This document shows positions 1 through 64,000 of a DNA stretch of 64,000 bases, piece by piece. Under the pieces are notes generated by a model. That model saw only the letters and a list, made by a program, of their open reading frames with translations, did no database searches and was not told the origin of the DNA. Position 1 is the stretch's first letter. Each line of letters starts with the position of its first letter. Origin of the DNA: an uncultured Eubacteriales bacterium (GTDB taxonomy: Bacteria; Bacillota; Clostridia; Christensenellales; CAG-1252); the NCBI GenBank assembly GCA_902797685.1, contig CADBTQ010000089.1, forward strand, positions 2,187-66,186, read 5' to 3'. The translations under genes and the position numbers were made by a program.

Positions 1-924
1 AAAGACCTTTACCGATTCCTTTTCCTTGAAAAGTATCGGGGCGTCGTTGTACACGAAGGCGTTGTCTACGACAATATATATCCTCAAATCATAAGCGACG
101 ATCTTTGGGAGAGAGTACAACAAAGGCACAAAGACGACACCTTGAATGTTGGCGTACGCACCAGCAGCGACTACCTGTTGTCGGGCAAACTCTATTGTAC
201 CAAGTGCCACAAAACGATGATAGGCGTGTCGGGCTACGGCAAGTTGCGCAAACGCTACTACTATTATCGGTGCAACCGCAATCGCCATAAGGGGTGGCTG
301 TGTGAAATGTCGCCCATAAACCGCGACCGGCTTCACGACGTTGTATTCAATACGACCTGTCGCTTGGTCGCCGATAACAATATGATTGTCGAGCTTGCCA
401 ACCTTATAATGAGAGAACATGAAAAGGCGGTGCAAAACAATTACACGTTGCAAGCACTACAAAACCGCTATGAGATGACAACAAGGGCAATCTCAAACTT
501 GATGAAAGCCATAGAGGAAGGAATGGTAACCGACCAAACGAAAACGCGCATCGCAGAGTTGTCCGAGCAGGCAAAACAAATCCAACTCGACATTAACTTG
601 GAAAAGATGCGTACACACCCCGATATGGAAGTGATAGATGTAATTGATTTCCTACGCGCGCAATTCTATGGAGAGACGCAAGACATTGAGATAAGGAAAG
701 CGATCCTCAAAACGTTCATTTACGCCGTTCTATATGATGGCAGCAAGGTAACGATAGTGTATAACTACCGGGACGAATACAGCCCCGTCAACCTACCGCC
801 AAGCGAGGTACAAAACTTAATAGACATAGCAGAGAAGAAAGGTGTGGTCTTTAACGGGACCACATTTTTCTTTACCCCAGAACACTTTGGAATAACAGTA
901 CACATACCACATGGCGATGAATGA
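1..924 (+). CDS. Large serine recombinase, C-terminal part (5' end lies upstream of the window)
   Basis: Frame 1 is open from nt 1 (KDLYRFLFLEKYRGVVVHEGVVYDNIYPQIISDDLWERVQQRH...) and continues into listed ORF 142..924. It has a Cys-rich zinc-ribbon (LYCTKCHKTMIGVSGYGKLRKRYYYYRCNRNRHKGWLC) followed by a long helical tail, as in phage/ICE large serine integrases. Confidence 0.8.
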   Translation, partial: KDLYRFLFLEKYRGVVVHEGVVYDNIYPQIISDDLWERVQQRHKDDTLNVGVRTSSDYLLSGKLYCTKCHKTMIGVSGYGKLRKRYYYYRCNRNRHKGWLCEMSPINRDRLHDVVFNTTCRLVADNNMIVELANLIMREHEKAVQNNYTLQALQNRYEMTTRAISNLMKAIEEGMVTDQTKTRIAELSEQAKQIQLDINLEKMRTHPDMEVIDVIDFLRAQFYGETQDIEIRKAILKTFIYAVLYDGSKVTIVYNYRDEYSPVNLPPSEVQNLIDIAEKKGVVFNGTTFFFTPEHFGITVHIPHGDE

Positions 925-968
925 TCGCCATAGCCCGTGTCATGTCTGCTTGATGCCATATCCTCCTT

Positions 969-992
969 CCCCCTGCGGGGGTTTTCTTTCTT
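969..992 (+). terminator. Rho-independent terminator after the recombinase gene
   Basis: ccccc-tgc-ggggg hairpin followed by ttttctttctt. Confidence 0.5.
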
Positions 993-1125
993 GTACAGTC
1001 TAGCACATTGAGCCACCACGGCCAAAGGGCAATTCTTGTCCCCTTGGGAGTGTCCCCCTTTGTGGTGGTGTCTCAACGCGCTCGGGGGCGCCTGTACCGA
1101 AAACCATTCGGAAGGAGGATTGGAT

Positions 1126-1383
1126 ATGTTTATCAGTTATTCCGCAGACATCTACGACACTTTGGGTTATGGCATCATTTCGTTCCGCCCGTGGGAACGT
1201 GATTGCGCTTTGGCAGTAGTCGAAGACATCAAGACTTATTTCGGCTTGCCCAACAATATCGAGGAAGACGACGGTGAGGTGTACTTCGAGGTCGACGATA
1301 GACACCTGTTCTACGGCGAGATAAAGCCCTACTTTTTCAAAGCGGTGTCGAGGTACTACGATAGCAAACGTGTCATTAAATGA
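1126..1383 (+). CDS. Small hypothetical protein (85 aa)
   Basis: ATG at 1126 is preceded by GGAAGGAGG. The listed ORF 1036..1383 has a Cys/Pro/Trp-rich N-terminal extension with no RBS, so the internal start is preferred. No recognisable motif. Confidence 0.5.
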   Translation: MFISYSADIYDTLGYGIISFRPWERDCALAVVEDIKTYFGLPNNIEEDDGEVYFEVDDRHLFYGEIKPYFFKAVSRYYDSKRVIK

Positions 1384-1611
1384 CAGCAGAGTAGTAGTAA
1401 ATCATAGGAACAGCATACGGACGCACTAACTCCCATTGCACAAAACGACTGGAATCCCCGGTCGCTAAGTGGTGATGGGTGTTCTTTTTTTGCCGTGTAC
1501 CATTGCCTACAAATGATAGGTGATTGCGCGTATTTCCTACCTACGTGATACCCTTTCCCGTGCCATTGATAGCGAGTAATTTATAACCGAATAGTATATT
1601 CACCTGTGTTT

Positions 1612-1726
1612 CCCACCACGTTAGGGTTGCTTCGCAACCCTTTTTTTGTGTCGGGCAACGGTACTCTCACCCCTGCCTTCCATCGGCTTCGTTTACTCTC
1701 GCCGATCAAGTCCGGCTAGTCCCCTC
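1612..1726 (+). repeat. Repeat family R1, copy 1 (full, ~115 nt; includes terminator hairpin gggttgc-ttc-gcaaccc + T7 at 1624-1647)
   Basis: Near-identical by eye to 3178..3292. Its 3' ~67 nt also matches 2096..2162 (cggtactctcacccctgccttc[c/t]atcggcttcgtttactctcgccgatcaagtccggctag[t/a]cccctc). Confidence 0.9.
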
Positions 1727-1780
1727 GCTTCGCTCGTGTTATTAGCGAGTCCCTTATTGCCCACCACCTCAAAATCAAAT

Positions 1781-1823
1781 CGCACCCATCCCTTGTTTCA
1801 AGGTATGGGTGCGTCTTTTATTT
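1781..1823 (+). terminator. Orphan Rho-independent terminator-like hairpin
   Basis: cgcacccat...atgggtgcg stem with inner ccttg/caagg pairing, followed by tcttttattt. No convincing ORF lies upstream. Confidence 0.45.
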
Positions 1824-1830
1824 GGGCTGA

Positions 1831-1866
1831 CGCCATCTGTGCTTGCACAAGTGGCGGAGCACATAA
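1831..1866 (+). repeat. Repeat family R2, copy 1
   Basis: cgccatctgtgcttgcacaagtggcggagcacataa matches 2200..2235 with 2 mismatches. Internally it can fold as gcca-tct-gtgc-tt-gcac-aag-tggc. Confidence 0.85.
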
Positions 1867-2095
1867 TAAAAGGCAGACCACGACAGAATGGAGTGGGCGT
1901 GATTTGATTGAAGAGGTGGTGGGGCTACCCCTTGGGAAGGAAGGGACGGATTTGCGCTAGCGCAAATCTTGTACCTTATTGCCTTACAAAGGCGTGGTGC
2001 GTTTTAAGGTTTTAAGGTGGTGGGCCGCCTGCGGCAGCAAAGGGACAGTCTAGCGCAAAGCGCTATGGCTTGTACCTTATTGCCGCAGCGCCATG

Positions 2096-2162
2096 CGGTA
2101 CTCTCACCCCTGCCTTCTATCGGCTTCGTTTACTCTCGCCGATCAAGTCCGGCTAGACCCCT
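2096..2162 (+). repeat. Repeat family R1, copy 2 (3' two-thirds only)
   Basis: Direct sequence match to 1660-1726 and 3226-3292. Confidence 0.9.
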
Positions 2163-2189
2163 CGCTGACATAGCGAGGGGTTATTCTTT
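2157..2189 (+). terminator. Rho-independent terminator-like hairpin
   Basis: cccctcgct-gacat-agcgagggg followed by ttattcttttt. Confidence 0.5.
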
Positions 2190-2199
2190 TTATAGGCAA

Positions 2200-2235
2200 C
2201 GCCATCTGTGCTTGCACAAGGGGCGGAGCATATAA
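2200..2235 (+). repeat. Repeat family R2, copy 2
   Basis: cgccatctgtgcttgcacaaggggcggagcatataa. See 1831..1866. Confidence 0.85.
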
Positions 2236-2394
2236 AAAGAACAGCCCTGTCATGAGACAGGGGTGTGGCAAATTGAAGTATGTGGAGCCGCCTGCGGCAG
2301 CAAATTGCGTTTGCCTTGCTCCCTTGACAACAATAATACTAAGTGAGAAAATAGAAATGTGGATAACTAAACCTACATGTTATATTATTGATGG

Positions 2395-3147
2395 GTGATT
2401 GAAATGGTTATTGATGTAAACTTTGACTTTACTACGGATTCTCCTAATTATTGGAAAGGCTATTGGGCTAACGACTCTTTGCTAGGACATTCTAATACTG
2501 ATCCCGACAGCAGGAGTGCCACATTACAACTCTATCATAAGTTGTTGTACAGCAAGCCACTGCCAAATGGCGATACGATGGAACTGTCCATAGGAATGGG
2601 TGCAAATTATTTGACGTGGAAGGACTTTCGCTTTGGAAGTGATTCTATTATTGCGAGTTTTCGTTATGAGCGAAATAGGGAGTTGATACAAGCCGTCGCT
2701 AATTCTATGCCTGATTATAAAAGTTTTATTGAGAACTATGTGCACAAGTCATATACAATAGGCGGAGAAATCATCTTTCCCAAGATGATAGGCGGCATAA
2801 ACCAATCGCGCGGTTGCAATCCGTTTATAAAAGACCGTTGGGATTTAACATTAGAGTGCATTCGTAAATACTACAACAACGAGGAAAGCCCTTTATATGA
2901 AGTCTTGCAAAAGAACAAGCCTTTCTTTGATTTATTTGTGAATTTCAAGGGCTATGTTGAGTTCTTTTATTTGCAGGATTGCGTAACAAATGATTATTCC
3001 CACGTTAAGTTTTGGCTTGGTAATGGTCGATTTGAATACTATCCTATGCCTAAAACTGTTGAAGAATATATCGATTGGATTGATAAGGAGCTTGAATTTG
3101 TAGAAAGTAGAAATAGACGCATTCAGAGAGATATTTACAATAGATAA
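2395..3147 (+). CDS. Hypothetical protein (~247-250 aa) in a visibly AT-rich segment
   Basis: Clean 753-nt ORF (GTG at 2395, first ATG at 2404). Its codon and base composition differ clearly from all neighbours. The N-terminal motif DPDSRSATLQLYHKLLYSKPLPNG reminds me of an uncharacterised prokaryotic family that I cannot name with certainty. Confidence 0.7.
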   Translation: MIEMVIDVNFDFTTDSPNYWKGYWANDSLLGHSNTDPDSRSATLQLYHKLLYSKPLPNGDTMELSIGMGANYLTWKDFRFGSDSIIASFRYERNRELIQAVANSMPDYKSFIENYVHKSYTIGGEIIFPKMIGGINQSRGCNPFIKDRWDLTLECIRKYYNNEESPLYEVLQKNKPFFDLFVNFKGYVEFFYLQDCVTNDYSHVKFWLGNGRFEYYPMPKTVEEYIDWIDKELEFVESRNRRIQRDIYNR

Positions 3148-3177
3148 CTATAAATAGGCTTTTTACGTTACCCAATG

Positions 3178-3292
3178 CCCACCACGTTAGGGTTGCTTTG
3201 CGACCCTTTTTTCGTGTCGGGCAACGATACTCTCACCCCTGCCTTCTATCGGCTTCGTTTACTCTCGCCGATCAAGTCCGGCTAGACCCCTC
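3178..3292 (+). repeat. Repeat family R1, copy 3 (full; includes terminator hairpin gggttgc-ttt-gcgaccc + T6 at 3189-3212)
   Basis: Starts 31 nt after the stop of the 2395..3147 gene. Near-identical to 1612..1726. Confidence 0.9.
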
Positions 3293-3305
3293 ACTTTAAC
3301 CAAAA

Positions 3306-3355
3306 AATGACACAATATGTAGTATATAACTACAACTAATGACACAATAAGTAGT
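3306..3355. promoter_or_regulatory. Two 18-nt direct repeats (aatgacacaata[t/a]gtagt) 32 nt apart, with perfect palindrome gtagtatataactac (3319-3333) between them
   Basis: Read directly from the sequence. It lies where composition shifts from AT-rich to GC-rich, just upstream of the 3396 promoter. Confidence 0.6.
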
Positions 3356-3395
3356 GGTTGACGCCTATCCCATTGATCGTCCATACTTTGCCCTC

Positions 3396-3424
3396 TTGAC
3401 AGCTTGGGGCGGGCGATTTAATAT
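3396..3424 (+). promoter_or_regulatory. Sigma-70-type promoter for the phosphoesterase gene
   Basis: TTGACA (3396-3401), 17-nt spacer, TAATAT (3419-3424). AGGGAG RBS at 3433-3438. Confidence 0.55.
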
Positions 3425-3441
3425 AGATAAGAAGGGAGACG

Positions 3442-4149
3442 ATGATGAAAAAGTATTTTGTCGTAGGCGACGTGCACGCCTTTTGGGCTCATTGGAAAGA
3501 CGCCCTCGATCAGGCGGGGTTTGACGTAGACGACCCCGACCACATCTTGGTATCCTTGGGCGATCTGTTGGATAGAGGCGAAGACCCCTTGGCGTGTCTT
3601 GAGTATGTCAACGCTCTACCCCAAGAGCGCAAGATCTTGGTGCGAGGCAATCACGAGGATCTACTCGAGGAGTGTTTGGTTAGACAAGATTTTTGGCGGC
3701 GGGACGTCGCCAACGGCACGGCAAGCACGGTGGCTAAGCTATGCGGCAAGAGGGATTGGGAGAGCGTGGAGCAAGCCGATTACGAGGTCGCTCGAAGTCA
3801 CCCCGCCCTTACCCGATACCTTGCCGACCTGGTGGACTTTGCCGAGGTGGGAGACTACGTGTTCGTGCACGGTTGGATCCCCTCGGGCATCGATTGGCGA
3901 GAGGGAGATTGGTACCGCGCCCGTTGGCAAAACGGCATGGAGCGATGGGCGGCGGGCGAACGGTTGGCGGACAAGACCATCGTGTGCGGACACTGGCACA
4001 CCAGTTGGGGACACTGTTTCCTCGAAGGCAAAGGAAGCGAATTTGGCGAGTTTTGCGACTTCTCCCCTTTTGCCAAGGACGGGATCCTCGCCGTAGACGG
4101 ATGCACCGCCTACTCCCACGTAGTCAACTGCGTGGTGTTAGAGGTATAA
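3442..4149 (+). CDS. Calcineurin-like metallophosphoesterase (Ser/Thr phosphatase / ApaH-PrpE-like)
   Basis: Motifs GDVHA, GDLLDRG, GNHE and a later GH..H pattern. The second ATG at 3445 has better RBS spacing. Confidence 0.85.
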   Translation: MMKKYFVVGDVHAFWAHWKDALDQAGFDVDDPDHILVSLGDLLDRGEDPLACLEYVNALPQERKILVRGNHEDLLEECLVRQDFWRRDVANGTASTVAKLCGKRDWESVEQADYEVARSHPALTRYLADLVDFAEVGDYVFVHGWIPSGIDWREGDWYRARWQNGMERWAAGERLADKTIVCGHWHTSWGHCFLEGKGSEFGEFCDFSPFAKDGILAVDGCTAYSHVVNCVVLEV

Positions 4150-4186
4150 AAAGCCGCTTTCCCCCACAAGAGAAAGCGGTTTTTCG
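4150..4186. terminator. Bidirectional Rho-independent terminator between convergent genes
   Basis: aagccgctttc...gaaagcggttt hairpin with an A-run upstream and a T-run downstream. Confidence 0.65.
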
Positions 4187-4200
4187 TTGGCAGAGCGGCG

Positions 4201-5253
4201 TTACGAATTGGCTTTTTCGATGAGTTGCGCCTTGCGGCGAAGGGCGTTTTTGAGTTCCACTTCTTCGTCGTCCATGTGCCACTCGTCCCGCATATTGTCG
4301 ATCACTCGCTGATATTCTTCCGCCGCCTTGGCGTAGTCCCCCATGATGGCGTAAATATCCGAGATCGCCATAGGTGCGTCGCAATAGCGCGGATGACGCT
4401 TTTCGTGCGCATAAGAGAGATTATAGTAGCGGATCGCCTTGTCGTACTCGCACTTGCGAACGTAGTATTGCGCCGCTTCAAACAGCACGTTGGCGTCCTC
4501 GGGGTGCCTCGTGGCAACTTCTTCGATCAACGCGTCCGCACGGGCGACGTCGTAGCGAGAGAGCGCGATAAAGGCGGGATAGACCTCGAGCAACACGGGA
4601 TTGGCGGCAGGGAGAGTCGTCAAAACGGCAAGATACCGTTCCGCTTCGTCCGCACGGTGGTCTGCGAGCAGGTTGTCGATGAGATAGTAGTAGGGCATCG
4701 GCGAGCGCGGCTCCACTTTGTCCGAAGCGACGACCTCTTTGTAAAAGTCGACCGCGTCGTGGTGGTTGCCAATGTTCCAGTCCCAAACGGCGTGACCCGC
4801 CGCCATGTTGAGTATCCATTGACAGTCCTTGACTTCGGGCGCCATCAAAATGGACTCTTTGGCGTAGCGCGCCGCTTTGGCGGCAAAGGCGCGCATATTG
4901 TGGTCGTAAAGGTGCGCCAACAGCGAGGTGGCGCGCTGCTTGTACTCCTCTACCCCCAGTTGGGTCTTGAGAAACTCCTCGTACTCCACGAACACGTCGT
5001 GCGGCAACTCCTCTTCCATATCCATGCGGTGATCGATACGGTTGAGTTTTTGACTGACGGTGAGGTCAAACAAGTCGTCTATGCTCACCCCGAACTCCTC
5101 GGCGAGCAAAGGCAGTAAGGTGATGTCGGGCATGGCGACGGCGTTTTCCCATTTGGACACCGATTGCGCGCTGACGCCCAGCTTTTCGGCTAACCCCTCT
5201 TGGGTCAAGCCGGCTTTTAAGCGTAGTTGTTTGATGGTGGTTGCGAGATTCAT
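4201..5253 (-). CDS. XRE-family helix-turn-helix regulator with a C-terminal TPR-like domain
   Basis: N-terminus IKQLRLKAGLTQEGLAEKLGVSAQSVSKWENAVAMPDITLLPLLAEEFGVSIDDLF is a classic HTH_3 motif. The remaining ~280 aa are helical-repeat rich (AxxYY, YxxA patterns). RBS is AAGGAGG. Confidence 0.85.
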   Translation of the reverse strand: MNLATTIKQLRLKAGLTQEGLAEKLGVSAQSVSKWENAVAMPDITLLPLLAEEFGVSIDDLFDLTVSQKLNRIDHRMDMEEELPHDVFVEYEEFLKTQLGVEEYKQRATSLLAHLYDHNMRAFAAKAARYAKESILMAPEVKDCQWILNMAAGHAVWDWNIGNHHDAVDFYKEVVASDKVEPRSPMPYYYLIDNLLADHRADEAERYLAVLTTLPAANPVLLEVYPAFIALSRYDVARADALIEEVATRHPEDANVLFEAAQYYVRKCEYDKAIRYYNLSYAHEKRHPRYCDAPMAISDIYAIMGDYAKAAEEYQRVIDNMRDEWHMDDEEVELKNALRRKAQLIEKANS

Positions 5254-5421
5254 ATTTGCCTCCTTGCGGGGTGGGATTACACCTTTATCCTACACGATTT
5301 TGCCCTTCCCGTCAATCGCGCGTTTTTACTCCCCGCTCAACCCACGGTTGAAAAACCGCAAACTCCTACGATGCGCTCTATTTCATTTTTTCGTCCCGGA
5401 ACGCCATAAAACGGTAGATTT

Positions 5422-5450
5422 TTGACCGTCGGATATTGTATGATTAAGAT
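5422..5450 (+). promoter_or_regulatory. Candidate promoter for the 5488 gene
   Basis: TTGACC, 17-nt spacer, TAAGAT. RBS AAAGGAG precedes ATG 5488. Confidence 0.4.
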
Positions 5451-5487
5451 AGCGCGCGGCGCATAATCAACCGAAAGGAGTAACGAT

Positions 5488-6507
5488 ATGAAATTACAAA
5501 CCATTGGCAATCACTACCGCCGTTTTTTGCTGACAGTCATACTGACGGTGATCGCGGCAATCTTGTTGGTAGCGGGCATTCTCATCACCAAAAACGCCAA
5601 CAAAGGCTATATCGAGACCACCGCCACCATCGTAGACATCACGTCCGAACAGGGCATCGACCCCGAAGATACCGTTTATCATGCTTACGTGGATTACACC
5701 GTGGACGGCACGGAGTATCATCACATTGCGCTCAACACTTATGACGGAACGTATAAAGTGGGCAAGCAAGTGACCGTGATGTACAACCCCCAAAACCCCG
5801 CCGAGATCGTGGGTAAAAACCCCTCGTGGCTGCCCATCGTGTTGTTCGTGGCGGCAGGCGTGTTGTTTGTAGGTGCGATCGCGTCCATCGTGTTTGCGGT
5901 GCGCGCCAACAAAAAAGCCAAGGATATGGCGGCAAAACCTGTCATCAGCGACGAAGGCAGGGAGATGGGCGCCATGCAAAAACTCTATTTTTCGTGGGAC
6001 ACCAAAACGCCCGTCAAAATGCGCTTTTATATCGACGATGAAAACCGCAACCTCTTGTACGAGGGCAAAATGACCCACTTCAACGCGGTAGCGCCCCACA
6101 CCTACCTCTTCGTCGACCACGTCAATCACGCCGAGACCGAGCACAAGGTCGGACACGTCAACGAGGCGGACAGCGGCAGCATCACCGTGTCGCAAGGCTT
6201 TACCTTCGACGGGGTGGAGATGAACGAATATCTCACCGCCAACCACATCCGCGTGACCCACGGCATGAGCAACCAAGGGATCGCTTTGTCCTTCAACATC
6301 TACTTCAACGACACCTTGATCGCGACCGCCGAGAGCAGCTCCCGCTACGCGCACGAGGACGACAAGGAAGCGCATCCCCATGCGTCCAAGCTGCGTCTCA
6401 ACCAATACTTCTACGAAATCGTTGGGCAAGTGTCCTACGTGGACGTCATCTTCCTCGCCCTCTTCCGCGAGACCCAAGCCCCGCGTCTTGGATCGTTGTT
6501 GGGTTAA
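5488..6507 (+). CDS. Membrane protein with a DUF3592-like N-terminal module
   Basis: Two TM helices flank the segment TATIVDITSE...YHAYVDYTVDGTEYHHIALNTYDGTYKVGKQVTVMYNPQNPAEIV, which is a DUF3592-type pattern. Good RBS. The C-terminal ~190 aa are unassigned. Confidence 0.7.
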   Translation: MKLQTIGNHYRRFLLTVILTVIAAILLVAGILITKNANKGYIETTATIVDITSEQGIDPEDTVYHAYVDYTVDGTEYHHIALNTYDGTYKVGKQVTVMYNPQNPAEIVGKNPSWLPIVLFVAAGVLFVGAIASIVFAVRANKKAKDMAAKPVISDEGREMGAMQKLYFSWDTKTPVKMRFYIDDENRNLLYEGKMTHFNAVAPHTYLFVDHVNHAETEHKVGHVNEADSGSITVSQGFTFDGVEMNEYLTANHIRVTHGMSNQGIALSFNIYFNDTLIATAESSSRYAHEDDKEAHPHASKLRLNQYFYEIVGQVSYVDVIFLALFRETQAPRLGSLLG

Positions 6508-6520
6508 ACCTCTGTTCGAC

Positions 6521-6568
6521 GAAAAAAATCCCCGTTTTGCTTGACGGCAAAACGGGGATATTTTTTTG
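6521..6568. terminator. Bidirectional Rho-independent terminator
   Basis: 13-bp stem atccccgttttgc/gcaaaacggggat, with A7 upstream and T7 downstream. It sits between convergent genes. Confidence 0.8.
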
Positions 6569-6575
6569 TTTTCGA

Positions 6576-7784
6576 TCAGCCCATCGGAATGTTGGGGACG
6601 TCGATGGACACGTCCGAGAGGGGGAAGGCGCAACAGGGATGCACGTACCCGAAGTCCTTGTCCGCCATGCGGCGGCCGTCCACTTCGGCGGGGATAAAGA
6701 CCTCGCCCGCGAGGAGTTGGGCGTGGCACCAACCGCAACGACCGCTACGGCAATCGGACGGGGGATTGAGCCCCGCGTCTTCCATCGCGCGCAGTAGGCT
6801 AGTATCCGCACGACAAGCGACGGTGTGCGACACCCCGTTCATGCGCACGGTGAGTTGATATTGTCCTTGTATGTCCCCATGGTAAGCGGGGTCGCGTTCG
6901 GGGTGGAAATACTCACCGAATAACTCGTGACGGACGAATTTGCGCCGCAAACCCAATTTGGCGATCTCTTGGTCGGCAAAGCGGTACAACGCCTGCGGAC
7001 CGCACATAAACACCGAGTACGGCTCGGACTTGGGCGCGTAGCGGCTGATGATATCCGCGGTCACAAAGCCGTGTTCGCATCCCTCTCTCTCCTCTTCGCT
7101 GAGCACGTTGACCAGCTTGACTTTGGGATTGCGACGGGCGATCTCGGCGATCTCGTCCGAAAATACCGCGTCGGACAGGGTGCGGCTGCCGTACAACAGC
7201 AGCAAGCTGCAGTCTTCCGTCCCTTGGTCAATGGCGCGAGCAAGCGCGCGGAAAGGGGTGATACCGCTACCGCCGGCGATGCCGACCACCGTTTTGGCGT
7301 CGCGCAAGGGTTGGTAGGTAAAGTCCCCCAAAGGAGCGGACGCGACCACCTTTTGCCCCACTTCGAAGTGATCCAAAATATAGTTGCTGGCGATACCGCC
7401 CGCTACACGCTTGATCGTCAAACGATAGATACCGTCTTGGGCGTCCTTGGGAGAGGAAGCGATGGAATAAGGACGACTGATACGTCTGCCGTCCACTTCG
7501 ATATTGAGTACCAAGTACTGCCCCGCGTCAAACCACGCCAAGCGCTCGGTGCCCATGGAAGGGTCGGGAGCGAGCAGCACGCTCTTGAAGTCGGGGCTGT
7601 GTTCGACGATCTCTTTGACGACCAAAAACTGCGCGTGGGGGTGCAATTCCCTCGCCAGTCGGTTGGGGAGATAGTCGTACAGATCTTTGACGGGAGTTTC
7701 CGCCCCCGCCTTGATGGCTTTGAGTCTGCCCGACACCAATTTGATGAGGGCAAGGCGTTTGAGTTTGCGAATGTTCGATTTCAT
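6576..7784 (-). CDS. FNR-family flavin reductase with a C-terminal plant-type 2Fe-2S ferredoxin domain
   Basis: RPYSIASSP (FAD RxYS motif), GIAGGSGITPF (NAD(P) motif) and a C-terminal CRSGRCGWCH...C cluster motif. Its ATG directly abuts the stop of the upstream gene. Confidence 0.85.
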   Translation of the reverse strand: MKSNIRKLKRLALIKLVSGRLKAIKAGAETPVKDLYDYLPNRLARELHPHAQFLVVKEIVEHSPDFKSVLLAPDPSMGTERLAWFDAGQYLVLNIEVDGRRISRPYSIASSPKDAQDGIYRLTIKRVAGGIASNYILDHFEVGQKVVASAPLGDFTYQPLRDAKTVVGIAGGSGITPFRALARAIDQGTEDCSLLLLYGSRTLSDAVFSDEIAEIARRNPKVKLVNVLSEEEREGCEHGFVTADIISRYAPKSEPYSVFMCGPQALYRFADQEIAKLGLRRKFVRHELFGEYFHPERDPAYHGDIQGQYQLTVRMNGVSHTVACRADTSLLRAMEDAGLNPPSDCRSGRCGWCHAQLLAGEVFIPAEVDGRRMADKDFGYVHPCCAFPLSDVSIDVPNIPMG

Positions 7785-9296
7785 TTATTTGCCCTCCTTG
7801 AGATCTTTGATCACGTCTTTGCCGACCATGTCCCCCGTAATGTACGCCGAGGGATACCCGTCCCCGCGGATATAGTGTCCGCCGCAGAAGTAGAGATTGG
7901 GTACGTGGTAGTCAGCGTCTTTGGTGACGGTACGACCGATGATATTGTCCCAAGTCTCGTTGGCGTATCCGTAGATACAGCCGTCGGGCGTGCCCAAGTA
8001 ACGGGCGAAAGTGACGGGCGTGGCGACCTCGATCTCCTCGATGTGGCTCGCGACTTCCACGCCGAGGGTCTCCTCGTAATCCTTGATGTAGCGGCGGGCG
8101 TACTCGGTCTTGAACGCCTTGTACTTATCGGGCGTCAAATCTTCGGGCAGATCGCCGGGCATCAGCAACACGGTAAAAAACAGCATAGAAGTCCCTTTGG
8201 GTGAACAATCGGGAATGACCTTGTTGAGACAGTTGACCACGTACAGGCCTCCGTCCAAACGATTCTCAAACTGCTTGCGGCTGTTGCCGGACTTGGAGAT
8301 AAACACCGAGTAGTCGTCTATCCCCAGCTCTTCCATGGAGCAATCCAGTCCCAAATAAATAGTGACGAAGGTCATACCCAGCTTGCGGGCGTTGGCGAGC
8401 TTGACGTCTCTCTTGGGCGGCTCGCCCCCCTTCCAACGGTTGAGAACGTTGTTGGGGATGATATTGCTGACGATCTTGCGGGCGGTGATCTTTTGTCCCC
8501 CCGCTACCGTGACGCCGTAGGCTTTGCCCTCCTCGTCAAAGAGGAACTCCACCACTTCGCTGTTGTAGCGGATCTCCCCGCCGTGACGTTGAAAAGCGTC
8601 CACCAAGGACAAAGACAACTGGTGGGAGCGATGGCGAGGCATGGCGGGCGGAACGGCGACGAACGCCGCGGTCATGGATAGATAATGCAAAGCGTTGAGG
8701 TCATCCGACGGCACCCCCAAGTACCCCCAATAGGTGTTGAGGATATCCTTGGCTTTTTGGGGTATGCCCAATGCGTCCTCCACCTCTTCGATGCTGTGGG
8801 AAGCGGTGCGCATAAAGTCCCCGTAACGACCCATAAGGGTGATGGGATTCATGCCGCCTTCGTTCATATATACTTGGCAATCGTCGATGGGCTTAGTCAA
8901 CTCAAACAACTTCTTGACGCTGTCGCGGCACCCGGGAACGGCGGCCTCCATGTCGTCCAAAAAGCGTTCCAATCCGTTGTGCAAGGTCACGTCGTAGCCG
9001 TCGGGGCCCTTGGCGATGGCGCGAAAGAGGGTGTCCTCGTGTACCCAATCCATCTTAGCGCCCAACCCCCTGAATATAGAGGAGGCGGAAGCGGTCTTGT
9101 CGGTGGTATTGCCCGCGACCAACTCGTGCAAAGAAGGCTCGAACTCAAAACGACCCCTCACAAAACTCGATGCGCATCCACCGGGCAGGTTGTGTTTTTC
9201 CAACAAAAGGGTCTTGTACCCCGCCTGTGCGATCGTCGCCGCCGCGACCAAGCCTCCGTTGCCCGCGCCCACGACGATAACGTCATAATCACTCAT
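7785..9296 (-). CDS. Phytoene-desaturase (CrtI)-family FAD-dependent oxidoreductase
   Basis: N-terminal dinucleotide fold YDVIVVGAGNGGLVAAATIAQAGYKTLLLEKHNLPGGC. Length and C-terminal FCGGH...GDG motif are typical of the CrtI / retinol-saturase-like family. RBS is AAGGAGG. Confidence 0.8.
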   Translation of the reverse strand: MSDYDVIVVGAGNGGLVAAATIAQAGYKTLLLEKHNLPGGCASSFVRGRFEFEPSLHELVAGNTTDKTASASSIFRGLGAKMDWVHEDTLFRAIAKGPDGYDVTLHNGLERFLDDMEAAVPGCRDSVKKLFELTKPIDDCQVYMNEGGMNPITLMGRYGDFMRTASHSIEEVEDALGIPQKAKDILNTYWGYLGVPSDDLNALHYLSMTAAFVAVPPAMPRHRSHQLSLSLVDAFQRHGGEIRYNSEVVEFLFDEEGKAYGVTVAGGQKITARKIVSNIIPNNVLNRWKGGEPPKRDVKLANARKLGMTFVTIYLGLDCSMEELGIDDYSVFISKSGNSRKQFENRLDGGLYVVNCLNKVIPDCSPKGTSMLFFTVLLMPGDLPEDLTPDKYKAFKTEYARRYIKDYEETLGVEVASHIEEIEVATPVTFARYLGTPDGCIYGYANETWDNIIGRTVTKDADYHVPNLYFCGGHYIRGDGYPSAYITGDMVGKDVIKDLKEGK

Positions 9297-9325
9297 ACGC
9301 CAATCCTCCTTATTGTGCTACTAAT

Positions 9326-9355
9326 AGTTTAGCATAGTTGCGAATATACAGTCAA
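9326..9355 (-). promoter_or_regulatory. Candidate promoter of the CrtI-like/FNR-like operon
   Basis: Minus strand reads TTGACT, 18-nt spacer, TAAACT, upstream of the AAGGAGG RBS. Confidence 0.35.
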
Positions 9356-9360
9356 TAGCC

Positions 9361-9390
9361 AAAACAAAAACACGCTGTTGCCAGCGTGTT
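9361..9390 (-). terminator. Rho-independent terminator ending the giant-gene cluster
   Basis: Perfect 8-bp stem acacgctg/cagcgtgt with a 4-nt loop, followed on the minus strand by TTTTTGTTTT. Confidence 0.7.
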
Positions 9391-9403
9391 TTGTCTCGTC
9401 GGA

Positions 9404-11983
9404 TCAGATTTCAAATGCCTGATCATGTATCGTTATTCCTTCCGGCCACTCGATCTCCTGCAACGAAACGCAGCCCGCGAAAGCGGCGGTCTCGATCACC
9501 TGAACGTGCCCGACGTTAAGAACGTTGCGAAGGGATCCGCAGTTGTAAAAAGCCCCCGACGCGATAATAGTATAATCGTCCGACAGCGTGATCTCGGTCA
9601 AATATTGGCATCCCGCAAACGCACCGATGGCGATAGACATCCCCTCCTTCATCGTCCAGTCGGAACGATCGATTCGGTCGATATAGCGTACCAAAGTGCG
9701 CCCTTTGTACAGATCGCCGTCTTCATCAACGCTGTACGCTTGATTCGCCTCGTCCACGATTATGTTGGTCACCAAAGGCAAATACATGCCGACGAGCAAA
9801 CCCAGATCGCGGACTTTGGCATTAACGTACAAAGCGGTCGTTCGTGACAAATTGCAAAACGCATATACGTCGACGATCTCGACAACTGCGGGTATATGAT
9901 ATCCGTCTTCCGCTATATTGCCCGCCATGATCAAGGTCGTACCTTTCAACAAAGACCCGTCTGCCGTATAATAGTCGGGATTTTTCGAATCGAACACAAA
10001 GCTTACGTTCGTACATTGATCGAAACACAACTCGCCCAAAGACGAAAAACCGCTTCCCAAACGGACTTCCCCCAAAAGCATACAATATCCGAATGCTTCT
10101 TGACCCAAAGAGTCGACCGACGGAAGGGATACCGATCGCAGTTTGGCGCAATTATAGAAAGCACGTGCGCCCACTTGCGTCACCAGCGGCATGGTAACGG
10201 ACGTCAGATCGACGTCGTTTTCAAACACGCCGCTTTGTATCGTCAAACACTGGGGTAAATCCAGTGTTTTCAGAGAGGTACAGCCCGCAAAAGCATTGGT
10301 ACAAAGAATAGCGCATTGATCCAAGTAGACCTCGGTCAGCGCATTGCACAGGGAAAAGCAATTTACATCGACGTAAGTCACATTGCGTCCCGCAAAGTAC
10401 TTTAGAGATTTGCAGTCGGCAAAGGCGCTTTCGGCAAGGTGAGCCCGTCCTTCGACGACCACGTTGACCAACGGGGTGGATTGAAAGGCAAACGAGTCTA
10501 CTAAAGTCACGCTGCTCCCCAGTCTGATCTGTTGTAAATTCGTCCCGAAAAACGCGCTCTTGCCGACTTGAACCAGTTGACTGTCCGAGGCAAAAGCGAC
10601 TTCCTTGAGATCAGAACTGCCCGAAAACGCGAAATTGCCTATCGTGCGAACTGTTTGCGGGATGGATACCGTTTGTACCCCGCTGTCGGCAAAAGCGTAT
10701 TCGCCCACCTCGATCACGGAGACACCGTTGATCTTGTCGGGGATGACAACTTGGATGGCGTCATGATCGTATTTGCTCACCACATACCCCTCGCCGTCCG
10801 ACGAAAGCACAAAAGTAAACCCTTCGGAACTCACTTCGTCGTTCCACTTGGCATATAGGGTAAAAACGGAAGGGATCTGCCGGACGGATTCGTACGAGAT
10901 CGTCAACTCTTCATCCACGAACCATCCTTCGAACAGGCTGCCCGTCTTGGTCGGTATGATCAAAACGGGTAAGGAATCAACGAACGTCAGCGTTTCGTTT
11001 TGTTCTCCGTTGTTTTTGACAAACGTGACCGTATACACCGTTTGGGGTTTGGGTTGCCATATCGCGTACAGTACGATGTTTTTCGTTACGCGGTCGGTAG
11101 CGAAATCGAACGGCGTTCCCGCTTCGTCTTGCCAACCCAAAAAATCAAATCCGTCCCGAACGGGTGCGGCAGGTCGGATCAAAAGAGAATTGTACTTGAC
11201 CGAAAAAGGCGAGATCGTATTTCCGCCGCCCGTTTCGAAGCGCACTTGTAAACGAGGCGATTCTTTCCACCGAGCGTAGACCTCGAAAGAGGAAGTTACG
11301 GGAAGGGTCGGATCGAATGCAAACGCCATGCTCTCGTCCACGTACCAGCCGTCAAAAACATAGCCGACGAGAATGGGGACGTCGAAATCCACCGTATCCC
11401 CGCACAAAACTTGTTTTTCTTGCAAGACGTTGCCGTCGCTGTACGCCGTCACGCGGTAAGTTTCTTTGGGGGTATCCCCCAAGGGCAACCATCTGGCATA
11501 CAGTGAAAAGGAAAACCGCACCGGTTGCGTTTGGTCATACGGCGCAGTCCCTTGCGGCGTAAGGCTCCACCCTGCGAAATCATATCCGACTCTCACGGGG
11601 ATCGGCGTTTCCACAAGCGTGCCGTTTGGCACTTCTTTGATCACCAATTCCTCCCCCGGTTGGGCATAAAACGTAACGTGGTGTACGGCGACGACTTCTC
11701 GCCACTTGGCAAATACTTCCAAGTCCCGATCGATCCCCTCTCCGTTGGGGAAAAGATCGTAAAACGGTACTTCCTGCCCGTCGGCACTAACGTACCACCC
11801 ATCAAACGAATAGCCTTCTTTGGCCGGGTCTTGAGGTAGCTCGACTTTGCCCTCTTTGACGTCCTTTACGACGATTTGTTCATCTATAACAAACCGCACC
11901 GTATATTTCGGTGCGGGATGACATCCGACCAGTGCGGTTACGAATAGTAACGACACAAGCAGCAAAAACAAGTATTTCTTCAT
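9404..11983 (-). CDS. Surface lipoprotein with five Listeria-Bacteroides (Flg_new-type) repeats and a BspA-type leucine-rich-repeat domain
   Basis: Lipobox LVGC after MKKYLFLLLVSLLFVTA. Repeats carry GY.FDGWY...(Y/F)A(K/R/I)W over aa ~27-380 (nt 10844-11905). The C-terminal ~470 aa show IP..V..IG..AF..C..L LRR units. An AGGAGA RBS lies inside the end of the upstream gene, with a 1-nt gap to the upstream stop. Confidence 0.85.
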   Translation of the reverse strand: MKKYLFLLLVSLLFVTALVGCHPAPKYTVRFVIDEQIVVKDVKEGKVELPQDPAKEGYSFDGWYVSADGQEVPFYDLFPNGEGIDRDLEVFAKWREVVAVHHVTFYAQPGEELVIKEVPNGTLVETPIPVRVGYDFAGWSLTPQGTAPYDQTQPVRFSFSLYARWLPLGDTPKETYRVTAYSDGNVLQEKQVLCGDTVDFDVPILVGYVFDGWYVDESMAFAFDPTLPVTSSFEVYARWKESPRLQVRFETGGGNTISPFSVKYNSLLIRPAAPVRDGFDFLGWQDEAGTPFDFATDRVTKNIVLYAIWQPKPQTVYTVTFVKNNGEQNETLTFVDSLPVLIIPTKTGSLFEGWFVDEELTISYESVRQIPSVFTLYAKWNDEVSSEGFTFVLSSDGEGYVVSKYDHDAIQVVIPDKINGVSVIEVGEYAFADSGVQTVSIPQTVRTIGNFAFSGSSDLKEVAFASDSQLVQVGKSAFFGTNLQQIRLGSSVTLVDSFAFQSTPLVNVVVEGRAHLAESAFADCKSLKYFAGRNVTYVDVNCFSLCNALTEVYLDQCAILCTNAFAGCTSLKTLDLPQCLTIQSGVFENDVDLTSVTMPLVTQVGARAFYNCAKLRSVSLPSVDSLGQEAFGYCMLLGEVRLGSGFSSLGELCFDQCTNVSFVFDSKNPDYYTADGSLLKGTTLIMAGNIAEDGYHIPAVVEIVDVYAFCNLSRTTALYVNAKVRDLGLLVGMYLPLVTNIIVDEANQAYSVDEDGDLYKGRTLVRYIDRIDRSDWTMKEGMSIAIGAFAGCQYLTEITLSDDYTIIASGAFYNCGSLRNVLNVGHVQVIETAAFAGCVSLQEIEWPEGITIHDQAFEI

Positions 11984-11984
11984 G

Positions 11985-12635
11985 CTATTCTCCTATTTCG
12001 TATTCACGCCCTTGCTCGCTCGTGATACCGTCCCAACGAGGACACGCCAAAAAACTATCCTTTTCGAAAACGATCTTTTCGTCTTCGCCGTCGCCCAAAA
12101 CGTAAGTCTTGCTCAGTCTTTCCATGGCGGCAAAAACGCCTTTGGCAACATAAGTGACGTTGCGGCCGAAGTATATGGACGTCAACACGCTATTGCCGCG
12201 AAAGTAATAATCCCGATAGTCGCTGTCGACCATGACCTTGGTGACGGGCAACTCTCTCTCTTCTCCGTCGATGATCACCTTAGCGGTGTCGGGAATGACG
12301 ACGTAATCGAGCGAGATACCACCCTCCCAGCCGACAAGCGCAAGAGAAACAATGGGGGTGGAATGGTCGCTCAGCACGTAGTTGCCGCGAGCATAGCCCA
12401 TAGACTCGCTCACGTCGTGCGCACCCGCGACTCTATTGCCCTCGGCGTCTATGGGAACGAAGATCTGGTATTTTAACGACGCGTTGTCGTTGTCGACACC
12501 CATCTCAAACCAAGCCGAGTTTTCGGGACGAGCAGTCCAGATCGCATAGGCGACTCCGCCGCCTACCGCCCCAAATGCCACGACCGCCGCGATCACGATC
12601 ACTATTATCCATTTTGTCGCTAATCTTTTTTTCAT
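11985..12635 (-). CDS. Membrane-anchored or secreted hypothetical protein (216 aa)
   Basis: ATG 12635 gives MKKRLATKWIIVIVIAAVVAFGAVGGGVAYAIW..SAWFE. The listed ORF start at 12680 is a TTG that would overlap the upstream gene. No strong RBS. Confidence 0.6.
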   Translation of the reverse strand: MKKRLATKWIIVIVIAAVVAFGAVGGGVAYAIWTARPENSAWFEMGVDNDNASLKYQIFVPIDAEGNRVAGAHDVSESMGYARGNYVLSDHSTPIVSLALVGWEGGISLDYVVIPDTAKVIIDGEERELPVTKVMVDSDYRDYYFRGNSVLTSIYFGRNVTYVAKGVFAAMERLSKTYVLGDGEDEKIVFEKDSFLACPRWDGITSEQGREYEIGE

Positions 12636-12646
12636 ATCGAATGTGA

Positions 12647-13339
12647 TTACGGTTCGACGACCGCTATTGCAATGCCGCAATACACGCTGCTCGTCTGCCC
12701 CAGGCGACTATCCATCAATTCGTCGACTTGGGCAATATGCATTTTCACCGAAAAGAAGATGCGTTGCGCACCTTTGACGTAAAGTCTGCCGTGGGTGTTG
12801 TCTTCCGAAACAAAGCAGGACGAGTCATGGGTCAAACAGTCGACGTCCACGCCTTCTTCGTTGACATAGTGAAAAGCGATCTCGTCAATAACGAACTCCG
12901 CTCTGCCCAACTGCGTTCCGGGATCGTTGTAATCCAAAAACATGGACAAATCAAACGACAAATAACTCTCTTTCGTTTCCTCTTGCGAAAAACCGAACTC
13001 GCCGAGGTAATCCCCGTAGGTCGCCGCCGTCTTGACGTAAGAGGGCGTAGCGGTACTTTTGGTCTCCTCGTACGTTTTGAGTACGTCGATGGGAGCGCCG
13101 TTGGCGATAGCGAACGGCAAAGCGACGGCGGGCTTCATGATGCGCTCGTCGTCATCCTCTCCGAGGACGTCTACCGACATGGCGAAGTTGATGTAGATCA
13201 CACCGTCGGCGGTGACCTCAATGGCTTGATCGGTACCGGGCGCGGTGCTATACCAGGCATACGACGAGGTAAAGCACAGCACACACGCCAGCAATACGCA
13301 CAATACCACGATTAGGTTTAACGTCAATCTTAGTTTCAT
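12647..13339 (-). CDS. Secreted or anchored hypothetical protein (230 aa) with a TM + YAWYS N-terminal signature
   Basis: MKLRLTLNLIVVLCVLLACVLCFTSSYAWYSTAPG... The N-terminus parallels that of the upstream gene product. Confidence 0.7.
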   Translation of the reverse strand: MKLRLTLNLIVVLCVLLACVLCFTSSYAWYSTAPGTDQAIEVTADGVIYINFAMSVDVLGEDDDERIMKPAVALPFAIANGAPIDVLKTYEETKSTATPSYVKTAATYGDYLGEFGFSQEETKESYLSFDLSMFLDYNDPGTQLGRAEFVIDEIAFHYVNEEGVDVDCLTHDSSCFVSEDNTHGRLYVKGAQRIFFSVKMHIAQVDELMDSRLGQTSSVYCGIAIAVVEP

Positions 13340-13345
13340 CGTTTT

Positions 13346-13354
13346 ATTATACCA
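13346..13354 (-). promoter_or_regulatory. Perfect extended -10 element (TGGTATAAT), 6 nt upstream of ATG 13339
   Basis: Minus strand reads ...GTGGTATAATAAAACGATG. No Shine-Dalgarno is present, so the geometry would give a leaderless or near-leaderless transcript. Confidence 0.4.
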
Positions 13355-13409
13355 CGTTTTAATACACTTTCTGCATAAGATTACTTATTATTAACACATC
13401 GACCGCCTT

Positions 13410-15002
13410 TTAGGTCAAATAGGTCTGCGCATACAAAGTGAGATCTTTGTCAAACGCATACGTGTTTTCCAACACTTTGACCGACGAGGGGAATAGGTTA
13501 CGTGCGGTCATTCCCGAGTAGTCGGTAGTCCAACCGTAGAACTTATAAGATCCGGACACATCGGTCACCTCGAGGTAGCGACTGCTTGCCGTATTGAGAT
13601 AATCGCCCCAGGTCTCCCCTTCGTACACGGTGAAACTGAACGTTGAGCCGCCTCTACCCGACTTATTAGTCACATTGTCGCCGTCATGGAAGGCGATATC
13701 CACGTAACGGATATTGGGAGTAGCCGGCGCCAAATTAAGAGTGATCGTGTAGGCGCGTCTCATCACGGCGTACAAACTCACGTCTTGGGTGATCACGGTT
13801 GACGTATCGAACAACAAATCCTCGTCTTCCCACGTGGCGTTGGGATCGGTGGACCAGCCCACCAAAGCGTAACCGTTTTGGGAATAGCTCGGCGCGGTAT
13901 CCGCCGTGTCAAAAGGCACGTAGTGCGTGGATATCACGGTCGAATCGTCCATACCGTAGTACGTGACGGCGGGATATTGCGTCCATCCCGCATAGAGTGT
14001 GACGTCGCCTTTGAGGTGCTCGTCCACGTAACAGGCGGGATCGACGGGCTCGGTGCATTCGGGATCGAAAAACCATCCGTCAAATCGGTATCCGACTTCT
14101 TGCGCAGTCGAGTTGCTCCGATCCGCTTGGGGCAAATCGAGGTATTCCCATCCAAACACTTTTTGGGTGGTAGTATTCACCAAATTGCCGCCATCTCTGA
14201 TCTTGCCGCCGTTGCCGTCGTAAGTGATCACGTGCATGGGATTGCTTTCGAAACGCATATTGAACACGATCTTGCTGTACATATACGACGGATCGCTCAA
14301 AGGCGTAGCGTCTTCCTCGTCCAGATCCGCGTGGGAATACTGCAGCTCACGGTAGTTTTGCTCCGATTGGAAGATGATCTGCATGCCGAACGTATACTGA
14401 TAGCCGTCTTGCATCGTAAACGTTTGGTAGACGGGAACTTCCCGTCCGTCCACCGTCTCCGTCGTATAATCCGCCGATACCAAGTAGCCGTTTTCGGGCA
14501 AGTAGATCAAGGGCTCCTCGCTATAATCTTGCACCTCGCCCGAGGGAGAGACGATCGAAAGCATATAGATACGAATGGTAAAGTACTCAAACAAGTTGTA
14601 ATCCTTGTCGTCCGGTTTGGTCACGGCGGTATACTCCTCTATTCGTTGCGTACCGTCCTCGTTGAAACCTGCCAACACGACGTCCACTTTGTTGATGTTG
14701 ACGCACATATAACCCGATTCGCTCAAATGGGCGTCCAAACCCACGGGAGTGTATTCGACCACGTACGGCGCGTCCAAGCCGGTCGCTTGCGTGCCCTTTT
14801 GACCAAAATAACGATTGTCTTCTACGGGAGTACCCGAAAAGTCGATCGTCAAATTGGCGGAGTCCGCCGCGCTGATCACGATACCGTTGGTACCGACGTG
14901 CTGCGCACCCGCCGCGCTAAACCAAGCCAAAGAGACCGCCACGATCAAAATCGTGATGACTGCAATCAATACTATGCTCAATATCAGTTTGTTTCTTGTC
15001 AT
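13410..15002 (-). CDS. Secreted or anchored protein (530 aa): TM + LAWFS signature, unassigned ~250-aa domain, C-terminal Listeria-Bacteroides repeats
   Basis: MTRNKLILSIVLIAVITILIVAVSLAWFSAAG... C-terminal repeats include GYRFDGWFFD...LYAGW, GYALVGWSTD...LYAVM and YKFYGWTTD...LYAQ. Its ATG overlaps the stop of the giant ORF (ATGA), and GAGG lies 10 nt upstream. Confidence 0.8.
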   Translation of the reverse strand: MTRNKLILSIVLIAVITILIVAVSLAWFSAAGAQHVGTNGIVISAADSANLTIDFSGTPVEDNRYFGQKGTQATGLDAPYVVEYTPVGLDAHLSESGYMCVNINKVDVVLAGFNEDGTQRIEEYTAVTKPDDKDYNLFEYFTIRIYMLSIVSPSGEVQDYSEEPLIYLPENGYLVSADYTTETVDGREVPVYQTFTMQDGYQYTFGMQIIFQSEQNYRELQYSHADLDEEDATPLSDPSYMYSKIVFNMRFESNPMHVITYDGNGGKIRDGGNLVNTTTQKVFGWEYLDLPQADRSNSTAQEVGYRFDGWFFDPECTEPVDPACYVDEHLKGDVTLYAGWTQYPAVTYYGMDDSTVISTHYVPFDTADTAPSYSQNGYALVGWSTDPNATWEDEDLLFDTSTVITQDVSLYAVMRRAYTITLNLAPATPNIRYVDIAFHDGDNVTNKSGRGGSTFSFTVYEGETWGDYLNTASSRYLEVTDVSGSYKFYGWTTDYSGMTARNLFPSSVKVLENTYAFDKDLTLYAQTYLT

Positions 15003-18000
15003 TGATTTCTCGCCTCAACTTGCAGGGGTTGTTGATCCGGCCCAAAGGTAGCCAGATAGGGTCCCCTTCTGTAACACAATAGTTCATAACCGCCTTGGAC
15101 GTAATCCGTTACCCAGTAACGGCTCGTCATCAAGTCGGACACGGAGGGACAAATGATCCGTCCCGCTTGCTGATAACTAAGCCAAGGATAAAGTTGCAAC
15201 AACGAAAGCTGACGATAGTTGGCGACGACGACGAGATTGTCGCTCGAACCGTAATCCGCCGCTTTGTCAAACATATCGTACTCACCCAATCCAAGGTCTT
15301 GGTCTTTGACGACGTATTGAGCCAAATCGCTTATAACGGCTCTCCATGCGTCGCTATAAAGCATATCGGTATACGAGGTGCCGTACGCGGTGCCCGAGAC
15401 GCCTACGTCGTTGGACAAACCTTTTGCGGGAGCGGTCGTAGACGTCGACAGCACGCCGTCCGCCAAGTAACCGACCGAGGACGGATCGACGGCTAAAGCA
15501 TACGCCCCGTCCAGTCCGCCGATAAGACCGCCGCCCGTGGACAACGGATCTTTGCCGGACAAACTGACGGCAGCGATCACGCGAGCGTTCTGAACGCCGA
15601 TACCGTCGAAGTCGTCGCTAAGAACCAATTTGCCGATGAGACCGCCCGCATATTGGGTGGAAGTATCTTCCCCACCGCCCAATGCGTCGACGTATCCCGC
15701 ATAGCGTACCGACCTCAGCTCGGTATCGATCGCTTCGCCGATGAGACCGCCCGCTTTGGCACCGTCGCCTTCGACGCTGGCAATAGCGACCGTCACGCGG
15801 CCGACAGCGGAGCTGTTGGTCACGGTCGCGTCTACCGCCAGTCCGATCAAACTACCGCCGTGCAGACCGCCCGAGATGTAAACTATGGAATTGTACAAAC
15901 GCACTCCGTCGACATAGCCGCCGACTCTCACTTCGTCACCGTTTTCATCCGTCTCAACGGCGCCTACCATGCGCCCGATCAAGCCGGCATAAGAGTTGTT
16001 GCTGATAACGGTCAAATCGTAAATGCCGTACCCTTGTCCGTAATAGTTGCCGTCCGTAATACCGGGTTCGGTAACGATGATCAGGTTGCCGTCCTCTACC
16101 ATGGTGATGTCGTTGAGTTGATAGAAACTCGGCACCCGTCCGACCGGATCCTCTTCGTCGTGAGCCGCGTTGTACAAGCCCGTCATATCCGCGCCCATGC
16201 GCGCCACGTCTTCCGCCGTACGAACGGCGAATACGTATCCGTTGGATTGCGCGTACTCGGTATTGCCCAAACTCTCGTCATAGATCAGCAAGTGCGTGAC
16301 TTGCAAAGTGGGCATATTGATAACGTAGTTAGTACTATTACGCGAAGTTCGCCAGTCCTCTTTGGTACCGACGCCGTTGTCGGTAACGTAAACGTCCAAA
16401 CCGCTATCTTCATAATCGAGGTTCTTGATAGAGACCAATTCACCCTTGAGTTTGAGATAACGGTTGCCCGAATTGAGCGCCCACCATTTGTCGTTGTCGA
16501 CTACGATATTGCACTCCGAACCAACGATATAATCGCCGTTGCTATCCATAAACCCGTCCGCTTGCAGCAAAGCGATAAAGTCCGCTTCGGTCATATAATC
16601 CACGTAGGTCTCTTCGCTCGTCCCCTTGGAGATGGAAGACACCTCGACGGGCTTGGGAGCGTTTTGCTGCCAGCTTTGCAATACGTTGGAGTACTCGATC
16701 AACAAAGTTCTCGGCACGATGTGGTATTGCGAATCGCACAATTCGCCGTTGGCGTCTTTGTACTGCAATAGCTTGACATTGCCGCCCATTTCGTTCTCGA
16801 CCCCGGTATTGAGGTCGACCACGCCGTCGACCGCCAAATCGCGGGTATAGACGCTCACGACGTAGTTTTGGTTGCCGTTGGCGTCGTACACGGTGATCTC
16901 GTAAGCGCCCGTGACGGGATTGGGTTGCAGGACGTAGTAGTGCGGGCGCTCGGCGTCGGACGCGTCGATGACGTTGAGCACCATTTCGTTGGCGTGATTG
17001 TAGCCAGCCAATGTGACGTTGAGCACCAAGTGGTTGCCCTCCAACAAGCTAGTCAACGGGAACGCCACGGGCGCACCCATGTCGGTCACGATCTTGCCGT
17101 CGGCGTCCATCGTTTGGACCAAGCCGCTCAAAACGTCTTTCCACACCTCTTGTTCGCGCACGTTCTCCACCACGCGAGTCATTCGATCGGAGATCGTCGA
17201 ATCCTCGCCCACGAAAGCGAACGCACTCGTCTTGCCATCGTAATACTTTCCGTTATCCCCTTCGCCGAAATAAGCGGTAATGGGCACGGGTACGATCTCA
17301 GCGTCAATACGCGTTACGCCTGCGGTACCGCTGGATTCGTCGATATCACTGATATAGTTGGCGGTGATCAACGACGTCCACATGATGTTGGCATAGTTGG
17401 CGTCGACCGCCGCCGTGATCTCGCCCAAACTATTATAAATACGGATCACGCTGGGATTCATCCTGATCAAATTATCACCGAGCGCAACAAAATCGGCTTT
17501 GGCGGTGATCGCGAAATCGTGTACGCTTTGACGTCTGGACTCCTCGTAAGCACTCAACGCGGTAACAAAGGTATCGCCCAACGACTGCTTGATCGAGTCG
17601 GAAGACATGTCGTAGTACACGCGAGCGGCAACCAAATTATCGCGGACCCAGTCGGACGAGATATTGGCAGCGGTAATGCCCGACAAATAATCTTGCAATG
17701 CCGTGGCATAACAAGCTTCCGCCGTCGTCAGATCGGCATTAGTGATACCGAGTTGATCGGCGACGTAGCGTGCCGCATACAAGGTCATCGCCGTCTCGAA
17801 GTTCAACTGGAATACCTGCGCATATTCTGCGATCGGATTTGCGTACACGTCCCAGTCGGATTGAGTGGGGACCAACGACAAAGATTCGCTGAGCGCTTGT
17901 TGATAACGAGAGTAGTTGGACACGTCGTTTTTACCGTCCGCACTCAATCGCGCATACCTCATGCCGACGTAGTGGATCAACCCGAGATCCGAAAGCGTTA

Positions 18001-21000
18001 CGGGGTTGCCGATCATATCGATATACTTTTCGACGATTTTAACCTCGATCTGATCGAGATACTCGCTATCGACGTACAATTCGCGAACGTCCGTAGGCAG
18101 GGAGTCGACCACGTTACGGGCATTTTCCATTCGGAATTGGTCGCCCAAGATCACGTGGGAGAAATCCGCCACAAAATGCAAGCCGTATGCGGTCACACAG
18201 GTATTGTAGTTACGATCGTTGGCGTTGACGAGGGCACGCTCGGGAGCGTCCATCATTTGATAGAAATAGACGACCAAAGCGACAGAAGCCACTTCGTGCC
18301 CATCCATTTCATACGTCACGGCATAGGTCCTGTCGGGCGACAACGAAAGCGACGAAGTATAACCGCCCGAATACTCGGAAGCGATACGCTCTTCTATACT
18401 CGTCAGACGTGACGGCGAAACGTTACCGATGTTTTCGACCCCGTTGGAAACGGCGGTATCGTAAATCATACGGACGCTACGACTGACCAAAATGCCCATC
18501 TCGCCGAACGAATCGTACTCGAACGACAAAAGCAAGTAGTAAACGGCGTCTGCGGTAGGCAACGTTGTGAATGCGTTCGCAAGATAGGTTTGGATCGTGT
18601 TGACGTCGGCCGTAACGTAATCCTTGGCAGCCGCGCTCAGTCCGTTATAGCGTTCGACCAAATAATCGAAAGTACCCACATTATACATATAGGTATCCGT
18701 CGCTATCGTAGATCCGCCATCGTAGCCTTTGTATGTAGCGTCGCCGATCAAGCGTTCCACGGCTTGATCATACAGATAGCCGTCCAACTTATCCAAATAA
18801 TGATAGTAGTTGTCGGCGTTACCTTCACTAAACGCATTATCCAAAGCGATGCGCGCCGCGATCGCCGATTGCTCGGTCGCTTTGGTCACGGCCTCGAAGT
18901 AGGGATTGCTGCCTTCCACCAGTCCTCGCATCGCCTCGTCGTTGCTTTGTAGTTTCGTCACCAATGCCTCGGACGTCCAATTGGCGGACAGTCCGTCTTG
19001 TACGGTATCGATGATGGTGCAGTAGAATTGATACAATTCGTTTTTGGCAACCACCGATTGAAGTCTGCCGTTTTGTAGTGAAGTAATCGTGCTCAGGCGT
19101 GAGAACAATTCGCGCAAAGACGATTGAACGGTCGCCTTGGTCGCGGCAAACGTGGAGGACACGCTGGGATCGGGCTCGATCGACGCGGCGCTCAACGCAC
19201 GAGACAACGCCTCAAGCGAAGCGACGTCAAGTAAGGCTTGCATGGTCAATTCCCCACCGACGGTATTGACCAAATCGTTGACGTAACCTGTAAACACGCT
19301 GACGCCATCCGTCAAGATCAAATCATTGACGGTCGATATGGCCTCGGTCAACGCAGAGTATTCACCGGCGCCCATACTAAGCGCCACTTCTTTGGCCGTA
19401 CCCGAAACACCCGTCACGGTATTACCCAGGACGTCGGTCAGAGGTAACGTCACTTGGTAGTCGTCGTCCAAACCTTGATAGAGTTGCTCGACAGTGTGCA
19501 CCCGCGAGTAGTCCATACTGGTCAAAGACTTATTCGTCAAGTCTGCCAACAGTTTGCCGACCGAAGCGCCCAGGTAATAATACAATTCCGCTTTGGTCGT
19601 ATCTAACACGTGATCGAGGCTTTCGTCCATATGATCGCGCAGTTTGCGCGCGGCGCTAAAAGCGATGTACGCATTGGCATAATCTCCATCGGCGAATAAC
19701 GTTTCGCCACGACGGACGAAAGTATCGATGGTATCAGCCAACACCAAAAACTCCATGACGGCATTATTCTCCGTCTCAACGATCGATAGATCGTATAAAG
19801 CGTCGATCAAGGCTTCGGCTCGCAACGCCGCTTGACGCTTGCAGTTGGGACATTGATAATTGTCGGGGAGGTCTTCCCAGTGCGCATTTGCCTGCAATGA
19901 CCCGATAGCATAGCCGGTGGCGGAGTCGTCTTCGTAACTGTAGTTGCTATAATCGCCCTCGCGGTATACGTAGCCGCAGTCGGGACACTTGTGCGAGGAA
20001 TAAGTATCTCTTTCAACGATGCCTTTGATAACGTACGAGAACGTGTCGTAACCGTCGATTCCCTTAACGGTATACACTGCCACTTCGTTGTACAAACGAG
20101 CAAATTTGCCGTTGCGCGGGGTGGTCGTCTCACCCGAGTCCTCGAATCGGAACGTGCTGTTTTGAGAGTCGATCTCAAAAGTGGAAACACCGTCATACAA
20201 CTTTTTGAGGATCTGGCTGCTGGATACCGTCAAGTCCACGCTGAGGGGGCGGCGGGCAATAACCCACGATAGCAGTTTACCTTCGGAAGGCAATTGATAG
20301 TTGTAGTCGAATTGACAGCTCCCATACGCTTTCGCATTGCCCTCGCTATCATAGTAAGCCGTATTGTCTACGGCAGACATAATGGACATAACCTTAGCCC
20401 GATAGTTGTCGCCCGCGTCAATGGCGACCCATCTTTCTACGCCGTTTTCGTCATATTCATCGGTTTCCAGCTTAATGTACACGATCGAGGGTACGACCGA
20501 ACCGTTACGCAAAGCGTAATAATCGACGCCCACACCCAACGCTTGCACGCTGTGTTCGATACCATCGTACACAGGCGGATTGGCGGGGTCATAGTCGATA
20601 CCGTCAACTTGCCAGTGCAAAGCGACGGTAAACTTGTTGATCGTCAGCGTCTTGTCGGAATAGGCAATGTTGTAATTGCGCTCGATATAATCCAAATCGT
20701 CGATAGAAGAGTCAAAATCGCAAGACAAAGTATAGTCACCTGCCAAACGCAATTCGTTAGTTTGACCATTGTTGGCGGCATAGCCGTCCGCATATTCGGC
20801 GGTGGGTTCCGCCAGCACCTTCAAATAAACTCTTCCCGACTGAGCGTCCTCGGCAAAAGCGGCGAAGTAAGCGCTGATGTTGTCGTATTGATCATAACCG
20901 GAGAAGGTAAAGGCAACGTCGTCCAAACTGATAAACTCTCCCGTAATGGGCGATTTCGCCAGCCACAAAACCCTCGTGTTGTATTTTGCAATACGTAACA

Positions 21001-24000
21001 GGGCGCTACCTTCCCAATTCTCATAGTTGGGATCGTTCCAAACGATAGCGGAGACCAGATAATAACCCGCCTGTTTGACGCTAGGCATAGTACGCTCCAC
21101 GCCGGCGGCTATCTTTTCGGAGACGGAAAGGACGTCGTTGCCGTCGGTATCCACGTATTGATTACCGTGTAACACGGGAGTAGCGGAGATGGAACCGCCA
21201 ACGATCGCCAAGCTGCCCGTATAAGACAGTTCGTCCACGTAGTAACGGATGTCCGCGACTCTGCCGTCGGGCAAATACATGGTATTCATCGACGTACTGA
21301 AGTGGCTTCCGCTGGGATCGGAAGGCGACTTGGATGCAACGTAAAGTCCGTAATTTGAGCCCTTGTAAACCAACGGATCGCCGTCAGACTCCAAGTAATC
21401 GGCCAAATCGAACGTATCGATAACGCCTTTGGACAAGCGAACGTTGATCGTCCGCGACCAGCCCTCGTAGTTATCCGTCTCAAACACAACGGCGGTGATA
21501 GCGTACGATCCCGCGTTGGTGATACCGTTGTTGCCGCTGTTATACGAGTCATCCGGACCGAAGTACGAGTATTCGCCGTTGACGTAAGTCATCTCGACCT
21601 CGATATCATCGTACTGATACTTGCGCGTATACGCCGTGTACGAACGATCATCACTGTTTTGACGGCTCAATATCAATTGTTTGTAGTCCTCTCCGGAGGA
21701 AGGATCTACCGCGAAGAAGTAGTAATAGTTGCCCAAGTAGTAACTGCCGAGATCCAGTTCACCCGTGTATTGGAAAGCGAAGTAGGAATCGATCGACGCT
21801 TTTTGCATAACGACGTTAGTGAACTGATTGTTTTGCAGATCATAGTTTTTGACGATGGCGTTGGGCACTTGCACGTACATCGAATACGTGCCCGCGTTAC
21901 GCATGACGGCGACCCTTACGCCATCCTTCAACATCTCGATACCCATGGCTATCACGTTGCCGTTACCGTCGGTATAGTCGTAATCTTGGGCAAATACGGA
22001 CATATGGACCACGCCGTTGGCGTCTGCGCCATAGGCGGCGACGTCTCTATCCTCACCCAATAGCTCGAACCAAGCGCTAACGGCGCGCTCTTGCCCGTTA
22101 TAAACCAACCCGTCCGAATTGGGACGATCCCATTCCACCGACGTAGAATACTTGGCAATGGTCGCAGTCTTGGTCAAATCGAGTAAGAGATAGTTGTCAC
22201 CGATCGTCTTGTACGTACCGGCGGCAATGCCTTCATATTCGCCGGATGCAATCGTCCAACTGCTAAGACGGCTGTCCGTCGAAGCAAGAACTTCATATTC
22301 GCCGGCGTCACGGTAGGTCGTGGAAACTCCGTTCCGTTGGAAACGCAGATCGAACAAGAACAAGCCGTTATTTGACAACGAGATATCGTTGGCGTCATCG
22401 CCGAGCATATCTACGAAAGCATAGGTGACGGTGTAAGGTTGCACGCCGTTGGCAGTGTTGGCGGTCAGTGACGACATGTCGCGAGCATAACCGTTATAAG
22501 TCAAGTCAAGATCCACCCATTTGATCGTAGAAACCAACGGGATCAACAAAGGCTTGGACGCCGTGGCGGTGACGGTGGTGACCAATTGATAATTGACGCC
22601 GTCGATTCCCACGAAGCCAAACACAACCTCGGTGACTTCTCGTACGTTTTTGCTGTCGTAATGCGCGGACAGAGAAACACTGTCTCCTTCGAAAGTACGA
22701 TATCCTTCGACGTAATACTCACGATCGTTGAGATCGATGGAAGTATTGTTAAAAGTAGGACGCACGCGGTCGGTACCGTCGTATACGCGACTCCAGTCGA
22801 TGCCGTCGATCAACTTAATCTGTTTGGGCAAGATAGTACCATACAACTCGTCGTAGACATAGTTATTCACCAACCCTGCCACATCGGTATCCATTGTAAC
22901 GACCATCGGTTTAGACGTACCCGCGGTCTTTGTCGCAAACGAAACGCTTACGGACAAATCGTTGGCGTCCAAAGGCGCGATACCCGTTACCGTATAAGCC
23001 GAATAATCGATCGTCGTATCGTACACCTTGGTCCAAGCGCCTAATTCGGAAGTGGAAGTGAAAGTGAGACGTCGTTTTTCGATCGTGAGTTCGCAGTATT
23101 TGATCCAAGGCTCATAATCGTCTCGGATCGATTCGTCCATAACGATCTCGGCACGCACATAGTTAGTGCCGGCGTTCTTGAGGCCCACAAACGCGTTTTC
23201 GTACAGATTGCCGTTGTCGGTATTAAATGTGTACGAAATGGTAGCGCTGTCGTCGCCTTGCATATAAGCGGAAACGTCAGACACCAAGGGAGCGTCGTGC
23301 CATTCTTCTTGGTCGTATGCGCTGACGTAGTGGGTCGCGCCGTCATAAGTGACGGTTTGCCCGACCAAATACAAATCGACGGTCGCTTTTTCGATCGTAA
23401 TGCATTGTATCAACTCCCACGAGTTAGACAGGTCGTAGTTGCCATCGTCGAAGCAAGCGATCACGACGTATTCGCCCGCATGGTACAACGAACTCGGCTG
23501 CTTACCTATCAAGGACTCGACGGAAGCGCCGTCGACTTTGACATACTCCGCCGAAGTGGCGACAAAGGACGGATCGCTCAAAGTGGAGTAATCCCAGCTC
23601 AACGTACTCGACAGATAAACCGACATGGGCAACGTCTGCGCGCCGCCCTCGGCGGATACCTTAGTCAAGGAAGCGTATACTTGAGACGTTTGATCGTAAC
23701 CGTTATAGGTCATGCCGTTTCCGGCGGGCTTATGCCATACCAACGACGTGGCAAACGGCAAAATACGATAAGGTGCGGTAGCGACCCAACTATCGTAATT
23801 GCCGTTGGCGTCGGCGGTGATCTCGGCACGAATGGTATAGGTACCCACGTCCTTGACGCCGCTCATCGCGACATACGCGCTTCCGTTCTTGGACACGGTA
23901 TAGTCGATACCGATGGTCAGTTGACGTCCGCTTGCCAACGTGTAAGTCAACGTTTCGACCGTGCTGTCCAACCAAGCGGAGGTACGGTTGTTGACGCCAA

Positions 24001-27000
24001 CGTAGTGAGTCAAACCGTCGTAAACTTGATCCGAATCGGGTCCGTTGAAAGAAAGCGAACCCAAGTAACCTTCCGCTGCGTTGATCTCGCCGTCTTTGAA
24101 TGCAAACACGAGTTTGGTGATCTCGAGGACGACGACTTTTTCGAATCCGTCGTAGTTGACGTCAGCGGCGATCGTCGCTTTGACCCATACCTTGCCCGCA
24201 TTTGTCAATCCCGCAAAGGTATGATCGAACGCACCGTTTTCGGCGGTGGCATACGTATACGATACCGGAATCACGAACGTACCGTTGGCGTTGCCGACAT
24301 ACGTGATACCATGCGGATCAACGGTGTAGTACAAAGACGCCTCGGGCGCGGTGTCGTTCCATTCGTTGAGATTGCGGCTGATCGTGGCGTAGTGGGTCAG
24401 TGCGTCGTAAGGCAGAGTCTTGCCGACCAAGTACAGTTCACCCAAGCTATCCGCCGTCCAGTGCAATTTTTCGATATGCAGCGTTACGGTGTCCGTCCAA
24501 CCTTCGTAGTTGGTCGTCTCCGCGATCGTAGCGGTGATAGAGTAATCGCCCGCGTTTTTGGTCGGGACAAAGTCCGCTCCGCCCACCGTATAGGCGACGG
24601 GGATACGCAGGGACACGCTACCCGTCTCGATCGTCAACTCGTTGATGTAGTCGTCCACCCAGTCGTCTTCGCTACGCGAAACGCCCGCAAAGTGCTCCGC
24701 GTTGTCGAAGATCAGATCGGCGCCGGTGTAATACAGTGCGCCCAATTCTCCTTCGACCCAAGCCAGTTTGCGGATACGCAAAGTCGCCGTCTTGACCCAA
24801 CCTTCGTAGTTATCGGTACCGACCACTTCGGCGCGCACGTTGTACACACCCGCGTCGGTCGCCGAAACGAAGGGATCCGAATAGGTACCCGTCGCACCCA
24901 AGAAATAGGTGTACGCCACGTCGATCGACAACGTCCCGCCCGCCAAGACGTATTGCAACGTCGTGGGTTGTTGATCCAAATAGGCGTTGGCGTCGTTGAC
25001 GCTCATATAGTGGGTCAATCCGTCGTAAGCGAATTCGGTGCCCACGAAGTATTTGACGCCCAAGTAACCTTTGGCGATATTGACGTCCGAAGTCTCGGGA
25101 TCCAAAGCAAATTGCAATTTGCTGATGGTCAAAGTCGCCTCGCCCTCGAACCCATCGTAATTGGCGGTGGAGGCGATCGTCGCTTTGACGTGATAGACTC
25201 CGGCGTTGGTAGCCGACGTAAAGTCGGAGTCATAGCTGCCGCTTGCGCCGACATAGTAGGTATAGTTGATGGCGATCACCAACTCGCCGCCCGCAAGCGA
25301 ATAGGTCAAAGACAGAGGATGCGTATTGGTATACGCGTTGGAGTAACTGACGCCGATCGTATGCGAAAGCATATCGTAAGCGGTGGTGGTACCCACGAAA
25401 TACAAATTGCCGAGTTTGCCTGCCGAAACGTCGATCGAAGCGCCGCTGAACGTGAGTTTTTTCACTTCGAAGGTGGCAAACCCTTCCCACCCCTCGTAAT
25501 CCTCGGAGGCGGCGATGGAAGCGCGAACGTACACCTTGCCGCAGTTGCTGATACCTCCAAACGTTTCCACATAGTTGTCGGAACCGTCGGTATTGTAGGT
25601 ATAAACGACGGGAACTACGACGTTGGCAGTCGGATCGCCATTGGACAGCAAACTAACGCCGTCTTGTTCGACCAAGTAACTCAAGCTTGTCAACAAGGAG
25701 GGGTTGAACGCGTTGTCGGTGTTGACGCCCACGTAATGGGTAAGCATATCGTAATAGGACTCGCCGCTCACGAAGTAGAGTTGATCGAAGTCGTGTTGGG
25801 CGCCCGTCCACTTGATCTTTTGGATAGTCAGTTCGACCTCGCCTTCCCATCCGTCGTAGTTGTTGGTCTCCGCTACGATCGCTTTGATCGAATAGGTCGC
25901 GGAATGCAGCGCGCCGTCAAACGCGTTGTCATAATTGCCCTCGCCCACGTGATAACGGTATTCCACGGGGATCTGCAAGGTCAGATCGCCGTACTGATAG
26001 GTCAACTCGGTCACGTTTTGATCCACGTACGAGTCCGCCGTATGAGATACGCCGACGTAGTGGGTGGTCGCGTCGTAAGTGCGGGTCGTACCCGTCAAAT
26101 ACAGTCTGCCCAAATGACCGGCGTCGTCGATCCATTGCAATTTGTCGATCGTAAAGGTCGCGGTATCCGTCCAACCTTCGTAGTTGATCCCTTCGACGAT
26201 ACTGGCGCGGATGTTGTAGACGCCAGCGTCTTGGCAATACTGGAATGCGTCGTCATAGTTGCCGCTGCCTAGGGCGCCCTTGTAATACGTATAAGCGACG
26301 GGAACGGCAAGATCGTAGTTGCTTCCGTTGCCGATGACAAAGCCGTGCCGCTCTTGGTCGTACACATAATACAAAGTGGTCACGTATTCGTTGTTGTACG
26401 CGTTGACGGTATTGACGCCCACGTAGTGGCGAGCACCGTCGTACAATAGCGAATTGCCCTCGTTGCCGACGAAGTACAGTTGATCCAAGTGACCGCTTTG
26501 CCCGTTCCACTTGAGCGCGTCGATTTGCAAAGTCGCCGTATCCGACCAAGCGCCGTAGTTGCCGTTGACGTCCGCTTCGATCACCGCTTTGACGTAGTAA
26601 AGCCCCGCGTCGCGCTGACCGACGAAGGAAGATCCGTACGTCGACGTGCCATCGGTGTTGTACACATAGCTGACGGGGATCACCAAACTGTTGGATCCCA
26701 GTTGCACCGTGATGCCCGAAACGAGTTGATCGAGCCAAGCGCTTCCCTCGGTCACGCCGAGATAGTGAGTGCTCGCGTCAAAGAGGGTCTCGCCGCTGTT
26801 GAGGCGCAGATCGCCGATCTCCCCTGCGACGTATTGCAAGGGCGAGATGACCAAACTGGCGTCGCGAGACCACGCTTCGTAGTTGTTGGCGTTGCGGTCA
26901 TTAGCATAACCGACGACCGCTCTCAAATAGTAGGTACGACTGTTGACGGCACCGGTAAAGACGTTCTCATAGACATCTCCGCCGTCCACGTTGTAGTAGT

Positions 27001-30000
27001 AAGTGATCGTCGCCACGCCGTCGGTTCCCAACAAAGACACTTCGCTCAAAGGCGTGCTGCTGTAAGCGTCGGCTGTGTTGACGTATGCGTTGTGCATCAA
27101 CATATCGTACTTGAACTCGTTGCCAACGAAGTACAGCGAGGTCAGTTGACCATTGCCGAATCTGGCACGCTCGATAGTCAAAGTAGCGGATTGAGACCAC
27201 GCTTGCCAGCCACCGTCGGCAGGAGACGCAACATGTGCGGTCACCACATAAGTGCCCGCGTCGATCACGCCCGTAAAGGCGCCCTTGTCCACTCCGTTTT
27301 GAGTATACGTGTAGGTAACGCCGACGTCGATCGTACCACCCGCCAACACGTACGAGAAACTGCTTGCGAGCGAGTTGCTCCAACCATCGGTACGGCTGAC
27401 GCCCGTATAGTAGGTATTGGTGTCGTAGGATACGGTGTGATCCACGATATACAAACCGCCCAAATATCCGTTGGCAACGTCGGCGGCGCCCGTCGAAGGA
27501 TCGACGGCAAACACCAGCTGTTTGACGAGCAAGGTGGCGGTATCCGTCCACGCGTCGTTGTTGACGGTAGCGGCGATACTCGCCGTGATCGTATAAGTCC
27601 CCGCCACCGAAGTGCCGTCGAACGCCACGCCGCCTTGTTGATACACTACAGGCAAACTGACGTTGCCGTCGAAGTAGGTGATCGCATCCACTCTCGCGTC
27701 CACCGATTCGTCCGACTTGCTGACGCCCACATAGTGGCTCAACTTGTCGTAAGCGACGGTGACGTCGCCGAAGTAGAGCGTTCCGACATAACCTTTGGCG
27801 GGTTGTCCTTCGGCAAAGTGCAATTTGTTAATGGTCAAACGAGCCGAAGAGGTCCACGCGACGTAGTTGTCGCCCTCCGCGATATGCGCGGTAACGTCGT
27901 AAGTCCCCGCGTCGGTGGCACCCGTAAACGCTTGGGCTTCGCCGCCGTTGTAGGAGGCGGTATAACTGACGCTCACGGTCAAGCCGAGGGACTCGTAGTG
28001 AATAACGGAGACCATATCGTCCAAATATGCGTTAGAACGATTGACCCCCACGTAGTGCGAGATCGCATCGTATGCGCGTTCGTTGCCGACCAAATAGAGT
28101 TGACCGAGGTGTCCGTCTTCGTCTGTAAAGCGAAGTTTTTGGATCTGCAGCGTGGCGACGCTCGTCCAGAACTCGTAGTTTTGCGCTACGTCGTTATCTT
28201 CGATCTCGGTCAACGCTTGCACGTAATAGGTACCGGCGTTGATCGCACCCGCAAAGGTATTGGGGTAAGTATCGTTATCCACGGTGTTGTAATAGTATCT
28301 GATCTTCGCTGTGCCGTCGCCCGAAAGCAACGCCACCGTTGCGGTTGCGCTATCCAAATATTCGTCGATGGTGTTGACGCCCACGTAATGGCGATCAGCG
28401 TCATAGATGCGGGTACTTCCGTTGAGATACAAGGCGGGCAAATGACCCAATGAACCGTCGAATCTCACTTTGTCGACAATGACGGTACCTGTCAAAGTCA
28501 CGTCCTCGTAGTCGCTATATCCGCCTACTTCGTGGTGCAAAATCGCGGTCAACGCATATTCGCCCGCGTTTTTGATCCCCGCAAAGGAAGATCCGTTAGC
28601 TAGCAAAGTGACCGAGGCGGTATCGCCTAACGCCAAACCGTCGCTCAACGCCATACCGCTCGGACGAATGCTAAACGATGACACGAACGATCCGTTGTCG
28701 TCCAAGTAGGTTTGGGTCGCACCGTTGACATTGACGTTGACGTGCAAGGTATGCGTATCATAGACTTTTTGGAACACGCTGCCGCTTTCTTCGATCAAAC
28801 CGAACGTCCTCGCTTGCTCGTTGCCGCTGACCGCCGCCCACATCGTGGCTTTGCTTACCGTCAACGTAGCGGTTGCGCTGTAAGCGTTGTAATCGCGATG
28901 CGATACGGTGGCGGTGATTTCGTACGTGCCGGCGTGCAAAGCGCCCGCAAACGCCGAGTCGCCCACCGTATACGATACTGCCGCTTGCTCCGCAAACGAA
29001 GTATTGGTACTGGGACTGACCGTCACGGTATCGCCAAGCGAAGCGCGCGAGATGGCGTTGGCATTGGTGGACGTGACCAAATTGAGGAAGTAGTCGCTAC
29101 CGTCGTAAGTCACCGTTTGTCCGGCAAAGGATATGCCGGAAATGGTGGCGGGCGTAATGGTCAGAGTCCCCGCGATCGTCTTGGCAAAGTAGTTGGAGTT
29201 GTACGCGATCGTATTGCTTGCTGCGTTTTCGTTGATATAGACGGTGACGGTATAAACGTCGGCATGCAACATCGACACTTTGCCGTTACCGTACACGATA
29301 CCGTCCGAACTTCCGCTCGCGGAAGACACGCTGTAGCGGATATTGACGTTTTCTTCAAACTGCGTCTGATTGTCGGTGACCGCATAATCTTTGCTTTCGC
29401 CGGTATAAACGCCGGACACGGAAGAAACGCGAATGGACGTGATATCCACCGGCCAAATGATCATCGTATTGGTCAAAACTTTTTGCTCGTAATCGTTGAC
29501 CGCTTCGCCTATGGCGGTGATGGTCGCCGTGATGCGGTAACTACCCGCGTCTTTGGCGGTCGCGTTGTCGAATGCACCCCTATCCGCAAAGCTGTTAGAA
29601 CCGGGAGCGGCGTATTCGTAGGTATAGGTCACGCTTGCCAAATCGGAAGTGTTGGCGCCGCCGATCGTCAAGGTGATCTGCGATACGATAGACGTGTTGA
29701 TGATGTCCGCGCTACGGCTGACGCCCACCGAATAATAGGAATTGGTGTAGTCGTAATGTCTTGGGTTGGTACCGTCCGCATTGGTGGTCAACTCGGGCAA
29801 ATTGAGATAGACGCTCTCGATCTGGATCGCGTTGACGGTGACGGTGACCTCGGACAAGACGTAATCGACGTAGTTGTCGTTGTGCAAGACGGCGCTTATG
29901 CGATAGGTACCCGCATGCAGTAGCGAATGGGTATTGGTGACCGTACCGACGGGATTGGTGTACACGTAGGTATAGGTGATCTCCGCCTCGTCCGTACCCG

Positions 30001-33000
30001 AAACGTAACCCGCACTAAGAGACGGACGAACGGCGATCGCGTTGACGCCCGCGTCTTGTAACAGAGTAGCGTTTTGAGTATTGACGTTAAGATACCTGAC
30101 ACGGCTGTCGTAGTCGTACGACGTACCGACCAAGTAGAACAGACCGCTACCCGTACCGGTGGTATTGCGCATAGTCGCTTTGTTAATGGTCAGCGTACCC
30201 GTGATCACCTTGGACTCGTAGTTGGTGCTTTCCACCCCGTTCACGGTCGCTTTGACGGTCGCCACGATGGTATAGGTACCCGCATTGACGGCGCTATTGC
30301 CGTCCACGCCGTTGATCTTGTAGGATACCGAAATAACGGTGTTATCCAGATCGTACAGATCGGTATGCGTTCCGTCCGCCACGTTGACGGACAAACTGTG
30401 CGTTTGCTTGTTGTAGTCCACCGCAAGCGTATCGGGCGACATCGTGATCGAATCGCCGTTTGCCGTCTTGATCTCGGCGGTGGCGATCGTCAGAGTCTTG
30501 GTAAGCGTGAGGGTGTTGTAGTTGGAATTATCCTCGCCGACCTCGGCGGTCACGACGTACACGCCCACGTTTTTGGCGCCGTTGGTCACACCGACCTCGG
30601 CGGTACCGCGCGTGACGCTCAGCGCATAGGACACGGACACCGATTCGCCTAACTGCGTCAAGACGGTCGTTGCCGACGGAGACGCCGCCTCGTTGAGTGA
30701 CACGTACTGAACGCGCGCATTGTAGACGGTCGAATTGTCGTCCATCGACACCACGATATCGGCGGGAGTGATGGTCAAGACCGCATTGTACCGCGAATGA
30801 TCGGCGGTATTGGGCACGTTGTACGTCACGTAGTCTTGGTGGCTCAACGTAGCGGTGATCGTATATCCCGCTACTTCTCCATTGACCCACAAAACGTCGG
30901 TAGCCGCGTTGGCGTTAGCCCCGGAAGTAGTTGCGCCGCCTTGCGGCGTGATGGTATAAGTCACGGTCAGCACGTCGCCCAAAGCGGAAGTCGTATCCAC
31001 CGTAACGGCGTGGGAAGTGGTATCGTAGATCACCGTACTGTCGGCGAAATACTTACCCGTGATCGTCGCCTTGTCGATACTCCAACCAAGAGTAGCCCCC
31101 GATGCGACGTAATAGTTGTTATTGTTGATGGTGTAAGTCGCTTGGTAGGAGTCGCCCGCATGCAATGCGGTATTGCCCGAGACGGCGGCGTCAAGATCAT
31201 CGCCCGCGACAAGGCCCGATTGCGCCACGCCGTCCACTTTGCCGACGGAAGGCGTCAAAGTACGGGTTTGGGCGTTGTACACGGTGGTATAGCCCACCCA
31301 TGCGCCGCTATCGTCGCCCGTCCAGGTGATCTTGAGTCCACGTTGAGCGATGCTCCAAGAGTAAGTAGCGTCCGAACTGATGACGTAGTTGGCGTCCGAA
31401 ACGGTGATCGTGCGAGTGTAGTTGCCACGGTTGACGTAGGTATAGGTATAGGTAATACCGTATACGGTCGTGCCGCCACTCACTCGATTGCCGCCCGTAA
31501 CGGACGTGGAACCGTCCACCCCGCCGAGGGACAGGACGTCGCCCGCCACGATGTTGTCAACGAACAAAGTAACGGATTGCTCGTTGCCGTCATACACCGA
31601 GTGCGCGCGTGCGTCAGTCCAAGCCAAGCTCAATTCGCGTTGGGTGATCACACCGTTGGTGAGGGTAATGGTCGAATTGGTGAGTTCGGAAGCGTTGCCG
31701 TCGTCGCCGAACTTGTAGTTGACCGCGTCGCCCGTGGATCCCAAGCTATAAGTGATGGTCTTGCCTGTGCCCGCATTCTTGTTGTCGTACAAAGCGGTAA
31801 TGTTGAGGGTATCGCCCGTCAATATCGCGCTGCTATCGTAGTCAAACTCCACCAAGTTGGTACCGTCGTACGTCTTGGACGTGGAACCCATCGTCAAGTG
31901 GATACCCTTGCGATAGATAGTAGCCGCCAAAGTCAACACGCCCGGCGTGCCGCCGTTGACGACCACTTCGTAGTTGGCGCTTTGCGTACCGCTGACGACG
32001 AACGTAATGGTACGACTGCCGGCAACGAACGAATCGTAGGACGCGCTCAAAGTAACGGGTGCGTCTGCCAACACGCCCGTGTACGTATAAGAGGTATAGG
32101 TAGATTGACGATCGTAGACCTTGTCGTAGTCGGTGGCGGTCACGATCAACTGCTTACGGAAGATCTCGCCCGCGACAGTCGCCGAAACGGTCGTGGTTGC
32201 GCCCGCATGCAATTCGAACAGGTAATTGAGTCTATCCGCGCCGCTCAAAGCAAACGTCAAAGTGCGGTTGCCCGCCAATGCCGAGTCGTAGGTCGCGGAC
32301 AAAGTCGCCTTGCCAGCGTCCACGATACCCGTATTATTGGTCGTGTCGAGCGCACCCACCGTGTAATCGGAGTAAACGGTGGTGGTATCGTAATCCCTGC
32401 TCCAAGCGGTGGACGCGGTATTGGTGATGACGATGAGACGTTTGCTCACGGTCAACACGCGCTCCACGGCTTGCGACGTGCCGTTGACGTTGTCGCAAGT
32501 ATAGGTACTGGTACCGCCGCCCACGGTGTACACGATATTGTACGAGGTGGAGCGATACTCTCTGGTGACGGTATTATCGAGGAATTGCGCATAGGTGTAC
32601 GCCACGCCGTCGATATAAATGGTCATTTGTTGGGGTGTGTAACCCACGATGGTGGGATAATCGGTGTACGGGTTGCCGTCAAACACCTTGTCCACGTCGG
32701 CGCTGTCGTCGGTGACGAAACCACCCGGCGTTTGCGCTACGACAAACTTGAAGGCGTAGCCGTTGGGAGCCGCCGTGACCACCGTCGAGGACTTGGGATA
32801 GACGACGTTGCTGCCCGCAAAGTAGGTGGGATCCACCATACCGTAATCGTTGCCGTAGACGGTGGTGTTCTCAAACACGAAGTTGCCTGCGTCGCTACCC
32901 GTCAGGCTCAGCACCACGTAATAGGTGCCCGCGTGGTTGGGACCGAAGCTATGGAAGCCCACCGTACCGTTGTCGTTAAACACAAACCATTGATGGTCTT

Positions 33001-36000
33001 GATCGAAGGTGTAGTAGGGGCTGGGATAATTGCTGCTGGTGGGATGATAATGACCGCAGGTACAGAATCCGAAGTAAGTGTACCCGAAGTCAACGTCCGC
33101 CGAGGCAAACACACCCGACATGGAAGCTTCGAAGTTGTGATAGATACCGCTGGCAAAACCGATGGACACAGGCCACTCGATGGAAGAACGACTGCCGCTG
33201 TTTTCGACGCCCGAACCGTTGCTCGTGAAGTATTCCCAACTCATATCCGCCTTGGCGATCACGAAGGGAGTGATACTAAACGGTAGATTCGTATTGGCGT
33301 TGGTCAAGTTGTAGTTAGTGTTGTTGATAGTCAACCTAACGTTGTAATTGCCCACGTTGATCGCATTGACCGAGGACAAATTGTCGGTCGCCACGGCGAT
33401 CGTATCGCCCGTCACGGCGTTCGTAAAGGACACGTTGAGGTCGCCGATCGTCACCGCCGCGGCCTTGTATTCTACCGAAGTGTTGCCCAAAACAGCAGTC
33501 ACGTTGCGGCGAGTGACGTTATACGTCCTGGTAACGGTAGCGGGCAGCTTGTAGTTGCCGTTGGACAAAGCCGCAGCCGTCGCGGTATAGGCGGTATCTT
33601 TGGCGTTGGTGTTGACGCCACCCGAAACGGTGACATTGACGGTATCGCCCGAACAGGCGTTGCTGACCGTAGCGGTCACGGTATGGGGATTGCCGTCGTA
33701 CGTCTTGCTAAACGTGTTGCCGCCGTCCATTTGCCATACCAAGATCACTTCTTTTTGGTCAATGCTCCACTCGGCGCTAAGCCCCGTCGCGGGCAAGGCG
33801 TAGTTGTCGTCGGACACGCCGATCACCGTGACCATATAGGGAGTAGCGGAGTAATCGACCGCGCCAAAGGTCGTGTTTACGCTATACGCGCCGCCCGATT
33901 GGGAAGTCGTGCTAAAGACGTACCTGCCGTTTTGAGGCACGCTACCCGTGTTGTTGACGGTGATGCTCGGTTGATCGCCGGTCAGAATATTGCCGACAGT
34001 CAGCACCACACCGTGTTGACTTGCGTCGTATGTCCACGATCCGTCTTGGGGAGCGCCGTTAGTCGTGTCGTAGTTCCACTCGACGGTAAGGACGCGTTTG
34101 GCGATCTCCCACTCCCCTTGCAGTCCGGTGTTGGGCAACGCATAGTTGCCGCCCGGGTTGGAAGCGATAGCGGTGATCAAAGCGGTGTACGCGGTGTTCT
34201 TAGCGTTGATCGCCAAGAAGGAGTAATCGCAAGTTTGCAAGGTCAACCCGCCCGACGTGTAGGTCGCGCCCACCGTCTTGGCGGGAGTGTTGGTGCCGTC
34301 GTTGAGATAACTAAACGTAATGTTTGCGATATCACTCGCTAAGATGTTACCCAAAGTCACGACCACACCGTGCTCGTTGCCATCGTAGACGTAACCGCTC
34401 TTGGCGGAGGTCGTATTGAGGTCGGGATCGGTCGCCCACCAAGCGTTGTTTTTGTAGTAAGTAAAGGAGCCCGTCCCAAAACCGATATCGCCGGTTTGAT
34501 CCGCGCCGTTGTTGTTGAAGATCACTTGCGTGTAAGCGGTAGACAAGGTCGCTTTGTACCAGCCGTCCCCTTCGCTCGTCATCGCCACGCCCGGCCAACC
34601 GTTATTGGACGAACCGTTCCAGGCGTAGACGTAAGGCGTAGCCATAGTCTCGGTGTAGAAGTGTACAGTCACTTGATCCGCCTGCGCGGGTTTGGTATCG
34701 CTCCACTTGCCGTTGTAGTAGGGCGCGTCTTTGACGAAGACCAAGTCGCCCGAATTGTTAGAAGTGTTGGAAGCGTCCACGAATTGGATACGATTGGCGA
34801 CGCTGTTGATCGTAGCGCTGTACCAACCGCCGCCAATGGCGGTCATCGTCACGCCGGGATACGATCCGAAATCGGTCGTCTTGGTCTCATAATTGACGTC
34901 CGCCTGACACCAAGCGTAAGCGGAGGGTCTGCTCCACCCGTTGGCGTTGTAATAGTACACCGTGGTGCTGCCGGGCGCTTGGGGCAAGCCCACACCCCAG
35001 AAATAGGTGGGATAATCGACGCTATACGACCAATCGCCGTATTGATTAGAGCCGTTGTCGCTAAAGATAACGGTCGAATACGAACTGTCGATCAACGCGC
35101 CGTACCAGTTGGTATCGCCTATGCGATTCATCGCCACGCCCGGCCAAGCGACGTAGTTGCCCGAGCCGTTGTACGCGTACGCATACGGCGCCGACATACC
35201 TTGATGGTTGTAGAAGTAGACGTATGCCATTTCGCCGTGCGAATCGTCGTCGTTCCACTCCAAGCTGATCACGCGTTGCGCGATGTGGTATGCGTTGGAG
35301 CCCGAGGAAGTCAACTTGTAGTTGGAAGCCGCCACGTCGGCGGAGTTGGCGTGACCGGAGAGCGCCGCAACGGACGTGATGCCGTTGATGCTGACGGTGT
35401 AGTCCCCGTGATTGACGCTAGTAAAGGTATACGAAGAATTGGTCGCGGCGTTGGTAATGGTAGTCGCTTCGTTGTTGTTGGTCGAAGCCAAAGTGAATCT
35501 GACCGTCTCGTGAGCGGCGATACCCGCGACCGCCAAATTGAGACCTTGCGAGGTGCCGTCGTACGTGCCGCTGTTGGTGCCGAGCAAACTCCAAGTCAAC
35601 GTGATCGTCGCTTGCTCGATCGTCCAAGTACCTTTGTTGGTATTGACGTAGTAGTTTTCGTTTCCTTCGTTGTAATCGGTCAAACCGGTCACGACCGCCT
35701 CGTAAGAGCCCGCTTTGACGGCGTTAAACGCTTGGGTCAAAGTGGACGAGGACGCTTGACTATACGTTAAATATGCGGAAGAGGGCGATTTACCGGTGTT
35801 GGTATAGGTCAGTCGCACCGTATCGCCCGTGGCAATACCGGTCACCGTCAACGTGACGCCGTGCGCCGCCCCGTCGTAGGTGGCGGACGCCGCCGACCAT
35901 GCCACGGTCAGCAGTTTGGGTGTGATCCGCCAAGTCGTCTGGAAGTTGCTCGCCAAAGTATAGTCGCCGTAAGTATTGGAGATGGATTTGATCTTGGCGA

Positions 36001-39000
36001 CGTACACGTCGCGGTTGGTAGCCGTATTGGCATACTTCGCCGTCACCGACTTGTTGTCCACGGTCACGGTGGTGGTGCCCGTCGTCTCGTAGGTCACGGT
36101 GATCACGTCCCCGCTTATTTGATTGTCAAACGTAGCGGTGACAGTATGAGAATTGTGATCGTATTCAAACTCGGTCGTACCCCAGCTGACGTTGGATTGC
36201 TCGATAACGCGAGGCAATATCGTCCAAGCGGTTTCGACGTATTGAGCGCCATTGGAGTCGAACGCATAGTTGGTGCGGAAATCGCCCGAGATGGTCGCTC
36301 TCGCGGTATAGGAGCCTTGGTGCATCTTGGTATTGTTGCTGTAACTAAAGGTAACGTTTTCGCCGCTGACCGCGCCCGTCGCCACGGCGGTCACCACTTG
36401 CTCCGTGCCGTCGTAACGAATAGTCGAAGAGGACAGATCGCTTCCCTTCCATTTCCAAGTGGCGCCGATCACGCATTGTTTGATCGTCCAGTCTTGGCTG
36501 ACGACCGCGGGCAAGCAATAGTTGGCGTTATTGACCGAAGACACGGTCACGGTATAGGCGCGAGCGTTTTTACCGGTATTGCCGGTGTAAGCGATGCTGA
36601 CCGAGTCGCCCGAAACGATCGTACTCGACGTGATAGTCGGCGTAACGCTGCGCGTTTTGCCGTTGTAAGTGGTCTGGAACCCGCTCCAGGTACCCAAACC
36701 GTCTTTGACCCAGTTGATCCCGACTTCCTTTTGTGCGATAGAATAAGTCTTGAGGTTGTTGTCCGCTAAGGTGTAATAGTTTTTAGACACGCCGACATCC
36801 TCGTCCAAAGACGGGATCGTGGCGCGATAGTTGTTACCCGCTTGCGAGGTATACACGAACGTATACGTGTACGTATCAAAACCGGCGTTGGTGGACTTGG
36901 TATCGTAGGTAAAGTGGATGTTGCCGCTGTCCACGGCGTCGTTGGCGGCGGTCATGCCCGTGACCGTGCCCAAGAAACCGACGGTATCTCCTTCGATGAT
37001 ACCCGTCAAAATGACGGTGGGGCCTTGCCCTTGTCCGTTGTAGGTCAACGCCGCCGTGTCTTGCCACGAGATCGTGATCGGTCTGGGATTGATACGCCAG
37101 TTCAGTTGCCTTGCGGATACCGAGGCGGGCAAACAGTAGTTGGCGCTGCCTGCACCCGAGATAGAAGCGACTTGGGCTGTGTATGAACCCACTTCGGTGG
37201 CGGTATTGGATCCTTTCGTCACGTTATAGACCCACTGCCCGTTTTCGACGTAACGCGCCAGGTTGTGCGTCGTATAGCTCACCGAGATGGTGGCGTCGTC
37301 CACAAGACCCGTTACGTTGCTGACGGCAACCGTCCAAGCACCGTAGAAATACTCAAACGGCGTGCCGCTGTAATTCCAGTCAAAGCCGACGGGCTTTTGC
37401 GCGATGCTCCAATTCCCTTGATTGGAGGGCAGGGTGTAGTTGGTGCTACCGTTGTTAGTAGAGGCGATCGACGTCAATTTGGAAGTATAACTACCGGCGT
37501 TGACGCCCTTGAAATCTACCGCCATCGTGGTAGAAGAACCGCTCGTGACAAAACTCGAGCCGGACGGAGAAGTACCGTTGCTCGTGAAATTGATCGTGAT
37601 CTTATCCGTCTGGACCAAATTGCCCACGGTGACCTTGATACCTTGCGCTTGGGCATTGTAAACAAGTCCCGAGGCGGTCGACCACCCTACGGTCAACGTC
37701 CTTGCCGAGATGGTCCATTGATACGACCAGTCGCTTGCTTGGTAACCCGCGTCACCCGAGGTGGCGATGCGGTAGTTGAACGAAGGTTCACAACCGTTGA
37801 TGGTCAAGGTGTAAGTACCCGCATTGGTCGCCGAATTGGTCACTATGCCGCTATTGGCATAGGTAAACGCCACGCGATCCGTGCCGACGATGTTGCCGGG
37901 CGTAGCGATCACGGTATGCACGGCGCCGTCGTAACCAAACGAAGCGGTACCTTTGTCGGACACGCTAAGTATGCGTTTGACAATGACATAAGCACTGCCC
38001 GATTCGTTGGACGTCAAGGTATAGTTGGCGACGTTGATACAGTTGCGCGTATTGGCGTCACTACTCGAAGTGTACGTAGCCGAAGCCAAGGCGATACCCG
38101 TCACCGCATACGAGTCGGCGTTGATCGAACTGAACGCATACGACGCGTTGTTTTGAACGTTGGTCGAATTGTGTACGATACCTTTGTTGAGATAGTTGTT
38201 GTTAGAGAAACTCAAACGAACGGTTTCGGCGTTTTGGATACCCGTAACGCGGGCGACCACACCGTGTGCTTCGCCGTCGTATTGTACGCCGCTGTCGTCG
38301 TTGAGCGCGCTCCACGTGATCGTTATCGCTTGTTGCGAAATGGTGTAAGTGTATTGCGTCGTACCCGCCAAAACATAGTTGGCGTTGGAAAGCACGTTGC
38401 CCGACGTCAAAGCGATAGTCACCTTGTAATCCGCCGCTCTCACGCCGCCGAAACTGTACGTGTTGCTATTCGACGCCACGTCGATAGTAGCACCCGAAGC
38501 GGGCGTCAAACCGCTGACGGCGATTGCCGAATTGGTGCCGATGGTGTAGCCGGAACCGCTCACGGACAAGCGTACCGAATCGCCCGCCGCCAAGCCCGTC
38601 AGCGTCAACGTGGCAGGATTTTGTACCGTACCGGTATAAGTCTTGCCGACTTTGCTCCAGCTGGCGTTCACCTGTTTGGGGGTGATCTCCCAACTCTTGC
38701 TCGTGGTAGCGGGCAACTGGTAGTTGGTGTTGCTGATCCCCGTCACGGTGGCGGTATAGGTGCCGACCGCTCTGCCCGCAAAAGAGGAAGGAGTCAACGT
38801 CACGGTATCCGTACCGACGAGGCTCGAGGAGCTGACCGCCGCATACACGTAACGATCGCTGCCGTTGTATTCCGCTTTGAAGTTGGCAAAGGCGGGCGTT
38901 GCCGTATCGGTCGTCCAAGTCAGATCGACGATCTTGGGCGAGATCGTCCAAGTGCCACTCAAAGTGGAGCCGTCCTTAAACTTGTAATTAGTCGAATTGA

Positions 39001-42000
39001 ATCCGGTCAACGTAGCGGTATAGTGACCCCCGCCCACGTTGGCGTTGACAGCCTTAAAGGTCTTCGAAACGCTCGTTGCGTTGCCGCTCGACGTGAAGGT
39101 ACCCGTTCCCGACGGATTGGAACCGTCTGCCGAAAAAGCAATGCCTACTTTGTCCGTCTTGACGAGATCGCTGACGGTGACCGAGATGCCTTGTTCGCTT
39201 CCGTTGTAAGTTAAAGTACCCGCGGGCATCCACTCCACGGTCACGGGACGTTTGTTGATCGTATAGTTACTGTTGCCCGATACCGAGAGCGTATAGTTGG
39301 TCACGCCGGCGTAAGTGCCGCTTGACACCGCTTTGATGCTCGAGATCGTCACGTTGTACGCTTGATCGTTGGCGTTGACGGAACCGAACACCCGAGCACC
39401 GTTGCCGTATTTGGTCGTACCGTTGTCGATACCCAAGGTGGCGTATGCCAAAGTAGAAGAGGTGTTGAAAGACACCGACTCGCCGTTTTGCAAACCGCCG
39501 ATGGTGGCGGTCACGCCGTGCGAAGTCCCGTCGTAGTTGGTCGAACCGGTCCCCGTAAAGGTCACGGTAACGGTGGCTTTGCCAAGCGAGAAGTTGGAGC
39601 TTGTCACGCTGGAAGCGCTCAACTTGTAGTTACTCATGCCGTTGAGAGCCACACTCGCGCCGTAATACCCCGCTTTGCCCGCTTGGTAATTTTGGGTCGC
39701 CAATCCGCTGTCATTCGCTTTGAGCGACAAATTGCCGGTAGGCGTGATACCGCTTCCCGCTAAGTTGCTACCGCCGTTAGACACTTTGGCGGTCGTCGTG
39801 TTAGTCAAATTGATGGTCTCGCCCGGCACCGCGTTGGAAACGGTCAACGTGGCGATCGTTTGCAAACTGCCGTTGTAAGTAGGCGTCGTCGCGGGCGTCG
39901 AGAAACTCAACGTCAACTGGCGTTGATTGATGGTATATTGAGTATTGGCATTACTCGCACCCAAGTTGGCGACCAAAGTGTAGTTGGCGTTGGACGCATA
40001 GGTACCGCTTACACTCGAGATCTCGACCGAACTCACCGAGTAAACGCCTTTGTTTTTGGACGTGAAGTTGTACGCGCCGTTTCCGACCGCAGCGCTCAAT
40101 CCGTTGCCCGCATAGGTCGTAGTCACGGCAAAGGTCACCTTGTCCGTTCCTTGAATATCCGAGATCGTCACCGTCACGCCGTGATTGTTGCCGTCATAAT
40201 CGCAACTGCCCTTGCCCGACCAACTCAACGAGATCGTGCGCGCGGCAATGGTCCACGACGCGGTCGTTTCGCTCATCGTATAGTTGTTATCCGAAAGCGA
40301 TACCGACACCTCGTAGTACCCCGCTTTGACGGCGGTATGCGCCTTGGTATTGGCGGCGGAAGACAAGGCATAACCCGTCGTGGGAGACAATCCGCTGTTG
40401 TCCAAACGAGTCGCTTTGCCGCTGTCGGTGTAAGCGGAAGCGGTCAAGCTCATATTGACCGATTCGCCGCTGACGATACCGCTCACGGTCAAGGTCTTAC
40501 CAAGACCTTGAGCGGTGTACGTTTGGGTATCGGCACCCGACCAAGAGGAAGTCAGCGCCTTTTTATTAATAATGGTACGCGCGCGAACGCTGCCTGTCGC
40601 CACGTTAAGCGCAGTGGACGTAGCGTTTTGCTTGTACTTGTTGGAAGAGTTGGTCAACGTGTAGTTGGTCGCCGCGGCATAATCGGTCCCTTGCGCGGCG
40701 TAGATAGCGGACACGTACACATCGTACGAGCCGTCCACGTGATCTTTGGAGGACAGAGTCTTCGCGACCCCTTCGCTCATCCAAGTGTTGTTGCTCTGCA
40801 CGCCTTGGGTTGTGTAATTGTTGGCGCCCAAAGTCAACTGCACCTGCTCGCTTGCCTGTAATCCGGTCACGGTCAAAGTCACGCCGTGCTGCGCTCCGTC
40901 GTAAGTGACGGTCTTGGTCATCACGCCGCTCGATACCGAGTCGAAGTTGCCGTCCAAAGACGCCCACGTTAAGGTCAACGTCGCTCGGGCGATCGCCCCG
41001 TCGTTGAAGGTGAGCGTATCCATCGTGTAGTTGCTCATGCCGTTGAGAGCGACCACCACTTTGTAGCTGCCTGCTTTGGCGGCTTGATAGGCGATAGTTA
41101 CGTTTCCGTTGGCGGCGGCAAGACCCGAAACGGGAGCGGTGGCGCCGTGACCGCTCAACGCGCCGCCCGAAGGAGCGGTAGCCGTCACGGTACTTGTGAT
41201 ATAGATGGTGTCGCCCGCCACGGCGTTGGTCAACGTGAGATTGGCATACGTTTGCACCGTGCCGTTGTAGGTCGCAGCGACCGAAGACATGGAAGCGGTG
41301 AGGGAGCGCGCGCTAATGGTCGTTTGGATCTTGTTGGCACTGTCGGTCACCGATTGCCCGCTCGTTAATAGCGCCGTAGTACCGCCCGACGTCTTGAGCA
41401 GGTTGCTGCGGTAGTCGTAAGCGTAGTTTTTGGCGTCGCTGTACGTCTTACCGGTCGCGCTGTTGATCCCGGTCACCCACACGGTATACGCGGTAGCTTG
41501 CGCATTGACTGCGCTAAAGACGTAACTCGTATTGGATACTGCGGTGGAGTTGTTGGCGATGCCGTTGGTGGGATAGGTAGAGGTGGTAGACAGTTTGATC
41601 GTCTCGCCCGCGACGATACCGCCGACCGTCACTTTGACGCCGTTTTGACTGCCGTCGTAAACGTAACTGCCCTTGCCGACCCTGCCGTCTTTGGTAAGGT
41701 ACGCGTTGCCCGAAGTCAAATTGTTGTTGGCTTGCCACGTCAAAGTAAGCAAGCTGCGATAGAAGGTCGCCGAAGCGGTGGCCGTTCCTTTGAGCGTATA
41801 GTTGCTCATACCCACCAAGGAGACGGTGAGCGAGTAGTTGCCCGCCTTGCCCGCCTGATACGTCTGCGATATCGTACCGCTATCGGGCGCGGTCTCGGTC
41901 TTGTTGCCGGTCGGCGTCAGACCCGTATTGGTCATGGTGGTATTTTCACCGTAATACTTGGTCGTAGAAGCGGTGTTCCAAGTCACGCTTTCGCCCGCAA

Positions 42001-45000
42001 CGATACCCGACAAAGTCAAAGTCGCTATGGTCTTGAGGCTACCGTCATACGAGGGCGAAGCGGTCACCCACGACGCCGTGATCTCTTTGGCGTTGATGGT
42101 GAGGGTCGCTTCGGTCTGGGCAAACGAATAGTCGTTGACGTCGGCGTAAGTGCCGCTTACCCCGTACACCGTGCTGACCGTCAATTTGTAGGTGCCCACG
42201 TTGGTCGCGCCAAATTGATAGGCGTCGTTGTCCAACCAAGTATCGTTGTTGGTCCAGCCGTTGGAAGTAAAGGCCTTGTTGGCGCTGTAAGTCAAACGTA
42301 CTTTGTTGCCACCGACAAGCCCCGCCACCGTGACGGAAAGGTTTTGTTGCGCACCCGTATAGGTCACCGTCTTGTCGCTCATCGTCAGGGTCAACGCCGC
42401 TTTGGCAATCGAGAAGTTGGACGTGGCGCTACCGCTTAGCGTGTAGTTGGCCGTATCGTTGACGGCAAGCGAAATGGTATAGTACCCCGCCTTGCCCGCT
42501 TGATAGTTGATCGTGATCTTGCCCGCAGAGTCGGCAGTGTAACTATTGCTGCCCGAAGGAGTTATACCCGTATTCGACAAAGAGGTATTGCGAGTGGTAT
42601 CGGTATAACTTGCCACGGTACTCGTCAATCCCAGCGCGTTGCTCGGTATGGCGCCCGTCACGGTGAGGGTGCGCCCCGTCTGCAGTGCGGCGTTGTAAGT
42701 CAAAGTCACGTCGTCGGACCAACTCAACGTCAGCTGGCGTTTGTTGATGGTCAAGGTCGCGCTCTTGGCAGTCAGGTTATAATTCTCTTTGCGCGCTTGT
42801 CCGCCGACTATGGCATTGAGGGCGGTCACATTGACGGTGTACGTCCCCGCGTTGGTCGCTCCGAACTTGTAGGCGGTGTTGTTAGTCACTTGGGTGGAAT
42901 TGCTTGCGATCTCTTTGGTAACAAACGTACTGCCCGTATTGGTAATGGTCAACTTGGCTTTTTCACTGCCCTGCAGACCGCCGATACTTACGGTCACGTT
43001 GTGCGCTTGTCCGTCATAATCGACGGCAACGTTTGCCATCGTCAAAGTAAGGGTGCGTTTGCCTATCGTCCAATTGGCGGATTTGGAGCCTCCCAAGGTA
43101 TAGTTGGGCATATTGTCAAGATCGATCGCCACCTCGTAATACCCCGCCCAGATCGCGGTGTACGCTTGGCTGCGCGAAACGGCGCCGCTTGCTAACGTCA
43201 ACGAGGCGGCGGTGGGCGTCAAGCCGCTCCCGGAAAGAGCGGTACCCTTGCCGCTGTCGGTGTAAGCGGAAGCGGTGTTGGTCAAAGTAAGGTTTTCGCC
43301 CGCCACCATACCCGTGACGGTAAGGGTGCGGCCTTGTCCCGCGCCCGTATAAGTCAAGGTATTTGCCGCGCTCCAGGAGGCGGTCAAAGCCTTTTTGTTG
43401 ATCGTCAAAGTCGCGCTCTTGGCGGTCAAGGTATAATTCTCCTTGCGCGCTTGCCCGCCGACTATGGCGTTGAGGGCGGTCACGTTGACGGTGTACGTCC
43501 CCGCGTTGGTCGCTCCGAACTTGTAGGCGGTGTTGTTAGTCACCTGGGTGGAATTGCTTGCAATCTCTTTGGTAACAAACGTACTGCCCGTATTGGTAAT
43601 GGTCAACTTGGCTTTTTCACTGCCTTGCAGCCCGTTGATACGGATCGTCACTTCGTGCTGTTCGCCGTCGTAGTCGACCGTCAACGAATCCATCGTCAAA
43701 GTAAGGGTACGCGTTGCGATGGTAAAGCTACCGGGCTTTACGCTCGTCATACGATAGTTCGCGCTACTAAGGCTGACGGTCGCGTCGTACGTCCCCGCGT
43801 TGACGCCCACCACGCGCACGGTCAAAGTGCCGGTCGCGTTGGCGCCGGGTCTTGCGTACTGCATCGTGCCCGCCGAAGTCGTCAACACAAAGCTTTGGCT
43901 ATCGCGCACGTAAATGGCGTTGGTGCTTTCCGAGGCGATATTCGCTTTGGTCGAGGCAAAGTGCTTGACCGTAACGGTCGCCTTTTTGCCCATGGGGTCG
44001 GCATTGTAGGTATAAGAAGACCCCGAAGCAAAATAATCGCTCCAAGCACTCAACGTCACGGTCTTGGGGGTAATGGACCACGCTCTTGTGGGATTGGACA
44101 ACACAAAACCGCTGTCCTCGGCAAGAGACGCCGAAATACTATAGTCTTTGGCGTCGATCCCTGTATTGTTGGTCAGAGTGATCGTGCCCAAATCGCCGAC
44201 CGACAGGCTGCGGCCGCTGTTGTCGTCGTACGCCACCGCGCTGACCGCGAGGGTGTAGGTCACCCCGCCGTACGGCAGAGCGATGGTCTCGGTACCGTTG
44301 TAGGTACCCCAAGTCACGGTCTGACTGCTACTATTGAGATAAGTGACCGTCCAGCCGGTGATCTTGGCGACGTTTTGGTAGATGTCAAATTCCAACATAT
44401 TGTTGGAAGGCAAGGTATAGTTGGGATTGCTGACCGCCGTAAAGCTACAAACGTAGGTCGCGCAGGTAGTCTTGTAAAACTCCACGACGAGGCCGGCTGC
44501 GCCCGAGATGGTCAAAGGATTGGGTGTAGAGTTGTTGCCCGCGGTCAAGGTCACGCTATCGCCCGCGAACACGCCGCTGACCGTGGCGCGCAAGCCCTGG
44601 GTGTATTGAGTGCCGTCCGCCTTTTTGGCGACATATTGGAAGCCCAAATGATTGCCGTCCCCGTCCAAACCGCTTTGGTTGGAAGTCACCGTCGTATACG
44701 TTGTGCTATCGCAGTAACCTCTTGCCCAAGAGATGGTCAAAGGTTTGGGCTCGATCTTCCACTCGGCGCTGGCGGCGTCGCCCGTGTAGTTGGACGCGCT
44801 CTCCCCTTTTGCCGTGGCGCCCGAAGCAAACAGCAGCCCATCGTCTCCCGAGAAGTTGGTACCCATGGGATTGGAGAGCGCGACTTTGTAGGTGGCAACG
44901 TTAGTCCCCAAAAAGTAGTACCCCGAAGTACCCAACCGAGTACCGCGACTGGAAGCGCTCGTGCGCTTGTTCAATGCGGAAGAGGTGGTCGTGGTCGTGC

Positions 45001-48000
45001 CGTAATAGGCGCAGCCCGTCAACGTCACGGTATCGAAGTCCACCGTGTCTTTGGTACTCGTGCCGGGCAGGTTGAGCAGTCCGCTGATGGTCATCTTTTT
45101 GCCCATCAGTCCCTTGTTGTACACGAATTCGCTGCCCGAGGCAAAATAGTTGACGTCAAAATTGTACATCAACGTCTTGGGCGTCACCGTCCAAGTGATC
45201 GGCTTGCTTTGGTAAGCGGATTGCGCCAAAGAGCCGGCCAACACGTAGTTACTATCGGGTTTGAGATAGATGACCACGCTATAGGAGCCGACGTCCATCT
45301 TTTTGAGGTGGAGCGTATTGGTAGAAGACGTCACGGTAGCGGGCGTGTACGTATTGCCGCTGATACGCCCCAGCTGCTTGGTGCAGGCACTATCGTAATA
45401 GGCAGTCATAGCACCCGCGCCCGACAGCAAGCCCGTCACGGTCACCGTATGGCCCCGCCAATCCGCGGTGTAATCGAACGCTTCGCCGTTTTGACCCGTC
45501 AAAGACAACGTCACCGACTTGGGGGTGATACGGAACAAACCGTAGACGTAACCCGTGCCGTTGGCGATACCGATATCCGTGCCGTAGAGGGTATTGTATT
45601 CGTTGATATATTGCGCCGTATTGTCACCGGTGGAACGGGGACCCGCCGCAAAAGAAAACACGCCCGTCGAGGTCTCTTCGGGAGTGACGGCGGGATAACT
45701 GTTGTGCGTCAGGCTGCCGCCTTGCTGCAAACCGCTCACGTCAAAATTGTAGTTATTTTTATACACCGCCAACAAATTGTTGACGTTGTAGGTCACCGAA
45801 TAAAACCCGGTATCTTCGCCCGAGGTACGGGACAGCACGTTGGCGCTGGCAAAACCGCCCGTATCGACCGCGCTCACGTAGGTGCCGTTTTCCACCAAAC
45901 CCACGACGCTGACCGCCCAAGTCGAATTGGTCGCACTCGCCTGGGTCTTGTAAGGATCGGTAGCGACGGAGGAGGGGTCGGTAAAGCTGACCACCCGCTT
46001 GACGTAACTGGCAGAATCGTTTTCGGCGCCCGAACCGTCCGCCTTGCCGTACTCTTTGCTGACGCTCCATACGTAGATATCCGCGTCAATGGGGGTGATG
46101 GTATAGGTGATACTGGTGGTCTCCAACTTTTGCTTGTTGGTAGAGGTGGTATCCACCCAATAGTAATTGGTATTGGCGGTATCCGCCGTGCCGGAGCAGG
46201 TCAACAGTACGCTGGTGATGGCGTACGTCCCCGCGTTGCGGATTTCGGTGCTAAAACCGGTACCCGAGGTAAAGCCGCTGTAGCGGGGGGTATACGAGTG
46301 ACCCGGCGAACCCAGTATCAGTCCCTTGGTAGTACCGTAGTAGCTGACCCCCTTGTTGTATTCGGCATTAAACGCCCCCGTCTCGAATCCGTCGGCGACC
46401 GACACGGTCAAGAGGGCGATCAAACCGCTGGTAGTACCGTCGTACCGGCGGCTGTTGGTGCCAAACCTCGCCGTCAACCCGATGGGATTGATGGTCGGTT
46501 GGATGTTGATGGAAGGCGTGCCGTTGGTGACCAAGGTCACGTTACCGCTGGTGTAGGACACCGAGGTCGTCAAGGTGTAAGCGGTCGCCAACTTGGCGAT
46601 CTTGGTAGTCCCGATATAGTAATAGCACGCCTCGTCCACGTCAAACAGAGCGTGAGGGTATTGGGTGTTGTTTTGGAAAGAGACCGCGTTACCGCCGTTT
46701 TTCCAAGTCCAGGTGATATCGCTCGTATTGGCGATGGCGTGGCTGAAAGTCACGCAGTTGTCGAGGTAAAAAGGCGTGCCGTACGATACTTGGGTATCCG
46801 CATACGCCGTCTTGGTGACGGTGGCGGCTTTCAAGGTGTGTTTGAGATAATAAACCGTAGAGGACTGCGTCGTATTGGCGGCTATAGACGAGGACGTACT
46901 ACCCGAACACGTAGCCGCCGTATACCAAGCGTTGGTGTCAAAACCCGCTATGGGGTTAAACTGGGTCAGATCGTCCTGGTAGTTGCTGTTGCGCCCGCCC
47001 GGATTGGCGTTCATGCTCGACAGAGTCAAGCCGCCCGTGTAGGTGCGCACGTAGGGCGCGCGCACCAATTTGAAAGAAGCGGTCCCGCTGTTGGCACCGA
47101 AGTAGACGTCCCAAGCGTTGACTTGGTAGTTTGCCTCTTTCCAAATGGCGTAATAGGTCGTGCCCGTCTGACTGGCGGCGCCGGACACGGGCGTGCCGCT
47201 CGTGCTGGCGCTCCAACCGACGAAGTAATACCCCGTCCTCGTCCAATAGGTCGCCGTAGGCATGGTAAAGCTTTGGGTGGAACTCGTCTTATAGAAGGTG
47301 ACGGCGCTACCCGACGCACCGTTGGGGTTGAATGTTAACGTTTGTTTATTCGTGGTCGTGCCTCGTGTGATATTAAACGTCGGCGTTACCGAGGTCGTAC
47401 TCCAATGATATGAACCCGTGCCTTTATCGTGCCCATCGGTTTTGTACTGACCAACCAGTTTTAATGTAATCGAAGAGACCGTTCCGCCCGACTTACCAAT
47501 AGTAGCGGTTTTGGAAGAAGAGCTAGATTGAGTAGCGTACTTTGTACCCGAATTACCACCGCCCCACCAATTGGACCCTACTTTCGCTTCCACTTGATTT
47601 AGGCTGAATAACGTAGTATCCGACCCGCCGACATTGTAATACACAACACCCTTTGAATATGCGTAATAATCCGAGGTGTGACCGCCGGATGCGGACATAT
47701 AGCTGTCATTGTTGCCGTATACCGTTCCGATAGTGACGTTCAAAGAATAACCGTAATTAGAACTCGTGTTTGTCCAGTGTCGTAATGCACTGGGAACGGT
47801 AATACTTGTTGACTTGGCGGAACGATCTTTCCAACTGTTTGCGTCCGACTTCTCCGAATAGCTGTCGCTCATCGCGCTAAACGAGCCGGTAAAATCTACA
47901 TACTGAGCATATAGCGTTGTATTCGCCGAAACGTTAGAACCGGTAAACTCCATGATACGAGTTCCGCCGCTCGTCGCCGTATACCAACCGGAGAAAATCT

Positions 48001-50059
48001 TGTTACCGATCTTGAGATACGTCGGAGAGGGGAAATAGGTGTAACTGAGAGCGACACCGCTTGTCACGACCACGGTGCCTGCGGTACCGCTGGTATTGAC
48101 CGAAGAACTGCTGTTACTGCACTTGAATGTCAACGTGTATTGGGTAACGCTTTGGCGCCAGCTGCTCCAAATATAGAAGTTGCCGCAAACGTAGTTGAAC
48201 GTCGCCACACGACCCGATATGGTGTTGGCTTCCACCGTGTAACCCGCCATAGGCCCGGAAGTATAGTACAAGTGCACCGAATCGAGAGTATAAGACTGAG
48301 TGCCTTCCAAGGGACCGCCCTTGCGACCCGTGATCGCATTGTAAGTGACGGTCACTTTTTGGTAGTGAGTATCCGTCTCGACAGCCGACGAAATGGTAAA
48401 AGTCGCGCCGTTAGCGGCAAAGTTTGAGGAGTTGGCTGTGGGCAAGGGCTTGACGTTGGCGCCGCCGTTGAGATAGTAGTAAGCGTCCGTATAAGTACCG
48501 CTGGTTTGGCTGTTTTGAATGGCGATCGCCACGTATTTGGCGGTCAAAGTCAAATTGCCCGTCACCTTGCTGCCCTCGATGGTGCCGCCGACCGTAAAGT
48601 CGCCGCTGTAAATGCCCGTTGCCGTCCAGCCCGAGAAGGAGCCGGGACTTGAGAACAAGGTGGTACCGATGGGGGTTTTGAGATCGTTGTCGTAGTAGAT
48701 GGTACGGGTAAGGGTCTTGTTGCTATTGGAGCGGGTATAACCCGTTACGGCGGCAAACGCCAATTCGGGCGAGTTCATCGTAAGGGTGTAACTCTTGGGG
48801 GTGTATCCCGTCCAGATAAAGCATCCGCCCTGCAATTTGCCGTTGCCCATGGTGGCGGGAGCCGACCCGCTGAACGTGGGGGCGGTGCTACTGCCACCGA
48901 AGTTGGAGGGGGTCAGTTTGATCACGCCCGCGGTGGTGTAATAACTTGAGGTGCTGCTGTAGCCCAAAGAGGGGTTGCTCCCCGCAAAATACACTCTCCC
49001 CAACCCGTTGTAGTTGGCGATGGAGGACGTAAAGCCCAAGTAAATGTTGTTGACGTTGGTGCTATCCGTCGTACCGCTGTACGAGCCGAACTTAAAGCGC
49101 AACGTATTCCAAGACGATTCGTTGGAGAGATTGGAAGTAACGGCGGTACGAGAGGTAAGGGAAGATGCGGTCACGTTGTATTGCAAACCCGCTCTCACGG
49201 TACTCCACTTGGCGATAGCGTCGCCCGAAGTATTGTGTTGGATACCCACGTTGACGTAAGGATCGTCTTTGAGGGTGAATTCCAAGCGGAAGTCGCTCCA
49301 AGTCAAGCGCAGATTACGAGAAGCAGGCCACCACACACCTTCGATCTTGTTGTAAGTCTGCACGCAGAAATAGTAGGTGCCGCTTGCATTGATCGTGCCG
49401 AAACTGCCCGAGGACAAAGTATGAGACAAAGTATTGGCGCCCGCATCCTTGATCATGGTCGCGTCGGGATGGGCACCCTGCCCTTGGGTAGACGACGTAG
49501 CGGAAGTGGAGGTACCGGAAGTGATGTTGACGCAACAATAAGTGGACGTATCGTCACCGTTGAAACAGTTGAACGAGCCGACTAATTTGATATTGTCTAC
49601 TATGCCTTGCGCCATCAAGTCTCGAATACCGGCGGGAACTCGGAAATAGGTGGTGGTATACAAATAGCCGTTGGTGGTATGGAAAGCGCTGTCGTCGTCG
49701 ATTTTGAAGCCGTTGCCGTCGGAAGAAATACAATTACGGCTATCGGTAACGTCGGAATCGTTGTCCTTGTGGAGAAAACTGGTCAAGCTGTAAAACGTAT
49801 GGTTGCTATTGACGCCTTGCAAGTAGCTGTTGTACAAATACAGCGTAAACGTTCTGTTGACGTTGGACGAGGCGATTTGGTTGTGAAGGTAACCGTAACT
49901 GTACGAAGCGGATTTGGACGCGTCGGCGCTGCCCTGCGAAGTCAAGCCGAGGGTCAAACCAAGTAAAATACCAAAAAGAAGAACACCGACGATCGCCCAA
50001 AGAGCGGCGGTCTTGACGGCGGTGATATTGCGTTTGAAAGTAGCAGTGTTGTGTTGCAT
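14999..50059 (-). CDS. Giant modular cell-surface protein, 11,686 aa (N-terminal membrane anchor, Ig-like MBG/YDG-type repeat arrays, CBM-like modules, rubredoxin-like knuckle, helical region, GLUG domain)
   Basis: Uninterrupted 35,061-nt frame with AAGGAG (50066-50071) 6 nt before ATG 50059. Composition is a consistent T/S/G/N/Y/A/V-rich beta-repeat type. The recurring module signature is K..LT(V/L)....(Y/V)(D/N)G..(H/Q)....V.G......L......NAG(T/S)Y.V.....NY.L, and specific motifs are listed as sub-features. Confidence 0.9.
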   Translation of the reverse strand: MQHNTATFKRNITAVKTAALWAIVGVLLFGILLGLTLGLTSQGSADASKSASYSYGYLHNQIASSNVNRTFTLYLYNSYLQGVNSNHTFYSLTSFLHKDNDSDVTDSRNCISSDGNGFKIDDDSAFHTTNGYLYTTTYFRVPAGIRDLMAQGIVDNIKLVGSFNCFNGDDTSTYCCVNITSGTSTSATSSTQGQGAHPDATMIKDAGANTLSHTLSSGSFGTINASGTYYFCVQTYNKIEGVWWPASRNLRLTWSDFRLEFTLKDDPYVNVGIQHNTSGDAIAKWSTVRAGLQYNVTASSLTSRTAVTSNLSNESSWNTLRFKFGSYSGTTDSTNVNNIYLGFTSSIANYNGLGRVYFAGSNPSLGYSSTSSYYTTAGVIKLTPSNFGGSSTAPTFSGSAPATMGNGKLQGGCFIWTGYTPKSYTLTMNSPELAFAAVTGYTRSNSNKTLTRTIYYDNDLKTPIGTTLFSSPGSFSGWTATGIYSGDFTVGGTIEGSKVTGNLTLTAKYVAIAIQNSQTSGTYTDAYYYLNGGANVKPLPTANSSNFAANGATFTISSAVETDTHYQKVTVTYNAITGRKGGPLEGTQSYTLDSVHLYYTSGPMAGYTVEANTISGRVATFNYVCGNFYIWSSWRQSVTQYTLTFKCSNSSSSVNTSGTAGTVVVTSGVALSYTYFPSPTYLKIGNKIFSGWYTATSGGTRIMEFTGSNVSANTTLYAQYVDFTGSFSAMSDSYSEKSDANSWKDRSAKSTSITVPSALRHWTNTSSNYGYSLNVTIGTVYGNNDSYMSASGGHTSDYYAYSKGVVYYNVGGSDTTLFSLNQVEAKVGSNWWGGGNSGTKYATQSSSSSKTATIGKSGGTVSSITLKLVGQYKTDGHDKGTGSYHWSTTSVTPTFNITRGTTTNKQTLTFNPNGASGSAVTFYKTSSTQSFTMPTATYWTRTGYYFVGWSASTSGTPVSGAASQTGTTYYAIWKEANYQVNAWDVYFGANSGTASFKLVRAPYVRTYTGGLTLSSMNANPGGRNSNYQDDLTQFNPIAGFDTNAWYTAATCSGSTSSSIAANTTQSSTVYYLKHTLKAATVTKTAYADTQVSYGTPFYLDNCVTFSHAIANTSDITWTWKNGGNAVSFQNNTQYPHALFDVDEACYYYIGTTKIAKLATAYTLTTSVSYTSGNVTLVTNGTPSINIQPTINPIGLTARFGTNSRRYDGTTSGLIALLTVSVADGFETGAFNAEYNKGVSYYGTTKGLILGSPGHSYTPRYSGFTSGTGFSTEIRNAGTYAITSVLLTCSGTADTANTNYYWVDTTSTNKQKLETTSITYTITPIDADIYVWSVSKEYGKADGSGAENDSASYVKRVVSFTDPSSVATDPYKTQASATNSTWAVSVVGLVENGTYVSAVDTGGFASANVLSRTSGEDTGFYSVTYNVNNLLAVYKNNYNFDVSGLQQGGSLTHNSYPAVTPEETSTGVFSFAAGPRSTGDNTAQYINEYNTLYGTDIGIANGTGYVYGLFRITPKSVTLSLTGQNGEAFDYTADWRGHTVTVTGLLSGAGAMTAYYDSACTKQLGRISGNTYTPATVTSSTNTLHLKKMDVGSYSVVIYLKPDSNYVLAGSLAQSAYQSKPITWTVTPKTLMYNFDVNYFASGSEFVYNKGLMGKKMTISGLLNLPGTSTKDTVDFDTVTLTGCAYYGTTTTTSSALNKRTSASSRGTRLGTSGYYFLGTNVATYKVALSNPMGTNFSGDDGLLFASGATAKGESASNYTGDAASAEWKIEPKPLTISWARGYCDSTTYTTVTSNQSGLDGDGNHLGFQYVAKKADGTQYTQGLRATVSGVFAGDSVTLTAGNNSTPNPLTISGAAGLVVEFYKTTCATYVCSFTAVSNPNYTLPSNNMLEFDIYQNVAKITGWTVTYLNSSSQTVTWGTYNGTETIALPYGGVTYTLAVSAVAYDDNSGRSLSVGDLGTITLTNNTGIDAKDYSISASLAEDSGFVLSNPTRAWSITPKTVTLSAWSDYFASGSSYTYNADPMGKKATVTVKHFASTKANIASESTNAIYVRDSQSFVLTTSAGTMQYARPGANATGTLTVRVVGVNAGTYDATVSLSSANYRMTSVKPGSFTIATRTLTLTMDSLTVDYDGEQHEVTIRINGLQGSEKAKLTITNTGSTFVTKEIASNSTQVTNNTAYKFGATNAGTYTVNVTALNAIVGGQARKENYTLTAKSATLTINKKALTASWSAANTLTYTGAGQGRTLTVTGMVAGENLTLTNTASAYTDSGKGTALSGSGLTPTAASLTLASGAVSRSQAYTAIWAGYYEVAIDLDNMPNYTLGGSKSANWTIGKRTLTLTMANVAVDYDGQAHNVTVSIGGLQGSEKAKLTITNTGSTFVTKEIASNSTQVTNNTAYKFGATNAGTYTVNVTALNAIVGGQARKENYNLTAKSATLTINKRQLTLSWSDDVTLTYNAALQTGRTLTVTGAIPSNALGLTSTVASYTDTTRNTSLSNTGITPSGSNSYTADSAGKITINYQAGKAGYYTISLAVNDTANYTLSGSATSNFSIAKAALTLTMSDKTVTYTGAQQNLSVTVAGLVGGNKVRLTYSANKAFTSNGWTNNDTWLDNDAYQFGATNVGTYKLTVSTVYGVSGTYADVNDYSFAQTEATLTINAKEITASWVTASPSYDGSLKTIATLTLSGIVAGESVTWNTASTTKYYGENTTMTNTGLTPTGNKTETAPDSGTISQTYQAGKAGNYSLTVSLVGMSNYTLKGTATASATFYRSLLTLTWQANNNLTSGNAYLTKDGRVGKGSYVYDGSQNGVKVTVGGIVAGETIKLSTTSTYPTNGIANNSTAVSNTSYVFSAVNAQATAYTVWVTGINSATGKTYSDAKNYAYDYRSNLLKTSGGTTALLTSGQSVTDSANKIQTTISARSLTASMSSVAATYNGTVQTYANLTLTNAVAGDTIYITSTVTATAPSGGALSGHGATAPVSGLAAANGNVTIAYQAAKAGSYKVVVALNGMSNYTMDTLTFNDGAIARATLTLTWASLDGNFDSVSSGVMTKTVTYDGAQHGVTLTVTGLQASEQVQLTLGANNYTTQGVQSNNTWMSEGVAKTLSSKDHVDGSYDVYVSAIYAAQGTDYAAATNYTLTNSSNKYKQNATSTALNVATGSVRARTIINKKALTSSWSGADTQTYTAQGLGKTLTVSGIVSGESVNMSLTASAYTDSGKATRLDNSGLSPTTGYALSSAANTKAHTAVKAGYYEVSVSLSDNNYTMSETTASWTIAARTISLSWSGKGSCDYDGNNHGVTVTISDIQGTDKVTFAVTTTYAGNGLSAAVGNGAYNFTSKNKGVYSVSSVEISSVSGTYASNANYTLVANLGASNANTQYTINQRQLTLSFSTPATTPTYNGSLQTIATLTVSNAVPGETINLTNTTTAKVSNGGSNLAGSGITPTGNLSLKANDSGLATQNYQAGKAGYYGASVALNGMSNYKLSASSVTSSNFSLGKATVTVTFTGTGSTNYDGTSHGVTATIGGLQNGESVSFNTSSTLAYATLGIDNGTTKYGNGARVFGSVNANDQAYNVTISSIKAVSSGTYAGVTNYTLSVSGNSNYTINKRPVTVEWMPAGTLTYNGSEQGISVTVSDLVKTDKVGIAFSADGSNPSGTGTFTSSGNATSVSKTFKAVNANVGGGHYTATLTGFNSTNYKFKDGSTLSGTWTISPKIVDLTWTTDTATPAFANFKAEYNGSDRYVYAAVSSSSLVGTDTVTLTPSSFAGRAVGTYTATVTGISNTNYQLPATTSKSWEITPKQVNASWSKVGKTYTGTVQNPATLTLTGLAAGDSVRLSVSGSGYTIGTNSAIAVSGLTPASGATIDVASNSNTYSFGGVRAADYKVTIALTSGNVLSNANYVLAGTTQYTYTISQQAITITWSALNDDSGVQYDGEAHGVVARVTGIQNAETVRLSFSNNNYLNKGIVHNSTNVQNNASYAFSSINADSYAVTGIALASATYTSSSDANTRNCINVANYTLTSNESGSAYVIVKRILSVSDKGTASFGYDGAVHTVIATPGNIVGTDRVAFTYANSGIVTNSATNAGTYTLTINGCEPSFNYRIATSGDAGYQASDWSYQWTISARTLTVGWSTASGLVYNAQAQGIKVTVGNLVQTDKITINFTSNGTSPSGSSFVTSGSSTTMAVDFKGVNAGSYTSKLTSIASTNNGSTNYTLPSNQGNWSIAQKPVGFDWNYSGTPFEYFYGAWTVAVSNVTGLVDDATISVSYTTHNLARYVENGQWVYNVTKGSNTATEVGSYTAQVASISGAGSANYCLPASVSARQLNWRINPRPITISWQDTAALTYNGQGQGPTVILTGIIEGDTVGFLGTVTGMTAANDAVDSGNIHFTYDTKSTNAGFDTYTYTFVYTSQAGNNYRATIPSLDEDVGVSKNYYTLADNNLKTYSIAQKEVGINWVKDGLGTWSGFQTTYNGKTRSVTPTITSSTIVSGDSVSIAYTGNTGKNARAYTVTVSSVNNANYCLPAVVSQDWTIKQCVIGATWKWKGSDLSSSTIRYDGTEQVVTAVATGAVSGENVTFSYSNNTKMHQGSYTARATISGDFRTNYAFDSNGAQYVETAWTILPRVIEQSNVSWGTTEFEYDHNSHTVTATFDNQISGDVITVTYETTGTTTVTVDNKSVTAKYANTATNRDVYVAKIKSISNTYGDYTLASNFQTTWRITPKLLTVAWSAASATYDGAAHGVTLTVTGIATGDTVRLTYTNTGKSPSSAYLTYSQASSSTLTQAFNAVKAGSYEAVVTGLTDYNEGNENYYVNTNKGTWTIEQATITLTWSLLGTNSGTYDGTSQGLNLAVAGIAAHETVRFTLASTNNNEATTITNAATNSSYTFTSVNHGDYTVSINGITSVAALSGHANSADVAASNYKLTSSGSNAYHIAQRVISLEWNDDDSHGEMAYVYFYNHQGMSAPYAYAYNGSGNYVAWPGVAMNRIGDTNWYGALIDSSYSTVIFSDNGSNQYGDWSYSVDYPTYFWGVGLPQAPGSTTVYYYNANGWSRPSAYAWCQADVNYETKTTDFGSYPGVTMTAIGGGWYSATINSVANRIQFVDASNTSNNSGDLVFVKDAPYYNGKWSDTKPAQADQVTVHFYTETMATPYVYAWNGSSNNGWPGVAMTSEGDGWYKATLSTAYTQVIFNNNGADQTGDIGFGTGSFTYYKNNAWWATDPDLNTTSAKSGYVYDGNEHGVVVTLGNILASDIANITFSYLNDGTNTPAKTVGATYTSGGLTLQTCDYSFLAINAKNTAYTALITAIASNPGGNYALPNTGLQGEWEIAKRVLTVEWNYDTTNGAPQDGSWTYDASQHGVVLTVGNILTGDQPSITVNNTGSVPQNGRYVFSTTSQSGGAYSVNTTFGAVDYSATPYMVTVIGVSDDNYALPATGLSAEWSIDQKEVILVWQMDGGNTFSKTYDGNPHTVTATVSNACSGDTVNVTVSGGVNTNAKDTAYTATAAALSNGNYKLPATVTRTYNVTRRNVTAVLGNTSVEYKAAAVTIGDLNVSFTNAVTGDTIAVATDNLSSVNAINVGNYNVRLTINNTNYNLTNANTNLPFSITPFVIAKADMSWEYFTSNGSGVENSGSRSSIEWPVSIGFASGIYHNFEASMSGVFASADVDFGYTYFGFCTCGHYHPTSSNYPSPYYTFDQDHQWFVFNDNGTVGFHSFGPNHAGTYYVVLSLTGSDAGNFVFENTTVYGNDYGMVDPTYFAGSNVVYPKSSTVVTAAPNGYAFKFVVAQTPGGFVTDDSADVDKVFDGNPYTDYPTIVGYTPQQMTIYIDGVAYTYAQFLDNTVTREYRSTSYNIVYTVGGGTSTYTCDNVNGTSQAVERVLTVSKRLIVITNTASTAWSRDYDTTTVYSDYTVGALDTTNNTGIVDAGKATLSATYDSALAGNRTLTFALSGADRLNYLFELHAGATTTVSATVAGEIFRKQLIVTATDYDKVYDRQSTYTSYTYTGVLADAPVTLSASYDSFVAGSRTITFVVSGTQSANYEVVVNGGTPGVLTLAATIYRKGIHLTMGSTSKTYDGTNLVEFDYDSSAILTGDTLNITALYDNKNAGTGKTITYSLGSTGDAVNYKFGDDGNASELTNSTITLTNGVITQRELSLAWTDARAHSVYDGNEQSVTLFVDNIVAGDVLSLGGVDGSTSVTGGNRVSGGTTVYGITYTYTYVNRGNYTRTITVSDANYVISSDATYSWSIAQRGLKITWTGDDSGAWVGYTTVYNAQTRTLTPSVGKVDGVAQSGLVAGDDLDAAVSGNTALHAGDSYQATYTINNNNYYVASGATLGWSIDKATITGKYFADSTVIYDTTSHAVTVDTTSALGDVLTVTYTITPQGGATTSGANANAATDVLWVNGEVAGYTITATLSHQDYVTYNVPNTADHSRYNAVLTITPADIVVSMDDNSTVYNARVQYVSLNEAASPSATTVLTQLGESVSVSYALSVTRGTAEVGVTNGAKNVGVYVVTAEVGEDNSNYNTLTLTKTLTIATAEIKTANGDSITMSPDTLAVDYNKQTHSLSVNVADGTHTDLYDLDNTVISVSYKINGVDGNSAVNAGTYTIVATVKATVNGVESTNYESKVITGTLTINKATMRNTTGTGSGLFYLVGTSYDYDSRVRYLNVNTQNATLLQDAGVNAIAVRPSLSAGYVSGTDEAEITYTYVYTNPVGTVTNTHSLLHAGTYRISAVLHNDNYVDYVLSEVTVTVNAIQIESVYLNLPELTTNADGTNPRHYDYTNSYYSVGVSRSADIINTSIVSQITLTIGGANTSDLASVTYTYEYAAPGSNSFADRGAFDNATAKDAGSYRITATITAIGEAVNDYEQKVLTNTMIIWPVDITSIRVSSVSGVYTGESKDYAVTDNQTQFEENVNIRYSVSSASGSSDGIVYGNGKVSMLHADVYTVTVYINENAASNTIAYNSNYFAKTIAGTLTITPATISGISFAGQTVTYDGSDYFLNLVTSTNANAISRASLGDTVTVSPSTNTSFAEQAAVSYTVGDSAFAGALHAGTYEITATVSHRDYNAYSATATLTVSKATMWAAVSGNEQARTFGLIEESGSVFQKVYDTHTLHVNVNVNGATQTYLDDNGSFVSSFSIRPSGMALSDGLALGDTASVTLLANGSSFAGIKNAGEYALTAILHHEVGGYSDYEDVTLTGTVIVDKVRFDGSLGHLPALYLNGSTRIYDADRHYVGVNTIDEYLDSATATVALLSGDGTAKIRYYYNTVDNDTYPNTFAGAINAGTYYVQALTEIEDNDVAQNYEFWTSVATLQIQKLRFTDEDGHLGQLYLVGNERAYDAISHYVGVNRSNAYLDDMVSVIHYESLGLTVSVSYTASYNGGEAQAFTGATDAGTYDVTAHIAEGDNYVAWTSSARLTINKLHFAEGQPAKGYVGTLYFGDVTVAYDKLSHYVGVSKSDESVDARVDAITYFDGNVSLPVVYQQGGVAFDGTSVAGTYTITASIAATVNNDAWTDTATLLVKQLVFAVDPSTGAADVANGYLGGLYIVDHTVSYDTNTYYTGVSRTDGWSNSLASSFSYVLAGGTIDVGVTYTYTQNGVDKGAFTGVIDAGTYVVTAHVASPADGGWQAWSQSATLTIERARFGNGQLTSLYFVGNEFKYDMLMHNAYVNTADAYSSTPLSEVSLLGTDGVATITYYYNVDGGDVYENVFTGAVNSRTYYLRAVVGYANDRNANNYEAWSRDASLVISPLQYVAGEIGDLRLNSGETLFDASTHYLGVTEGSAWLDQLVSGITVQLGSNSLVIPVSYVYNTDGTSTYGSSFVGQRDAGLYYVKAVIEADVNGNYGAWSDTATLQIDALKWNGQSGHLDQLYFVGNEGNSLLYDGARHYVGVNTVNAYNNEYVTTLYYVYDQERHGFVIGNGSNYDLAVPVAYTYYKGALGSGNYDDAFQYCQDAGVYNIRASIVEGINYEGWTDTATFTIDKLQWIDDAGHLGRLYLTGTTRTYDATTHYVGVSHTADSYVDQNVTELTYQYGDLTLQIPVEYRYHVGEGNYDNAFDGALHSATYSIKAIVAETNNYDGWEGEVELTIQKIKWTGAQHDFDQLYFVSGESYYDMLTHYVGVNTDNAFNPSLLTSLSYLVEQDGVSLLSNGDPTANVVVPVVYTYNTDGSDNYVETFGGISNCGKVYVRASIAASEDYEGWEGFATFEVKKLTFSGASIDVSAGKLGNLYFVGTTTAYDMLSHTIGVSYSNAYTNTHPLSLTYSLAGGELVIAINYTYYVGASGSYDSDFTSATNAGVYHVKATIASTANYDGFEGEATLTISKLQFALDPETSDVNIAKGYLGVKYFVGTEFAYDGLTHYMSVNDANAYLDQQPTTLQYVLAGGTLSIDVAYTYFLGATGTYSDPFVSATDAGVYNVRAEVVGTDNYEGWVKTATLRIRKLAWVEGELGALYYTGADLIFDNAEHFAGVSRSEDDWVDDYINELTIETGSVSLRIPVAYTVGGADFVPTKNAGDYSITATIAETTNYEGWTDTVTLHIEKLHWTADSLGELYLVGKTLPYDALTHYATISRNLNEWNDTAPEASLYYTVDPHGITYVGNANGTFVIPVSYTYATAENGAFDHTFAGLTNAGKVWVKATIAADVNYDGFEKVVVLEITKLVFAFKDGEINAAEGYLGSLSFNGPDSDQVYDGLTHYVGVNNRTSAWLDSTVETLTYTLASGRQLTIGIDYTVSKNGSAYVAMSGVKDVGTYTIRAEITADANGNYDSWVATAPYRILPFATSLVWHKPAGNGMTYNGYDQTSQVYASLTKVSAEGGAQTLPMSVYLSSTLSWDYSTLSDPSFVATSAEYVKVDGASVESLIGKQPSSLYHAGEYVVIACFDDGNYDLSNSWELIQCITIEKATVDLYLVGQTVTYDGATHYVSAYDQEEWHDAPLVSDVSAYMQGDDSATISYTFNTDNGNLYENAFVGLKNAGTNYVRAEIVMDESIRDDYEPWIKYCELTIEKRRLTFTSTSELGAWTKVYDTTIDYSAYTVTGIAPLDANDLSVSVSFATKTAGTSKPMVVTMDTDVAGLVNNYVYDELYGTILPKQIKLIDGIDWSRVYDGTDRVRPTFNNTSIDLNDREYYVEGYRTFEGDSVSLSAHYDSKNVREVTEVVFGFVGIDGVNYQLVTTVTATASKPLLIPLVSTIKWVDLDLTYNGYARDMSSLTANTANGVQPYTVTYAFVDMLGDDANDISLSNNGLFLFDLRFQRNGVSTTYRDAGEYEVLASTDSRLSSWTIASGEYEGIAAGTYKTIGDNYLLLDLTKTATIAKYSTSVEWDRPNSDGLVYNGQERAVSAWFELLGEDRDVAAYGADANGVVHMSVFAQDYDYTDGNGNVIAMGIEMLKDGVRVAVMRNAGTYSMYVQVPNAIVKNYDLQNNQFTNVVMQKASIDSYFAFQYTGELDLGSYYLGNYYYFFAVDPSSGEDYKQLILSRQNSDDRSYTAYTRKYQYDDIEVEMTYVNGEYSYFGPDDSYNSGNNGITNAGSYAITAVVFETDNYEGWSRTINVRLSKGVIDTFDLADYLESDGDPLVYKGSNYGLYVASKSPSDPSGSHFSTSMNTMYLPDGRVADIRYYVDELSYTGSLAIVGGSISATPVLHGNQYVDTDGNDVLSVSEKIAAGVERTMPSVKQAGYYLVSAIVWNDPNYENWEGSALLRIAKYNTRVLWLAKSPITGEFISLDDVAFTFSGYDQYDNISAYFAAFAEDAQSGRVYLKVLAEPTAEYADGYAANNGQTNELRLAGDYTLSCDFDSSIDDLDYIERNYNIAYSDKTLTINKFTVALHWQVDGIDYDPANPPVYDGIEHSVQALGVGVDYYALRNGSVVPSIVYIKLETDEYDENGVERWVAIDAGDNYRAKVMSIMSAVDNTAYYDSEGNAKAYGSCQFDYNYQLPSEGKLLSWVIARRPLSVDLTVSSSQILKKLYDGVSTFEIDSQNSTFRFEDSGETTTPRNGKFARLYNEVAVYTVKGIDGYDTFSYVIKGIVERDTYSSHKCPDCGYVYREGDYSNYSYEDDSATGYAIGSLQANAHWEDLPDNYQCPNCKRQAALRAEALIDALYDLSIVETENNAVMEFLVLADTIDTFVRRGETLFADGDYANAYIAFSAARKLRDHMDESLDHVLDTTKAELYYYLGASVGKLLADLTNKSLTSMDYSRVHTVEQLYQGLDDDYQVTLPLTDVLGNTVTGVSGTAKEVALSMGAGEYSALTEAISTVNDLILTDGVSVFTGYVNDLVNTVGGELTMQALLDVASLEALSRALSAASIEPDPSVSSTFAATKATVQSSLRELFSRLSTITSLQNGRLQSVVAKNELYQFYCTIIDTVQDGLSANWTSEALVTKLQSNDEAMRGLVEGSNPYFEAVTKATEQSAIAARIALDNAFSEGNADNYYHYLDKLDGYLYDQAVERLIGDATYKGYDGGSTIATDTYMYNVGTFDYLVERYNGLSAAAKDYVTADVNTIQTYLANAFTTLPTADAVYYLLLSFEYDSFGEMGILVSRSVRMIYDTAVSNGVENIGNVSPSRLTSIEERIASEYSGGYTSSLSLSPDRTYAVTYEMDGHEVASVALVVYFYQMMDAPERALVNANDRNYNTCVTAYGLHFVADFSHVILGDQFRMENARNVVDSLPTDVRELYVDSEYLDQIEVKIVEKYIDMIGNPVTLSDLGLIHYVGMRYARLSADGKNDVSNYSRYQQALSESLSLVPTQSDWDVYANPIAEYAQVFQLNFETAMTLYAARYVADQLGITNADLTTAEACYATALQDYLSGITAANISSDWVRDNLVAARVYYDMSSDSIKQSLGDTFVTALSAYEESRRQSVHDFAITAKADFVALGDNLIRMNPSVIRIYNSLGEITAAVDANYANIMWTSLITANYISDIDESSGTAGVTRIDAEIVPVPITAYFGEGDNGKYYDGKTSAFAFVGEDSTISDRMTRVVENVREQEVWKDVLSGLVQTMDADGKIVTDMGAPVAFPLTSLLEGNHLVLNVTLAGYNHANEMVLNVIDASDAERPHYYVLQPNPVTGAYEITVYDANGNQNYVVSVYTRDLAVDGVVDLNTGVENEMGGNVKLLQYKDANGELCDSQYHIVPRTLLIEYSNVLQSWQQNAPKPVEVSSISKGTSEETYVDYMTEADFIALLQADGFMDSNGDYIVGSECNIVVDNDKWWALNSGNRYLKLKGELVSIKNLDYEDSGLDVYVTDNGVGTKEDWRTSRNSTNYVINMPTLQVTHLLIYDESLGNTEYAQSNGYVFAVRTAEDVARMGADMTGLYNAAHDEEDPVGRVPSFYQLNDITMVEDGNLIIVTEPGITDGNYYGQGYGIYDLTVISNNSYAGLIGRMVGAVETDENGDEVRVGGYVDGVRLYNSIVYISGGLHGGSLIGLAVDATVTNSSAVGRVTVAIASVEGDGAKAGGLIGEAIDTELRSVRYAGYVDALGGGEDTSTQYAGGLIGKLVLSDDFDGIGVQNARVIAAVSLSGKDPLSTGGGLIGGLDGAYALAVDPSSVGYLADGVLSTSTTAPAKGLSNDVGVSGTAYGTSYTDMLYSDAWRAVISDLAQYVVKDQDLGLGEYDMFDKAADYGSSDNLVVVANYRQLSLLQLYPWLSYQQAGRIICPSVSDLMTSRYWVTDYVQGGYELLCYRRGPYLATFGPDQQPLQVEARNQ
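15497..16030 (-). other. Giant protein: C-terminal GLUG-motif region
   Basis: Repeated (A/G)GL(I/V)G units: YAGLIGRMVG, HGGSLIGLAV, KAGGLIGEAI, YAGGLIGKLV, TGGGLIGGLDG. Confidence 0.65.
17300..19840 (-). other. Giant protein: ~850-aa non-repetitive, helix-rich region
   Basis: Composition switches abruptly to A/L/E/D/Y-rich sequence without the Ig-like signature (…AALRAEALIDALYDLSIVETENNAVMEFLVLADTIDTFVRRGE… to …ITAAVDANYANIMWTSLITANYISDID). I recognised no motif. Confidence 0.6.
19841..19993 (-). other. Giant protein: rubredoxin-like Cys4 knuckle pair
   Basis: HKCPDCGYVYREGDYSNYSYEDDSATGYAIGSLQANAHWEDLPDNYQCPNCKR matches both rubredoxin knuckles (CxxCGY.Y ... W.D(L/I)PD.(W/Y).CP.C). The inter-knuckle loop is about 12 residues longer than in canonical rubredoxins. 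Confidence 0.7.
23760..28477 (-). repeat. Giant protein: sub-array of 14 divergent ~100-115-aa modules with a shared signature
   Basis: I counted 14 units beginning (I/V)xK(L/V)x(F/W)...G.LY(F/L).G....YD...HY.GV and ending ...AG(T/V)Y.(V/I).A.I....NY..W...ATL.I. Confidence 0.7.
34421..35230 (-). other. Giant protein: three tandem starch-binding-like (CBM25/26-type by motif) beta-sandwich modules
   Basis: MAYVYFYNHQGMSAPYAYAYNGSGNYVAWPGVAMNRIGDTNWYGALI...VIFSDNG; TTVYYYNANGWSRPSAYAW...YPGVTMTAIGGGWYSATI...IQFVD; QVTVHFYTETMATPYVYAWNGSSNNGWPGVAMTSEGDGWYKATL...VIFNNNGADQT. Confidence 0.65.
42741..42978 (-). repeat. Intragenic near-identical repeat, copy A (~238 nt)
   Basis: Matches 43395..43632 at about 94-95% by eye (~13 mismatches), offset exactly 654 nt (218 codons). 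It encodes GLQGSEKAKLTITNTGSTFVTKEIASNSTQVTNNTAYKFGATNAGTYTVNVTALNAIVGGQARKENY in both copies. Confidence 0.9.
43395..43632 (-). repeat. Intragenic near-identical repeat, copy B
   Basis: See 42741..42978. Confidence 0.9.
49940..50011 (-). other. Giant protein: single N-terminal transmembrane anchor
   Basis: K9/R10/K16 followed by TAALWAIVGVLLFGILLGLTLGL. The positive-inside rule predicts N-in/C-out. I saw no C-terminal LPXTG, SLH or dockerin motif. Confidence 0.7.
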
Positions 50060-50123
50060 ACGTTACTCCTTGTCTCTTTATCCAAGCGCCGAGACAGTGC
50101 GCAAGTATATACACGCGTGTGCG

Positions 50124-50141
50124 TGATACAGTTTCTGTATA
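50124..50141. promoter_or_regulatory. Operator-like palindrome (T)GATACA-GTTTC-TGTATA(A), ~65 nt upstream of the giant-gene ATG
   Basis: Same TATACA-N5-TGTATA architecture as the two sites at 51041-51057 and 51118-51136. Confidence 0.45.
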
Positions 50142-50264
50142 AAGAATAATACAAGGGGCGGCAAAAATCAACACAAAGTGTATAATTTTCATCTACTTTT
50201 CACCATTCTTATCCCGTGGGAAATGTAGATTAAATTTTGTTAATACATCAAAACGGTACAAACA

Positions 50265-50865
50265 GACCCGTCATTCTGAGGGGATTTACTCCCCGAAGAA
50301 TCTCATCCGCATTTCCATCGTCATACCGAGTGAGCGAAGCGAGTCGAGCGTATCTCATCCGTATAAGCGTCCCTTGTTAAAGGGAAGAAGGCCGCTCGCG
50401 GCGAAGGGATTTTGCGTGAGCCGTCATTCTGAGCGAAACACCGTAGGTGTGAAGTCGAAGAATCTCTAGGGCTATGCTACCTTTGCGAGTGCCTTTACCC
50501 CGCTTGAGTGCTGTCCTTGAGATTCCTCCACGCGCTCGTCCCTCGCTTGGTCGGAATGACATTGGTAAGTGGGGTATAGTCTCGTCATACCGACCGCAGT
50601 ATCGCTTGCGATACGAAGTGGAGCGTATCTCATCCGCTTTTTCATCGTCATACCGGTCGATTGTCCGAAAGCACAACGTGCTGATGGCGCAACGGCGCAA
50701 CCGTAGTGGGAAATAGAACTTAGATTCGCTCGACTTCGGACTTCGTCCTGCGCTCGGAATGACGGTCAATACATCCATCGTCATACCGACCAAGGCATTT
50801 GTGCCGCGTGGAGCGTATCTCATCCGCTTTTTCATCGTCATACCAGTCTATTGCCCGAAATGACT
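50265..50865. repeat. Array of ~10 degenerate REP-like units in both orientations
   Basis: Cores are cgtcat(t/a)c(t/c)ga(g/c) at 50269, 50319, 50422, 50583, 50646, 50779 and 50836, inverted at 50551 and 50753. Partners are gaagaatctc and gagcgtatctcatccgc (50346, 50621, 50811). A 37-nt duplication occurs at 50618-50654 and 50808-50844. Confidence 0.8.
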
Positions 50866-50911
50866 TATACCACAAAAACTCGTGCAATATGCCACTTTTT
50901 TAAAAAAACAC

Positions 50912-50950
50912 CGACAAAAAAAGCGCTCGGACGGAAACCGAGGAGCGCGC
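50912..50950 (-). terminator. Orphan minus-strand terminator-like hairpin
   Basis: The minus strand reads gcgcgctcctcgg-tttccgt-ccgagcgc followed by TTTTTTTT. No ORF is assigned upstream of it. Confidence 0.35.
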
Positions 50951-51040
50951 GATTTGCTCATACGTTTATGTATGCTTTTAACCCTTTACCCCTCATCTCT
51001 CACCAAACAAACCCCTAGACGAGGGTCACGTCGTCCGTTT

Positions 51041-51136
51041 TATACACTTACTGTATATATCGACGCCCTATTGTTTTCGTCCTTCTTTGCGTAATGCAAG
51101 AGCGAAGGACGTATTGGATATACAGTTAGTGTATAT
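51041..51136. promoter_or_regulatory. Nested ~96-nt inverted repeat whose two arms are each a TATACA-N5-TGTATA palindrome
   Basis: Left arm is TATACA-CTTAC-TGTATA (51041-51057). Right arm is ATATACA-GTTAG-TGTATAT (51118-51136). An inner hairpin cgtccttc/gaaggacg lies at 51078-51111. Confidence 0.55.
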
Positions 51137-51282
51137 TCCCCTCCACTTTTTCTCTTTGTCTCTCGCCTTCAAACGCGTTTGGGGCAATGCAACGGTTAGC
51201 TTGCGCACGGTGGGTATGATCGATACAACAAGGTGATCGGTGCATATTGCACCACACCCTATCCGTATAGCGCCACGCCATA

Positions 51283-51316
51283 CAAAAACCCCTCTCGTGC
51301 GGAACTTGAGGGGTTT
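51283..51316 (-). terminator. Rho-independent terminator of the starch/ABC operon
   Basis: The minus strand reads cccctc-aagttccgcacga-gagggg followed by TTTTTG, 33 nt after the stop of the ATPase gene. Confidence 0.65.
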
Positions 51317-51348
51317 GCGAATGATTTGACGATACGGGGTGATACCGC

Positions 51349-53376
51349 TTAGATGATGCGGATGCCGCGATCGGCTTCCACGATACCGACTGCCGACACG
51401 TCCAAGGCAAGGAACACCGAGTCGCCCGCCGACACGTTGTCGCCCTCGCGCAAGTACACGTTGACGATCTTGTCGCCGACCTTGCACACGGCAAAGGATT
51501 CGGCGCCGTAATCGACGATAGAGTCAATCACGGCCGAGATACCGTCCTCCGCCAATTTGACCGAATACGGGTCAAAATCGACGTCCAAACGGATATCGAA
51601 CGCTTTGCGACCCGCGGCGTTGAACAGTTTTTGTTGCACGTACTCGGTGCAATAGAAGATCTTGCCCTCCACGTTGATACCGAAGTTGAAGTCCTTTTTG
51701 CCGGTGCGCTCCTTGTCCATCTTGGCGGACAGCACGTTAAAGAGGTTAAGAGCGGGCAACTCCTCGCCGCCGGCAACGGATACCTTTTTCCAGTCGATGT
51801 CCGTGTTGATCTTTTTGAGGTCGTCACGGAAGTCCTGATTGCCGATGGCAAACACGGGTGCACCGCCGAAGTCGAAGCGCAACAGTTTGGTCTTGCCGAT
51901 GGTCTCGACGCCCTTGACCTCTACGCTAAGAGCGCCGCCCGGCACCTCGTGCGCAAATTCGGAATGCGGCAAGGGGCAGATCGCGCCGACAAAGGCTTTT
52001 TTGCGGTACTTCTCGGGCACTTCGTCAAAGGGAACGGTGTGTTTGGGATCGCCCTCGGCGATCTCCTCGTTTGCCCCTTGTCCGTCAAAACGGAAGGCGT
52101 CCGAAGGAATGGCGAATTGATACTCGCCGTCCGAGAGGGCGAGCGCCTTAGGCAGGTCGAACTTGATCCCGCCGAAGTCCACTTTGCCGCCCTTGACCTT
52201 GCCTTGGAGCAGGTTGACGGCGGGCACTCTGGGCATGATGCTGACCTCGGTGTCGTGGTCGAACAGGTGGATGCGGGTGGGATCCAACGCCACTTTGATT
52301 GGTTGATCGACCGAAAGTTGGATGCGGGGGTCGACTTTGAGCACCAAGCGGGTGCCGCTGTCCGAAATGCTGTCGCTGTTGGGGTCCAATTCGCAGTACA
52401 CGATGGACTCGGAGCCCAACGCCTCGATGATACCCACCGAGGTATCCAAAGCGGTCTTGGGATGGGCGGCGACGAACTCGTCGTCGTAGTGCACGTCCTC
52501 GGGACGAATGCCCAACGTGACGACGGTCTCCCCGTCAAAATACTTACTTTGCGCCTTGACCAAGCACTCGGCGGGCACCAACACCTTGCGGTCGTTGGCA
52601 AAGGTGATCTCCACCTCGTCTCCCACCTTGCGCAAAGTCGCGTCGAAGAAGTTCATCTGCGGGGTGCCGATAAAGCCCGCCACGAACTTGTTGCCGGGAT
52701 AGTCGTACAGGTTTTTGGGAGTGTCGATCTGTTGCACCACGCCCAACTTCATGACCACGATACGGGTACCCATCGTCATGGCTTCCACTTGGTCGTGGGT
52801 GACGTAGATAAAGGTGGTGGCGAGTTGCTTGTGCAGTTTGCTGATCTCGGTACGCATTTGCGCGCGCAATTTGGCGTCCAAGTTGGACAAAGGCTCGTCC
52901 AACAAAAACACCTTGGGGCTACGCACGATGGCGCGGCCTAAGGACACACGTTGACGTTGACCGCCCGACAGAGCGCGGGGCTTGCGGTCGAGGAATTGGG
53001 CGATGTCCAACTTTTTGGCGGCTTCGTCCACGCGCGCCATGATCTCCTCTTCGGAGAGGTCTTTGCGCAATCTCAGTGCAAACGCCATATTTTCGCGCAC
53101 GGTCATGTGGGGATAGAGAGCGTAGTTTTGGAATACCATGGCGATGTTGCGATCCTTGGGCTCCACGTCGTTGACGACTTCGTCCCCGATCATCAATTCG
53201 CCCGCGGTGATCTCTTCGAGCCCTGCGATCATGCGGAGGGTGGTGGACTTGCCGCAACCGGAGGGACCGACGAACACGATAAACTCTTTGTCCTCGATCT
53301 CCATGCAGAAGTCGTTGACGGCTTTGACGCCGCCGTCGTAAACCTTGTAAATGTGTTTCAAACTCAAACTTGCCAT
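51349..53376 (-). CDS. MalK/MsmX-type sugar ABC transporter ATPase with a ~295-aa C-terminal extension (675 aa)
   Basis: Walker [10 protein letters not shown], signature LSGGQRQR, Walker [13 protein letters not shown]-loop VTHDQ. The MalK-like regulatory domain ends near ...[15 protein letters not shown] (aa ~380), and a further 295 aa follow. Confidence 0.9.
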
Positions 53377-53391
53377 AATAATACCTCTCTA

Positions 53392-56247
53392 TTATTGAAC
53401 CAAAATGTATGCGCTGTAAGCGGGCAACGTAAAGGTGCCGCTGACTGTGTTTGTACTATCGAAATCGAAGCCGGCTTGGGAAGCGATCACCCGCCAAGTA
53501 CCCGACAGGGGGTTGCCGTCCACCGCACTCAGATCGATATCCATCGAATAGCCGTAGGGGTTGAGGACGACGGTCACTTTGTTGTACTCGTCGGACGCGA
53601 TCTCTTTGCCGAAGGTGTACACCAAACAGCCGTAGAAATCCCCCGTGGTCGCCTGCCCCGATCCTTTGGCGATGGACGTAAAGCGACGGGTGCGCAACTC
53701 GATCAAGCCCTTATACCAATCGCAAAGGGACTTAAACTCCTCTTGGCGCTGATAGTCGATGGCGTTGATCTTGTCTTGGGCGTTGTAGCTGTTGTGGTTG
53801 CCCACCTTGGTACGAGCCATCTCCTCTCCCGCCAAAATGAACGCCGTACCCTTGCTGGTGAGGGTCAGGGTCGCCGCCAACATATTTTTGCGTTCGATCA
53901 CCGCGTTGCGCTCGCTGTAAATGGTGGGCGACTTGTCGGACACGGTGGTGTTGATCAACTGATCCCACAAAGTGTAGTTGTCGTGCGAGGTGGTGTAGGT
54001 GATGGTGTGCGAGGGGCTGGTGGACACCACGCCGTCCCCCGAGTAATTGAGGAACAAGCCGTTGATACCCGCTTTGACTCGGTTGAGGTTGCCCTCTACC
54101 GCGCCTTGCACGTAACCGACACCCCCGTCGTTGTTGCCCTTGATGCCCTCGCGCATACGGTCGTTGAACGCCGCCACGCGGCTATCCAACGCGTTGAGGT
54201 TGTCGGACGAGGCGCTGATCTCCCCGGTGTGAGGATCGAGACCCAACGCGCCCGCCGCCCAAGGCTCGCCGTACACCAAGATCCCCTGTCCACCGGGCAG
54301 TTGATCCAAGGCGTGGCGAACGGCGTTGATAGTGGTCACGTCGTGGATCGCCATCAAATCGAAGCGGAAGCCGTCCACGTGGTATTCGCTCGCCCAGTAG
54401 CTTAGCGAATCGATCATGTATTTGCGGTACATGGCGCGCTCGGAAGCGGTCTCGTTGGAACAGCCCGAGCCGTCGGACAGATTGTAGGCGCCCAAGGCGT
54501 TGACCGTCCAACTGTTGTAGCCGAAGCTGCCCAAGTCGGAAGACAAGGCTTGGCGGTAGTAGTAGCCGGGCACCGTCTTTTCGAAGTAGCTGTCGGCGGT
54601 GTAGGTGTGGTTGTACACCACGTCCATGATCACGCCGATGCCCGCTTGGTGCAAGGCTTGCACCATCTGCTTGAACTCGTTGATACGCACTTCCCCGTGC
54701 TCGGCGTCGGTGGCGTAGCTACCTTCGGGCACGTTGTAGTTTTTGGGGTCGTATCCCCAGTTTTGCTTGGTGGTGTAGTCGGTGTTGTTGATGTACTCCT
54801 CGTCCACGGTCGAAAAGTCGTACACGGGGTTGAGATGCACGTAATTGACGCCCAACTCTTTGAGATAGGCGATACCCGAGCGAAGGGTGTCCGACCCCTT
54901 GACGTAAGCGTCGTCCTCGGTAAAGGCAAGGTATTTGCCCTTGTAGGTCAAACCGCTGTCGGGCGAGATGGAGAAGTCGCGCACGTGGATCTCCCAAATC
55001 ACCCCGATACCGCTGTTGTTTTGACGGATAGAGGTGGCGGTAGCAAGGTCGGCGTCCCAACCCGCGGGGTCGGTGGAGTCGAGGTCGCACACCATGGCGC
55101 GATTGCCGTTGACGCCCACCGCGTTGGCGTACACGTCCACCGTCTCGATGGCGTCCCCGCCCACGTAGTTGGTATAGGTGTAATAGGTGCCGTGCAAGTC
55201 ACCATCGACTTTGGCTTCCCATACGCCTTTGGCGGAGCGGGTCATCGCCACCGCGGGACGGGCGAGGGTGTTGTCCAACTCGTTGCCCGAGCGATAGAAG
55301 TTGACGACTACGTTGGTGGACACGGGAGCCCACACGCGGAAGGTGGTCGCACCCCTCGTATAGATCGCGCCCAGTTGCAACGACGAATCGGGAGTGCATT
55401 CACTCTTAAACTTGTCCGAGAGATACAATCTCGTTTTGGTCGCCGCCGTGCGGAAGGGGGACACGTCCTCGATAAGGACTTGGTAGTCGGCGTTCCAATC
55501 GAACGAATTGCCAAGCCCCAGCCCCGTGATCTTGCCGTTTAGCCCGCCGTTCCAAGTCTCGGACACGTGAAGATCAGCCTTAAACAACTCTCCGTCCGGG
55601 TTGGCGACGGCGTCGGTGACCTTGTAGATATCGATATTGGTGGTCGAATCGATGGCTTTGGTGGTCTGCAAAAGCAGGGTGTCAAAGTCGTCGAAATTGG
55701 CGGACTCAATCCGCTCGAACGCGCTCTTGGCGGACGATAACGAGGTGTAATTGTTTTTGTCGCCCGCGATGATCCAAACGTGGTACTCGTTGTTGGAGTC
55801 GAACTGCACGTCCAAATAGCGGTCGCTCGAGAGGTCTTTGCCGGTGTTGTTGTTCCAATACGGGGTGAGATAGCCCAACTCGTCCACGTACGAGCGCACC
55901 ATGATCAAACCCAGTTTTTTGCCCTGTTGACACGCTTTGGTCTCGGAAGCGTTGAGGTTGATCTTGAAGATCTTGCCCGTGTTGACGACCCCGTCCACCT
56001 CGCGGGCGAACTCGGCGTCGTCGCCCATGGCGGCGGTGACCCTACCCGTGTCGATCCAGTAGTACGAGCCCCACACGACGTCCTTTTTGCCCGCCCACTC
56101 GCTCCAAGCGTACTCGCCCGAGCCGTTGTAGAAGTGGACGTACACCACGCCGTTTTCTTCGGCGTTGACGGTGGTGACCAAGGACACGGCGGTCAAGCTC
56201 ACGAGCAGAGCGACGATCATCAAAATGACTGTCAGTTTGCGTTTCAT
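53392..56247 (-). CDS. pulA: Secreted type I pullulanase (GH13)
   Basis: Signal peptide ...TTVNA/EE. Has the NWGYDPKNY signature and the GH13 conserved regions VIMDVVYNHT, DGFRFDLMA, YGEPWA and YTTSHDN. Confidence 0.9.
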   Translation of the reverse strand: MKRKLTVILMIVALLVSLTAVSLVTTVNAEENGVVYVHFYNGSGEYAWSEWAGKKDVVWGSYYWIDTGRVTAAMGDDAEFAREVDGVVNTGKIFKINLNASETKACQQGKKLGLIMVRSYVDELGYLTPYWNNNTGKDLSSDRYLDVQFDSNNEYHVWIIAGDKNNYTSLSSAKSAFERIESANFDDFDTLLLQTTKAIDSTTNIDIYKVTDAVANPDGELFKADLHVSETWNGGLNGKITGLGLGNSFDWNADYQVLIEDVSPFRTAATKTRLYLSDKFKSECTPDSSLQLGAIYTRGATTFRVWAPVSTNVVVNFYRSGNELDNTLARPAVAMTRSAKGVWEAKVDGDLHGTYYTYTNYVGGDAIETVDVYANAVGVNGNRAMVCDLDSTDPAGWDADLATATSIRQNNSGIGVIWEIHVRDFSISPDSGLTYKGKYLAFTEDDAYVKGSDTLRSGIAYLKELGVNYVHLNPVYDFSTVDEEYINNTDYTTKQNWGYDPKNYNVPEGSYATDAEHGEVRINEFKQMVQALHQAGIGVIMDVVYNHTYTADSYFEKTVPGYYYRQALSSDLGSFGYNSWTVNALGAYNLSDGSGCSNETASERAMYRKYMIDSLSYWASEYHVDGFRFDLMAIHDVTTINAVRHALDQLPGGQGILVYGEPWAAGALGLDPHTGEISASSDNLNALDSRVAAFNDRMREGIKGNNDGGVGYVQGAVEGNLNRVKAGINGLFLNYSGDGVVSTSPSHTITYTTSHDNYTLWDQLINTTVSDKSPTIYSERNAVIERKNMLAATLTLTSKGTAFILAGEEMARTKVGNHNSYNAQDKINAIDYQRQEEFKSLCDWYKGLIELRTRRFTSIAKGSGQATTGDFYGCLVYTFGKEIASDEYNKVTVVLNPYGYSMDIDLSAVDGNPLSGTWRVIASQAGFDFDSTNTVSGTFTLPAYSAYILVQ

Positions 56248-56257
56248 CTCTACCTCC

Positions 56258-57145
56258 TTAGCCCTTGACCGCGCCGCCGGTGATACCTTCGACGAAGAAG
56301 CGTTGCAGACCCAAGAACAGTGCGGTGATGGGTACCGCCACGATCACGGCGCCCGCCATAAAGGTGTTGTAGTACAACTCGGGGTCTTTGGTGATCATGC
56401 GGTACAAGCCGACCGCCACCGTCCAAGCGGCGGTCTCGTTGCCCAAGAGGTAACTCGAAAAGATGAAGTCGCCCCAGGGACCCAAAAAGCTCATCAGGGC
56501 GGTGTACACGATGATAGGCTTACTGAGTGGCAGGATCACCTTGAAAAACACCTGCGAGTTGGTGGCGCCGTCGATACGAGCGGCTTCGTCCAGCGATTTG
56601 CTCACCGTGTCGAAAAAGCCCTTGGATACGTAGTAGTTGAGACCCGCCGAGCCCGAATAGACGAGGATAAGCGCGATCAACATCTTCCACCAAGCGACGT
56701 CGCCCGCCATGCCGAGGGACTTGAAGATGTAGTAGATGGCAGCCATGGACATAAAGCCGGGGAACATACCCAAGATCATGCCCAACGATTGCAACTTTTT
56801 GCGCCCCTTAAAGCGGTAACGGCTCATGACGTACGCCATGGCGATGGTGAAGAAGGTGGACAACACCAAGCAGATCAAGGCGATCACCAAGGTGTTGAGG
56901 AACCATCTCCAGAAAGGATAGGTCTCGTTGGTAAACAATTCGGCGTACCAATGGAAACTGAAACTCGTGGGGAACAATTTGCCCTTGGAGCCTTCGGGAC
57001 CCGCGAACGACTGAATGATCATCCAGATCAAAGGTATGATCCAAATGATCGACAATACGGTCAGCGCGGTATAAGCGGTCGTCTTGCTGATCGCCTTTTT
57101 GCGTTTGATACTTGAGGTTTTCTTCGTACTGACTAATTGGCTCAT
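56258..57145 (-). CDS. Maltodextrin-type ABC permease (MalG-like)
   Basis: Six predicted TM segments and an EAA-type loop LDEAARIDGATNSQVFFKVILP. Its start overlaps the upstream stop by 1 nt (TAATG). Confidence 0.85.
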   Translation of the reverse strand: MSQLVSTKKTSSIKRKKAISKTTAYTALTVLSIIWIIPLIWMIIQSFAGPEGSKGKLFPTSFSFHWYAELFTNETYPFWRWFLNTLVIALICLVLSTFFTIAMAYVMSRYRFKGRKKLQSLGMILGMFPGFMSMAAIYYIFKSLGMAGDVAWWKMLIALILVYSGSAGLNYYVSKGFFDTVSKSLDEAARIDGATNSQVFFKVILPLSKPIIVYTALMSFLGPWGDFIFSSYLLGNETAAWTVAVGLYRMITKDPELYYNTFMAGAVIVAVPITALFLGLQRFFVEGITGGAVKG

Positions 57146-58623
57146 TATTGGAAGTCCTCCTCATTTTTGCTAGCGGAGCTGTGACGATAGGTCAACAGCG
57201 ACACCACGGCGCTGACTACAAAGGTCAAGATACCCAAAGTGGACGCCAACTTGTAGTTTTGGCTATCCAAGGTCATGGAGTACAGCCAGGTGACGAGTAG
57301 CGAAGTACCGCCCGCGCCGTCCGACAAACCCGCCTGACCGAAGGGGCCGCCGCCGGTGAGCAGGTAGATGATGTTGAAGTTGTTGATATTGCCGATGAAT
57401 TGGGTGATGAGGTAAGGACCCGTGACGAACATGATGTAAGGCAAGGTGATCTTGCGGAACATGGTCAGTTTGCCCGCGCCGTCGATACGAGCGGACTCGT
57501 ACAAGTCGGCGGGAATGTTCATCAAAATACCCGAAGTGATCAGCATAGAGTACGGAATACCCACCCACAAGTTGACGAGAATGACGATAAGCCTCGCGGT
57601 GTGCTTGTTGTTAAACAGGTTGACGGCGTTGCCGCCCGCTTGCCGGACCAACTCCATGATGGGACCGAATTCACCCAACAACTGGCGCATCAGCAAAAGG
57701 GACACGAACTGCGGAATGGCGATGGTCAACACGAAGAAGGTACGCCATATCTTTTGCCCTTTGATGTCCTTTTTGTTGATGAGTAGCGCCAACGCCACCC
57801 CCAAGAAGTAGTTGAGGAAGGTCGCGCACAACGCCCACAATAGAGTCCAACCCAACACCGGGAAGAAGGTGGTGGACAAACCGGTGGTACCCACCAGCGA
57901 GCCGAAGTTTTGGAAGCCCACCCAGTCGAAACCGCCCGTCGCGGTGTGGTCGCGGTCGTAGTTGGTAAAGGCGATCAAGATCATAAAGATCAAAGGCAGG
58001 ACGGTGAAAGCGATGACGCCGATCAAGGCGACGAACAGCAACACCACGTAGAACTTGTTGTCAAACAAGGCTCTCAAATCGTCTTTGAAGGTGGGCAGCT
58101 TGCGCCCCACGATGGAGTTTTCGTACGCTTCGGACGCCGAACGGATGTTGGAGAAATACATCACGAGGAAGCCCGCGATCACGAGGATCGCCACCACGCC
58201 GAACAACAGACACAACATGGAGTCGTCGCCCGCCACGGGCACGGTCTCGTCCGTCCCCACGAAGTGCAGATCGTAGGTAAACGAAGTACCCAAGGTGAAA
58301 AAGCCCCTGATCGCCCCCGCGCCGTTGAATATCATGTAGAAGATAAACAGCAATTCGATGGCGAGGTACGCGATACCCTTGGCGATCTGCTTGCGGGCAA
58401 ACGCGCCCGAGCCCATCACCAAATAGGACATTCTCACGCCCAGATCCCCCTCGCGGAAGATCTTGATGTAGCGCAAAAACCAATCTCTTATGCCTCGCCC
58501 GATATTAAGACAAAGCTTTTTGAGATTTTGGGGCAAGTTGCGGAAGAAAGCGAGGAAGTTTTGCCCAAACTTCTTGCACCATCCCGCAATCTTTGCAAAT
58601 AAAGAATGGAAAAACGCAGTCAT
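57145..58623 (-). CDS. Maltodextrin-type ABC permease (MalF-like)
   Basis: Multi-TM protein with EAA loop YESARIDGAGKLTMFRKITLPY. Confidence 0.85.
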   Translation of the reverse strand: MTAFFHSLFAKIAGWCKKFGQNFLAFFRNLPQNLKKLCLNIGRGIRDWFLRYIKIFREGDLGVRMSYLVMGSGAFARKQIAKGIAYLAIELLFIFYMIFNGAGAIRGFFTLGTSFTYDLHFVGTDETVPVAGDDSMLCLLFGVVAILVIAGFLVMYFSNIRSASEAYENSIVGRKLPTFKDDLRALFDNKFYVVLLFVALIGVIAFTVLPLIFMILIAFTNYDRDHTATGGFDWVGFQNFGSLVGTTGLSTTFFPVLGWTLLWALCATFLNYFLGVALALLINKKDIKGQKIWRTFFVLTIAIPQFVSLLLMRQLLGEFGPIMELVRQAGGNAVNLFNNKHTARLIVILVNLWVGIPYSMLITSGILMNIPADLYESARIDGAGKLTMFRKITLPYIMFVTGPYLITQFIGNINNFNIIYLLTGGGPFGQAGLSDGAGGTSLLVTWLYSMTLDSQNYKLASTLGILTFVVSAVVSLLTYRHSSASKNEEDFQ

Positions 58624-58634
58624 AGTCTACTCTC

Positions 58635-59984
58635 CTATTCCTTCAATTTGTCTTCGATCTTTTTGAGTTCGGTACTCCAAGTGGACTCGGGTTTGTTGAA
58701 GTTGTACACGCCGACCAAGAAGTCGCCCATAGGAGTCCAATATTTGCCCATTTGGATCAAGCCGGGTTTGAGCTTGCTGTACTCGCTTTGGTTGACCACC
58801 ACTTCCACCGCCTCGATGCCGCTGTTGAGGGCATCGTCGAACAGATCCTCGTCGGTGGGACAGAACTCACGCTCTTCCAAACGGATCTGTTGGTTTTCGC
58901 TGTTGGCAAGGTACGCCGCCAGTCTCATCGCCTCGGCGGTCAGCTTGGAGTCGCGGTTGGTCTTACGGGACACGCCGTACATCTTGACGCCCGAGAAGGA
59001 GACGAGTTGGGTGTCCTTGCTCTCCCCCGCAAAACGAATGGAAGGAAGCATCGCCACGCCGAAGTTGGAGCCCAAGGCGTTTTTGAATTGAGCGATCATG
59101 TGAGGACCCGAGATCATCGCGGCGACGCGGCCCGATCTGAGGGAGTCGCTTTGGTCGTTTTTGGCGATGGACACCAATTTGGTTTGGTTGTGCAGATCCA
59201 TGATGTATTGGCAAGCCTTGTAAGCGTTTTCGTTGTCGAGATCCACGCTCGAAGGATCGTTGCCTTGGGGTCCGAAGATCTCCACGCCCGCGGTATAGAG
59301 GAACATGGTGGTGTAATACCCGTCGTTCATGTCGATACCCAAGTTGAAGTTGGCGCCCGTGTTGGCGGACAAGATTTTCTCCATGGTGGATACGTCGGTC
59401 AACAGCGACTTGTTGTAGTAGAGGAAGCAGTTTTCGTAGCTATACGGAATGGCGTAGTAGCTGTTGTTGTAGGACGCCGCGATCCTCGCCACGTCGATCT
59501 GCTTGTTGATCTGCGCGGTGTAAGTGGAGGGGATCTGCGTGAGCGCGTTGCCGTTGATCAACAGACCCAACTGGTCGTTGGCAAACGAAAACACGTCGGC
59601 AGCCGATTCCACGTCGCGGGTGACCGCGCTCGTCACGGTGTCTTCGCCTTGGGGTTGCACCGTAAAGCTGTATTTGTTGGTGGGATAGAGGGCTTTGTAA
59701 CTCTCCAACATCCCGTAGATCATCTCCATATCCTCTTCGGCGCACCACACGGTGAGATTATACGTGCCGCCGTCGCCCGTGGTGGGATTGGTATCTCCAC
59801 CCGTGGAGGGTTGATCGTCACCGCCCGTAGAGGGGGTGGAGGGAGTGGTGTTGCCGCCCGCATGAGAGGCGCCTTCCCCCGTAAAGTCCGCCACGTAGAT
59901 GATCTCGGGCGAACAGGCGGCAAAGACGAACAGCATTGCCACCGCTAGTACCATAACCATAATTTTCAAAACTCTTTTTTTCAT
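58635..59984 (-). CDS. Extracellular solute-binding lipoprotein (maltodextrin-binding, MalE/MdxE-like)
   Basis: Lipobox FAAC, a G/T/P/S-rich linker, then a family-1 SBP-like sequence. Lies first in the gene order SBP, permease, permease. Confidence 0.8.
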   Translation of the reverse strand: MKKRVLKIMVMVLAVAMLFVFAACSPEIIYVADFTGEGASHAGGNTTPSTPSTGGDDQPSTGGDTNPTTGDGGTYNLTVWCAEEDMEMIYGMLESYKALYPTNKYSFTVQPQGEDTVTSAVTRDVESAADVFSFANDQLGLLINGNALTQIPSTYTAQINKQIDVARIAASYNNSYYAIPYSYENCFLYYNKSLLTDVSTMEKILSANTGANFNLGIDMNDGYYTTMFLYTAGVEIFGPQGNDPSSVDLDNENAYKACQYIMDLHNQTKLVSIAKNDQSDSLRSGRVAAMISGPHMIAQFKNALGSNFGVAMLPSIRFAGESKDTQLVSFSGVKMYGVSRKTNRDSKLTAEAMRLAAYLANSENQQIRLEEREFCPTDEDLFDDALNSGIEAVEVVVNQSEYSKLKPGLIQMGKYWTPMGDFLVGVYNFNKPESTWSTELKKIEDKLKE

Positions 59985-60009
59985 AATTTGGCTTCTCCTT
60001 TACCAAATA

Positions 60010-62427
60010 TTAGTTCATTGAGGTGACCACGATGACGTGATCGGCGGGGATAGACGTGATATTAGCCGTTTGATTCCATACAGTGGTAGTACCAGCTTCG
60101 CACCTTACCACGACCAATCCTGAAAACACTTTTGTCGTATCAATCTGAGCCGTCCAGGTATCTTCGGCAACTTTATTCATTTTGGTACCCGGCCAAGTCG
60201 TGCCGGTTTCATCGGTATACCATACGTGAATATAGGCATCAGCAGGGGCCGCATAAAAATCAGTCCAAGTGATCTTGACCGTTAGGGTGCCGTCCCAATC
60301 GTCCACCACGTCTTCGACGAAGGTCGCGTTCCACTCTCCGTTGGCATAGTAGGGCTTGTCAAAGTCGATCGTGAGATCGGCGGTCTTATTGGAGCCGGAC
60401 TTAAAGATGACGTTTTTCGCTTTTGTGGAGACGTCCACTTGATACCAACCGTCGTGTCCGGACACTGCCGTCATCGAAGCGGCGTGATCCCAATCGCCCA
60501 AGTATTCCGTTGTGTTTTCGCCCACCGTTGTCCAAGCGTAGGCGCTGACGGACGACCAGCCGGCGACGTTGCGGTAATACAAGGTCTTGGTCGTATCGGG
60601 CTCGGGAGTAGTCCCCTCCACGAAAGTGGCGTTCCAGGTGCCGTTGGCGTAGTAGGGATTGTCGAAGTCGATGGTAAGATCGTCGGTCTGCAAACCATCA
60701 CCATTGTTGAAGATGATGGATTGCGCCGAAGTGGGCACCTCGATACTATACCAACCGTCGTGACCCGACACCGCGCTCATGGCTTTGCCCGGCCAAACAC
60801 CCAAGCTCTTGCCGCCCGAAGCCATCCACGCGTAAGCGTTGACCGACGACCAACCGTCGGCGTTGAAGTAATAGACGGGTTTGGTCGTGCCGGGATCGGG
60901 CGTAACGCCGCCGATCGCTCTCTCCTCTTCGGGGATTTCGCTGAAGTCCGCTTCGCTCAGGGTGATCACGTGATCTTCGGGAATAGAGACGATATCGCCC
61001 GTCTTGTTGTACATCTCGGTACCCGCCGCGTTGACCCTGACGATGATGATACCCTCGATGGTCTTGGTGGGATCGGTCAGATAGGTGTAGCGACGAGTGC
61101 CCGAAGTCGTCATCGCCTCGCCGGGATAGGTGGCGTTGATGTTCCCGCCCACGTACCAAATATGGATATAAGGCACGCAGCCGAACTCGTCAAACCACGT
61201 AATGGAAGACAGATCCACCGTGAGGGTGCCGTTCCAAGTATCGGGATTGACGGGATTTTCGTCCACGTCTTTGCCGCAACGGTCGCACTTGCCGTCTCCG
61301 TCCGCGTCGACGTGGTAGTCGCATTGGGGCGTGGAAGCGGGCAGTTTGCCTGCGCCCTCGAGCCAAGCGGCGAGATCGGCGATCTCACGGGTGGCGGCTT
61401 CGTCCTCGTAATACTTGCCGCACTCCGAGCAGGACCAGTATTCCTTGTGTCCGTCCGAAGTGGCGGTCGCCTCTACTCTATCGACGCGCGCCAAAACGTG
61501 CGTATGATCGGGGTCGGGAGGCGTGGTATCCACTGTCCACTTGGCGTAGAAGGTGGTGGGAGCGGTGATGGTAAACAGACTGATACGGCTGCCGAATTCG
61601 GCTTTGACCAAGCAGTAGCTGTCCTCGTACCAACCCTCGAACTTAAACCCATCGCGGGTAGGCGTAGTCGGCGTAGCCATCACGCTGCCGTCGTCCACGT
61701 ACACCACGGCGGGTTGGGGCGCGCCCTCGTAGTTGAGGTCCAAAGTGACCGCCCACTTGCCTTCGTTGCCGCCGGAGGGAGCGGTGCCCTCGCCCACGTG
61801 GACGTATTCCACCGCCTCGGAAGGCTCGCTGGACTCGTACCCCTCGGTCACGGCGACGATGGACACATAGTAGGTGCCGCTAGCCAGCCCTTTGATGGTA
61901 CCGTTGATACCCGTGGTACCCGCCGCCCAGTCGAGATCGTACAACGTGCCCTCGCCGGTAGCGGTCAATCTGACCAACGCCTTGTAGTCCTTGGCTTCGT
62001 CCACGGTACGCCAACTCAATCTCTCGGTAGACGCTCTCACGCGAGAGGGAGTCGCCAACTTGCGGGAGTAGTCGAACTTGATCAAGCTGCGATCCGACTC
62101 GTTGACGGGCGTATGGGTACGCTTATCCAAGTTGACGGCGCGGATATACATGGTATTGACCGTACCGCTCTTTAAGGCGGATCTGACGTCTTGATCTTCC
62201 ACCGAAATGGTGGGATTGGCGACGAAATAACGGTTGGTCAGATCGTCGTTGAAATAGATCAAGTAGCCGTCCGCACCGCTGACCGCGTTCCAACTGAACA
62301 CGTAGCCGTCCGCCATCTGCATATTGCGGGGATTGGCGAGTTTGTCGTTGCCGCAACCCACCAACAATCCCGCCGTCAAGGCGGCGACAGCCAATATCAT
62401 TAGCACAATTAAGATAGATTTCTTCAT
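60010..62427 (-). CDS. Surface lipoprotein with FN3-like domains, one Listeria-Bacteroides repeat, a Cys-knuckle segment and four starch-binding-like modules
   Basis: Lipobox LVGC. Two WPG-type modules at aa 516-704 (VYYFNADGWSSVNAYAW...VWPGKAMSAVSGHDGWYSIEV...IIFNNGDGLQT, and a second copy). Two related modules at aa 397-490 and 711-803 (…YIHVWYTDETGTTWPGTKMNKV…). Confidence 0.8.
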   Translation of the reverse strand: MKKSILIVLMILAVAALTAGLLVGCGNDKLANPRNMQMADGYVFSWNAVSGADGYLIYFNDDLTNRYFVANPTISVEDQDVRSALKSGTVNTMYIRAVNLDKRTHTPVNESDRSLIKFDYSRKLATPSRVRASTERLSWRTVDEAKDYKALVRLTATGEGTLYDLDWAAGTTGINGTIKGLASGTYYVSIVAVTEGYESSEPSEAVEYVHVGEGTAPSGGNEGKWAVTLDLNYEGAPQPAVVYVDDGSVMATPTTPTRDGFKFEGWYEDSYCLVKAEFGSRISLFTITAPTTFYAKWTVDTTPPDPDHTHVLARVDRVEATATSDGHKEYWSCSECGKYYEDEAATREIADLAAWLEGAGKLPASTPQCDYHVDADGDGKCDRCGKDVDENPVNPDTWNGTLTVDLSSITWFDEFGCVPYIHIWYVGGNINATYPGEAMTTSGTRRYTYLTDPTKTIEGIIIVRVNAAGTEMYNKTGDIVSIPEDHVITLSEADFSEIPEEERAIGGVTPDPGTTKPVYYFNADGWSSVNAYAWMASGGKSLGVWPGKAMSAVSGHDGWYSIEVPTSAQSIIFNNGDGLQTDDLTIDFDNPYYANGTWNATFVEGTTPEPDTTKTLYYRNVAGWSSVSAYAWTTVGENTTEYLGDWDHAASMTAVSGHDGWYQVDVSTKAKNVIFKSGSNKTADLTIDFDKPYYANGEWNATFVEDVVDDWDGTLTVKITWTDFYAAPADAYIHVWYTDETGTTWPGTKMNKVAEDTWTAQIDTTKVFSGLVVVRCEAGTTTVWNQTANITSIPADHVIVVTSMN

Positions 62428-62437
62428 TGTCCTCCTC

Positions 62438-64000
62438 CTATTCCTCTAATTCCCATTTGAGGACGGGATATTTGCCCTCGACCGCGGCAAACGCTTCTTC
62501 GCCCAAAGCGGCGTTGAGTTGCGCATACACCCCGCGCATACCCTCTCTGTCCAAGCCGCCCTGATTGGCGACTCCGCCCTCGCTCGCTTTGAGAGAGGTG
62601 GTCGTGCCGCCCACGGTGCGACCCGCCACGTAGTAGCAGTCGTCGATCCTATTGTTGTAGCCGGCGATAGCGCCCCAACAGGGTTGCACCAAGTTAGCCG
62701 TCGTCCACCCGCCGTCGATGTAATACACGGCGGAGTCGCGAGTAGCGTGTTGGGTCACGTCGTCGGTTTGGTTGAAAACCTCGCTCTTGTTCTCGGGATT
62801 GACCCGACAGAAGATGACGCCCGCAATCTGATTGGTAGCGTAGCCCGAAGGCATCTTGACGCTGTAGAAGGTGGCGTCGCCTACGGAGACCTTTTCCATC
62901 TTGACGCCCGGCCAAGAGGCGTATGCGGTGTCCGTGCCTTTCCAAAAATGCGCGTAAATGTCGGGGCTATCCACTTCCGCCCAAGAGCAAGCGGCTACCG
63001 ACAGATACATTCTGCCGCTCTCGAAGCCCTCGACCTTGGAATTGACGTCGCCCGAGTTGTAGCAAGCGACGAGTCCAAAGCCATCGTCCTCGCTTCCGTT
63101 GTGATAGGCGAAGTTTTGACCCGCGACGCCGCCCACCGAGATGATGCCCGATACCGCGCCTTGGTTGTAGCAGCCAATCACGCCCGCGTTGGCGTAGCGA
63201 TCCGAGCCGGTTTCGTTGCGGCCGTCCGAGCCGTTGCGCCCCACGATGCCGCCCGCGTAGGCAAAGCCCGAGATCTGTCCGCGGTTGTAGCAGTAGGACA
63301 CCAAGGTGTCGTATTGCATACCTTCCACGTCTTGCACGTTGTAGTTGTAACCCACGATGCCGCCCGTGTACACTTCGCCCGAGATCTCGCCGTGGTTGCC
63401 GCATTTGGTGACCAACCCCGCGTTACGCCCCACGATACCGCCGATGGACGATCTGCCCGACACGGCGGCGTAGTTGATACAATGCTCGATGGTGCCCGCG
63501 TTGTAGATGGCGAAAGCGCCCGCTTCGTTGGCGCCCGATACGGCAAAGTCTTCTAGCGCCACGCAGTCTTTGATGGTACCGCGGTTGATGGATACCAAGC
63601 CCGCCGCGCCGTCTTTGACGGCGGTCACCGAGCCCGAGCGGAGCGTGACGTTTTGCACGAGTCCGTTGTTGGTGTACGCCAAGATGGCGCACTCGCCTCC
63701 CTTTTCGTGCATGATACCGTCGTTGGTACGATTGGTCCAAGTCCGCCAGTCGGCGTCCTCGATGGTAAGGTTGAGGATGGCGCCCGTCTTGGTGATGGAA
63801 TCGAAGATGGAGCTGTAACCGTCCTTATAGTACACCACGATGTTGCCGAGGGTGTGCCCGTCTCCGTCCAAAACACCCGAGAGGGAGCCCAAATTGTAGA
63901 AGTTGCTGTAATCCTCGTCGGGTTGGGGGGAATAAGGCTCGAAAGCGATATCTTCCGCCAATTTGTAGTGGCGGCTAAGTCCCATCGCCTCGTAGTATTC
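62438..64000 (-). CDS. GLUG-motif surface protein with a C-terminal starch-binding-like module (5' end probably beyond the window)
   Basis: GLUG-like units IGGIVGRNAG, YTGGIVGYNY, YAGGIVGRNG and VGGVAGQNF, then DIYAHFWKGTDTAYASWPGVKMEKVSVGDATFYSVKM. The frame stays open from 63985 to 64000, and the first Met has no signal peptide. Confidence 0.75.
   Translation of the reverse strand, partial: EYYEAMGLSRHYKLAEDIAFEPYSPQPDEDYSNFYNLGSLSGVLDGDGHTLGNIVVYYKDGYSSIFDSITKTGAILNLTIEDADWRTWTNRTNDGIMHEKGGECAILAYTNNGLVQNVTLRSGSVTAVKDGAAGLVSINRGTIKDCVALEDFAVSGANEAGAFAIYNAGTIEHCINYAAVSGRSSIGGIVGRNAGLVTKCGNHGEISGEVYTGGIVGYNYNVQDVEGMQYDTLVSYCYNRGQISGFAYAGGIVGRNGSDGRNETGSDRYANAGVIGCYNQGAVSGIISVGGVAGQNFAYHNGSEDDGFGLVACYNSGDVNSKVEGFESGRMYLSVAACSWAEVDSPDIYAHFWKGTDTAYASWPGVKMEKVSVGDATFYSVKMPSGYATNQIAGVIFCRVNPENKSEVFNQTDDVTQHATRDSAVYYIDGGWTTANLVQPCWGAIAGYNNRIDDCYYVAGRTVGGTTTSLKASEGGVANQGGLDREGMRGVYAQLNAALGEEAFAAVEGKYPVLKWELEE

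Follow-up and report, generated by a model that had tools for sequence, protein, structure and literature searches.

Sequence comparison indicates that four genes lying downstream of a giant surface-protein gene, here termed A, B, C and D, constitute a conserved accessory module of that protein in uncultured Clostridia of the gut and the rumen. It is best read as a new module of exported partner proteins with one common processing or anchoring signal. It was analysed in a 64-kb stretch of DNA (the window), where the five genes run in the order giant-A-B-C-D over 40,656 nt, all on the minus strand (Table 1), and where each of the five products has an export or anchor signal at its N-terminus.

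Table 1. Features of the giant-A-B-C-D cluster, in window positions (arrows mark putative cleavage)
Feature	Position	Strand	Details
Giant gene	14999..50059	-	ORF, 11,686 aa
Gene A	13410..15002	-	530 aa
Motif S24-L-A-W-F28 at end of A's hydrophobic helix	14919..14933	-	putative cleavage SLA↓WF
Beta-sandwich ectodomain of A, aa 47-256	14235..14864	-	AlphaFold2 model, pLDDT 88
Flg_new (Listeria-Bacteroides repeat) units in A, aa 258-410	13773..14231	-	Pfam PF09479, E=2e-12, 2 stretches; TIGR02543
Gene B	12647..13339	-	230 aa
Motif S26-Y-A-W-Y30 of B	13250..13264	-	putative cleavage SYA↓WY
Gene C	11985..12635	-	216 aa, read from ATG at 12635
Motif A29-Y-A-I-W33 of C, after GGG	12537..12551	-	putative cleavage AYA↓IW
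LRR_5-like C-terminal segment of C, aa 141-213	11997..12215	-	hhalign, Pfam and PDB profiles
Gene D	9404..11983	-	859 aa
Lipobox L18-V-G-C21 of D	11921..11932	-	read directly from sequence
Intrinsic terminator-like hairpin	9367..9392	-	11-bp stem, 4-nt loop, T-run; just after D, closes cluster

The five genes are packed for co-translation. The ATG of A (15002-15000) overlaps the TGA of the giant gene (15001-14999; aatcaATGAcaag), the stop codon of A is followed after 70 nt by the start of B, the stop codon of B is followed after 11 nt by the ATG of C at 12635, and a single nucleotide separates the TAG of C from the ATG of D (ggagaaTAGcATGaag); the first and last of these junctions had been described in a first-pass annotation of this DNA and are confirmed. 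The open frame of C reaches upstream to a TTG at 12680, the ATG being its best-read start. The same annotation had named a single terminator for the cluster, which holds only in part. A strong hairpin does follow D, with the longest stem among the scanned sites and the only position in the cluster outside coding sequence, but 14 terminator-like sites were found within 9000-16000 (8.2 expected), one of them inside D (11916..11894; 8-bp stem, 7 GC).

Eight independent loci from Clostridia metagenomes or MAGs show the order giant-A-B-C-D between unrelated flanks (window/L001, L002/3, L007, L008/9, L010, L011, L012 and L017); one of them is a Christensenellaceae MAG. Co-occurrence of the four-gene set with giant reading frames, which the first-pass annotation had suggested looking for, is seen in these eight loci. 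Directly upstream of the A homologue is a giant gene of 12,317 aa in L002/3, of at least 7,229 aa in L007 and of at least 10,184 aa in L012; in L008-L011 and L017 a large gene stands there, truncated where the contig ends. The giant gene and A overlap in four loci (window, L003, L007 and L010); C and D lie 1 nt apart in L011 as in the window, and 2 nt apart in L003, L007, L010 and L012, and they overlap by 4 nt in L017. The strict gene order and the start/stop overlaps extend across lineages at 22-56% identity. Every full locus has a B orthologue in the corresponding place, and D closes the module in each. Partial contig L016 carries B-C-D, L015 carries A-B-C with neither an adjoining giant gene nor D, and in the distant variants L004, L013 and L014 a giant-type C-terminal domain still precedes A-like genes, with B-like genes next in line; B-like genes follow A-like genes in L004 and L014 too. 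The source records are named as Clostridia or Christensenellaceae MAGs, and Spo0A and SpoVT are encoded in flanks. Recurrence of the order in eight independent loci supports a functional link of A-D to the giant gene, and from this synteny we infer that their products may form a complex with the giant protein. The latter starts with a transmembrane helix or signal and contains repeat arrays, three CBM26 starch-binding modules (window 34034-35293; 120 bits) and a C-terminal non-repeat domain, but no LPXTG.

A, B and C each begin with a basic tip and a hydrophobic helix of ~21-24 residues, and then have A-W-[FY] or A-x-W. The tips are MTRNK, MKLR and MKKRLATK, and the helices are followed by SLAWFSAAG in A, SYAWYSTAPG in B and GGGVAYAIW...SAWFE in C. 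The element has the form [ST]-x-A-W-[FY] in A and B and x-[YL]-A-x-W in C, and its Trp is invariant in all three families; the N-terminal signature noticed on first reading is real and a property of whole families. A full HMMER search for the A family (E<=0.001) returned 35 proteins, including two spurious repeat proteins and the query itself. Counted over 34 cluster representatives, [ST]-x-[ATS]-W is present in every one and is followed by F or Y in 33, with S 25 and T 9 at P3, A 31, T 2 and S 1 at P1, W 34 at P1' and F 22, Y 11 and V 1 at P2'; in alignment A1, W27 never varies, and the conservation of A26 is at least 90%. The motif is likewise kept in all B orthologues examined (seven aligned and further ones read; variants SRAWF, SYSWY, AIAWF, TYAWY, SLAWF, TYSWF, SYAWF, SAAWY), with W29 invariant in alignments A3 and A5, and in every C orthologue examined (again seven aligned and further ones read; variants VYAYW, AYAIW, SLAVW, TYAIW, SLAIW, TLAVW, VLAIW, SLAYW), with A31 and W33 invariant in alignment A4, whose members are 29-56% identical to the window's C. 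The SAWFE of C, initially counted as part of the signature, is not conserved in orthologues, and the kept element is [ASTV]-[YL]-A-[IYV]-W.

The presence of this motif in A, B and C is not due to chance. Across the six frames of the window, a regular expression for a hydrophobic run plus the motif matched the N-termini of A, B and C only; the window's pullulanase has an ordinary export signal (VNA↓EE), and its solute-binding protein and 805-aa CBM26 protein have lipoboxes. Profile-profile likeness among the three families is confined to the N-terminal 35-80 columns, where hhalign probabilities are inflated by composition across the transmembrane segments, and without the first 35-46 residues it disappears (probability <1%). 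The ectodomains show no mutual homology by profile comparison, so the three proteins cannot be called paralogous fibre subunits, and the shared element appears to be a processing signal rather than inherited paralogy, with the small residues kept at -3 and -1 pointing to a signal-peptidase site.

Behind the element the proteins differ. A, which is not the small product it was first called (530 aa), consists of a signal/anchor helix, the motif, a linker, a beta-sandwich and Flg_new repeats (47 bits, Pfam). In its AlphaFold model helix 2-30 runs through the motif, residues 33-46 have pLDDT <50, and the beta-sandwich follows. The ectodomain keeps a loop, Y-x-G-Q-T-G-x-x-Y-x-G-x-D-x-P-Y, and G67, G70, F141 and F211 are invariant in alignment A1. 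This domain is a new family: it has no sequence match in Pfam, NCBIfam or PDB, and Foldseek gave only weak CBM3a or jelly-roll matches. In B, a signal helix and the motif are followed by a disordered linker and a beta-sandwich that is a second new family; the AlphaFold2 model (pLDDT 77) shows a helix, a stretch of pLDDT <50 (residues 25-45) and then the beta-sandwich. Foldseek gave only weak ColH-CBD or CBM6-type matches for B, and FimG pilins stand at ranks 19 and 26 of its list. C has a signal helix, the motif, a small N-domain that keeps S-L-K-Y-Q-I-F-V-P, and a short BspA-type LRR of 2-3 LRR_5-like units. This segment scores E=0.11 against Pfam LRR_5 and aligns with D residues 789-853 (hhalign of A4 against gene D; probability 86%, E=5.5e-6), and the family profile matches BspA-type LRR structures in PDB (4gt6, E=1.9e-16). 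D is, as first described, a BspA-LRR/Flg_new lipoprotein, with five Flg_new (170 bits) and four BspA-type LRR_5 (209 bits) matches in Pfam in addition to its lipobox.

The element resembles a known class of signals. In TasA, the ER-type peptidase SipW cleaves GGGTWA↓AFND, and an aromatic P2' residue, which occurs in 0 of 143 verified LepB (P-type) substrates and impairs P-type cleavage, makes TasA-class precursors poor P-type substrates and SipW clients (PMC10269814). If A, B and C were cut after the kept small residue, P3 would be S/T, P1 would be A, and P1'/P2' would be W-[FY] in A and B and x-W in C, so that P2' would be aromatic, as in TasA. TIGR04088, the curated model of SipW-dependent-type signals, was passed by the A homologue P0013 inside a full five-gene locus (20.9 bits, cut-off 19). 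Of 35 N-termini, four gave any match and one passed; the C orthologues L010_C (15.6 bits) and L003_C (10.2 bits) stayed just below the cut-off. The likeness to SipW-type signals that had been proposed at the outset stands for the motif and for P0013, but the window's own A, B and C gave no TIGR04088 match even at E<=10. As had been stated for a SipW-like peptidase, no signal-peptidase gene was found in the window by Pfam matches or a scan for the S-M-x-P Ser-box, and none was found in the flanks of up to 10 kb fetched around each homologous locus.

We tentatively favour, with rather less than even confidence, a model in which A-D are the accessory module of the giant protein, the signals of A, B and C are processed in a SipW-like manner, and the partners join the giant protein and D at the surface. 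According to this model, A, B and C would be exported by Sec and then cut, or held until cut, by a putative ER-type SipW-like peptidase encoded elsewhere. Their flexible 15-20-residue segment and binding-type ectodomains would join the C-terminal domain of the giant protein and lipoprotein D at the membrane-wall interface, where A, B and C may hold, orient or extend the giant adhesin.

Alternatively, the helices of A, B and C could be uncleaved, permanent type-II membrane anchors, with the Trp-aromatic pair acting as an interfacial belt or in helix packing, the motif bundling A, B, C and perhaps the N-terminal helix of the giant protein within the membrane, and the aromatics at P1'/P2' serving to prevent cleavage. 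Stretches of 21-24 hydrophobic residues are enough to span a bilayer, and the helix of A, which enters the motif without a polar or helix-breaking c-region, could just as well be a permanent transmembrane anchor. P-type peptidases are blocked by an aromatic P2' (PMC10269814), and a linked peptidase gene is lacking in the window and the fetched flanks. Moreover, the lipobox of D, present in the orthologues of L003, L007, L010 and L017, is replaced by a plain transmembrane anchor in L008, L011 and L012, which makes membrane tethering a theme of the module. However, a belt explains neither Ser/Thr at -3 (34/34) nor Ala at -1 (31/34), the c-regions of B and C are typical (TSS-Y-A, NSS-Y-S, GGG-V-A-Y-A), and P0013 passes a model derived from SipW substrates that are cleaved. 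We consider permanent anchoring unlikely, though credible.

It is also conceivable, but to our minds quite improbable, that these are ordinary Sec signals cut by the housekeeping signal peptidase, with W-[FY] as the mature start, and that A-D are independent co-expressed binding proteins with neither a dedicated enzyme nor an obligate complex. A basic n-region, an h-region and small residues at -3 and -1 fit the general rule, the ectodomains resemble binding modules (CBM-like or collagen-binding-like beta-sandwiches, LRR, Flg_new), and no fetched locus has a linked sipW gene. Yet verified P-type substrates lack an aromatic P2' (0/143; PMC10269814), and generic export does not explain an invariant Trp at P1'/P2' in three unrelated families. 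The other exported proteins of the window are without the motif, and strict order with start/stop overlaps at 22-56% identity argues for stoichiometric partners.

The proposal of the first-pass annotation, that A, B and C are SipW-released TasA/camelysin subunits forming a donor-strand fibre or sheath around the giant protein, can be set aside as very improbable: the signal resembles the SipW type, TasA is also a jelly-roll beta-sandwich and FimG pilins occur among B's weak matches, but the window's A, B and C have no Peptidase_M73 match (Pfam), no TasA, CalY, BsaA-like or camelysin structure is among the top 50 Foldseek matches of A (pLDDT 88) or B (pLDDT 77), whose best TM-scores (0.36-0.39) are to CBM or collagen-binding domains, A and B have no PDB sequence relative even by family profiles, C is an LRR protein, no relationship exists among the ectodomains, and no sipW gene is adjacent. 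The disordered 15-20-residue segment after the motif does occupy the place of the donor strand, which in TasA and BsaA is located after the cleavage site (PMC11580942). Lacking M73 and TIGR04088 matches, and with generic beta-sandwiches in A and B and an LRR in C, the three proteins are not TasA-like fibre subunits.

Compared with known systems, A, B and C are closest in signal to SipW-dependent proteins (TasA, TapA and CalY of Bacillus; BsaA/B/C of Clostridium perfringens), with which they share the basic tip and long hydrophobic helix, an aromatic P2' together with Ala at P1 and Thr/Ser at P3, occurrence in several different proteins of one operon and a flexible segment after the site. To our knowledge, every characterised TasA-type operon has an adjacent sipW, whereas the gene is absent from the module operon and from the flanks fetched around it. 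The Clostridium perfringens operon sipW-bsaA-bsaB-bsaC combines several different secreted proteins with a SipW peptidase, and signal removal from the Bsa proteins by SipW was proposed by its authors (PMC11580942). Where the SipW-dependent class has F, Y or A, an invariant Trp stands at P1' in A and B and at P2' in C, and all three lack Asp/Asn at P3'-P4'. A and B resemble TasA/camelysin as exported Firmicute beta-sandwiches of ~200-250 residues from a small operon with partners, but show no sequence, profile or Foldseek likeness to them and accompany a giant adhesin of >10,000 aa. Among BspA-type LRR/Flg_new (internalin-like) surface proteins, D is a clear member, C ends in LRR_5-like units and A carries Flg_new. 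Annotation usually treats members of these families as stand-alone adhesins; in the present module each has its set place among five genes, and the N-terminal domains of A, B and C fall into no classified family. Other very large repetitive bacterial adhesins are adjoined by a small fixed set of helper genes, which encode ATPases, translocon paralogues, glycosyltransferases, outer-membrane components or sortases. The module has none of these, and its helpers are instead exported binding-type proteins.

In uncultured gut and rumen Firmicutes, surface proteins longer than 10,000 residues are common, and to our knowledge there is no account of the export, anchoring and display of such giants in the absence of LPXTG/sortase signals. 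Here, a gene of this kind is followed by four others (A, B, C and D, in order; see table). The first-pass annotation had described a start-stop overlap between the giant gene and A, and a start for the last gene one nucleotide after the preceding stop. Both junctions were confirmed. It had also placed the only terminator at the end of the cluster; a terminator-like hairpin is indeed present there, but weaker terminator-like matches occur within the coding sequence of the cluster, so that "only" was slightly overstated.

Features of the gene cluster and its surroundings (window positions)
Feature	Position	Strand	Description
Giant gene	14999..50059	-	11,686 aa
Gene A	13410..15002	-	530 aa; ATG overlapping the TGA of the giant gene (ATGA)
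Gene B	12647..13339	-	230 aa; 70 nt beyond A
Gene C	11985..12635	-	216 aa; 11 nt beyond B; preferred start ATG at 12635
Gene D	9404..11983	-	859 aa; ATG 1 nt past the TAG of C
Terminator-like hairpin	9392..9367	-	11-bp stem and T-run; end of cluster
Extended -10	13346..13354	-	TGgTATAAT; ends 6 nt ahead of the ATG of B
Hairpin in gene D	11894..11916	-	GC-rich 8-bp hairpin and TTTGTT; in first 90 nt of D
Tail of giant	15002..15040		alternating hydrophobic/polar
CBM26 modules of giant	34034..35293		three modules; 120 bits
Non-coding stretch	50060..51348		1.3 kb; direct repeats from 50291, 50618 and 50808
Rejected ORF	50377..50841		154 aa
Starch-related genes	51349..63985		upstream of cluster
Recombinase fragment; DUF6994 gene	142..924; 2395..3147		far end of window

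Several further signals were observed around these genes. An extended -10 sequence precedes gene B, which is without a Shine-Dalgarno sequence, and gene C is without an obvious ribosome-binding site; the extended -10 could represent an internal promoter for a leaderless B-C-D transcript. The hairpin early in gene D may be due to chance; alternatively, it may act between C and D as an attenuator. The non-coding stretch upstream of the giant gene contains three direct repeats of ~53 nt together with shorter repeat families, and a search of this leader against Rfam gave no match. An open reading frame at the same place was considered as a hidden peptidase and rejected, having no Pfam match and being built of DNA repeats; it is probably an artefact of the direct repeats.

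Homologues of the accessory proteins were visible only to certain searches. A word-indexed search with B returned a 99% twin only, the same kind of search with the N-domain of A returned no match, and a profile search with the A-family alignment (A1) returned two. The A family was opened up only when the first 258 residues of A were used in an exhaustive HMMER search, which gave 35 proteins (E<=0.001) including two spurious repeat proteins. Loci were then taken from the contigs encoding A-family members and from a genome scan with the C-family alignment (A4), A1 being too variable as a query; a genome scan with the C-terminal 700 aa of the giant gave no match. Curated families and the literature yielded nothing on the five-gene module or on the families of A, B and C.

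The loci recovered in this way share one gene order. A giant gene (or large truncated ORF) followed by A, B, C and a D gene with Flg_new and LRR_5 repeats was found in the window, in a 98% twin of it (L001) and at L002/L003, L007, L008/L009, L010, L011, L012 and L017, bearing out the idea that the four-gene set accompanies giant genes in relatives. The giants measure 12,317 aa at L002/L003, at least 7,229 aa at L007 and at least 10,184 aa at L012, and the start-stop overlap between giant and A is present in the window, L003, L007 and L010. A short contig (L016) carries B-C-D. The flanks are unlike in every locus (e.g. alkaline phosphatase, Spo0A, SpoVT with SecG, nucleoside kinases), indicating that the module and not its neighbourhood is the conserved unit. 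The core persists in more distant variants: L013 and L014 have an A-like gene behind a giant-type C-terminal end, recognized by NYRQL... and GG[LV][IV]G motifs, and in L004 and L014 the A-like gene is followed by one resembling B (SLAWY or TYAWF, and further on VDEL or PAV). The exception is an uncultured Clostridia MAG (L015:6259-10526, CAMPCZ010000012.1), in which A-B-C occurs with neither an adjoining giant gene upstream nor D downstream; the trio may therefore be the functional core. The hosts of the homologous loci are named in the source records as Clostridia MAGs, one of them Christensenellaceae, and the sporulation regulators in the flanks agree with this.

The first-pass annotation had also proposed a common N-terminal signature for A, B and C, and its conservation in the examined orthologues of all three upholds this. 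A begins with MTRNK, 21 hydrophobic residues and then S-L-A-W-F; B with MKLR, a helix and S-S-Y-A-W-Y; and C with MKKRLATK, a helix and G-G-G-V-A-Y-A-I-W. Among 34 representatives of the A family the Trp is present in 34/34, with Ser (25) or Thr (9) three residues before it (P3), Ala (31), Thr (2) or Ser (1) immediately before it (P1) and Phe (22), Tyr (11) or Val (1) after it (P2'). The 23 sequences of A1 likewise share the motif Trp without exception, together with F141, F211 and two glycines (G67 and G70) of a Y-x-G-Q-T-G loop. B orthologues from the syntenic loci keep [STA]-x-[AS]-W-[FY], with Phe or Tyr at P2' in all examined, and C orthologues keep [ASTV]-[YL]-A-[IYV]-W, with Trp at P2' in all examined. 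The sequence SAWFE of C, earlier included in the signature, is unconserved among C orthologues and was rejected as a second motif. In a six-frame search of the window, a hydrophobic run followed by either motif was found at these three N-termini only, and the other exported proteins of the window carry lipoboxes or an ordinary site (VNA↓EE). A reading as type IV pilin or pseudopilin signals was considered and rejected: there is no G↓F-T-L-x-E, and the basic tip runs directly into the helix.

Outside this region the three proteins do not resemble one another. Pairwise BLASTP detected nothing significant beyond the N-terminal signal region. Profile-profile similarity was limited to the N-terminal 35-80 columns, at a probability of 77-91% that is inflated by transmembrane composition, and dropped below 1% once the first 35-46 residues were removed. 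Because the similarity is confined to the N-terminus, the common element is a signal grafted onto three unrelated ectodomains rather than a product of paralogy. Paralogy of the A and B ectodomains in particular, for which the strand order looks similar, was rejected on the hhalign result without the signal (<1%).

Cleavage after the small residue would give the putative sites [ST]-x-A↓W-[FY] in A and B and x-[YL]-A↓x-W in C, all of which fit the signal peptidase I rule at P3 and P1. General Sec/SPase-I features (basic n-region, hydrophobic h-region, small -3/-1) were found in the N-termini of the 34 A representatives, B and C; the rule of no aromatic residue at P2', however, is broken by all three families, P2' being Phe, Tyr or Trp in all but one N-terminus examined. 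An aromatic P2' occurs in 0/143 verified substrates of the P-type peptidase LepB and impairs P-type processing; SipW, a peptidase of the ER type (Ser-His), cleaves TasA at GGGTWA↓AFND (PMC10269814). The TasA-like pattern (Thr/Ser at P3, Ala at P1, aromatic P2') is followed in the A family at 34/34, 31/34 and 33/34 sites, respectively. The NCBIfam model of the SipW-dependent-type signal peptide (TIGR04088, curated cut-off 19 bits) matched neither full-length A, B or C of the window at E<=1 nor their 63-68-aa N-termini at E<=10. It did match an A homologue from a complete five-gene locus (P0013) above the cut-off, at 20.9 bits, and C orthologues from L010 (15.6 bits) and L003 (10.2 bits) below it; in total, 4/35 N-termini gave any match. 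The SipW-type resemblance noted at first pass thus stands for the P3/P1/P2' pattern and for P0013 and not for the TIGR04088 status of the window's own proteins. Since the site pattern fits but agreement with the model is partial, the signal is best regarded as a variant of the SipW type that contains Trp and falls outside the curated family.

Clients of the SipW type usually have their ER-type (Ser-His) signal peptidase encoded in the same operon. A Pfam S24/S26 search of the scanned ORFs of the window gave no signal-peptidase match, in accord with the earlier reading that the window has no SipW-like peptidase gene, and a search for an S-M-x-P Ser-box in ORFs of 90-600 aa in the window and loci L001-L014 gave no credible peptidase. 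One alternative to processing is that the N-termini are permanent signal anchors with an interfacial Trp belt. The helix of A, which is without a c-region, would suit such an anchor, but the conservation at -3/-1 argues against it, and we regard this as rather unlikely. Alternatively, A, B and C could be independent, co-expressed adhesins carrying ordinary signal peptides; this leaves the invariant Trp of three unrelated families unexplained and appears doubtful.

No significant Pfam or NCBIfam match was found for the first 258 residues of A or for the whole of B and C, save a weak LRR_5 match in C; the C-terminal half of A contains two Flg_new units. A confident AlphaFold2 model of A built with A1 (pLDDT 88) comprises a helix (2-30), an unstructured segment (33-46) and a beta-sandwich (50-254), and a model of B from 11 sequences (pLDDT 77) has the same layout, with a helix (2-27), disorder (25-45) and a beta-sandwich. 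Against the PDB, Foldseek placed A closest to CBM3a (4b9f, E=1.4e-3, TM 0.36), followed by other jelly-rolls, which are weak and generic matches. B was placed closest to the collagen-binding domain of ColH (3jqw, E=1.1e-3, TM 0.37), with further weak matches to CBM6 and the C-terminal domain of C. perfringens enterotoxin. TasA and camelysin were absent from the top 50 for either model, and Peptidase_M73 (Pfam) did not match A, B or C at E<=1, so the TasA/camelysin-type identity suggested by the first-pass annotation was not sustained. Used as single sequences or family profiles, A, B and C likewise matched no TasA/CalY sequence of the PDB at E<=10, and the A and B profiles found no meaningful relative among PDB sequences. 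A and B may have a remote jelly-roll kinship to TasA; that A, B and C are TasA-like fibre subunits is very improbable, as folds, HMMs and operon content are all contrary.

The C-family profile matched BspA-type LRR structures over positions 140-210 (4gt6, E=1.9e-16) and aligned to the last repeats of D with 86% probability, whereas C alone reached only a sub-threshold 12.8 bits against LRR_5 (cut-off 27.7). D is, as first proposed, a BspA-LRR/Flg_new lipoprotein: its four LRR_5 blocks (209.3 bits, cut-off 27.7) and five Flg_new repeats (170.2 bits, cut-off 27) follow a signal helix with the lipobox L18-V-G-C21. The anchor of D varies, being a lipobox in the window, L003, L007, L010 and L017 and a plain transmembrane helix in L008 (10638-), L011 (5035-) and L012 (14219-). 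The D protein of L011 reads ...GLTAYFV, with an aromatic pair after Ala that recalls the motif of A, B and C.

The giant contains CBM26 starch-binding modules, and upstream of the cluster lie genes for a pullulanase, two CBM26 proteins and a maltodextrin ABC transporter; on this basis the region as a whole has the appearance of a locus for starch attachment and uptake. L013:475-2136 and its flanks show an N-domain of the A type (LSFAWFSAAG...) joined to a CBM26-like C-terminal part; a protein end with the GG[LV][IV]G motif lies upstream of it, and the MalK-like ABC/pullulanase/permease operon of the window recurs next to it. Starch attachment is thus a reasonable role in the lineage of the window; in other loci the neighbouring genes differ. 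The remainder of the window holds oxidoreductases downstream and a few unrelated genes. Two features at its far end, a DUF6994 gene and a fragment encoding a recombinase zinc-ribbon domain, may be mobile-element remnants, apparently unrelated to the cluster. The tail of the giant is short and alternates hydrophobic and polar residues in all cases examined (window, L003, L007, L008, L010, L011 and L012; e.g. LQVEARNQ, LLIEVQVQ, LAVEVIS, TIAAIE). It resembles a beta-strand at the terminus and could serve in docking.

Comparison of window positions 6576-15002 with the second strain (L001) showed 98.7-99.3% DNA identity in the accessory genes with many amino-acid changes (synonymous:non-synonymous codon differences 10:9 in A, 3:2 in B, 6:1 in C and 13:18 in D), whereas the flanking oxidoreductase genes are only 94.7% and 97.4% identical, their differences being mostly synonymous (63:12 and 27:5). 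That the cluster is closer than its flanks and yet rich in amino-acid changes points to its recent exchange or sweep, with selection that is relaxed or diversifying.

The module is solidly established as real and conserved. As to how it works, we infer tentatively, from the conserved order, the coupling, the export signals on all five products, the invariant motif and the non-TasA, binding-type folds, that A, B and C would be exported by Sec and then cut, or held until cutting, at the motif by a peptidase encoded elsewhere, probably of the ER type given the aromatic P2'. Together with the lipoprotein D they would then join the C-terminal domain of the giant at the membrane-wall interface, and so anchor or present it. 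A bolder version, which we consider improbable, makes A, B and C clients of an unlinked SipW-like peptidase that leaves Trp-first N-termini, with their disordered extensions and the strand-like tail of the giant completing one another's beta-sandwiches by donor-strand exchange, for which a disordered N-terminal loop is used in the C. perfringens bsa system (PMC11580942). If true, the starch-binding scaffold of 11,686 residues would cross the Gram-positive wall on a heteromeric stalk, and gut Clostridia would possess a sortase-independent surface-assembly system of a kind not described before.

A four-gene partner set fixed across lineages provides concrete candidates for the machinery of giant display. 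With CBM26 modules in the giant and an adjoining pullulanase/maltodextrin-transporter operon, attachment to starch granules in the gut may depend on the module. The invariant Trp variant of a SipW-type site on three unrelated proteins suggests that signals of this class extend far beyond biofilm-fibre proteins and are for the most part missed by current models such as TIGR04088. The N-domains of A, B and C represent unclassified families that could be defined from the present alignments.

Giant adhesin operons and SipW-type signals are both of known kinds; new here are a partner set that stays fixed and a signal variant with Trp. Whereas no peptidase gene is linked to the present cluster, the C. 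perfringens operon sipW-bsaA-bsaB-bsaC, which encodes several different proteins together with the SipW peptidase (PMC11580942), provides a precedent for different proteins sharing an operon with SipW.

Follow-up and report, generated by a model that had tools for sequence, protein, structure and literature searches.

Does a reading frame that stays open for 35 kb in an uncultured Eubacteriales bacterium represent a real gene, and which kind of protein would it encode? We approached this question on a 64,000-nt stretch of contig CADBTQ010000089.1, referred to as the window. From sequence and structural models, the product appears rather likely to be a genuine single-gene giant fibrillar cell-surface adhesin of uncultured Clostridia, ca. 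0.25–0.3 µm in length, with its N-terminus at the cell, alpha-glucan-binding and equipped with a conserved distal tip. Proteins of this type have been described before; giant repetitive adhesins make up a well-established class, and no general principle is changed by the giant protein. A preliminary description of the sequence had read it as a giant modular surface protein, and this reading stands in view of the open frame, the 66 modules and the named inserts presented below.

Integrity of the giant gene

The 35,061-nt open frame with its AAGGAG, 6-nt spacer and ATG was borne out, with a single stop at its end (Table 1); it runs on the minus strand, a point left unmentioned in the preliminary description. 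The chance of encountering zero stops over its length is P ~1e-205; the antisense shadow frame contains 62 stops and the remaining frames of the region 321–697 each. GC3 is 0.66–0.74 throughout and thus within the range of the neighbour genes (0.60–0.82). Repeats at the DNA level are minimal and consist of one 285-nt pair of 91% identity, attributable to a recent two-module duplication in array A (42740-43024 / 43394-43678), and of a single 43-nt tandem hit, which does not amount to a meaningful array, and the modules of the protein are 13–45% identical upon alignment. The near-absence of DNA-level repeats and the uniform GC3 argue against a repeat collapse, an initial worry for which the sequence offers no support. 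Moreover, the last ca. 4,700 residues, starting at about residue 6,940, are matched in the same order in independent assemblies differing in GC content, with colinear homologues in the loci L081 and L083-L086. An assembly artefact (collapsed or expanded repeat, chimera) or a decaying pseudogene mimicking one gene might be invoked because the window is one assembled sequence and relatives are frequently fragmented. However, 11,686 stop-free codons, the uniform codon-position GC, the divergence of the modules with their scarce DNA repeats and the colinear C-terminal part render such an origin extremely improbable. Judged from its sequence, the giant ORF is a genuine single unbroken 35-kb gene. 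Proteins above 10,000 residues are rare, as initially remarked, but well documented, Firmicutes included (10.1101/2023.11.21.568195; PMC11573180).

Table 1. Features of the giant gene and of the genes downstream of it (positions refer to the window, residues to the giant protein)
Feature	Residues	Position	Strand	Basis and remarks
Ribosome-binding site		50066..50071	minus	AAGGAG, 6-nt spacer, then ATG at 50059; read directly
Giant ORF	1-11686	14999..50059	minus	11,686 codons + TGA stop; single terminal stop, zero N
N-terminus	1-47	49919..50059	minus	basic n-region, hydrophobic segment 17-39, then TSQGSADA (A45-D46-A47)
N-proximal region	48-1178	46526..49918	minus	Thr/Ser/Gly/Asn-rich; without family except Flg_new and a weaker List_Bact_rpt match
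Module array A	1179-4892	35384..46525	minus	jackhmmer/hmmsearch, alignment
Three tandem CBM26 modules	4940-5200	34460..35242	minus	Pfam PF16738
Three further stalk modules	5196-5520	33500..34474	minus	jackhmmer/hmmsearch
Non-array insert	5521-6020	32000..33499	minus	~340 residues (~5520-5860) without family, two weak YDG-like modules ~5860-6020 (i-E 0.01-0.02)
Module array B	6021-9083	22811..31999	minus	28 modules, 24 of type B; acidic; motif LYLVG..YD...HYVGV
Looser YDG/MBG_3-type modules	9084-9912	20324..22810	minus	module hits; MBG_3 at ~9506-9534
Rubredoxin-like metal knuckle	10010-10085	19805..20032	minus	Pfam PF00301; C10025-x2-C ... C10070-x2-C
Helical region (predicted)	10086-10930	17270..19804	minus	~845 residues, without family; composition
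Beta-rich conserved region	10931-11330	16070..17269	minus	alignment; AlphaFold model of low confidence here
GLUG-like beta-solenoid	11331-11540	15440..16069	minus	repeated GGLIG turns
Conserved C-terminal tail	11541-11686	15002..15439	minus	N[YFW]RQL...PWLSY; alignments
Partner gene A, 530 aa		13410..15002	minus	N-terminal hydrophobic helix + SLAWF, Flg_new repeats
Partner gene B, 230 aa		12647..13339	minus	N-terminal helix + YAWY; without family
Partner gene C, ~216 aa from likely ATG		11985..12635	minus	N-terminal helix + YAIW; without family; ORF listed from TTG at 12680
Partner gene D, 859 aa		9404..11983	minus	putative lipoprotein (LVGC), five Flg_new repeats, BspA-type LRR_5 (Pfam, NCBIfam)
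Terminator-like hairpin		9367..9392	minus	11-bp stem + T-run after partner D; consensus scan, predicted

Architecture of the stalk

Searches with jackhmmer/hmmsearch revealed 66 highly divergent all-beta modules of ca. 105 residues (i-E<1e-3), which cover 60% of the protein. The 34 type-A modules are those of array A plus the three behind the CBM26 block and carry a net charge near 0. The four families matched by most modules are MBG, MBG_2, MBG_3 and YDG (best E 2.8e-10), and the aligned consensus NY..TI..YDG..G..V..AGxY agrees with the MBG/YDG family pattern. Most modules fall short of the Pfam thresholds; per single module, each of these families is matched by just 4–6 of the 66 at E<=1, and no more than roughly one module in four attains even E<=1 against these Pfam models. 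The YDG match at residues 9078-9162, which begins just upstream of the looser modules, scores 28.1 bits (cut-off 25), and MBG_3 attains 35.7 bits, summed across one tile. A PDB sequence search with the module profile gave no significant match. The AlphaFold model of two array-B modules (pLDDT 92) displays tandem all-beta rods, for which Foldseek retrieved tandem Ig-like, Fn3, cadherin and titin rods. On the basis of sequence and model, the modules appear to be of MBG/YDG type at the superfamily level, as initially proposed for dozens of them. At least 66 of them were counted in tandem, and according to the confidently predicted fold they would form a rod. Since an Ig-like domain is typically ca. 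4 nm long, the fibre length is estimated at ca. 0.25–0.3 µm. Of the four non-array inserts of the preliminary description, the triple CBM-like block and the rubredoxin-like knuckle are present, whereas the helical region and the GLUG domain are putative. A further insert at residues ~5520-5860 had been missed; the segment 5500-6040 yielded neither a Pfam match nor a significant PDB match.

In terms of the definition of fibrillar adhesins by Monzon et al. 2022 (PMC9210967), who count MBG among the stalk domains, the protein possesses a stalk of 66 modules (i-E<1e-3), one N-terminal hydrophobic segment that would serve export and may serve retention, with no LPxTG anchor or wall-binding domain found, and, as predicted binding domains, three CBM26 modules recognized by profile and the GLUG-like beta-solenoid. 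Like the MBG/YDG fibrillar adhesins of Firmicutes (PF17883, PF18676, PF18887, PF18657; PMC9210967), it is one polypeptide with a predicted export signal, in which a long stalk of tandem all-beta modules is combined with non-repeat putative binding domains. In contrast to them, it is devoid of a C-terminal LPxTG/wall anchor and has its sole hydrophobic segment at the N-terminus, while the conserved non-repeat end is C-terminal and the carbohydrate-binding modules reside mid-stalk. It is also far longer than typical, most of its modules stay under the Pfam thresholds and four conserved partner genes accompany it.

Export, anchoring and polarity

The hydrophobic segment, detected in 19-residue windows starting at residues 11–24, is the only one in the giant protein, hydropathy exceeding 1.6 nowhere else. 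LPxTG occurs solely at residues 5308 and 5422, i.e. not near the C-terminus, where a hydrophobic stretch is likewise absent, and Pfam and NCBIfam searches detected no wall-binding, SLH, LysM, SH3b, CW-binding or sortase signals. The claim of a single N-terminal transmembrane helix without C-terminal anchor thus holds for the single segment and the missing C-terminal LPxTG, but the accompanying term "N-terminally anchored" goes further than the sequence allows, as A45-D46-A47 is a possible cleavage site. The segment may act as a signal-anchor, or it may be a Sec signal that is cleaved off; in the latter case the AxA motif behind it could serve signal peptidase and the giant protein may be released. 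We propose that export proceeds by Sec via this segment and that the N-terminal end would stay at the cell, either as an uncleaved signal-anchor or, after cleavage, with the protein held by membrane-anchored partners. The net charge, near neutral in the N-terminal half and strongly acidic in the C-terminal half (-6 to -9 per 100 residues), fits this polarity.

The Listeria-Bacteroides repeats reported near the N-terminus were recovered as a Flg_new match at residues 641-719 (Pfam), but List_Bact_rpt (TIGR02543, residues 940-975) remained at 18.8 bits under the cut-off of 20.95. A word-indexed search with the N-terminal 1,140 residues returned zero homologues, and a PDB sequence search no significant relative. 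The unmatched N-terminal region of ca. 1,130 residues was also missing from the earlier account.

Alternatively, the same fibre might lose its N-terminal segment as a cleaved signal peptide and either be shed as a fibre of the extracellular matrix or be held at the cell non-covalently by the C-terminal end-piece and the four partners, the N-terminal region then representing the distal tip. Such an arrangement would agree with the AxA motif directly behind the hydrophobic segment, with the conservation of the C-terminal end-piece as against the N-terminal 1,140 residues, and with partners carrying N-terminal membrane helices, and a lipoprotein, kept beside the gene. A precedent is given by Giant1-5 of Apilactobacillus kunkeei (3,000–8,000 aa; PMC12863079), which combine a signal peptide and internal repeats with a conserved wall-binding C-terminus and, like the giant protein, are encoded within a surface-protein gene cluster. 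However, a hydrophobic core of 23 residues is longer than usual in signal peptides, the acidic C-terminal half contrasts with the positively charged, SH3b-like C-terminus of the A. kunkeei giants, and SH3b, LysM, SLH or CW-binding domains were not found (Pfam/NCBIfam), such that we consider this arrangement rather doubtful. The A. kunkeei proteins also differ in that models of Giant1-3 show the repeats chiefly as parallel alpha-helices, the beta-solenoid is N-terminal, and CBM26, the MBG/YDG array and the rubredoxin knuckle are absent.

The C-terminal end-piece and its family

At the junction between stalk and end-piece, the rubredoxin-like knuckle is present as first described (PF00301, residues 10024-10075, 30.8 bits compared with a cut-off of 23). 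Its two CxxC motifs are the only ones in the giant protein, and the four cysteines are conserved in 5/5 close homologues, in L083, L084, L085 and L086 at the same junction. The site resembles rubredoxin in its two knuckles and their flanks (C-P-x-C-G-Y...W-E-D-L-P-D-N-Y-x-C-P-x-C-K) as well as in its score above the cut-off. In contrast to rubredoxin, it forms part of an exported protein of 11,686 residues instead of constituting a small cytoplasmic electron carrier, and the spacer between the knuckles amounts to about 45 residues, and to 150 residues in one relative. As far as the sequence tells, the metal could equally be a structural zinc rather than Fe(Cys)4.

The adjacent region, previously given as ~850 helical residues, has the top helix propensity and the lowest Gly+Pro content among all regions and is on this compositional basis probably alpha-helical; it lacks a Pfam match and a significant PDB match and has counterparts in the relatives P0005-P0008. 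The AlphaFold model of the end-piece is of low quality overall (pLDDT 46.6) and unreliable outside residues ~11,310-11,530, the beta-solenoid itself being modelled with pLDDT 70–92. Foldseek identified an IgA1 protease as its best match (7uvl_P, E 5.5e-4), and a PDB sequence search with the end-piece profile gave no significant match. The GLUG domain as originally named does not reach the Pfam threshold in the giant protein (Glug, PF07581, E 0.075, 13.9 bits, cut-off 20.5), but is backed by the fold and by relatives, as Glug is matched in P0009 with 20.8 bits and also in P0005. The predicted similarity to the IgA1 protease beta-helix supports a region that works like GLUG, not membership of that family. 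In common with the streptococcal/Gemella IgA1 metalloproteases (7uvl, 7uvk, 6xja), the confident part of the end-piece is a beta-solenoid with GGLIG-type turns; it differs from them in the absence of HExxH and of a peptidase domain, in the subthreshold Glug score and in an identity of about 17%. The conserved distal end-piece would represent a second end with a function of its own, most probably a tip that binds a ligand.

Polymorphic toxins usually take the form of giant, repetitive exported proteins whose C-terminal part is distinct, and a toxin presented on a long stalk for delivery or contact-dependent competition has to be weighed on these grounds. However, the C-terminal end is conserved instead of variable among the relatives, Pfam, NCBIfam and motif searches did not find toxin, peptidase or nuclease families or HExxH, and, instead of small cytoplasmic immunity proteins, the downstream genes encode surface proteins that are exported. 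A toxin is accordingly very unlikely, and a protease role is equally unsupported. Likewise, nothing in the giant protein points to the microbial GAIN-domain release mechanism (bioRxiv 10.64898/2026.05.12.724683).

We found seven related loci, all in uncultured Clostridia and all cut by contig ends, N-gapped, shattered by low coverage or interrupted by an in-frame stop; giant genes are known to suffer from such fragmentation. Contigs with relatives include FZPS01000002.1 (59.7 kb), CAYJBW010000005.1 (34.5 kb) and Ga0416708_000091 (125.6 kb). The window harbours the only complete copy found. Judging from the aligned sequences, a small family of giant proteins in these bacteria, as yet without a name, is defined by the end-piece and the array. 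Only an exhaustive HMMER search recovered the end-piece family; a word-indexed search for homologues of the C-terminal 1,787 residues came back empty, as did a genome scan with the end-piece. When genomes were scanned with the MalK-like neighbour, none proved close (at most 73% identity, across a portion of that protein) and a syntenic giant gene was not encountered. The metagenome scan for relatives used a three-sequence alignment as query; the related loci contain no sequence matching anything N-terminal of about residue 6,200, and a literature search on their accession numbers yielded nothing. The complete copy can serve as a reference for annotating the related fragments, which are currently termed "hypothetical protein".

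Downstream partner genes

The start of partner gene A overlaps the stop of the giant gene (ATGA), and homologues are located directly downstream of the giant gene in L084, L085, L086 and L088; an exact look-up of the 530-residue product retrieved no record. Homologues of the other three partners occupy the same positions in L086, with identities of 27% (B, 3e-20), 30% (C, 7e-25; a weak one also in L088) and 28% (D, 3e-83). Based on the ATGA overlap, the short gaps and the terminator-like hairpin after the fourth gene, which probably closes the transcription unit, the giant gene is probably co-transcribed with these four surface-protein genes. Partners A–C belong to three unrelated families and have nothing in common but an N-terminal helix with [SA]-W-[FY] behind it; they are not paralogues of each other, as hhalign matched the N-terminal helix alone. 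Their N-termini with motifs such as SLAWF presumably resemble those of TasA/SipW-type proteins, but an assignment to the TasA/camelysin or SipW-signal type was dismissed, as neither PF12389 (Pfam, E<=0.01) nor TIGR04088 (NCBIfam, E<=1) was matched. One may speculate that the giant protein and its four partners build a previously undescribed multi-protein surface appendage, in which the partners form a membrane base or coat, the rubredoxin-type site acts as a metal- or redox-dependent hinge exposing the end-piece and CBM26 holds starch particles; we rate this scenario as improbable. The conserved metal knuckle, the family-less end-piece and the partner genes offer concrete experimental handles.

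CBM26 modules and the starch-uptake cluster

The triple CBM-like block initially noticed consists of three CBM26 modules, which Pfam assigned in three stretches with an E-value of 3.2e-35 and 120.5 bits (cut-off 28.1). The block is positioned inside the stalk at about 43% of the protein length, and its best PDB sequence match is Amy16 of R. bromii (9qf9, E 7e-7). A catalytic domain or motif was not found in the giant protein. Directly upstream and on the same strand, a starch-uptake cluster encodes a maltodextrin-type ABC importer, a GH13/CBM48 enzyme and two CBM26 surface proteins. At the family level, the three modules are expected to bind starch or a related alpha-glucan, and this predicted binding fits the neighbouring cluster with its two additional CBM26 proteins. 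The CBM26 copies of the giant protein and of its neighbours are about 30% identical and thus show no trace of a recent common origin, which makes a recent exchange between them unlikely. Between the cluster and the giant gene lie 1.3 kb of non-coding, repeat-bearing DNA and a terminator-like site; this 1.3-kb region contained neither a riboswitch nor any other Rfam family.

These data have to be balanced against a general cell–cell or host-surface adhesin, whose main ligand would be unrelated to starch, with CBM26 as an accessory and the starch cluster as a coincidence of gene order. Such a function would be compatible with the conserved unit, which comprises the giant gene and its downstream partners and not the upstream starch genes, with the BspA-type LRR and Flg_new surface proteins among the partners, which are typical for adhesion, with the separating terminator-like site and non-coding DNA, and with the low similarity of the CBM26 copies to those of the neighbours. 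However, three tandem, well-scoring CBM26 modules are intact within the stalk, and the two CBM26 surface proteins, the GH13/CBM48 enzyme and the importer lie immediately upstream on the same strand; a general adhesin thus appears possible, albeit on the unlikely side.

For the proposed alpha-glucan-binding adhesin, a close comparison is with the starch-binding surface proteins and amylases of gut Firmicutes, such as the amylosome of R. bromii (Amy16, PDB 9qf9; PMC4611034, PMC5814915), with which it shares CBM26, a cell-surface context and nearby genes for starch breakdown and uptake. In contrast to the amylosome, dockerin, cohesin and GH13 are absent from the giant protein (no Pfam match in any tile), and its CBM26 block is mounted on a giant stalk in place of an enzyme or small scaffold. 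Starch-binding modules in the middle of a fibre of roughly a quarter µm, encoded beside a starch-uptake cluster, represent an unusual architecture, which suggests that a gut-type anaerobe could tether to starch particles by a route other than amylosomes.

Integrity of the giant open reading frame

The 11,686-codon frame reported in the preliminary description is indeed open from its ATG to one terminal TGA in a window with zero N, and is preceded at 6-nt spacing by the AAGGAG ribosome binding site already noticed there. On the basis of base composition, the chance of zero stops across 11,686 codons is ca. 1e-205, and stops number 451 and 321 in the remaining two sense frames. GC3 is 0.66–0.74 per 5-kb slice, compared with 0.60–0.82 in neighbour genes. 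The in-register antisense frame contains only 62 stops, with open runs of up to 1,380 codons; the numerous long plus-strand ORFs opposite the giant gene are such shadow ORFs and not genes. Repeats are nearly absent at the DNA level: one sizeable pair was found (285 nt, 91% identity, copies 654 nt or two modules apart), and Tandem Repeats Finder returned nothing beyond one trivial 43-nt match. The sequence therefore lends no support to the repeat collapse initially feared.

Features of the window, the giant protein and related loci
Feature	Position	Description
DUF6994-family gene	2395-3147	strong match (E 4e-75)
HTH_3+TPR regulator	4201-5253 minus	
DUF3592 membrane protein	5488-6507	
Partner gene D	giant's strand, downstream	859 aa; putative lipoprotein, Flg_new + BspA-type LRR repeats
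Partner genes B, C	giant's strand, downstream	~230 aa each; no family
Partner gene A	giant's strand, downstream	530 aa; Flg_new; ATG overlaps giant's TGA
Giant gene	50059->14999 minus	
Shadow ORFs	15653-47338 plus	up to 1,334 aa
285-nt repeat copies	42740-43024, 43394-43678	
Ribosome binding site	50071-50066	AAGGAG
Upstream gap	50060-51348	1.3 kb, non-coding
28-nt motif GGTATGACGATGRAAAWGCGGATGAGAT	50300-50327, 50627-50654, 50817-50844	three exact or near-exact copies
154-aa ORF	50377-50841	spans two 28-nt copies; no family
Starch/maltodextrin cluster	51349-63985, giant's strand	
515-aa ORF	62438-63985	starch cluster, window edge; weak CBM26 match
N-proximal region	aa 48-1178	
Flg_new match	aa 641-719	
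List_Bact_rpt match	aa 940-975	below cut-off
CBM26 block	aa ~4940-5200	three modules, 120.5 bits
Insert without family	aa ~5520-5860	Pfam and PDB searches
Knuckle	aa 10024-10075	Rubredoxin match above Pfam cut-off
Putative helical region	aa 10086-10930	
C-terminal region	aa 10931-11686	beta region, GLUG-like repeats, tail
Predicted beta-solenoid	aa ~11,310-11,530	pLDDT 70-92
L081 relative		GC 42%; cut at contig ends
L083 relative		GC 39%; runs past locus edge; 100-N gap
L084 relative		GC 48%; cut at contig end
L085 relative		GC 54%; cut at contig end; 10-N gap
L086 relative		GC 49%; runs past locus start
L087 relative		shattered, 1x coverage
L088 relative		GC 36%; distant; one in-frame TAG
L086 EAL-domain gene	17296-19056	after partner genes
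L087 EAL-domain gene	17913-18725	after partner genes
L088 TAG interval	9962-10001	one TAG + 12 codons, frame shared

Architecture of the giant protein

A self-search seeded with one repeat produced 68 module matches, and the profile built from them detected 66 modules at i-E<1e-3, which cover 6,992 residues or 60% of the protein. The modules share the consensus NY..TI..YDG..G..V..AGxY and are only 13–45% identical to the seed; they split into 34 of an N-terminal type (A) and 24 of a C-terminal type (B), with a mean between-type identity of 18.5%. Their proposed MBG/YDG-type nature was partly borne out when each module was scanned alone: MBG_2, MBG and MBG_3 (six modules each) and YDG (four; best match E 2.8e-10) rank top, and most modules match nothing. 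A two-module AlphaFold model based on an alignment of paralogous modules reached a pLDDT of 92, and structure comparison placed it beside tandem Ig-like, Fn3, cadherin, titin and Sap S-layer domains. Among type-A modules, similarity at i+2 slightly exceeds that at i+1 (0.289 vs 0.243). The 285-nt pair indicates recent growth of the array via copying of a two-module unit.

Profile, homologue and PDB searches on the N-proximal region provided neither a family nor a homologue except for Flg_new and List_Bact_rpt; of the Listeria-Bacteroides repeats suggested here, the former stands and the latter is weaker. The triple CBM-like block consists of CBM26 modules, with R. bromii Amy16 as closest solved relative, and the following insert had escaped the first inspection. 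The rubredoxin-like knuckle was likewise recovered and contains the sole two CxxC motifs of the protein. The adjoining ca. 850-residue region, described as helical, has the top helix propensity and the lowest Gly+Pro content among the regions, in line with a probably helical structure. The supposed GLUG domain scores 13.9 bits against a Pfam cut-off of 20.5; a GLUG-like beta-solenoid is nevertheless predicted as the only confident stretch of the end-piece model, and the structure it matches best is the beta-helix found in streptococcal IgA1 proteases (E 5.5e-4). Neither HExxH nor another enzyme signature was found by motif and family searches.

Only one stretch exceeds the hydropathy threshold (19-residue windows starting at aa 11–24; hydrophobic core aa 17–39) and no C-terminal-proximal LPxTG is present, in agreement with the single N-terminal hydrophobic segment and missing C-terminal wall anchor originally described. 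Cleavage of the N-terminal signal is possible: as TSQGSADA directly follows the core, A45-D46-A47 could be a signal-peptidase site. The charge pattern fits a wall-proximal N-terminus, the wall being negatively charged: the net charge is close to zero over the first 4,900 residues and amounts to -4 to -9 per 100 residues throughout the chain from ca. aa 5,500 on. In Apilactobacillus giant proteins, in contrast to this acidic C-terminal half, the end proposed to bind the wall is positively charged (PMC12863079).

Relatives and partner genes

A search with the array section yielded fragments in other Clostridia MAGs, one of them colinear with aa 6966–8752 at 47% identity. Eight cluster representatives, all unnamed or annotated as hypothetical protein, emerged when the C-terminal 1,200 residues were used as query in an exhaustive search. 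The loci of these end-piece relatives share one order of parts: type-B modules, CxxC...CxxC knuckle, a long non-repeat and probably helical region, beta region, GLUG-like repeats and an N[YFW]RQL...PWLSY tail. The knuckle is kept in all five sequences spanning the junction between stalk and end-piece. No intact complete gene was recovered from L081 or L083–L088. The L088 relative lacks knuckle and helical region; there, a called gene of 6,435 residues and a 555-residue end-piece ORF are separated by an in-frame TAG, which could stem from erroneous sequencing, mark a pseudogene or be read through. In the L084 protein P0006, at least six copies of a ca. 35-residue motif (..GDTIPAGTVL..EQYY.L...D..F) are scattered within the end-piece (aa ~1740–3400), one of them between both CxxC knuckles, whose spacing grows from 45 to 150 residues.

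Homologues of all four partner genes are found in L086 in conserved order (E 1e-28, 3e-20, 7e-25 and 3e-83), and L084, L085 and L088 retain at least the first. A terminator-like hairpin follows partner gene D. The only trait common to the three small partner families (window 9404–15002, L084–L086, L088) is an N-terminal hydrophobic helix with [SA]-W-[FY] behind it, as in SLAWFSA, SYAWYST and YAIWTA; this may constitute a common targeting or processing signal. This motif matched no known family, and profile searches gave no support to a resemblance to TasA/SipW. The EAL-domain (c-di-GMP phosphodiesterase-like) gene after the partner genes in L086 and L087, absent there in the window, is a hint that c-di-GMP may control the cluster in these organisms.

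A putative fibrillar surface protein

The giant protein is best interpreted as a fibrillar surface protein. Assuming ca. 4 nm per Ig-like domain, its 66 or more modules would form a rod of roughly 0.25–0.3 µm, carrying a putative alpha-glucan-binding block at ca. 43% of the fibre length and the conserved end-piece at its C-terminus. MBG is counted among the stalk domains of fibrillar adhesins (PMC9210967). Repetitive giant adhesins are already an established class, and proteins above 10,000 residues, though rare, have been described from many phyla, Firmicutes among them (10.1101/2023.11.21.568195; PMC11573180). New are the unnamed family with its conserved knuckle/helical region/beta-solenoid end-piece, the mid-stalk placement of the predicted starch-binding modules, the apparently reversed topology, the conservation of four partner genes as a set alongside the giant gene, and the window copy as the sole complete gene found for this family.

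Genomic surroundings

The upstream gap contains a terminator-like site and gave no Rfam match; within the window, the 28-nt motif is confined to it, and its 154-aa ORF is probably spurious. The starch cluster beyond encodes an 805-residue lipoprotein (two CBM26 plus Flg_new), a solute-binding protein with two permeases, a secreted GH13+CBM48 enzyme and, as final gene, a 675-residue MalK-type ATPase, whose ca. 300-residue C-terminal extension recurs in a few Bacillota MAGs (L001, L002, L019) at 44–46% identity. The DUF6994, HTH_3+TPR and DUF3592 genes, close to each other, have no relation to the giant gene finding. The 515-aa ORF starts without a signal peptide, opens GLUG-domain-like (LSGVLDGDGHTLGNIVV) and may represent a longer gene's tail or a wrongly chosen start.

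Follow-up and report, generated by a model that had tools for sequence, protein, structure and literature searches.

A triple CBM26 block in the repeat array of a giant protein beside a starch-utilization cluster in an uncultured rumen Christensenellales-like bacterium

Christensenellaceae-like bacteria, which are associated with health, occur in large numbers in the rumen and gut, but to our knowledge hardly anything has been learned about their nutrient acquisition or their attachment to surfaces. The window analyzed here (the whole stretch of 64,000 nucleotides from an uncultured Eubacteriales bacterium) contains a gene for a giant protein next to a cluster of starch-utilization genes, and modules of a starch-binding type interrupt the repeats of that protein. 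This raises the question of what such modules do in a protein of this size, and whether the giant protein acts together with its neighbors.

The giant protein and its CBM26 block

The giant open reading frame occupies positions 14999..50059 on the minus strand, is preceded by an AAGGAG ribosome-binding site and encodes 11,686 aa, with a protein mass of 1.2 MDa. A putative N-terminal anchor is followed by a unique region of 1,500 aa, a repeat array that contains the CBM26 block, and a unique C-terminal region of 1,700 aa. A Kyte-Doolittle scan identified a hydrophobic segment at residues ~12-43 (49931..50026, minus strand), which is the only transmembrane-like segment of the protein and may be a signal or a membrane anchor. 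The terminal sequences and Pfam gave no match to an LPXTG-type C-terminus, SLH or choline-binding domains. The array (20120..45538, minus strand; residues ~1508-9980) is built of MBG-like ('YDG') beta-sandwich repeats with units of about 100-110 aa, at least 60 of which were detected by self-BLAST and iterated HMMs. Pfam MBG_3 scored 33 bits in the distal array against a cutoff of 25, and the beta-sandwich fold of the repeats is assigned from sequence alone.

Beyond the array lies a rubredoxin-type CxxCG...CPxC zinc/iron knuckle (19835..19990, minus strand; residues 10025-10073), which scored 24.3 bits with Pfam Rubredoxin (cutoff 23) and matched rubredoxins in the PDB with E = 0.007. The C-terminal tip (15470..15892, minus strand) has GLUG-like 'GGLIG' turns every ~35 aa, an assignment by motif only, and Pfam GLUG was not detected there. 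Homologue searches with the two unique ends of the protein (1,508 aa at the N-terminus, 1,707 aa at the C-terminus) returned nothing at E <= 1e-5, PDB sequence searches with the unique regions found the rubredoxin knuckle only, and NCBIfam gave nothing informative for the termini of the giant protein or for the neighboring genes.

Repeat-rich genes are often mis-assembled, and searches of protein libraries did not recover the giant protein. We therefore considered whether the 35-kb open reading frame is chimeric or mis-assembled, with the CBM block coming from another gene, and regard this as extremely improbable. The frame runs over 35,061 nt without interruption, the DNA repeats inside the gene have diverged (a single pair reaches at least 89% identity, with 89.7% over 319 nt), and GC3 is uniform along the gene. 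Furthermore, in an independent assembly of a sister strain from another sample, an 11,694-aa orthologue is called in the same position after the starch cluster. The giant proteins of the two strains share 91.7% amino-acid identity, compared with 98% at the nucleotide level in the starch cluster; on the sister-strain contig, the 125-kb k141_413732 of ENA ERZ27292096, the sequence compared reaches at most 10 kb from the retrievable proteins, and the CBM block lies beyond it. We regard the architecture of the giant protein and its gene neighborhood as shown.

As the original prediction had stated, three tandem modules of ~90 aa interrupt the array. In reverse-strand translation they occupy positions 34418-35230 of the window (34421-35230 as first read), and Pfam CBM26 (PF16738; curated cutoff 28.1 bits) matched the block in three stretches with E = 4.9e-35 and 120 bits. 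The block sits exactly between two repeat units, since the matches of the repeat HMM stop at residue 4924 and restart at residue 5202, and its position is ~42% along the chain, in the middle of the putative stalk. A module HMM placed module 1 at residues 4944-5029 (34973..35230), module 2 at residues 5030-5126 (34682..34972) and module 3 at residues 5128-5214 (34418..34678), all on the minus strand, and found no further CBM26 elsewhere in the 11,686-aa protein. The GC3 of the block is the same as that of its flanks.

We also compared a profile of the window modules with the PDB. The profile matched all solved CBM26 structures with E-values from 2e-28 to 5e-5, including those of R. bromii Amy16 (2e-28), E. 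rectale Amy13K (2e-16), Sas6 (8e-10), B. halodurans CBM26 (3e-9) and Amy10, whereas CBM25 reached only 0.03. The modules had been predicted to be of a CBM25/26-like starch-binding type, and these values narrow the assignment to CBM26. An AF2 model of module 3, with a 15-row alignment as input, had a pLDDT of 94.2. When it was compared with the PDB by Foldseek, ranks 1-13 were all CBM25/CBM26 rather than a non-carbohydrate-binding fold, with TM scores of 0.73-0.77 to 2C3W, 6B15 and 2C3H. The predicted fold is that of module 3; a model of all 270 aa of the block, made from the single sequence, was poor (pLDDT 43).

The positions that we take to be Y23, Y25 and W36 of BhCBM26 (numbering counted from the alignment and after Boraston et al. 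2006) are aromatic in all three giant modules, with the triad Y/Y/W in module 1, Y/W/Y in module 2 and Y/W/W in module 3. The conserved Gln is present in two of the three; in the alignment, module 2 has Asn at this position, YPG in place of WPG, and a 9-residue loop insertion. The Sas6 paper describes the Tyr/Trp platform (Y53/Y55/W63 in Sas6) as the conserved ligand site of CBM26 and reports that binding by CBM26 was abolished when the Trp was mutated. The family has been characterized as a binder of starch and malto-oligosaccharides. Judged by sequence, profile and predicted structure, the three modules are genuine CBM26 starch-binding modules, and their identity, fold and conserved ligand residues can be regarded as established. 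Binding of alpha-glucans by the block is predicted from the family, the fold and the retained ligand residues, and this prediction is well supported. However, the isolated CBM26 of Sas6 bound oligosaccharides and not granular starch, so that binding to granules is not guaranteed.

The modules might instead be decayed or structural spacers without sugar binding, left over from domain shuffling within a fast-evolving repeat protein. Their divergence (no other module exceeds ~46% identity, and the best database proteins reach 33-38%), the two changed ligand positions in module 2 and the lower conservation of the giant protein between the strains would agree with such a history. We nevertheless find it improbable, given the aromatic triad in every module, the Gln kept in two of them, the high Pfam scores and the confident, family-typical AF2 fold. 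In addition, the pairwise identity of the modules is just 35-46%, which suggests that they have been maintained for a long time rather than inserted recently.

The starch cluster, its relatives and the transcription units

Seven genes in the order lipoprotein/lipoprotein/SBP/permease/permease/GH13+CBM48/MalK lie upstream of the giant gene and on the same strand (minus). The first encodes a GLUG-motif lipoprotein (62438..64000), whose reading frame is open to the window edge and covers the C-terminal 520 aa; its orthologues have ~870 aa. It is followed by an 805-aa lipoprotein (60010..62427) with Flg_new and four CBM26-type modules at residues 416-804, orthologues of which occur in loci L002-L008. 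The remaining genes encode a lipoprotein solute-binding protein (SBP_bac_8; 58635..59984), two ABC permeases (56258..58623; 56258-57145 and 57145-58623), a secreted pullulanase-type enzyme with GH13, CBM48 and a cleavable-looking signal peptide (53392..56247), and a MalK-type ABC ATPase of 675 aa with a long C-terminal extension (51349..53376), conserved in loci L002-L008. The two CBM26 lipoprotein genes had thus been placed correctly in a pullulanase/ABC cluster on the same strand. The 805-aa lipoprotein had been credited with two modules, which correspond to its canonical pair (residues 514-706, window 60310-60888; 108 and 80 bits), but the count rises to four with two divergent modules of 17 and 26 bits. 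The related module expected in the GLUG lipoprotein was also found, as one divergent CBM26-like insertion (window ~62684-62986) that scored 40 bits by the module HMM and 23 bits by Pfam, under the Pfam cutoff.

The block had been described as shared with this adjacent locus. The giant modules show 34-40% identity to the modules of the neighbors, which, among 763 modules compared, ranked from 25th to 317th among the matches to giant modules 2 and 3, and none of which matched giant module 1. Because of these identities and low ranks, the sharing holds at the family level only, and the modules of the giant protein are not specifically related to those of its neighbors. For the same reasons, and with a GC3 like that of the flanks, we rejected the idea that the giant modules were copied from the neighboring lipoprotein.

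Wider searches gave distant relatives. There were no relatives of the block in the GTDB species genomes; the JGI metagenomes contained one match of 28%, which proved to be an unremarkable protein of 1,150 aa carrying four CBM26 modules, and a word-index search of 5.8 billion clusters returned five short matches with at most 36% identity. The repeat type of the giant protein was found in none of the 155 CBM26 proteins retrieved, no open reading frame in 81 loci joined CBM26 to this repeat type, and the non-CBM regions of the giant protein showed no resemblance to other multi-CBM26 proteins.

Next to the starch cluster, a spacer of 1.29 kb leads to the giant gene and holds two terminator-like hairpins on the minus strand. 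One lies directly 3' of the MalK stop codon (51275..51330; 9-bp GC-rich stem and U5; -17.9 kcal/mol, z = -2.9), and the other, with a U7 run, lies nearer to the giant gene (50915..50950; -13.1 kcal/mol, z = -2.5). The hairpins and the spacer point to the giant gene as a transcription unit apart from the starch operon. Rfam found no match anywhere in the window, and hence no known riboswitch or leader in the spacer. A 154-aa open reading frame at 50377-50841 was judged to be spurious, as it has no family match and is made of intergenic repeats. On its other side, the giant gene is followed by tightly packed genes on the same strand (9404..15002). The first encodes a Flg_new protein (13410-15002), whose start codon overlaps the stop codon of the giant gene and for which an exact-protein lookup found nothing on record. 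Next come two unknown proteins of 230 aa with membrane anchors (12647-13339 and 11985-12680), and then a lipoprotein with BspA-LRR and Flg_new (9404-11983). This arrangement suggests that the giant gene is translationally coupled to these downstream Flg_new/BspA-LRR genes of adhesin type.

In all five related species (loci L003 and L005-L008), the seven-gene starch cluster is kept and there is no giant gene within 8 kb downstream. The adjacency of the cluster and the giant gene is kept only in the sister strain (locus L082).

These data bear on the proposal that the giant protein is an amylosome-like scaffold, which would bind starch and also gather the products of the neighboring locus, its amylolytic enzymes and binding proteins, into one complex by docking. 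The protein adjoins a starch locus whose products belong to the CBM26 family too, the sister strain keeps this adjacency, and a huge modular architecture could in principle hold many docking sites. However, Pfam detected neither cohesin nor dockerin in the giant protein (E <= 0.01) or in 17 neighboring open reading frames (E <= 0.001-0.01). No cohesin appeared in the unique regions even at E <= 1, and no dockerin was found on the pullulanase, the lipoproteins or the 14 other neighboring open reading frames within the 64-kb window. Moreover, the pullulanase shows only GH13, CBM48 and a signal peptide, and each binding protein, being a lipoprotein, has an anchor of its own. With the giant gene apparently transcribed separately, five related species using the starch cluster without it, and its repeat type missing from the 155 CBM26 proteins, we disfavor a scaffold as highly improbable. 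The broader idea that the giant protein works with the neighboring uptake system keeps the adjacency to a CBM26-bearing cluster in its favor, and it is weakened by the separate unit, the downstream coupling, the species without the giant gene and the lack of a specific kinship between the modules.

Possible functions of the giant protein

We propose that the giant protein is probably a fibrillar cell-surface adhesin whose mid-stalk triple CBM26 block tethers the rumen Christensenellales-like cell to starch. The single N-terminal hydrophobic segment would anchor the protein in the cytoplasmic membrane, and roughly 60-75 diverged MBG-like repeats would form a stalk with a length of perhaps a few hundred nanometres. 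The three tandem CBM26 modules, each presenting the Tyr/Trp stacking platform of the family, would act as a multivalent alpha-glucan lectin block. Single CBM26 modules bind weakly, so a tandem of three may hold starch granules, amylopectin or malto-oligosaccharide chains by avidity. The cell would thereby be held on starch particles, and the adjoining locus, with its secreted GH13 pullulanase, two CBM26 lipoproteins and maltodextrin-type ABC importer, may then process and import the products.

Several observations count against a starch tether. The block lies mid-stalk, whereas giant adhesins usually carry their ligand-binding modules at the distal tip. CBM26 accounts for just three modules of the 11,686-aa chain, whose unique termini, 3,200 aa together, are unexplained, so that starch may be one ligand among several. 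The substitutions in module 2 (YPG and Asn) and the failure of the isolated Sas6 CBM26 to bind granules also count against the tether, as do the separate transcription unit and the absence of synteny in the five related species.

It is conceivable, although rather unlikely in our estimation, that the protein is a multi-ligand or cell-cell adhesin whose block targets non-dietary alpha-glucans, serving aggregation or biofilm formation instead of nutrient capture. Candidate targets would be glycogen-like or capsular alpha-glucans of microbes or protozoa, and host glycogen. Operon partners of adhesin type (Flg_new, BspA-LRR) rather than carbohydrate enzymes would suit such a role, as would the mid-stalk position of the block and the fact that synteny with the starch cluster is not conserved between species; the large unique N- and C-terminal regions without homologues could bind the other ligands. 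On the other hand, CBM26 is characterized as a binder of starch and malto-oligosaccharides, the rumen is rich in starch particles, and the gene directly follows a starch-utilization cluster in two strains. In mechanism, such an adhesin would be like the starch tether and would depart from it in the physiological target only.

The starch tether can be taken further, and here we are tentative. The triple CBM26 block may serve as a mid-stalk 'grapple' on a membrane-anchored fibril of more than 11,000 aa, for long-range granule capture distinct from amylosomes and Sus. Granules would be drawn to a surface that bears the CBM26 lipoproteins, the secreted pullulanase and the ABC importer. Other binding or enzymatic functions might reside in the two orphan regions, of 1,500 aa at the N-terminus and 1,700 aa at the C-terminus, with a presumably extracellular rubredoxin-type knuckle and the GLUG-like tip among their features.

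If the giant protein does tether cells to starch, then it would be an unusual starch lectin within a giant adhesin, and we found none comparable among the CBM26 proteins retrieved or in the literature found. It would represent a third architecture for attachment to particulate starch, beside cohesin-dockerin amylosomes and Sus-like lipoproteins. The module family, multivalent binding by CBMs and the architecture of giant adhesins are each well known, and the advance is therefore incremental rather than conceptual. The block offers a way into the function of a 1.2-MDa protein that is otherwise an orphan, and because the block is small and expressible, the idea is directly testable.

Comparison with known systems

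The giant modules resemble the CBM26 modules of Gram-positive amylases, such as B. halodurans amylase G-6 (2C3G/2C3H), E. rectale Amy13K (6B15) and R. bromii Amy16, Amy10 and Amy12, in family, predicted fold and the Tyr/Tyr(Trp)/Trp platform. The alpha-amylase of L. amylovorus has tandem CBM26 modules, arranged as in the giant block. Unlike those of the amylases, the giant modules occur without a glycoside hydrolase and sit midway along a repeat protein of 11,686 aa.

R. bromii Sas6 (CBM26 + CBM74; 7UWW) and Sas20 are likewise non-enzymatic surface proteins with CBM26-type modules and Ig-like spacers that hold starch at the cell. However, they have about 600-700 aa and join the amylosome via dockerins, and granule binding by Sas6 needs CBM74. 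The giant protein has neither a dockerin nor CBM74, is ~17 times larger, and has its own predicted N-terminal membrane anchor. With the scaffoldins of the R. bromii amylosome it shares a theme, namely that starch capture is organized on the cell surface of a Firmicute from the gut or rumen; cohesin and dockerin define those scaffoldins, and neither was found in the giant protein or its neighbors.

Large, non-catalytic multi-CBM26 proteins of up to 3,998 aa are already present in metagenomes, and their sequences are the nearest to that of the block, with 33-38% identity. Examples are P0006 (1,852 aa, 10-11 modules), P0012 (2,610 aa, 20-24 modules), P0027 (3,377 aa) and P0032 (3,998 aa). These proteins contain 5-24 modules, show no GH13 motifs in a regex screen, and had no glycoside-hydrolase domain by Pfam in any of the seven scanned; they often carry Flg_new, Big_3 or PA14 surface-protein domains. 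In contrast to the giant protein, they are dominated by CBM26, are 3-8 times shorter, lack the MBG-like repeat and have nothing in common with it outside the block.

Gram-positive starch loci such as that of E. rectale (Amy13K with ABC transporters) and the surface binding proteins SusE/F of the Bacteroides Sus system are similar to the neighboring seven-gene cluster, with its CBM lipoproteins, secreted GH13 enzyme and importer. This comparison concerns the cluster and not the giant protein; related species keep the cluster without the giant gene.

Finally, giant repetitive adhesins with lectin modules have in common with the giant protein a long beta-sandwich repeat stalk that projects a few ligand-binding modules. 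The stalk of the giant protein is made of MBG-like repeats instead of BIg or Ca-dependent Ig repeats, and the protein would be held by an N-terminal transmembrane segment in a Firmicute instead of by T1SS retention. Its putative lectin is a starch CBM that sits mid-stalk, whereas theirs lies near the distal end.

Starch-binding modules of the giant protein

A single minus-strand ORF without interruptions (14999-50059; 11,686 aa) encodes the giant protein, and the three ~90-aa modules originally claimed at 34421-35230 are exactly those found in its minus-strand translation. Pfam assigned CBM26 (PF16738) to this block by three separate matches (E = 4.9e-35, 120 bits; curated cutoff, 28.1). Module limits were set by an HMM built from the modules of the window and iterated on 155 database proteins, which placed modules 1, 2 and 3 at giant aa 4944-5029, 5030-5126 and 5128-5214, respectively (together window 34418-35230, minus strand), and found no further CBM26 copies elsewhere in the 11,686-aa protein. 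The three-module observation is real and lies far beyond chance.

Four independent lines, namely profile comparison, the predicted fold of module 3, the ligand residues and the published role of these residues, agree that the modules are starch-binding CBM26. The profile of the window modules matched every solved CBM26 structure, including R. bromii Amy16 (2e-28), E. rectale Amy13K (2e-16), Amy10 (8e-16), Sas6 (8e-10), B. halodurans CBM26 (3e-9) and Amy12 (5e-5), whereas the sister family CBM25 reached only 0.03. When the AlphaFold2 model of module 3 (15-sequence alignment; pLDDT 94.2, pTM 0.84) was compared with the PDB by Foldseek, ranks 1-13 were all CBM25/CBM26 structures rather than any non-carbohydrate fold, with TM values of 0.73-0.77 to 2C3W, 6B15 and 2C3H; Sas6 was also matched. 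In the alignment, the positions of Y23, Y25 and W36 of B. halodurans CBM26 are aromatic in all three modules (Y/Y/W in module 1, Y/W/Y in module 2 and Y/W/W in module 3). In the 'NG.NQ' motif, modules 1 and 3 retain the conserved Gln, and module 2 has Asn in its place. The Sas6 paper describes the Tyr/Trp platform as the conserved CBM26 ligand site and states that mutation of the equivalent Trp in a Lactobacillus module abolished binding; a Y/W platform is likewise used by Sas20. That modules with these aromatic triads are decayed or purely structural seems quite improbable.

Architecture and reality of the giant protein

Self-comparison and iterated HMMs revealed one repeat superfamily of ~100-110-aa units, extending from about aa 1508 to 9980 in at least 60 units, the distal part of which exceeds the Pfam MBG_3 threshold. 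The CBM26 block is placed exactly between two repeat units, with the repeat matches stopping at aa 4924 and restarting at aa 5202. The sole TM-like segment is N-terminal (aa 12-43), and no LPXTG-type or hydrophobic C-terminus was found. The first ~1,500 aa and the last ~1,700 aa had no homologues in a 5.8-billion-cluster library at E ≤ 1e-5, and these unique ends had no PDB relatives besides a rubredoxin-type CxxCG...CPxC knuckle (window 19835-19990, minus strand; aa 10025-10073), which was recognised by Pfam, a PDB match and its sequence. The knuckle carries the classical rubredoxin signature KCPDCGYVY ... WEDLPDNYQCPNC and scored 24.3 bits with Pfam Rubredoxin (cutoff, 23) and E = 0.007 with PDB rubredoxins. 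A metal-binding knuckle is unusual in a surface fibril, the giant being presumably extracellular. GLUG-like 'GGLIG' turns with ~35-aa spacing, identified by motif only, fall in the last ~250 aa (window 15470-15892, minus strand; aa ~11390-11530). They are of the same motif type as those of the lipoprotein that comes first in the starch cluster; BLAST found no similarity between the giant C-terminus and that lipoprotein, and Pfam GLUG was not detected in the C-terminus.

We considered the possibility that such an ORF is an artefact. The repeats are old and diverged, only one pair (319 nt, 89.7% identity) being left at DNA level in the 35-kb gene, and GC3 is uniform along the gene, with the block the same as its flanks. 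In addition, an independent assembly of a sister strain (L082; ENA ERZ27292096, contig k141_413732, 125 kb) also contains the starch cluster, and the gene that comes after it was called at 11,694 aa. Because the repeats are diverged, GC3 is uniform and this orthologue exists, an assembly artefact is extremely improbable. Because the orthologue is 91.7% identical at the protein level (first 2,900 aa compared) and the starch cluster is 96-98% identical at the nucleotide level, the N-terminal part of the giant appears to evolve faster than the neighbouring genes.

The adjacent starch cluster and its relation to the giant gene

As originally predicted, two genes with related modules lie in a pullulanase/ABC cluster upstream of the giant gene on the same strand, here a locus of seven genes. 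The GLUG-motif lipoprotein (62438-64000, minus strand) has the single divergent CBM26-like insertion expected, within its GLUG-motif region; its ORF is, however, cut by the window end, and the ATG listed at 63985 is internal. Its orthologues are ~870 aa long with a lipobox, and the members in the related loci L003 and L005-L007 bear Fn3-like N-terminal modules. The 805-aa lipoprotein (60010-62427, minus strand) combines Flg_new with the module type predicted, in four copies (two canonical, two divergent) rather than two. Between Flg_new and these modules (aa ~300-400) are the Cys-rich knuckles EYWSCSECGKYY and CDYHVDADGDGKCDRCGKD, possibly small inserts of the zinc-ribbon type that resemble in kind the knuckle of the giant. 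The cluster also encodes, on the minus strand, a lipoprotein solute-binding protein, two permeases, a GH13 + CBM48 pullulanase-type enzyme with a signal peptide, and a 675-aa MalK-type ABC ATPase (51349-53376). The ATPase has a ~300-aa C-terminal extension past the usual MalK regulatory domain, and this extension is kept in full in all of the related loci L002-L008. Because the closest relatives of the pullulanase are Christensenellaceae- or Christensenella-labelled MAGs (66-75% identity), and because the exact lipoprotein is present on a contig of the ENA metagenome assembly STEW19, taken as a rumen dataset, the organism appears to be an uncultured rumen Christensenellales-like Firmicute.

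The evidence for tight coupling of the giant to this starch system is mixed and mostly negative. The 1.29-kb spacer between them (50060-51348) contains two terminator-like hairpins on the minus strand, one directly after the MalK stop (9-bp GC-rich stem and U-tract, -17.9 kcal/mol, z = -2.9) and one 350 nt beyond it, followed by U7 (-13.1 kcal/mol), and the giant gene has its own AAGGAG ribosome-binding site; separate transcription is thus predicted. A ~53-nt direct repeat also occurs three times in the spacer (50291, 50618 and 50808), with a 37-nt core identical in two of the copies, and Rfam gave no match there. These repeats make up a 154-aa ORF at 50377-50841, which is unlikely to be a real gene. 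On the other side, the start codon of the next gene (13410-15002, minus strand) overlaps the giant's stop codon, and two 230-aa membrane-anchored proteins (12647-13339 and 11985-12680, minus strand), without a family match in Pfam or NCBIfam, and a BspA-LRR/Flg_new lipoprotein follow in tight succession, so that the operon partners of the giant are apparently adhesin-type proteins. The first three of these downstream proteins each start with a hydrophobic segment, after which comes an 'A-(W/I)-(F/Y/W)-(S/T)-A' motif; this resembles SipW/TasA-type signal peptides. At the far end of the window, ~9 kb beyond the adhesin operon, genes for a serine-recombinase-type zinc-ribbon fragment and for a DUF6994 protein (142-924 and 2395-3147, plus strand) are a possible mobile-element remnant.

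The entire seven-gene cluster is conserved in L002-L008, and the adjacency of the giant is kept, among related loci, in the sister strain only: in the five loci that extend 8 kb or more past malK on its downstream side, no giant gene or piece of one is present there, and no ORF among 81 loci joins CBM26 to the giant's repeat type. We also asked whether the giant's modules are copies of those in the neighbouring lipoprotein and rejected this, since the two sets share 34-40% identity, and, of 763 modules compared, the neighbours' modules rank 25th or lower among the matches to modules 2 and 3, with none matching module 1. Scans of the giant and of 17 neighbouring ORFs turned up neither a cohesin nor a dockerin, which leaves a true amylosome-like enzyme-docking scaffold very improbable. 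Thus, the reading of a giant surface protein with a starch-binding block stands, whereas the predicted amylosome-like scaffold finds no support in these scans, nor does joint work with the neighbouring operon, given the predicted separate transcription, the adhesin-type partners and synteny in the sister strain only.

A proposed lectin adhesin and its known relatives

We propose that the giant is probably an N-terminally membrane-anchored fibrillar adhesin with a trivalent CBM26 lectin block, which its MBG-like stalk would project. Three weak sites in tandem would hold alpha-glucan chains of starch particles by avidity. The identity, fold and ligand residues of the modules, the architecture and the gene neighbourhood are established; we infer surface display, the length of the stalk, starch binding and any joint action with the importer and pullulanase encoded next to the giant gene. 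Caveats to this lectin mechanism are that the block is mid-stalk and not distal, that the CBM26 of Sas6 in isolation binds oligosaccharides and not granules (Sas6 paper), and that other functions may reside in the ~3,200 aa of unique sequence. A multi-ligand or co-aggregation adhesin directed at non-dietary alpha-glucans is an unlikely, though not negligible, alternative. The block offers a starting point that is open to clean tests for an orphan 1.2-MDa protein, from a gut and rumen lineage about which little is understood.

Exhaustive HMMER scanning across 1.84 billion representative proteins returned 634 proteins at E ≤ 1e-3, with block identities of at most ~38% in the top ten matches and at most 53% among the matches listed. 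The best matches are large CBM26-rich proteins (1,371-3,998 aa; 5-24 CBM26 modules), some of which also have Flg_new, Big_3 or PA14. These gave no GH13 motif in a regex screen, and Pfam matched no glycoside-hydrolase domain in the seven scanned; for these reasons, non-enzymatic multi-CBM26 surface proteins appear to be an existing, uncharacterised class. We found no literature tying CBM26 to Christensenellaceae, or on a giant adhesin bearing a starch CBM. Outside the block, the large multi-CBM26 proteins and the giant have nothing in common, and the giant's repeat type is absent from all of them. What is new is that a CBM26 starch lectin is combined with a giant repeat adhesin, each of which is already known in kind.
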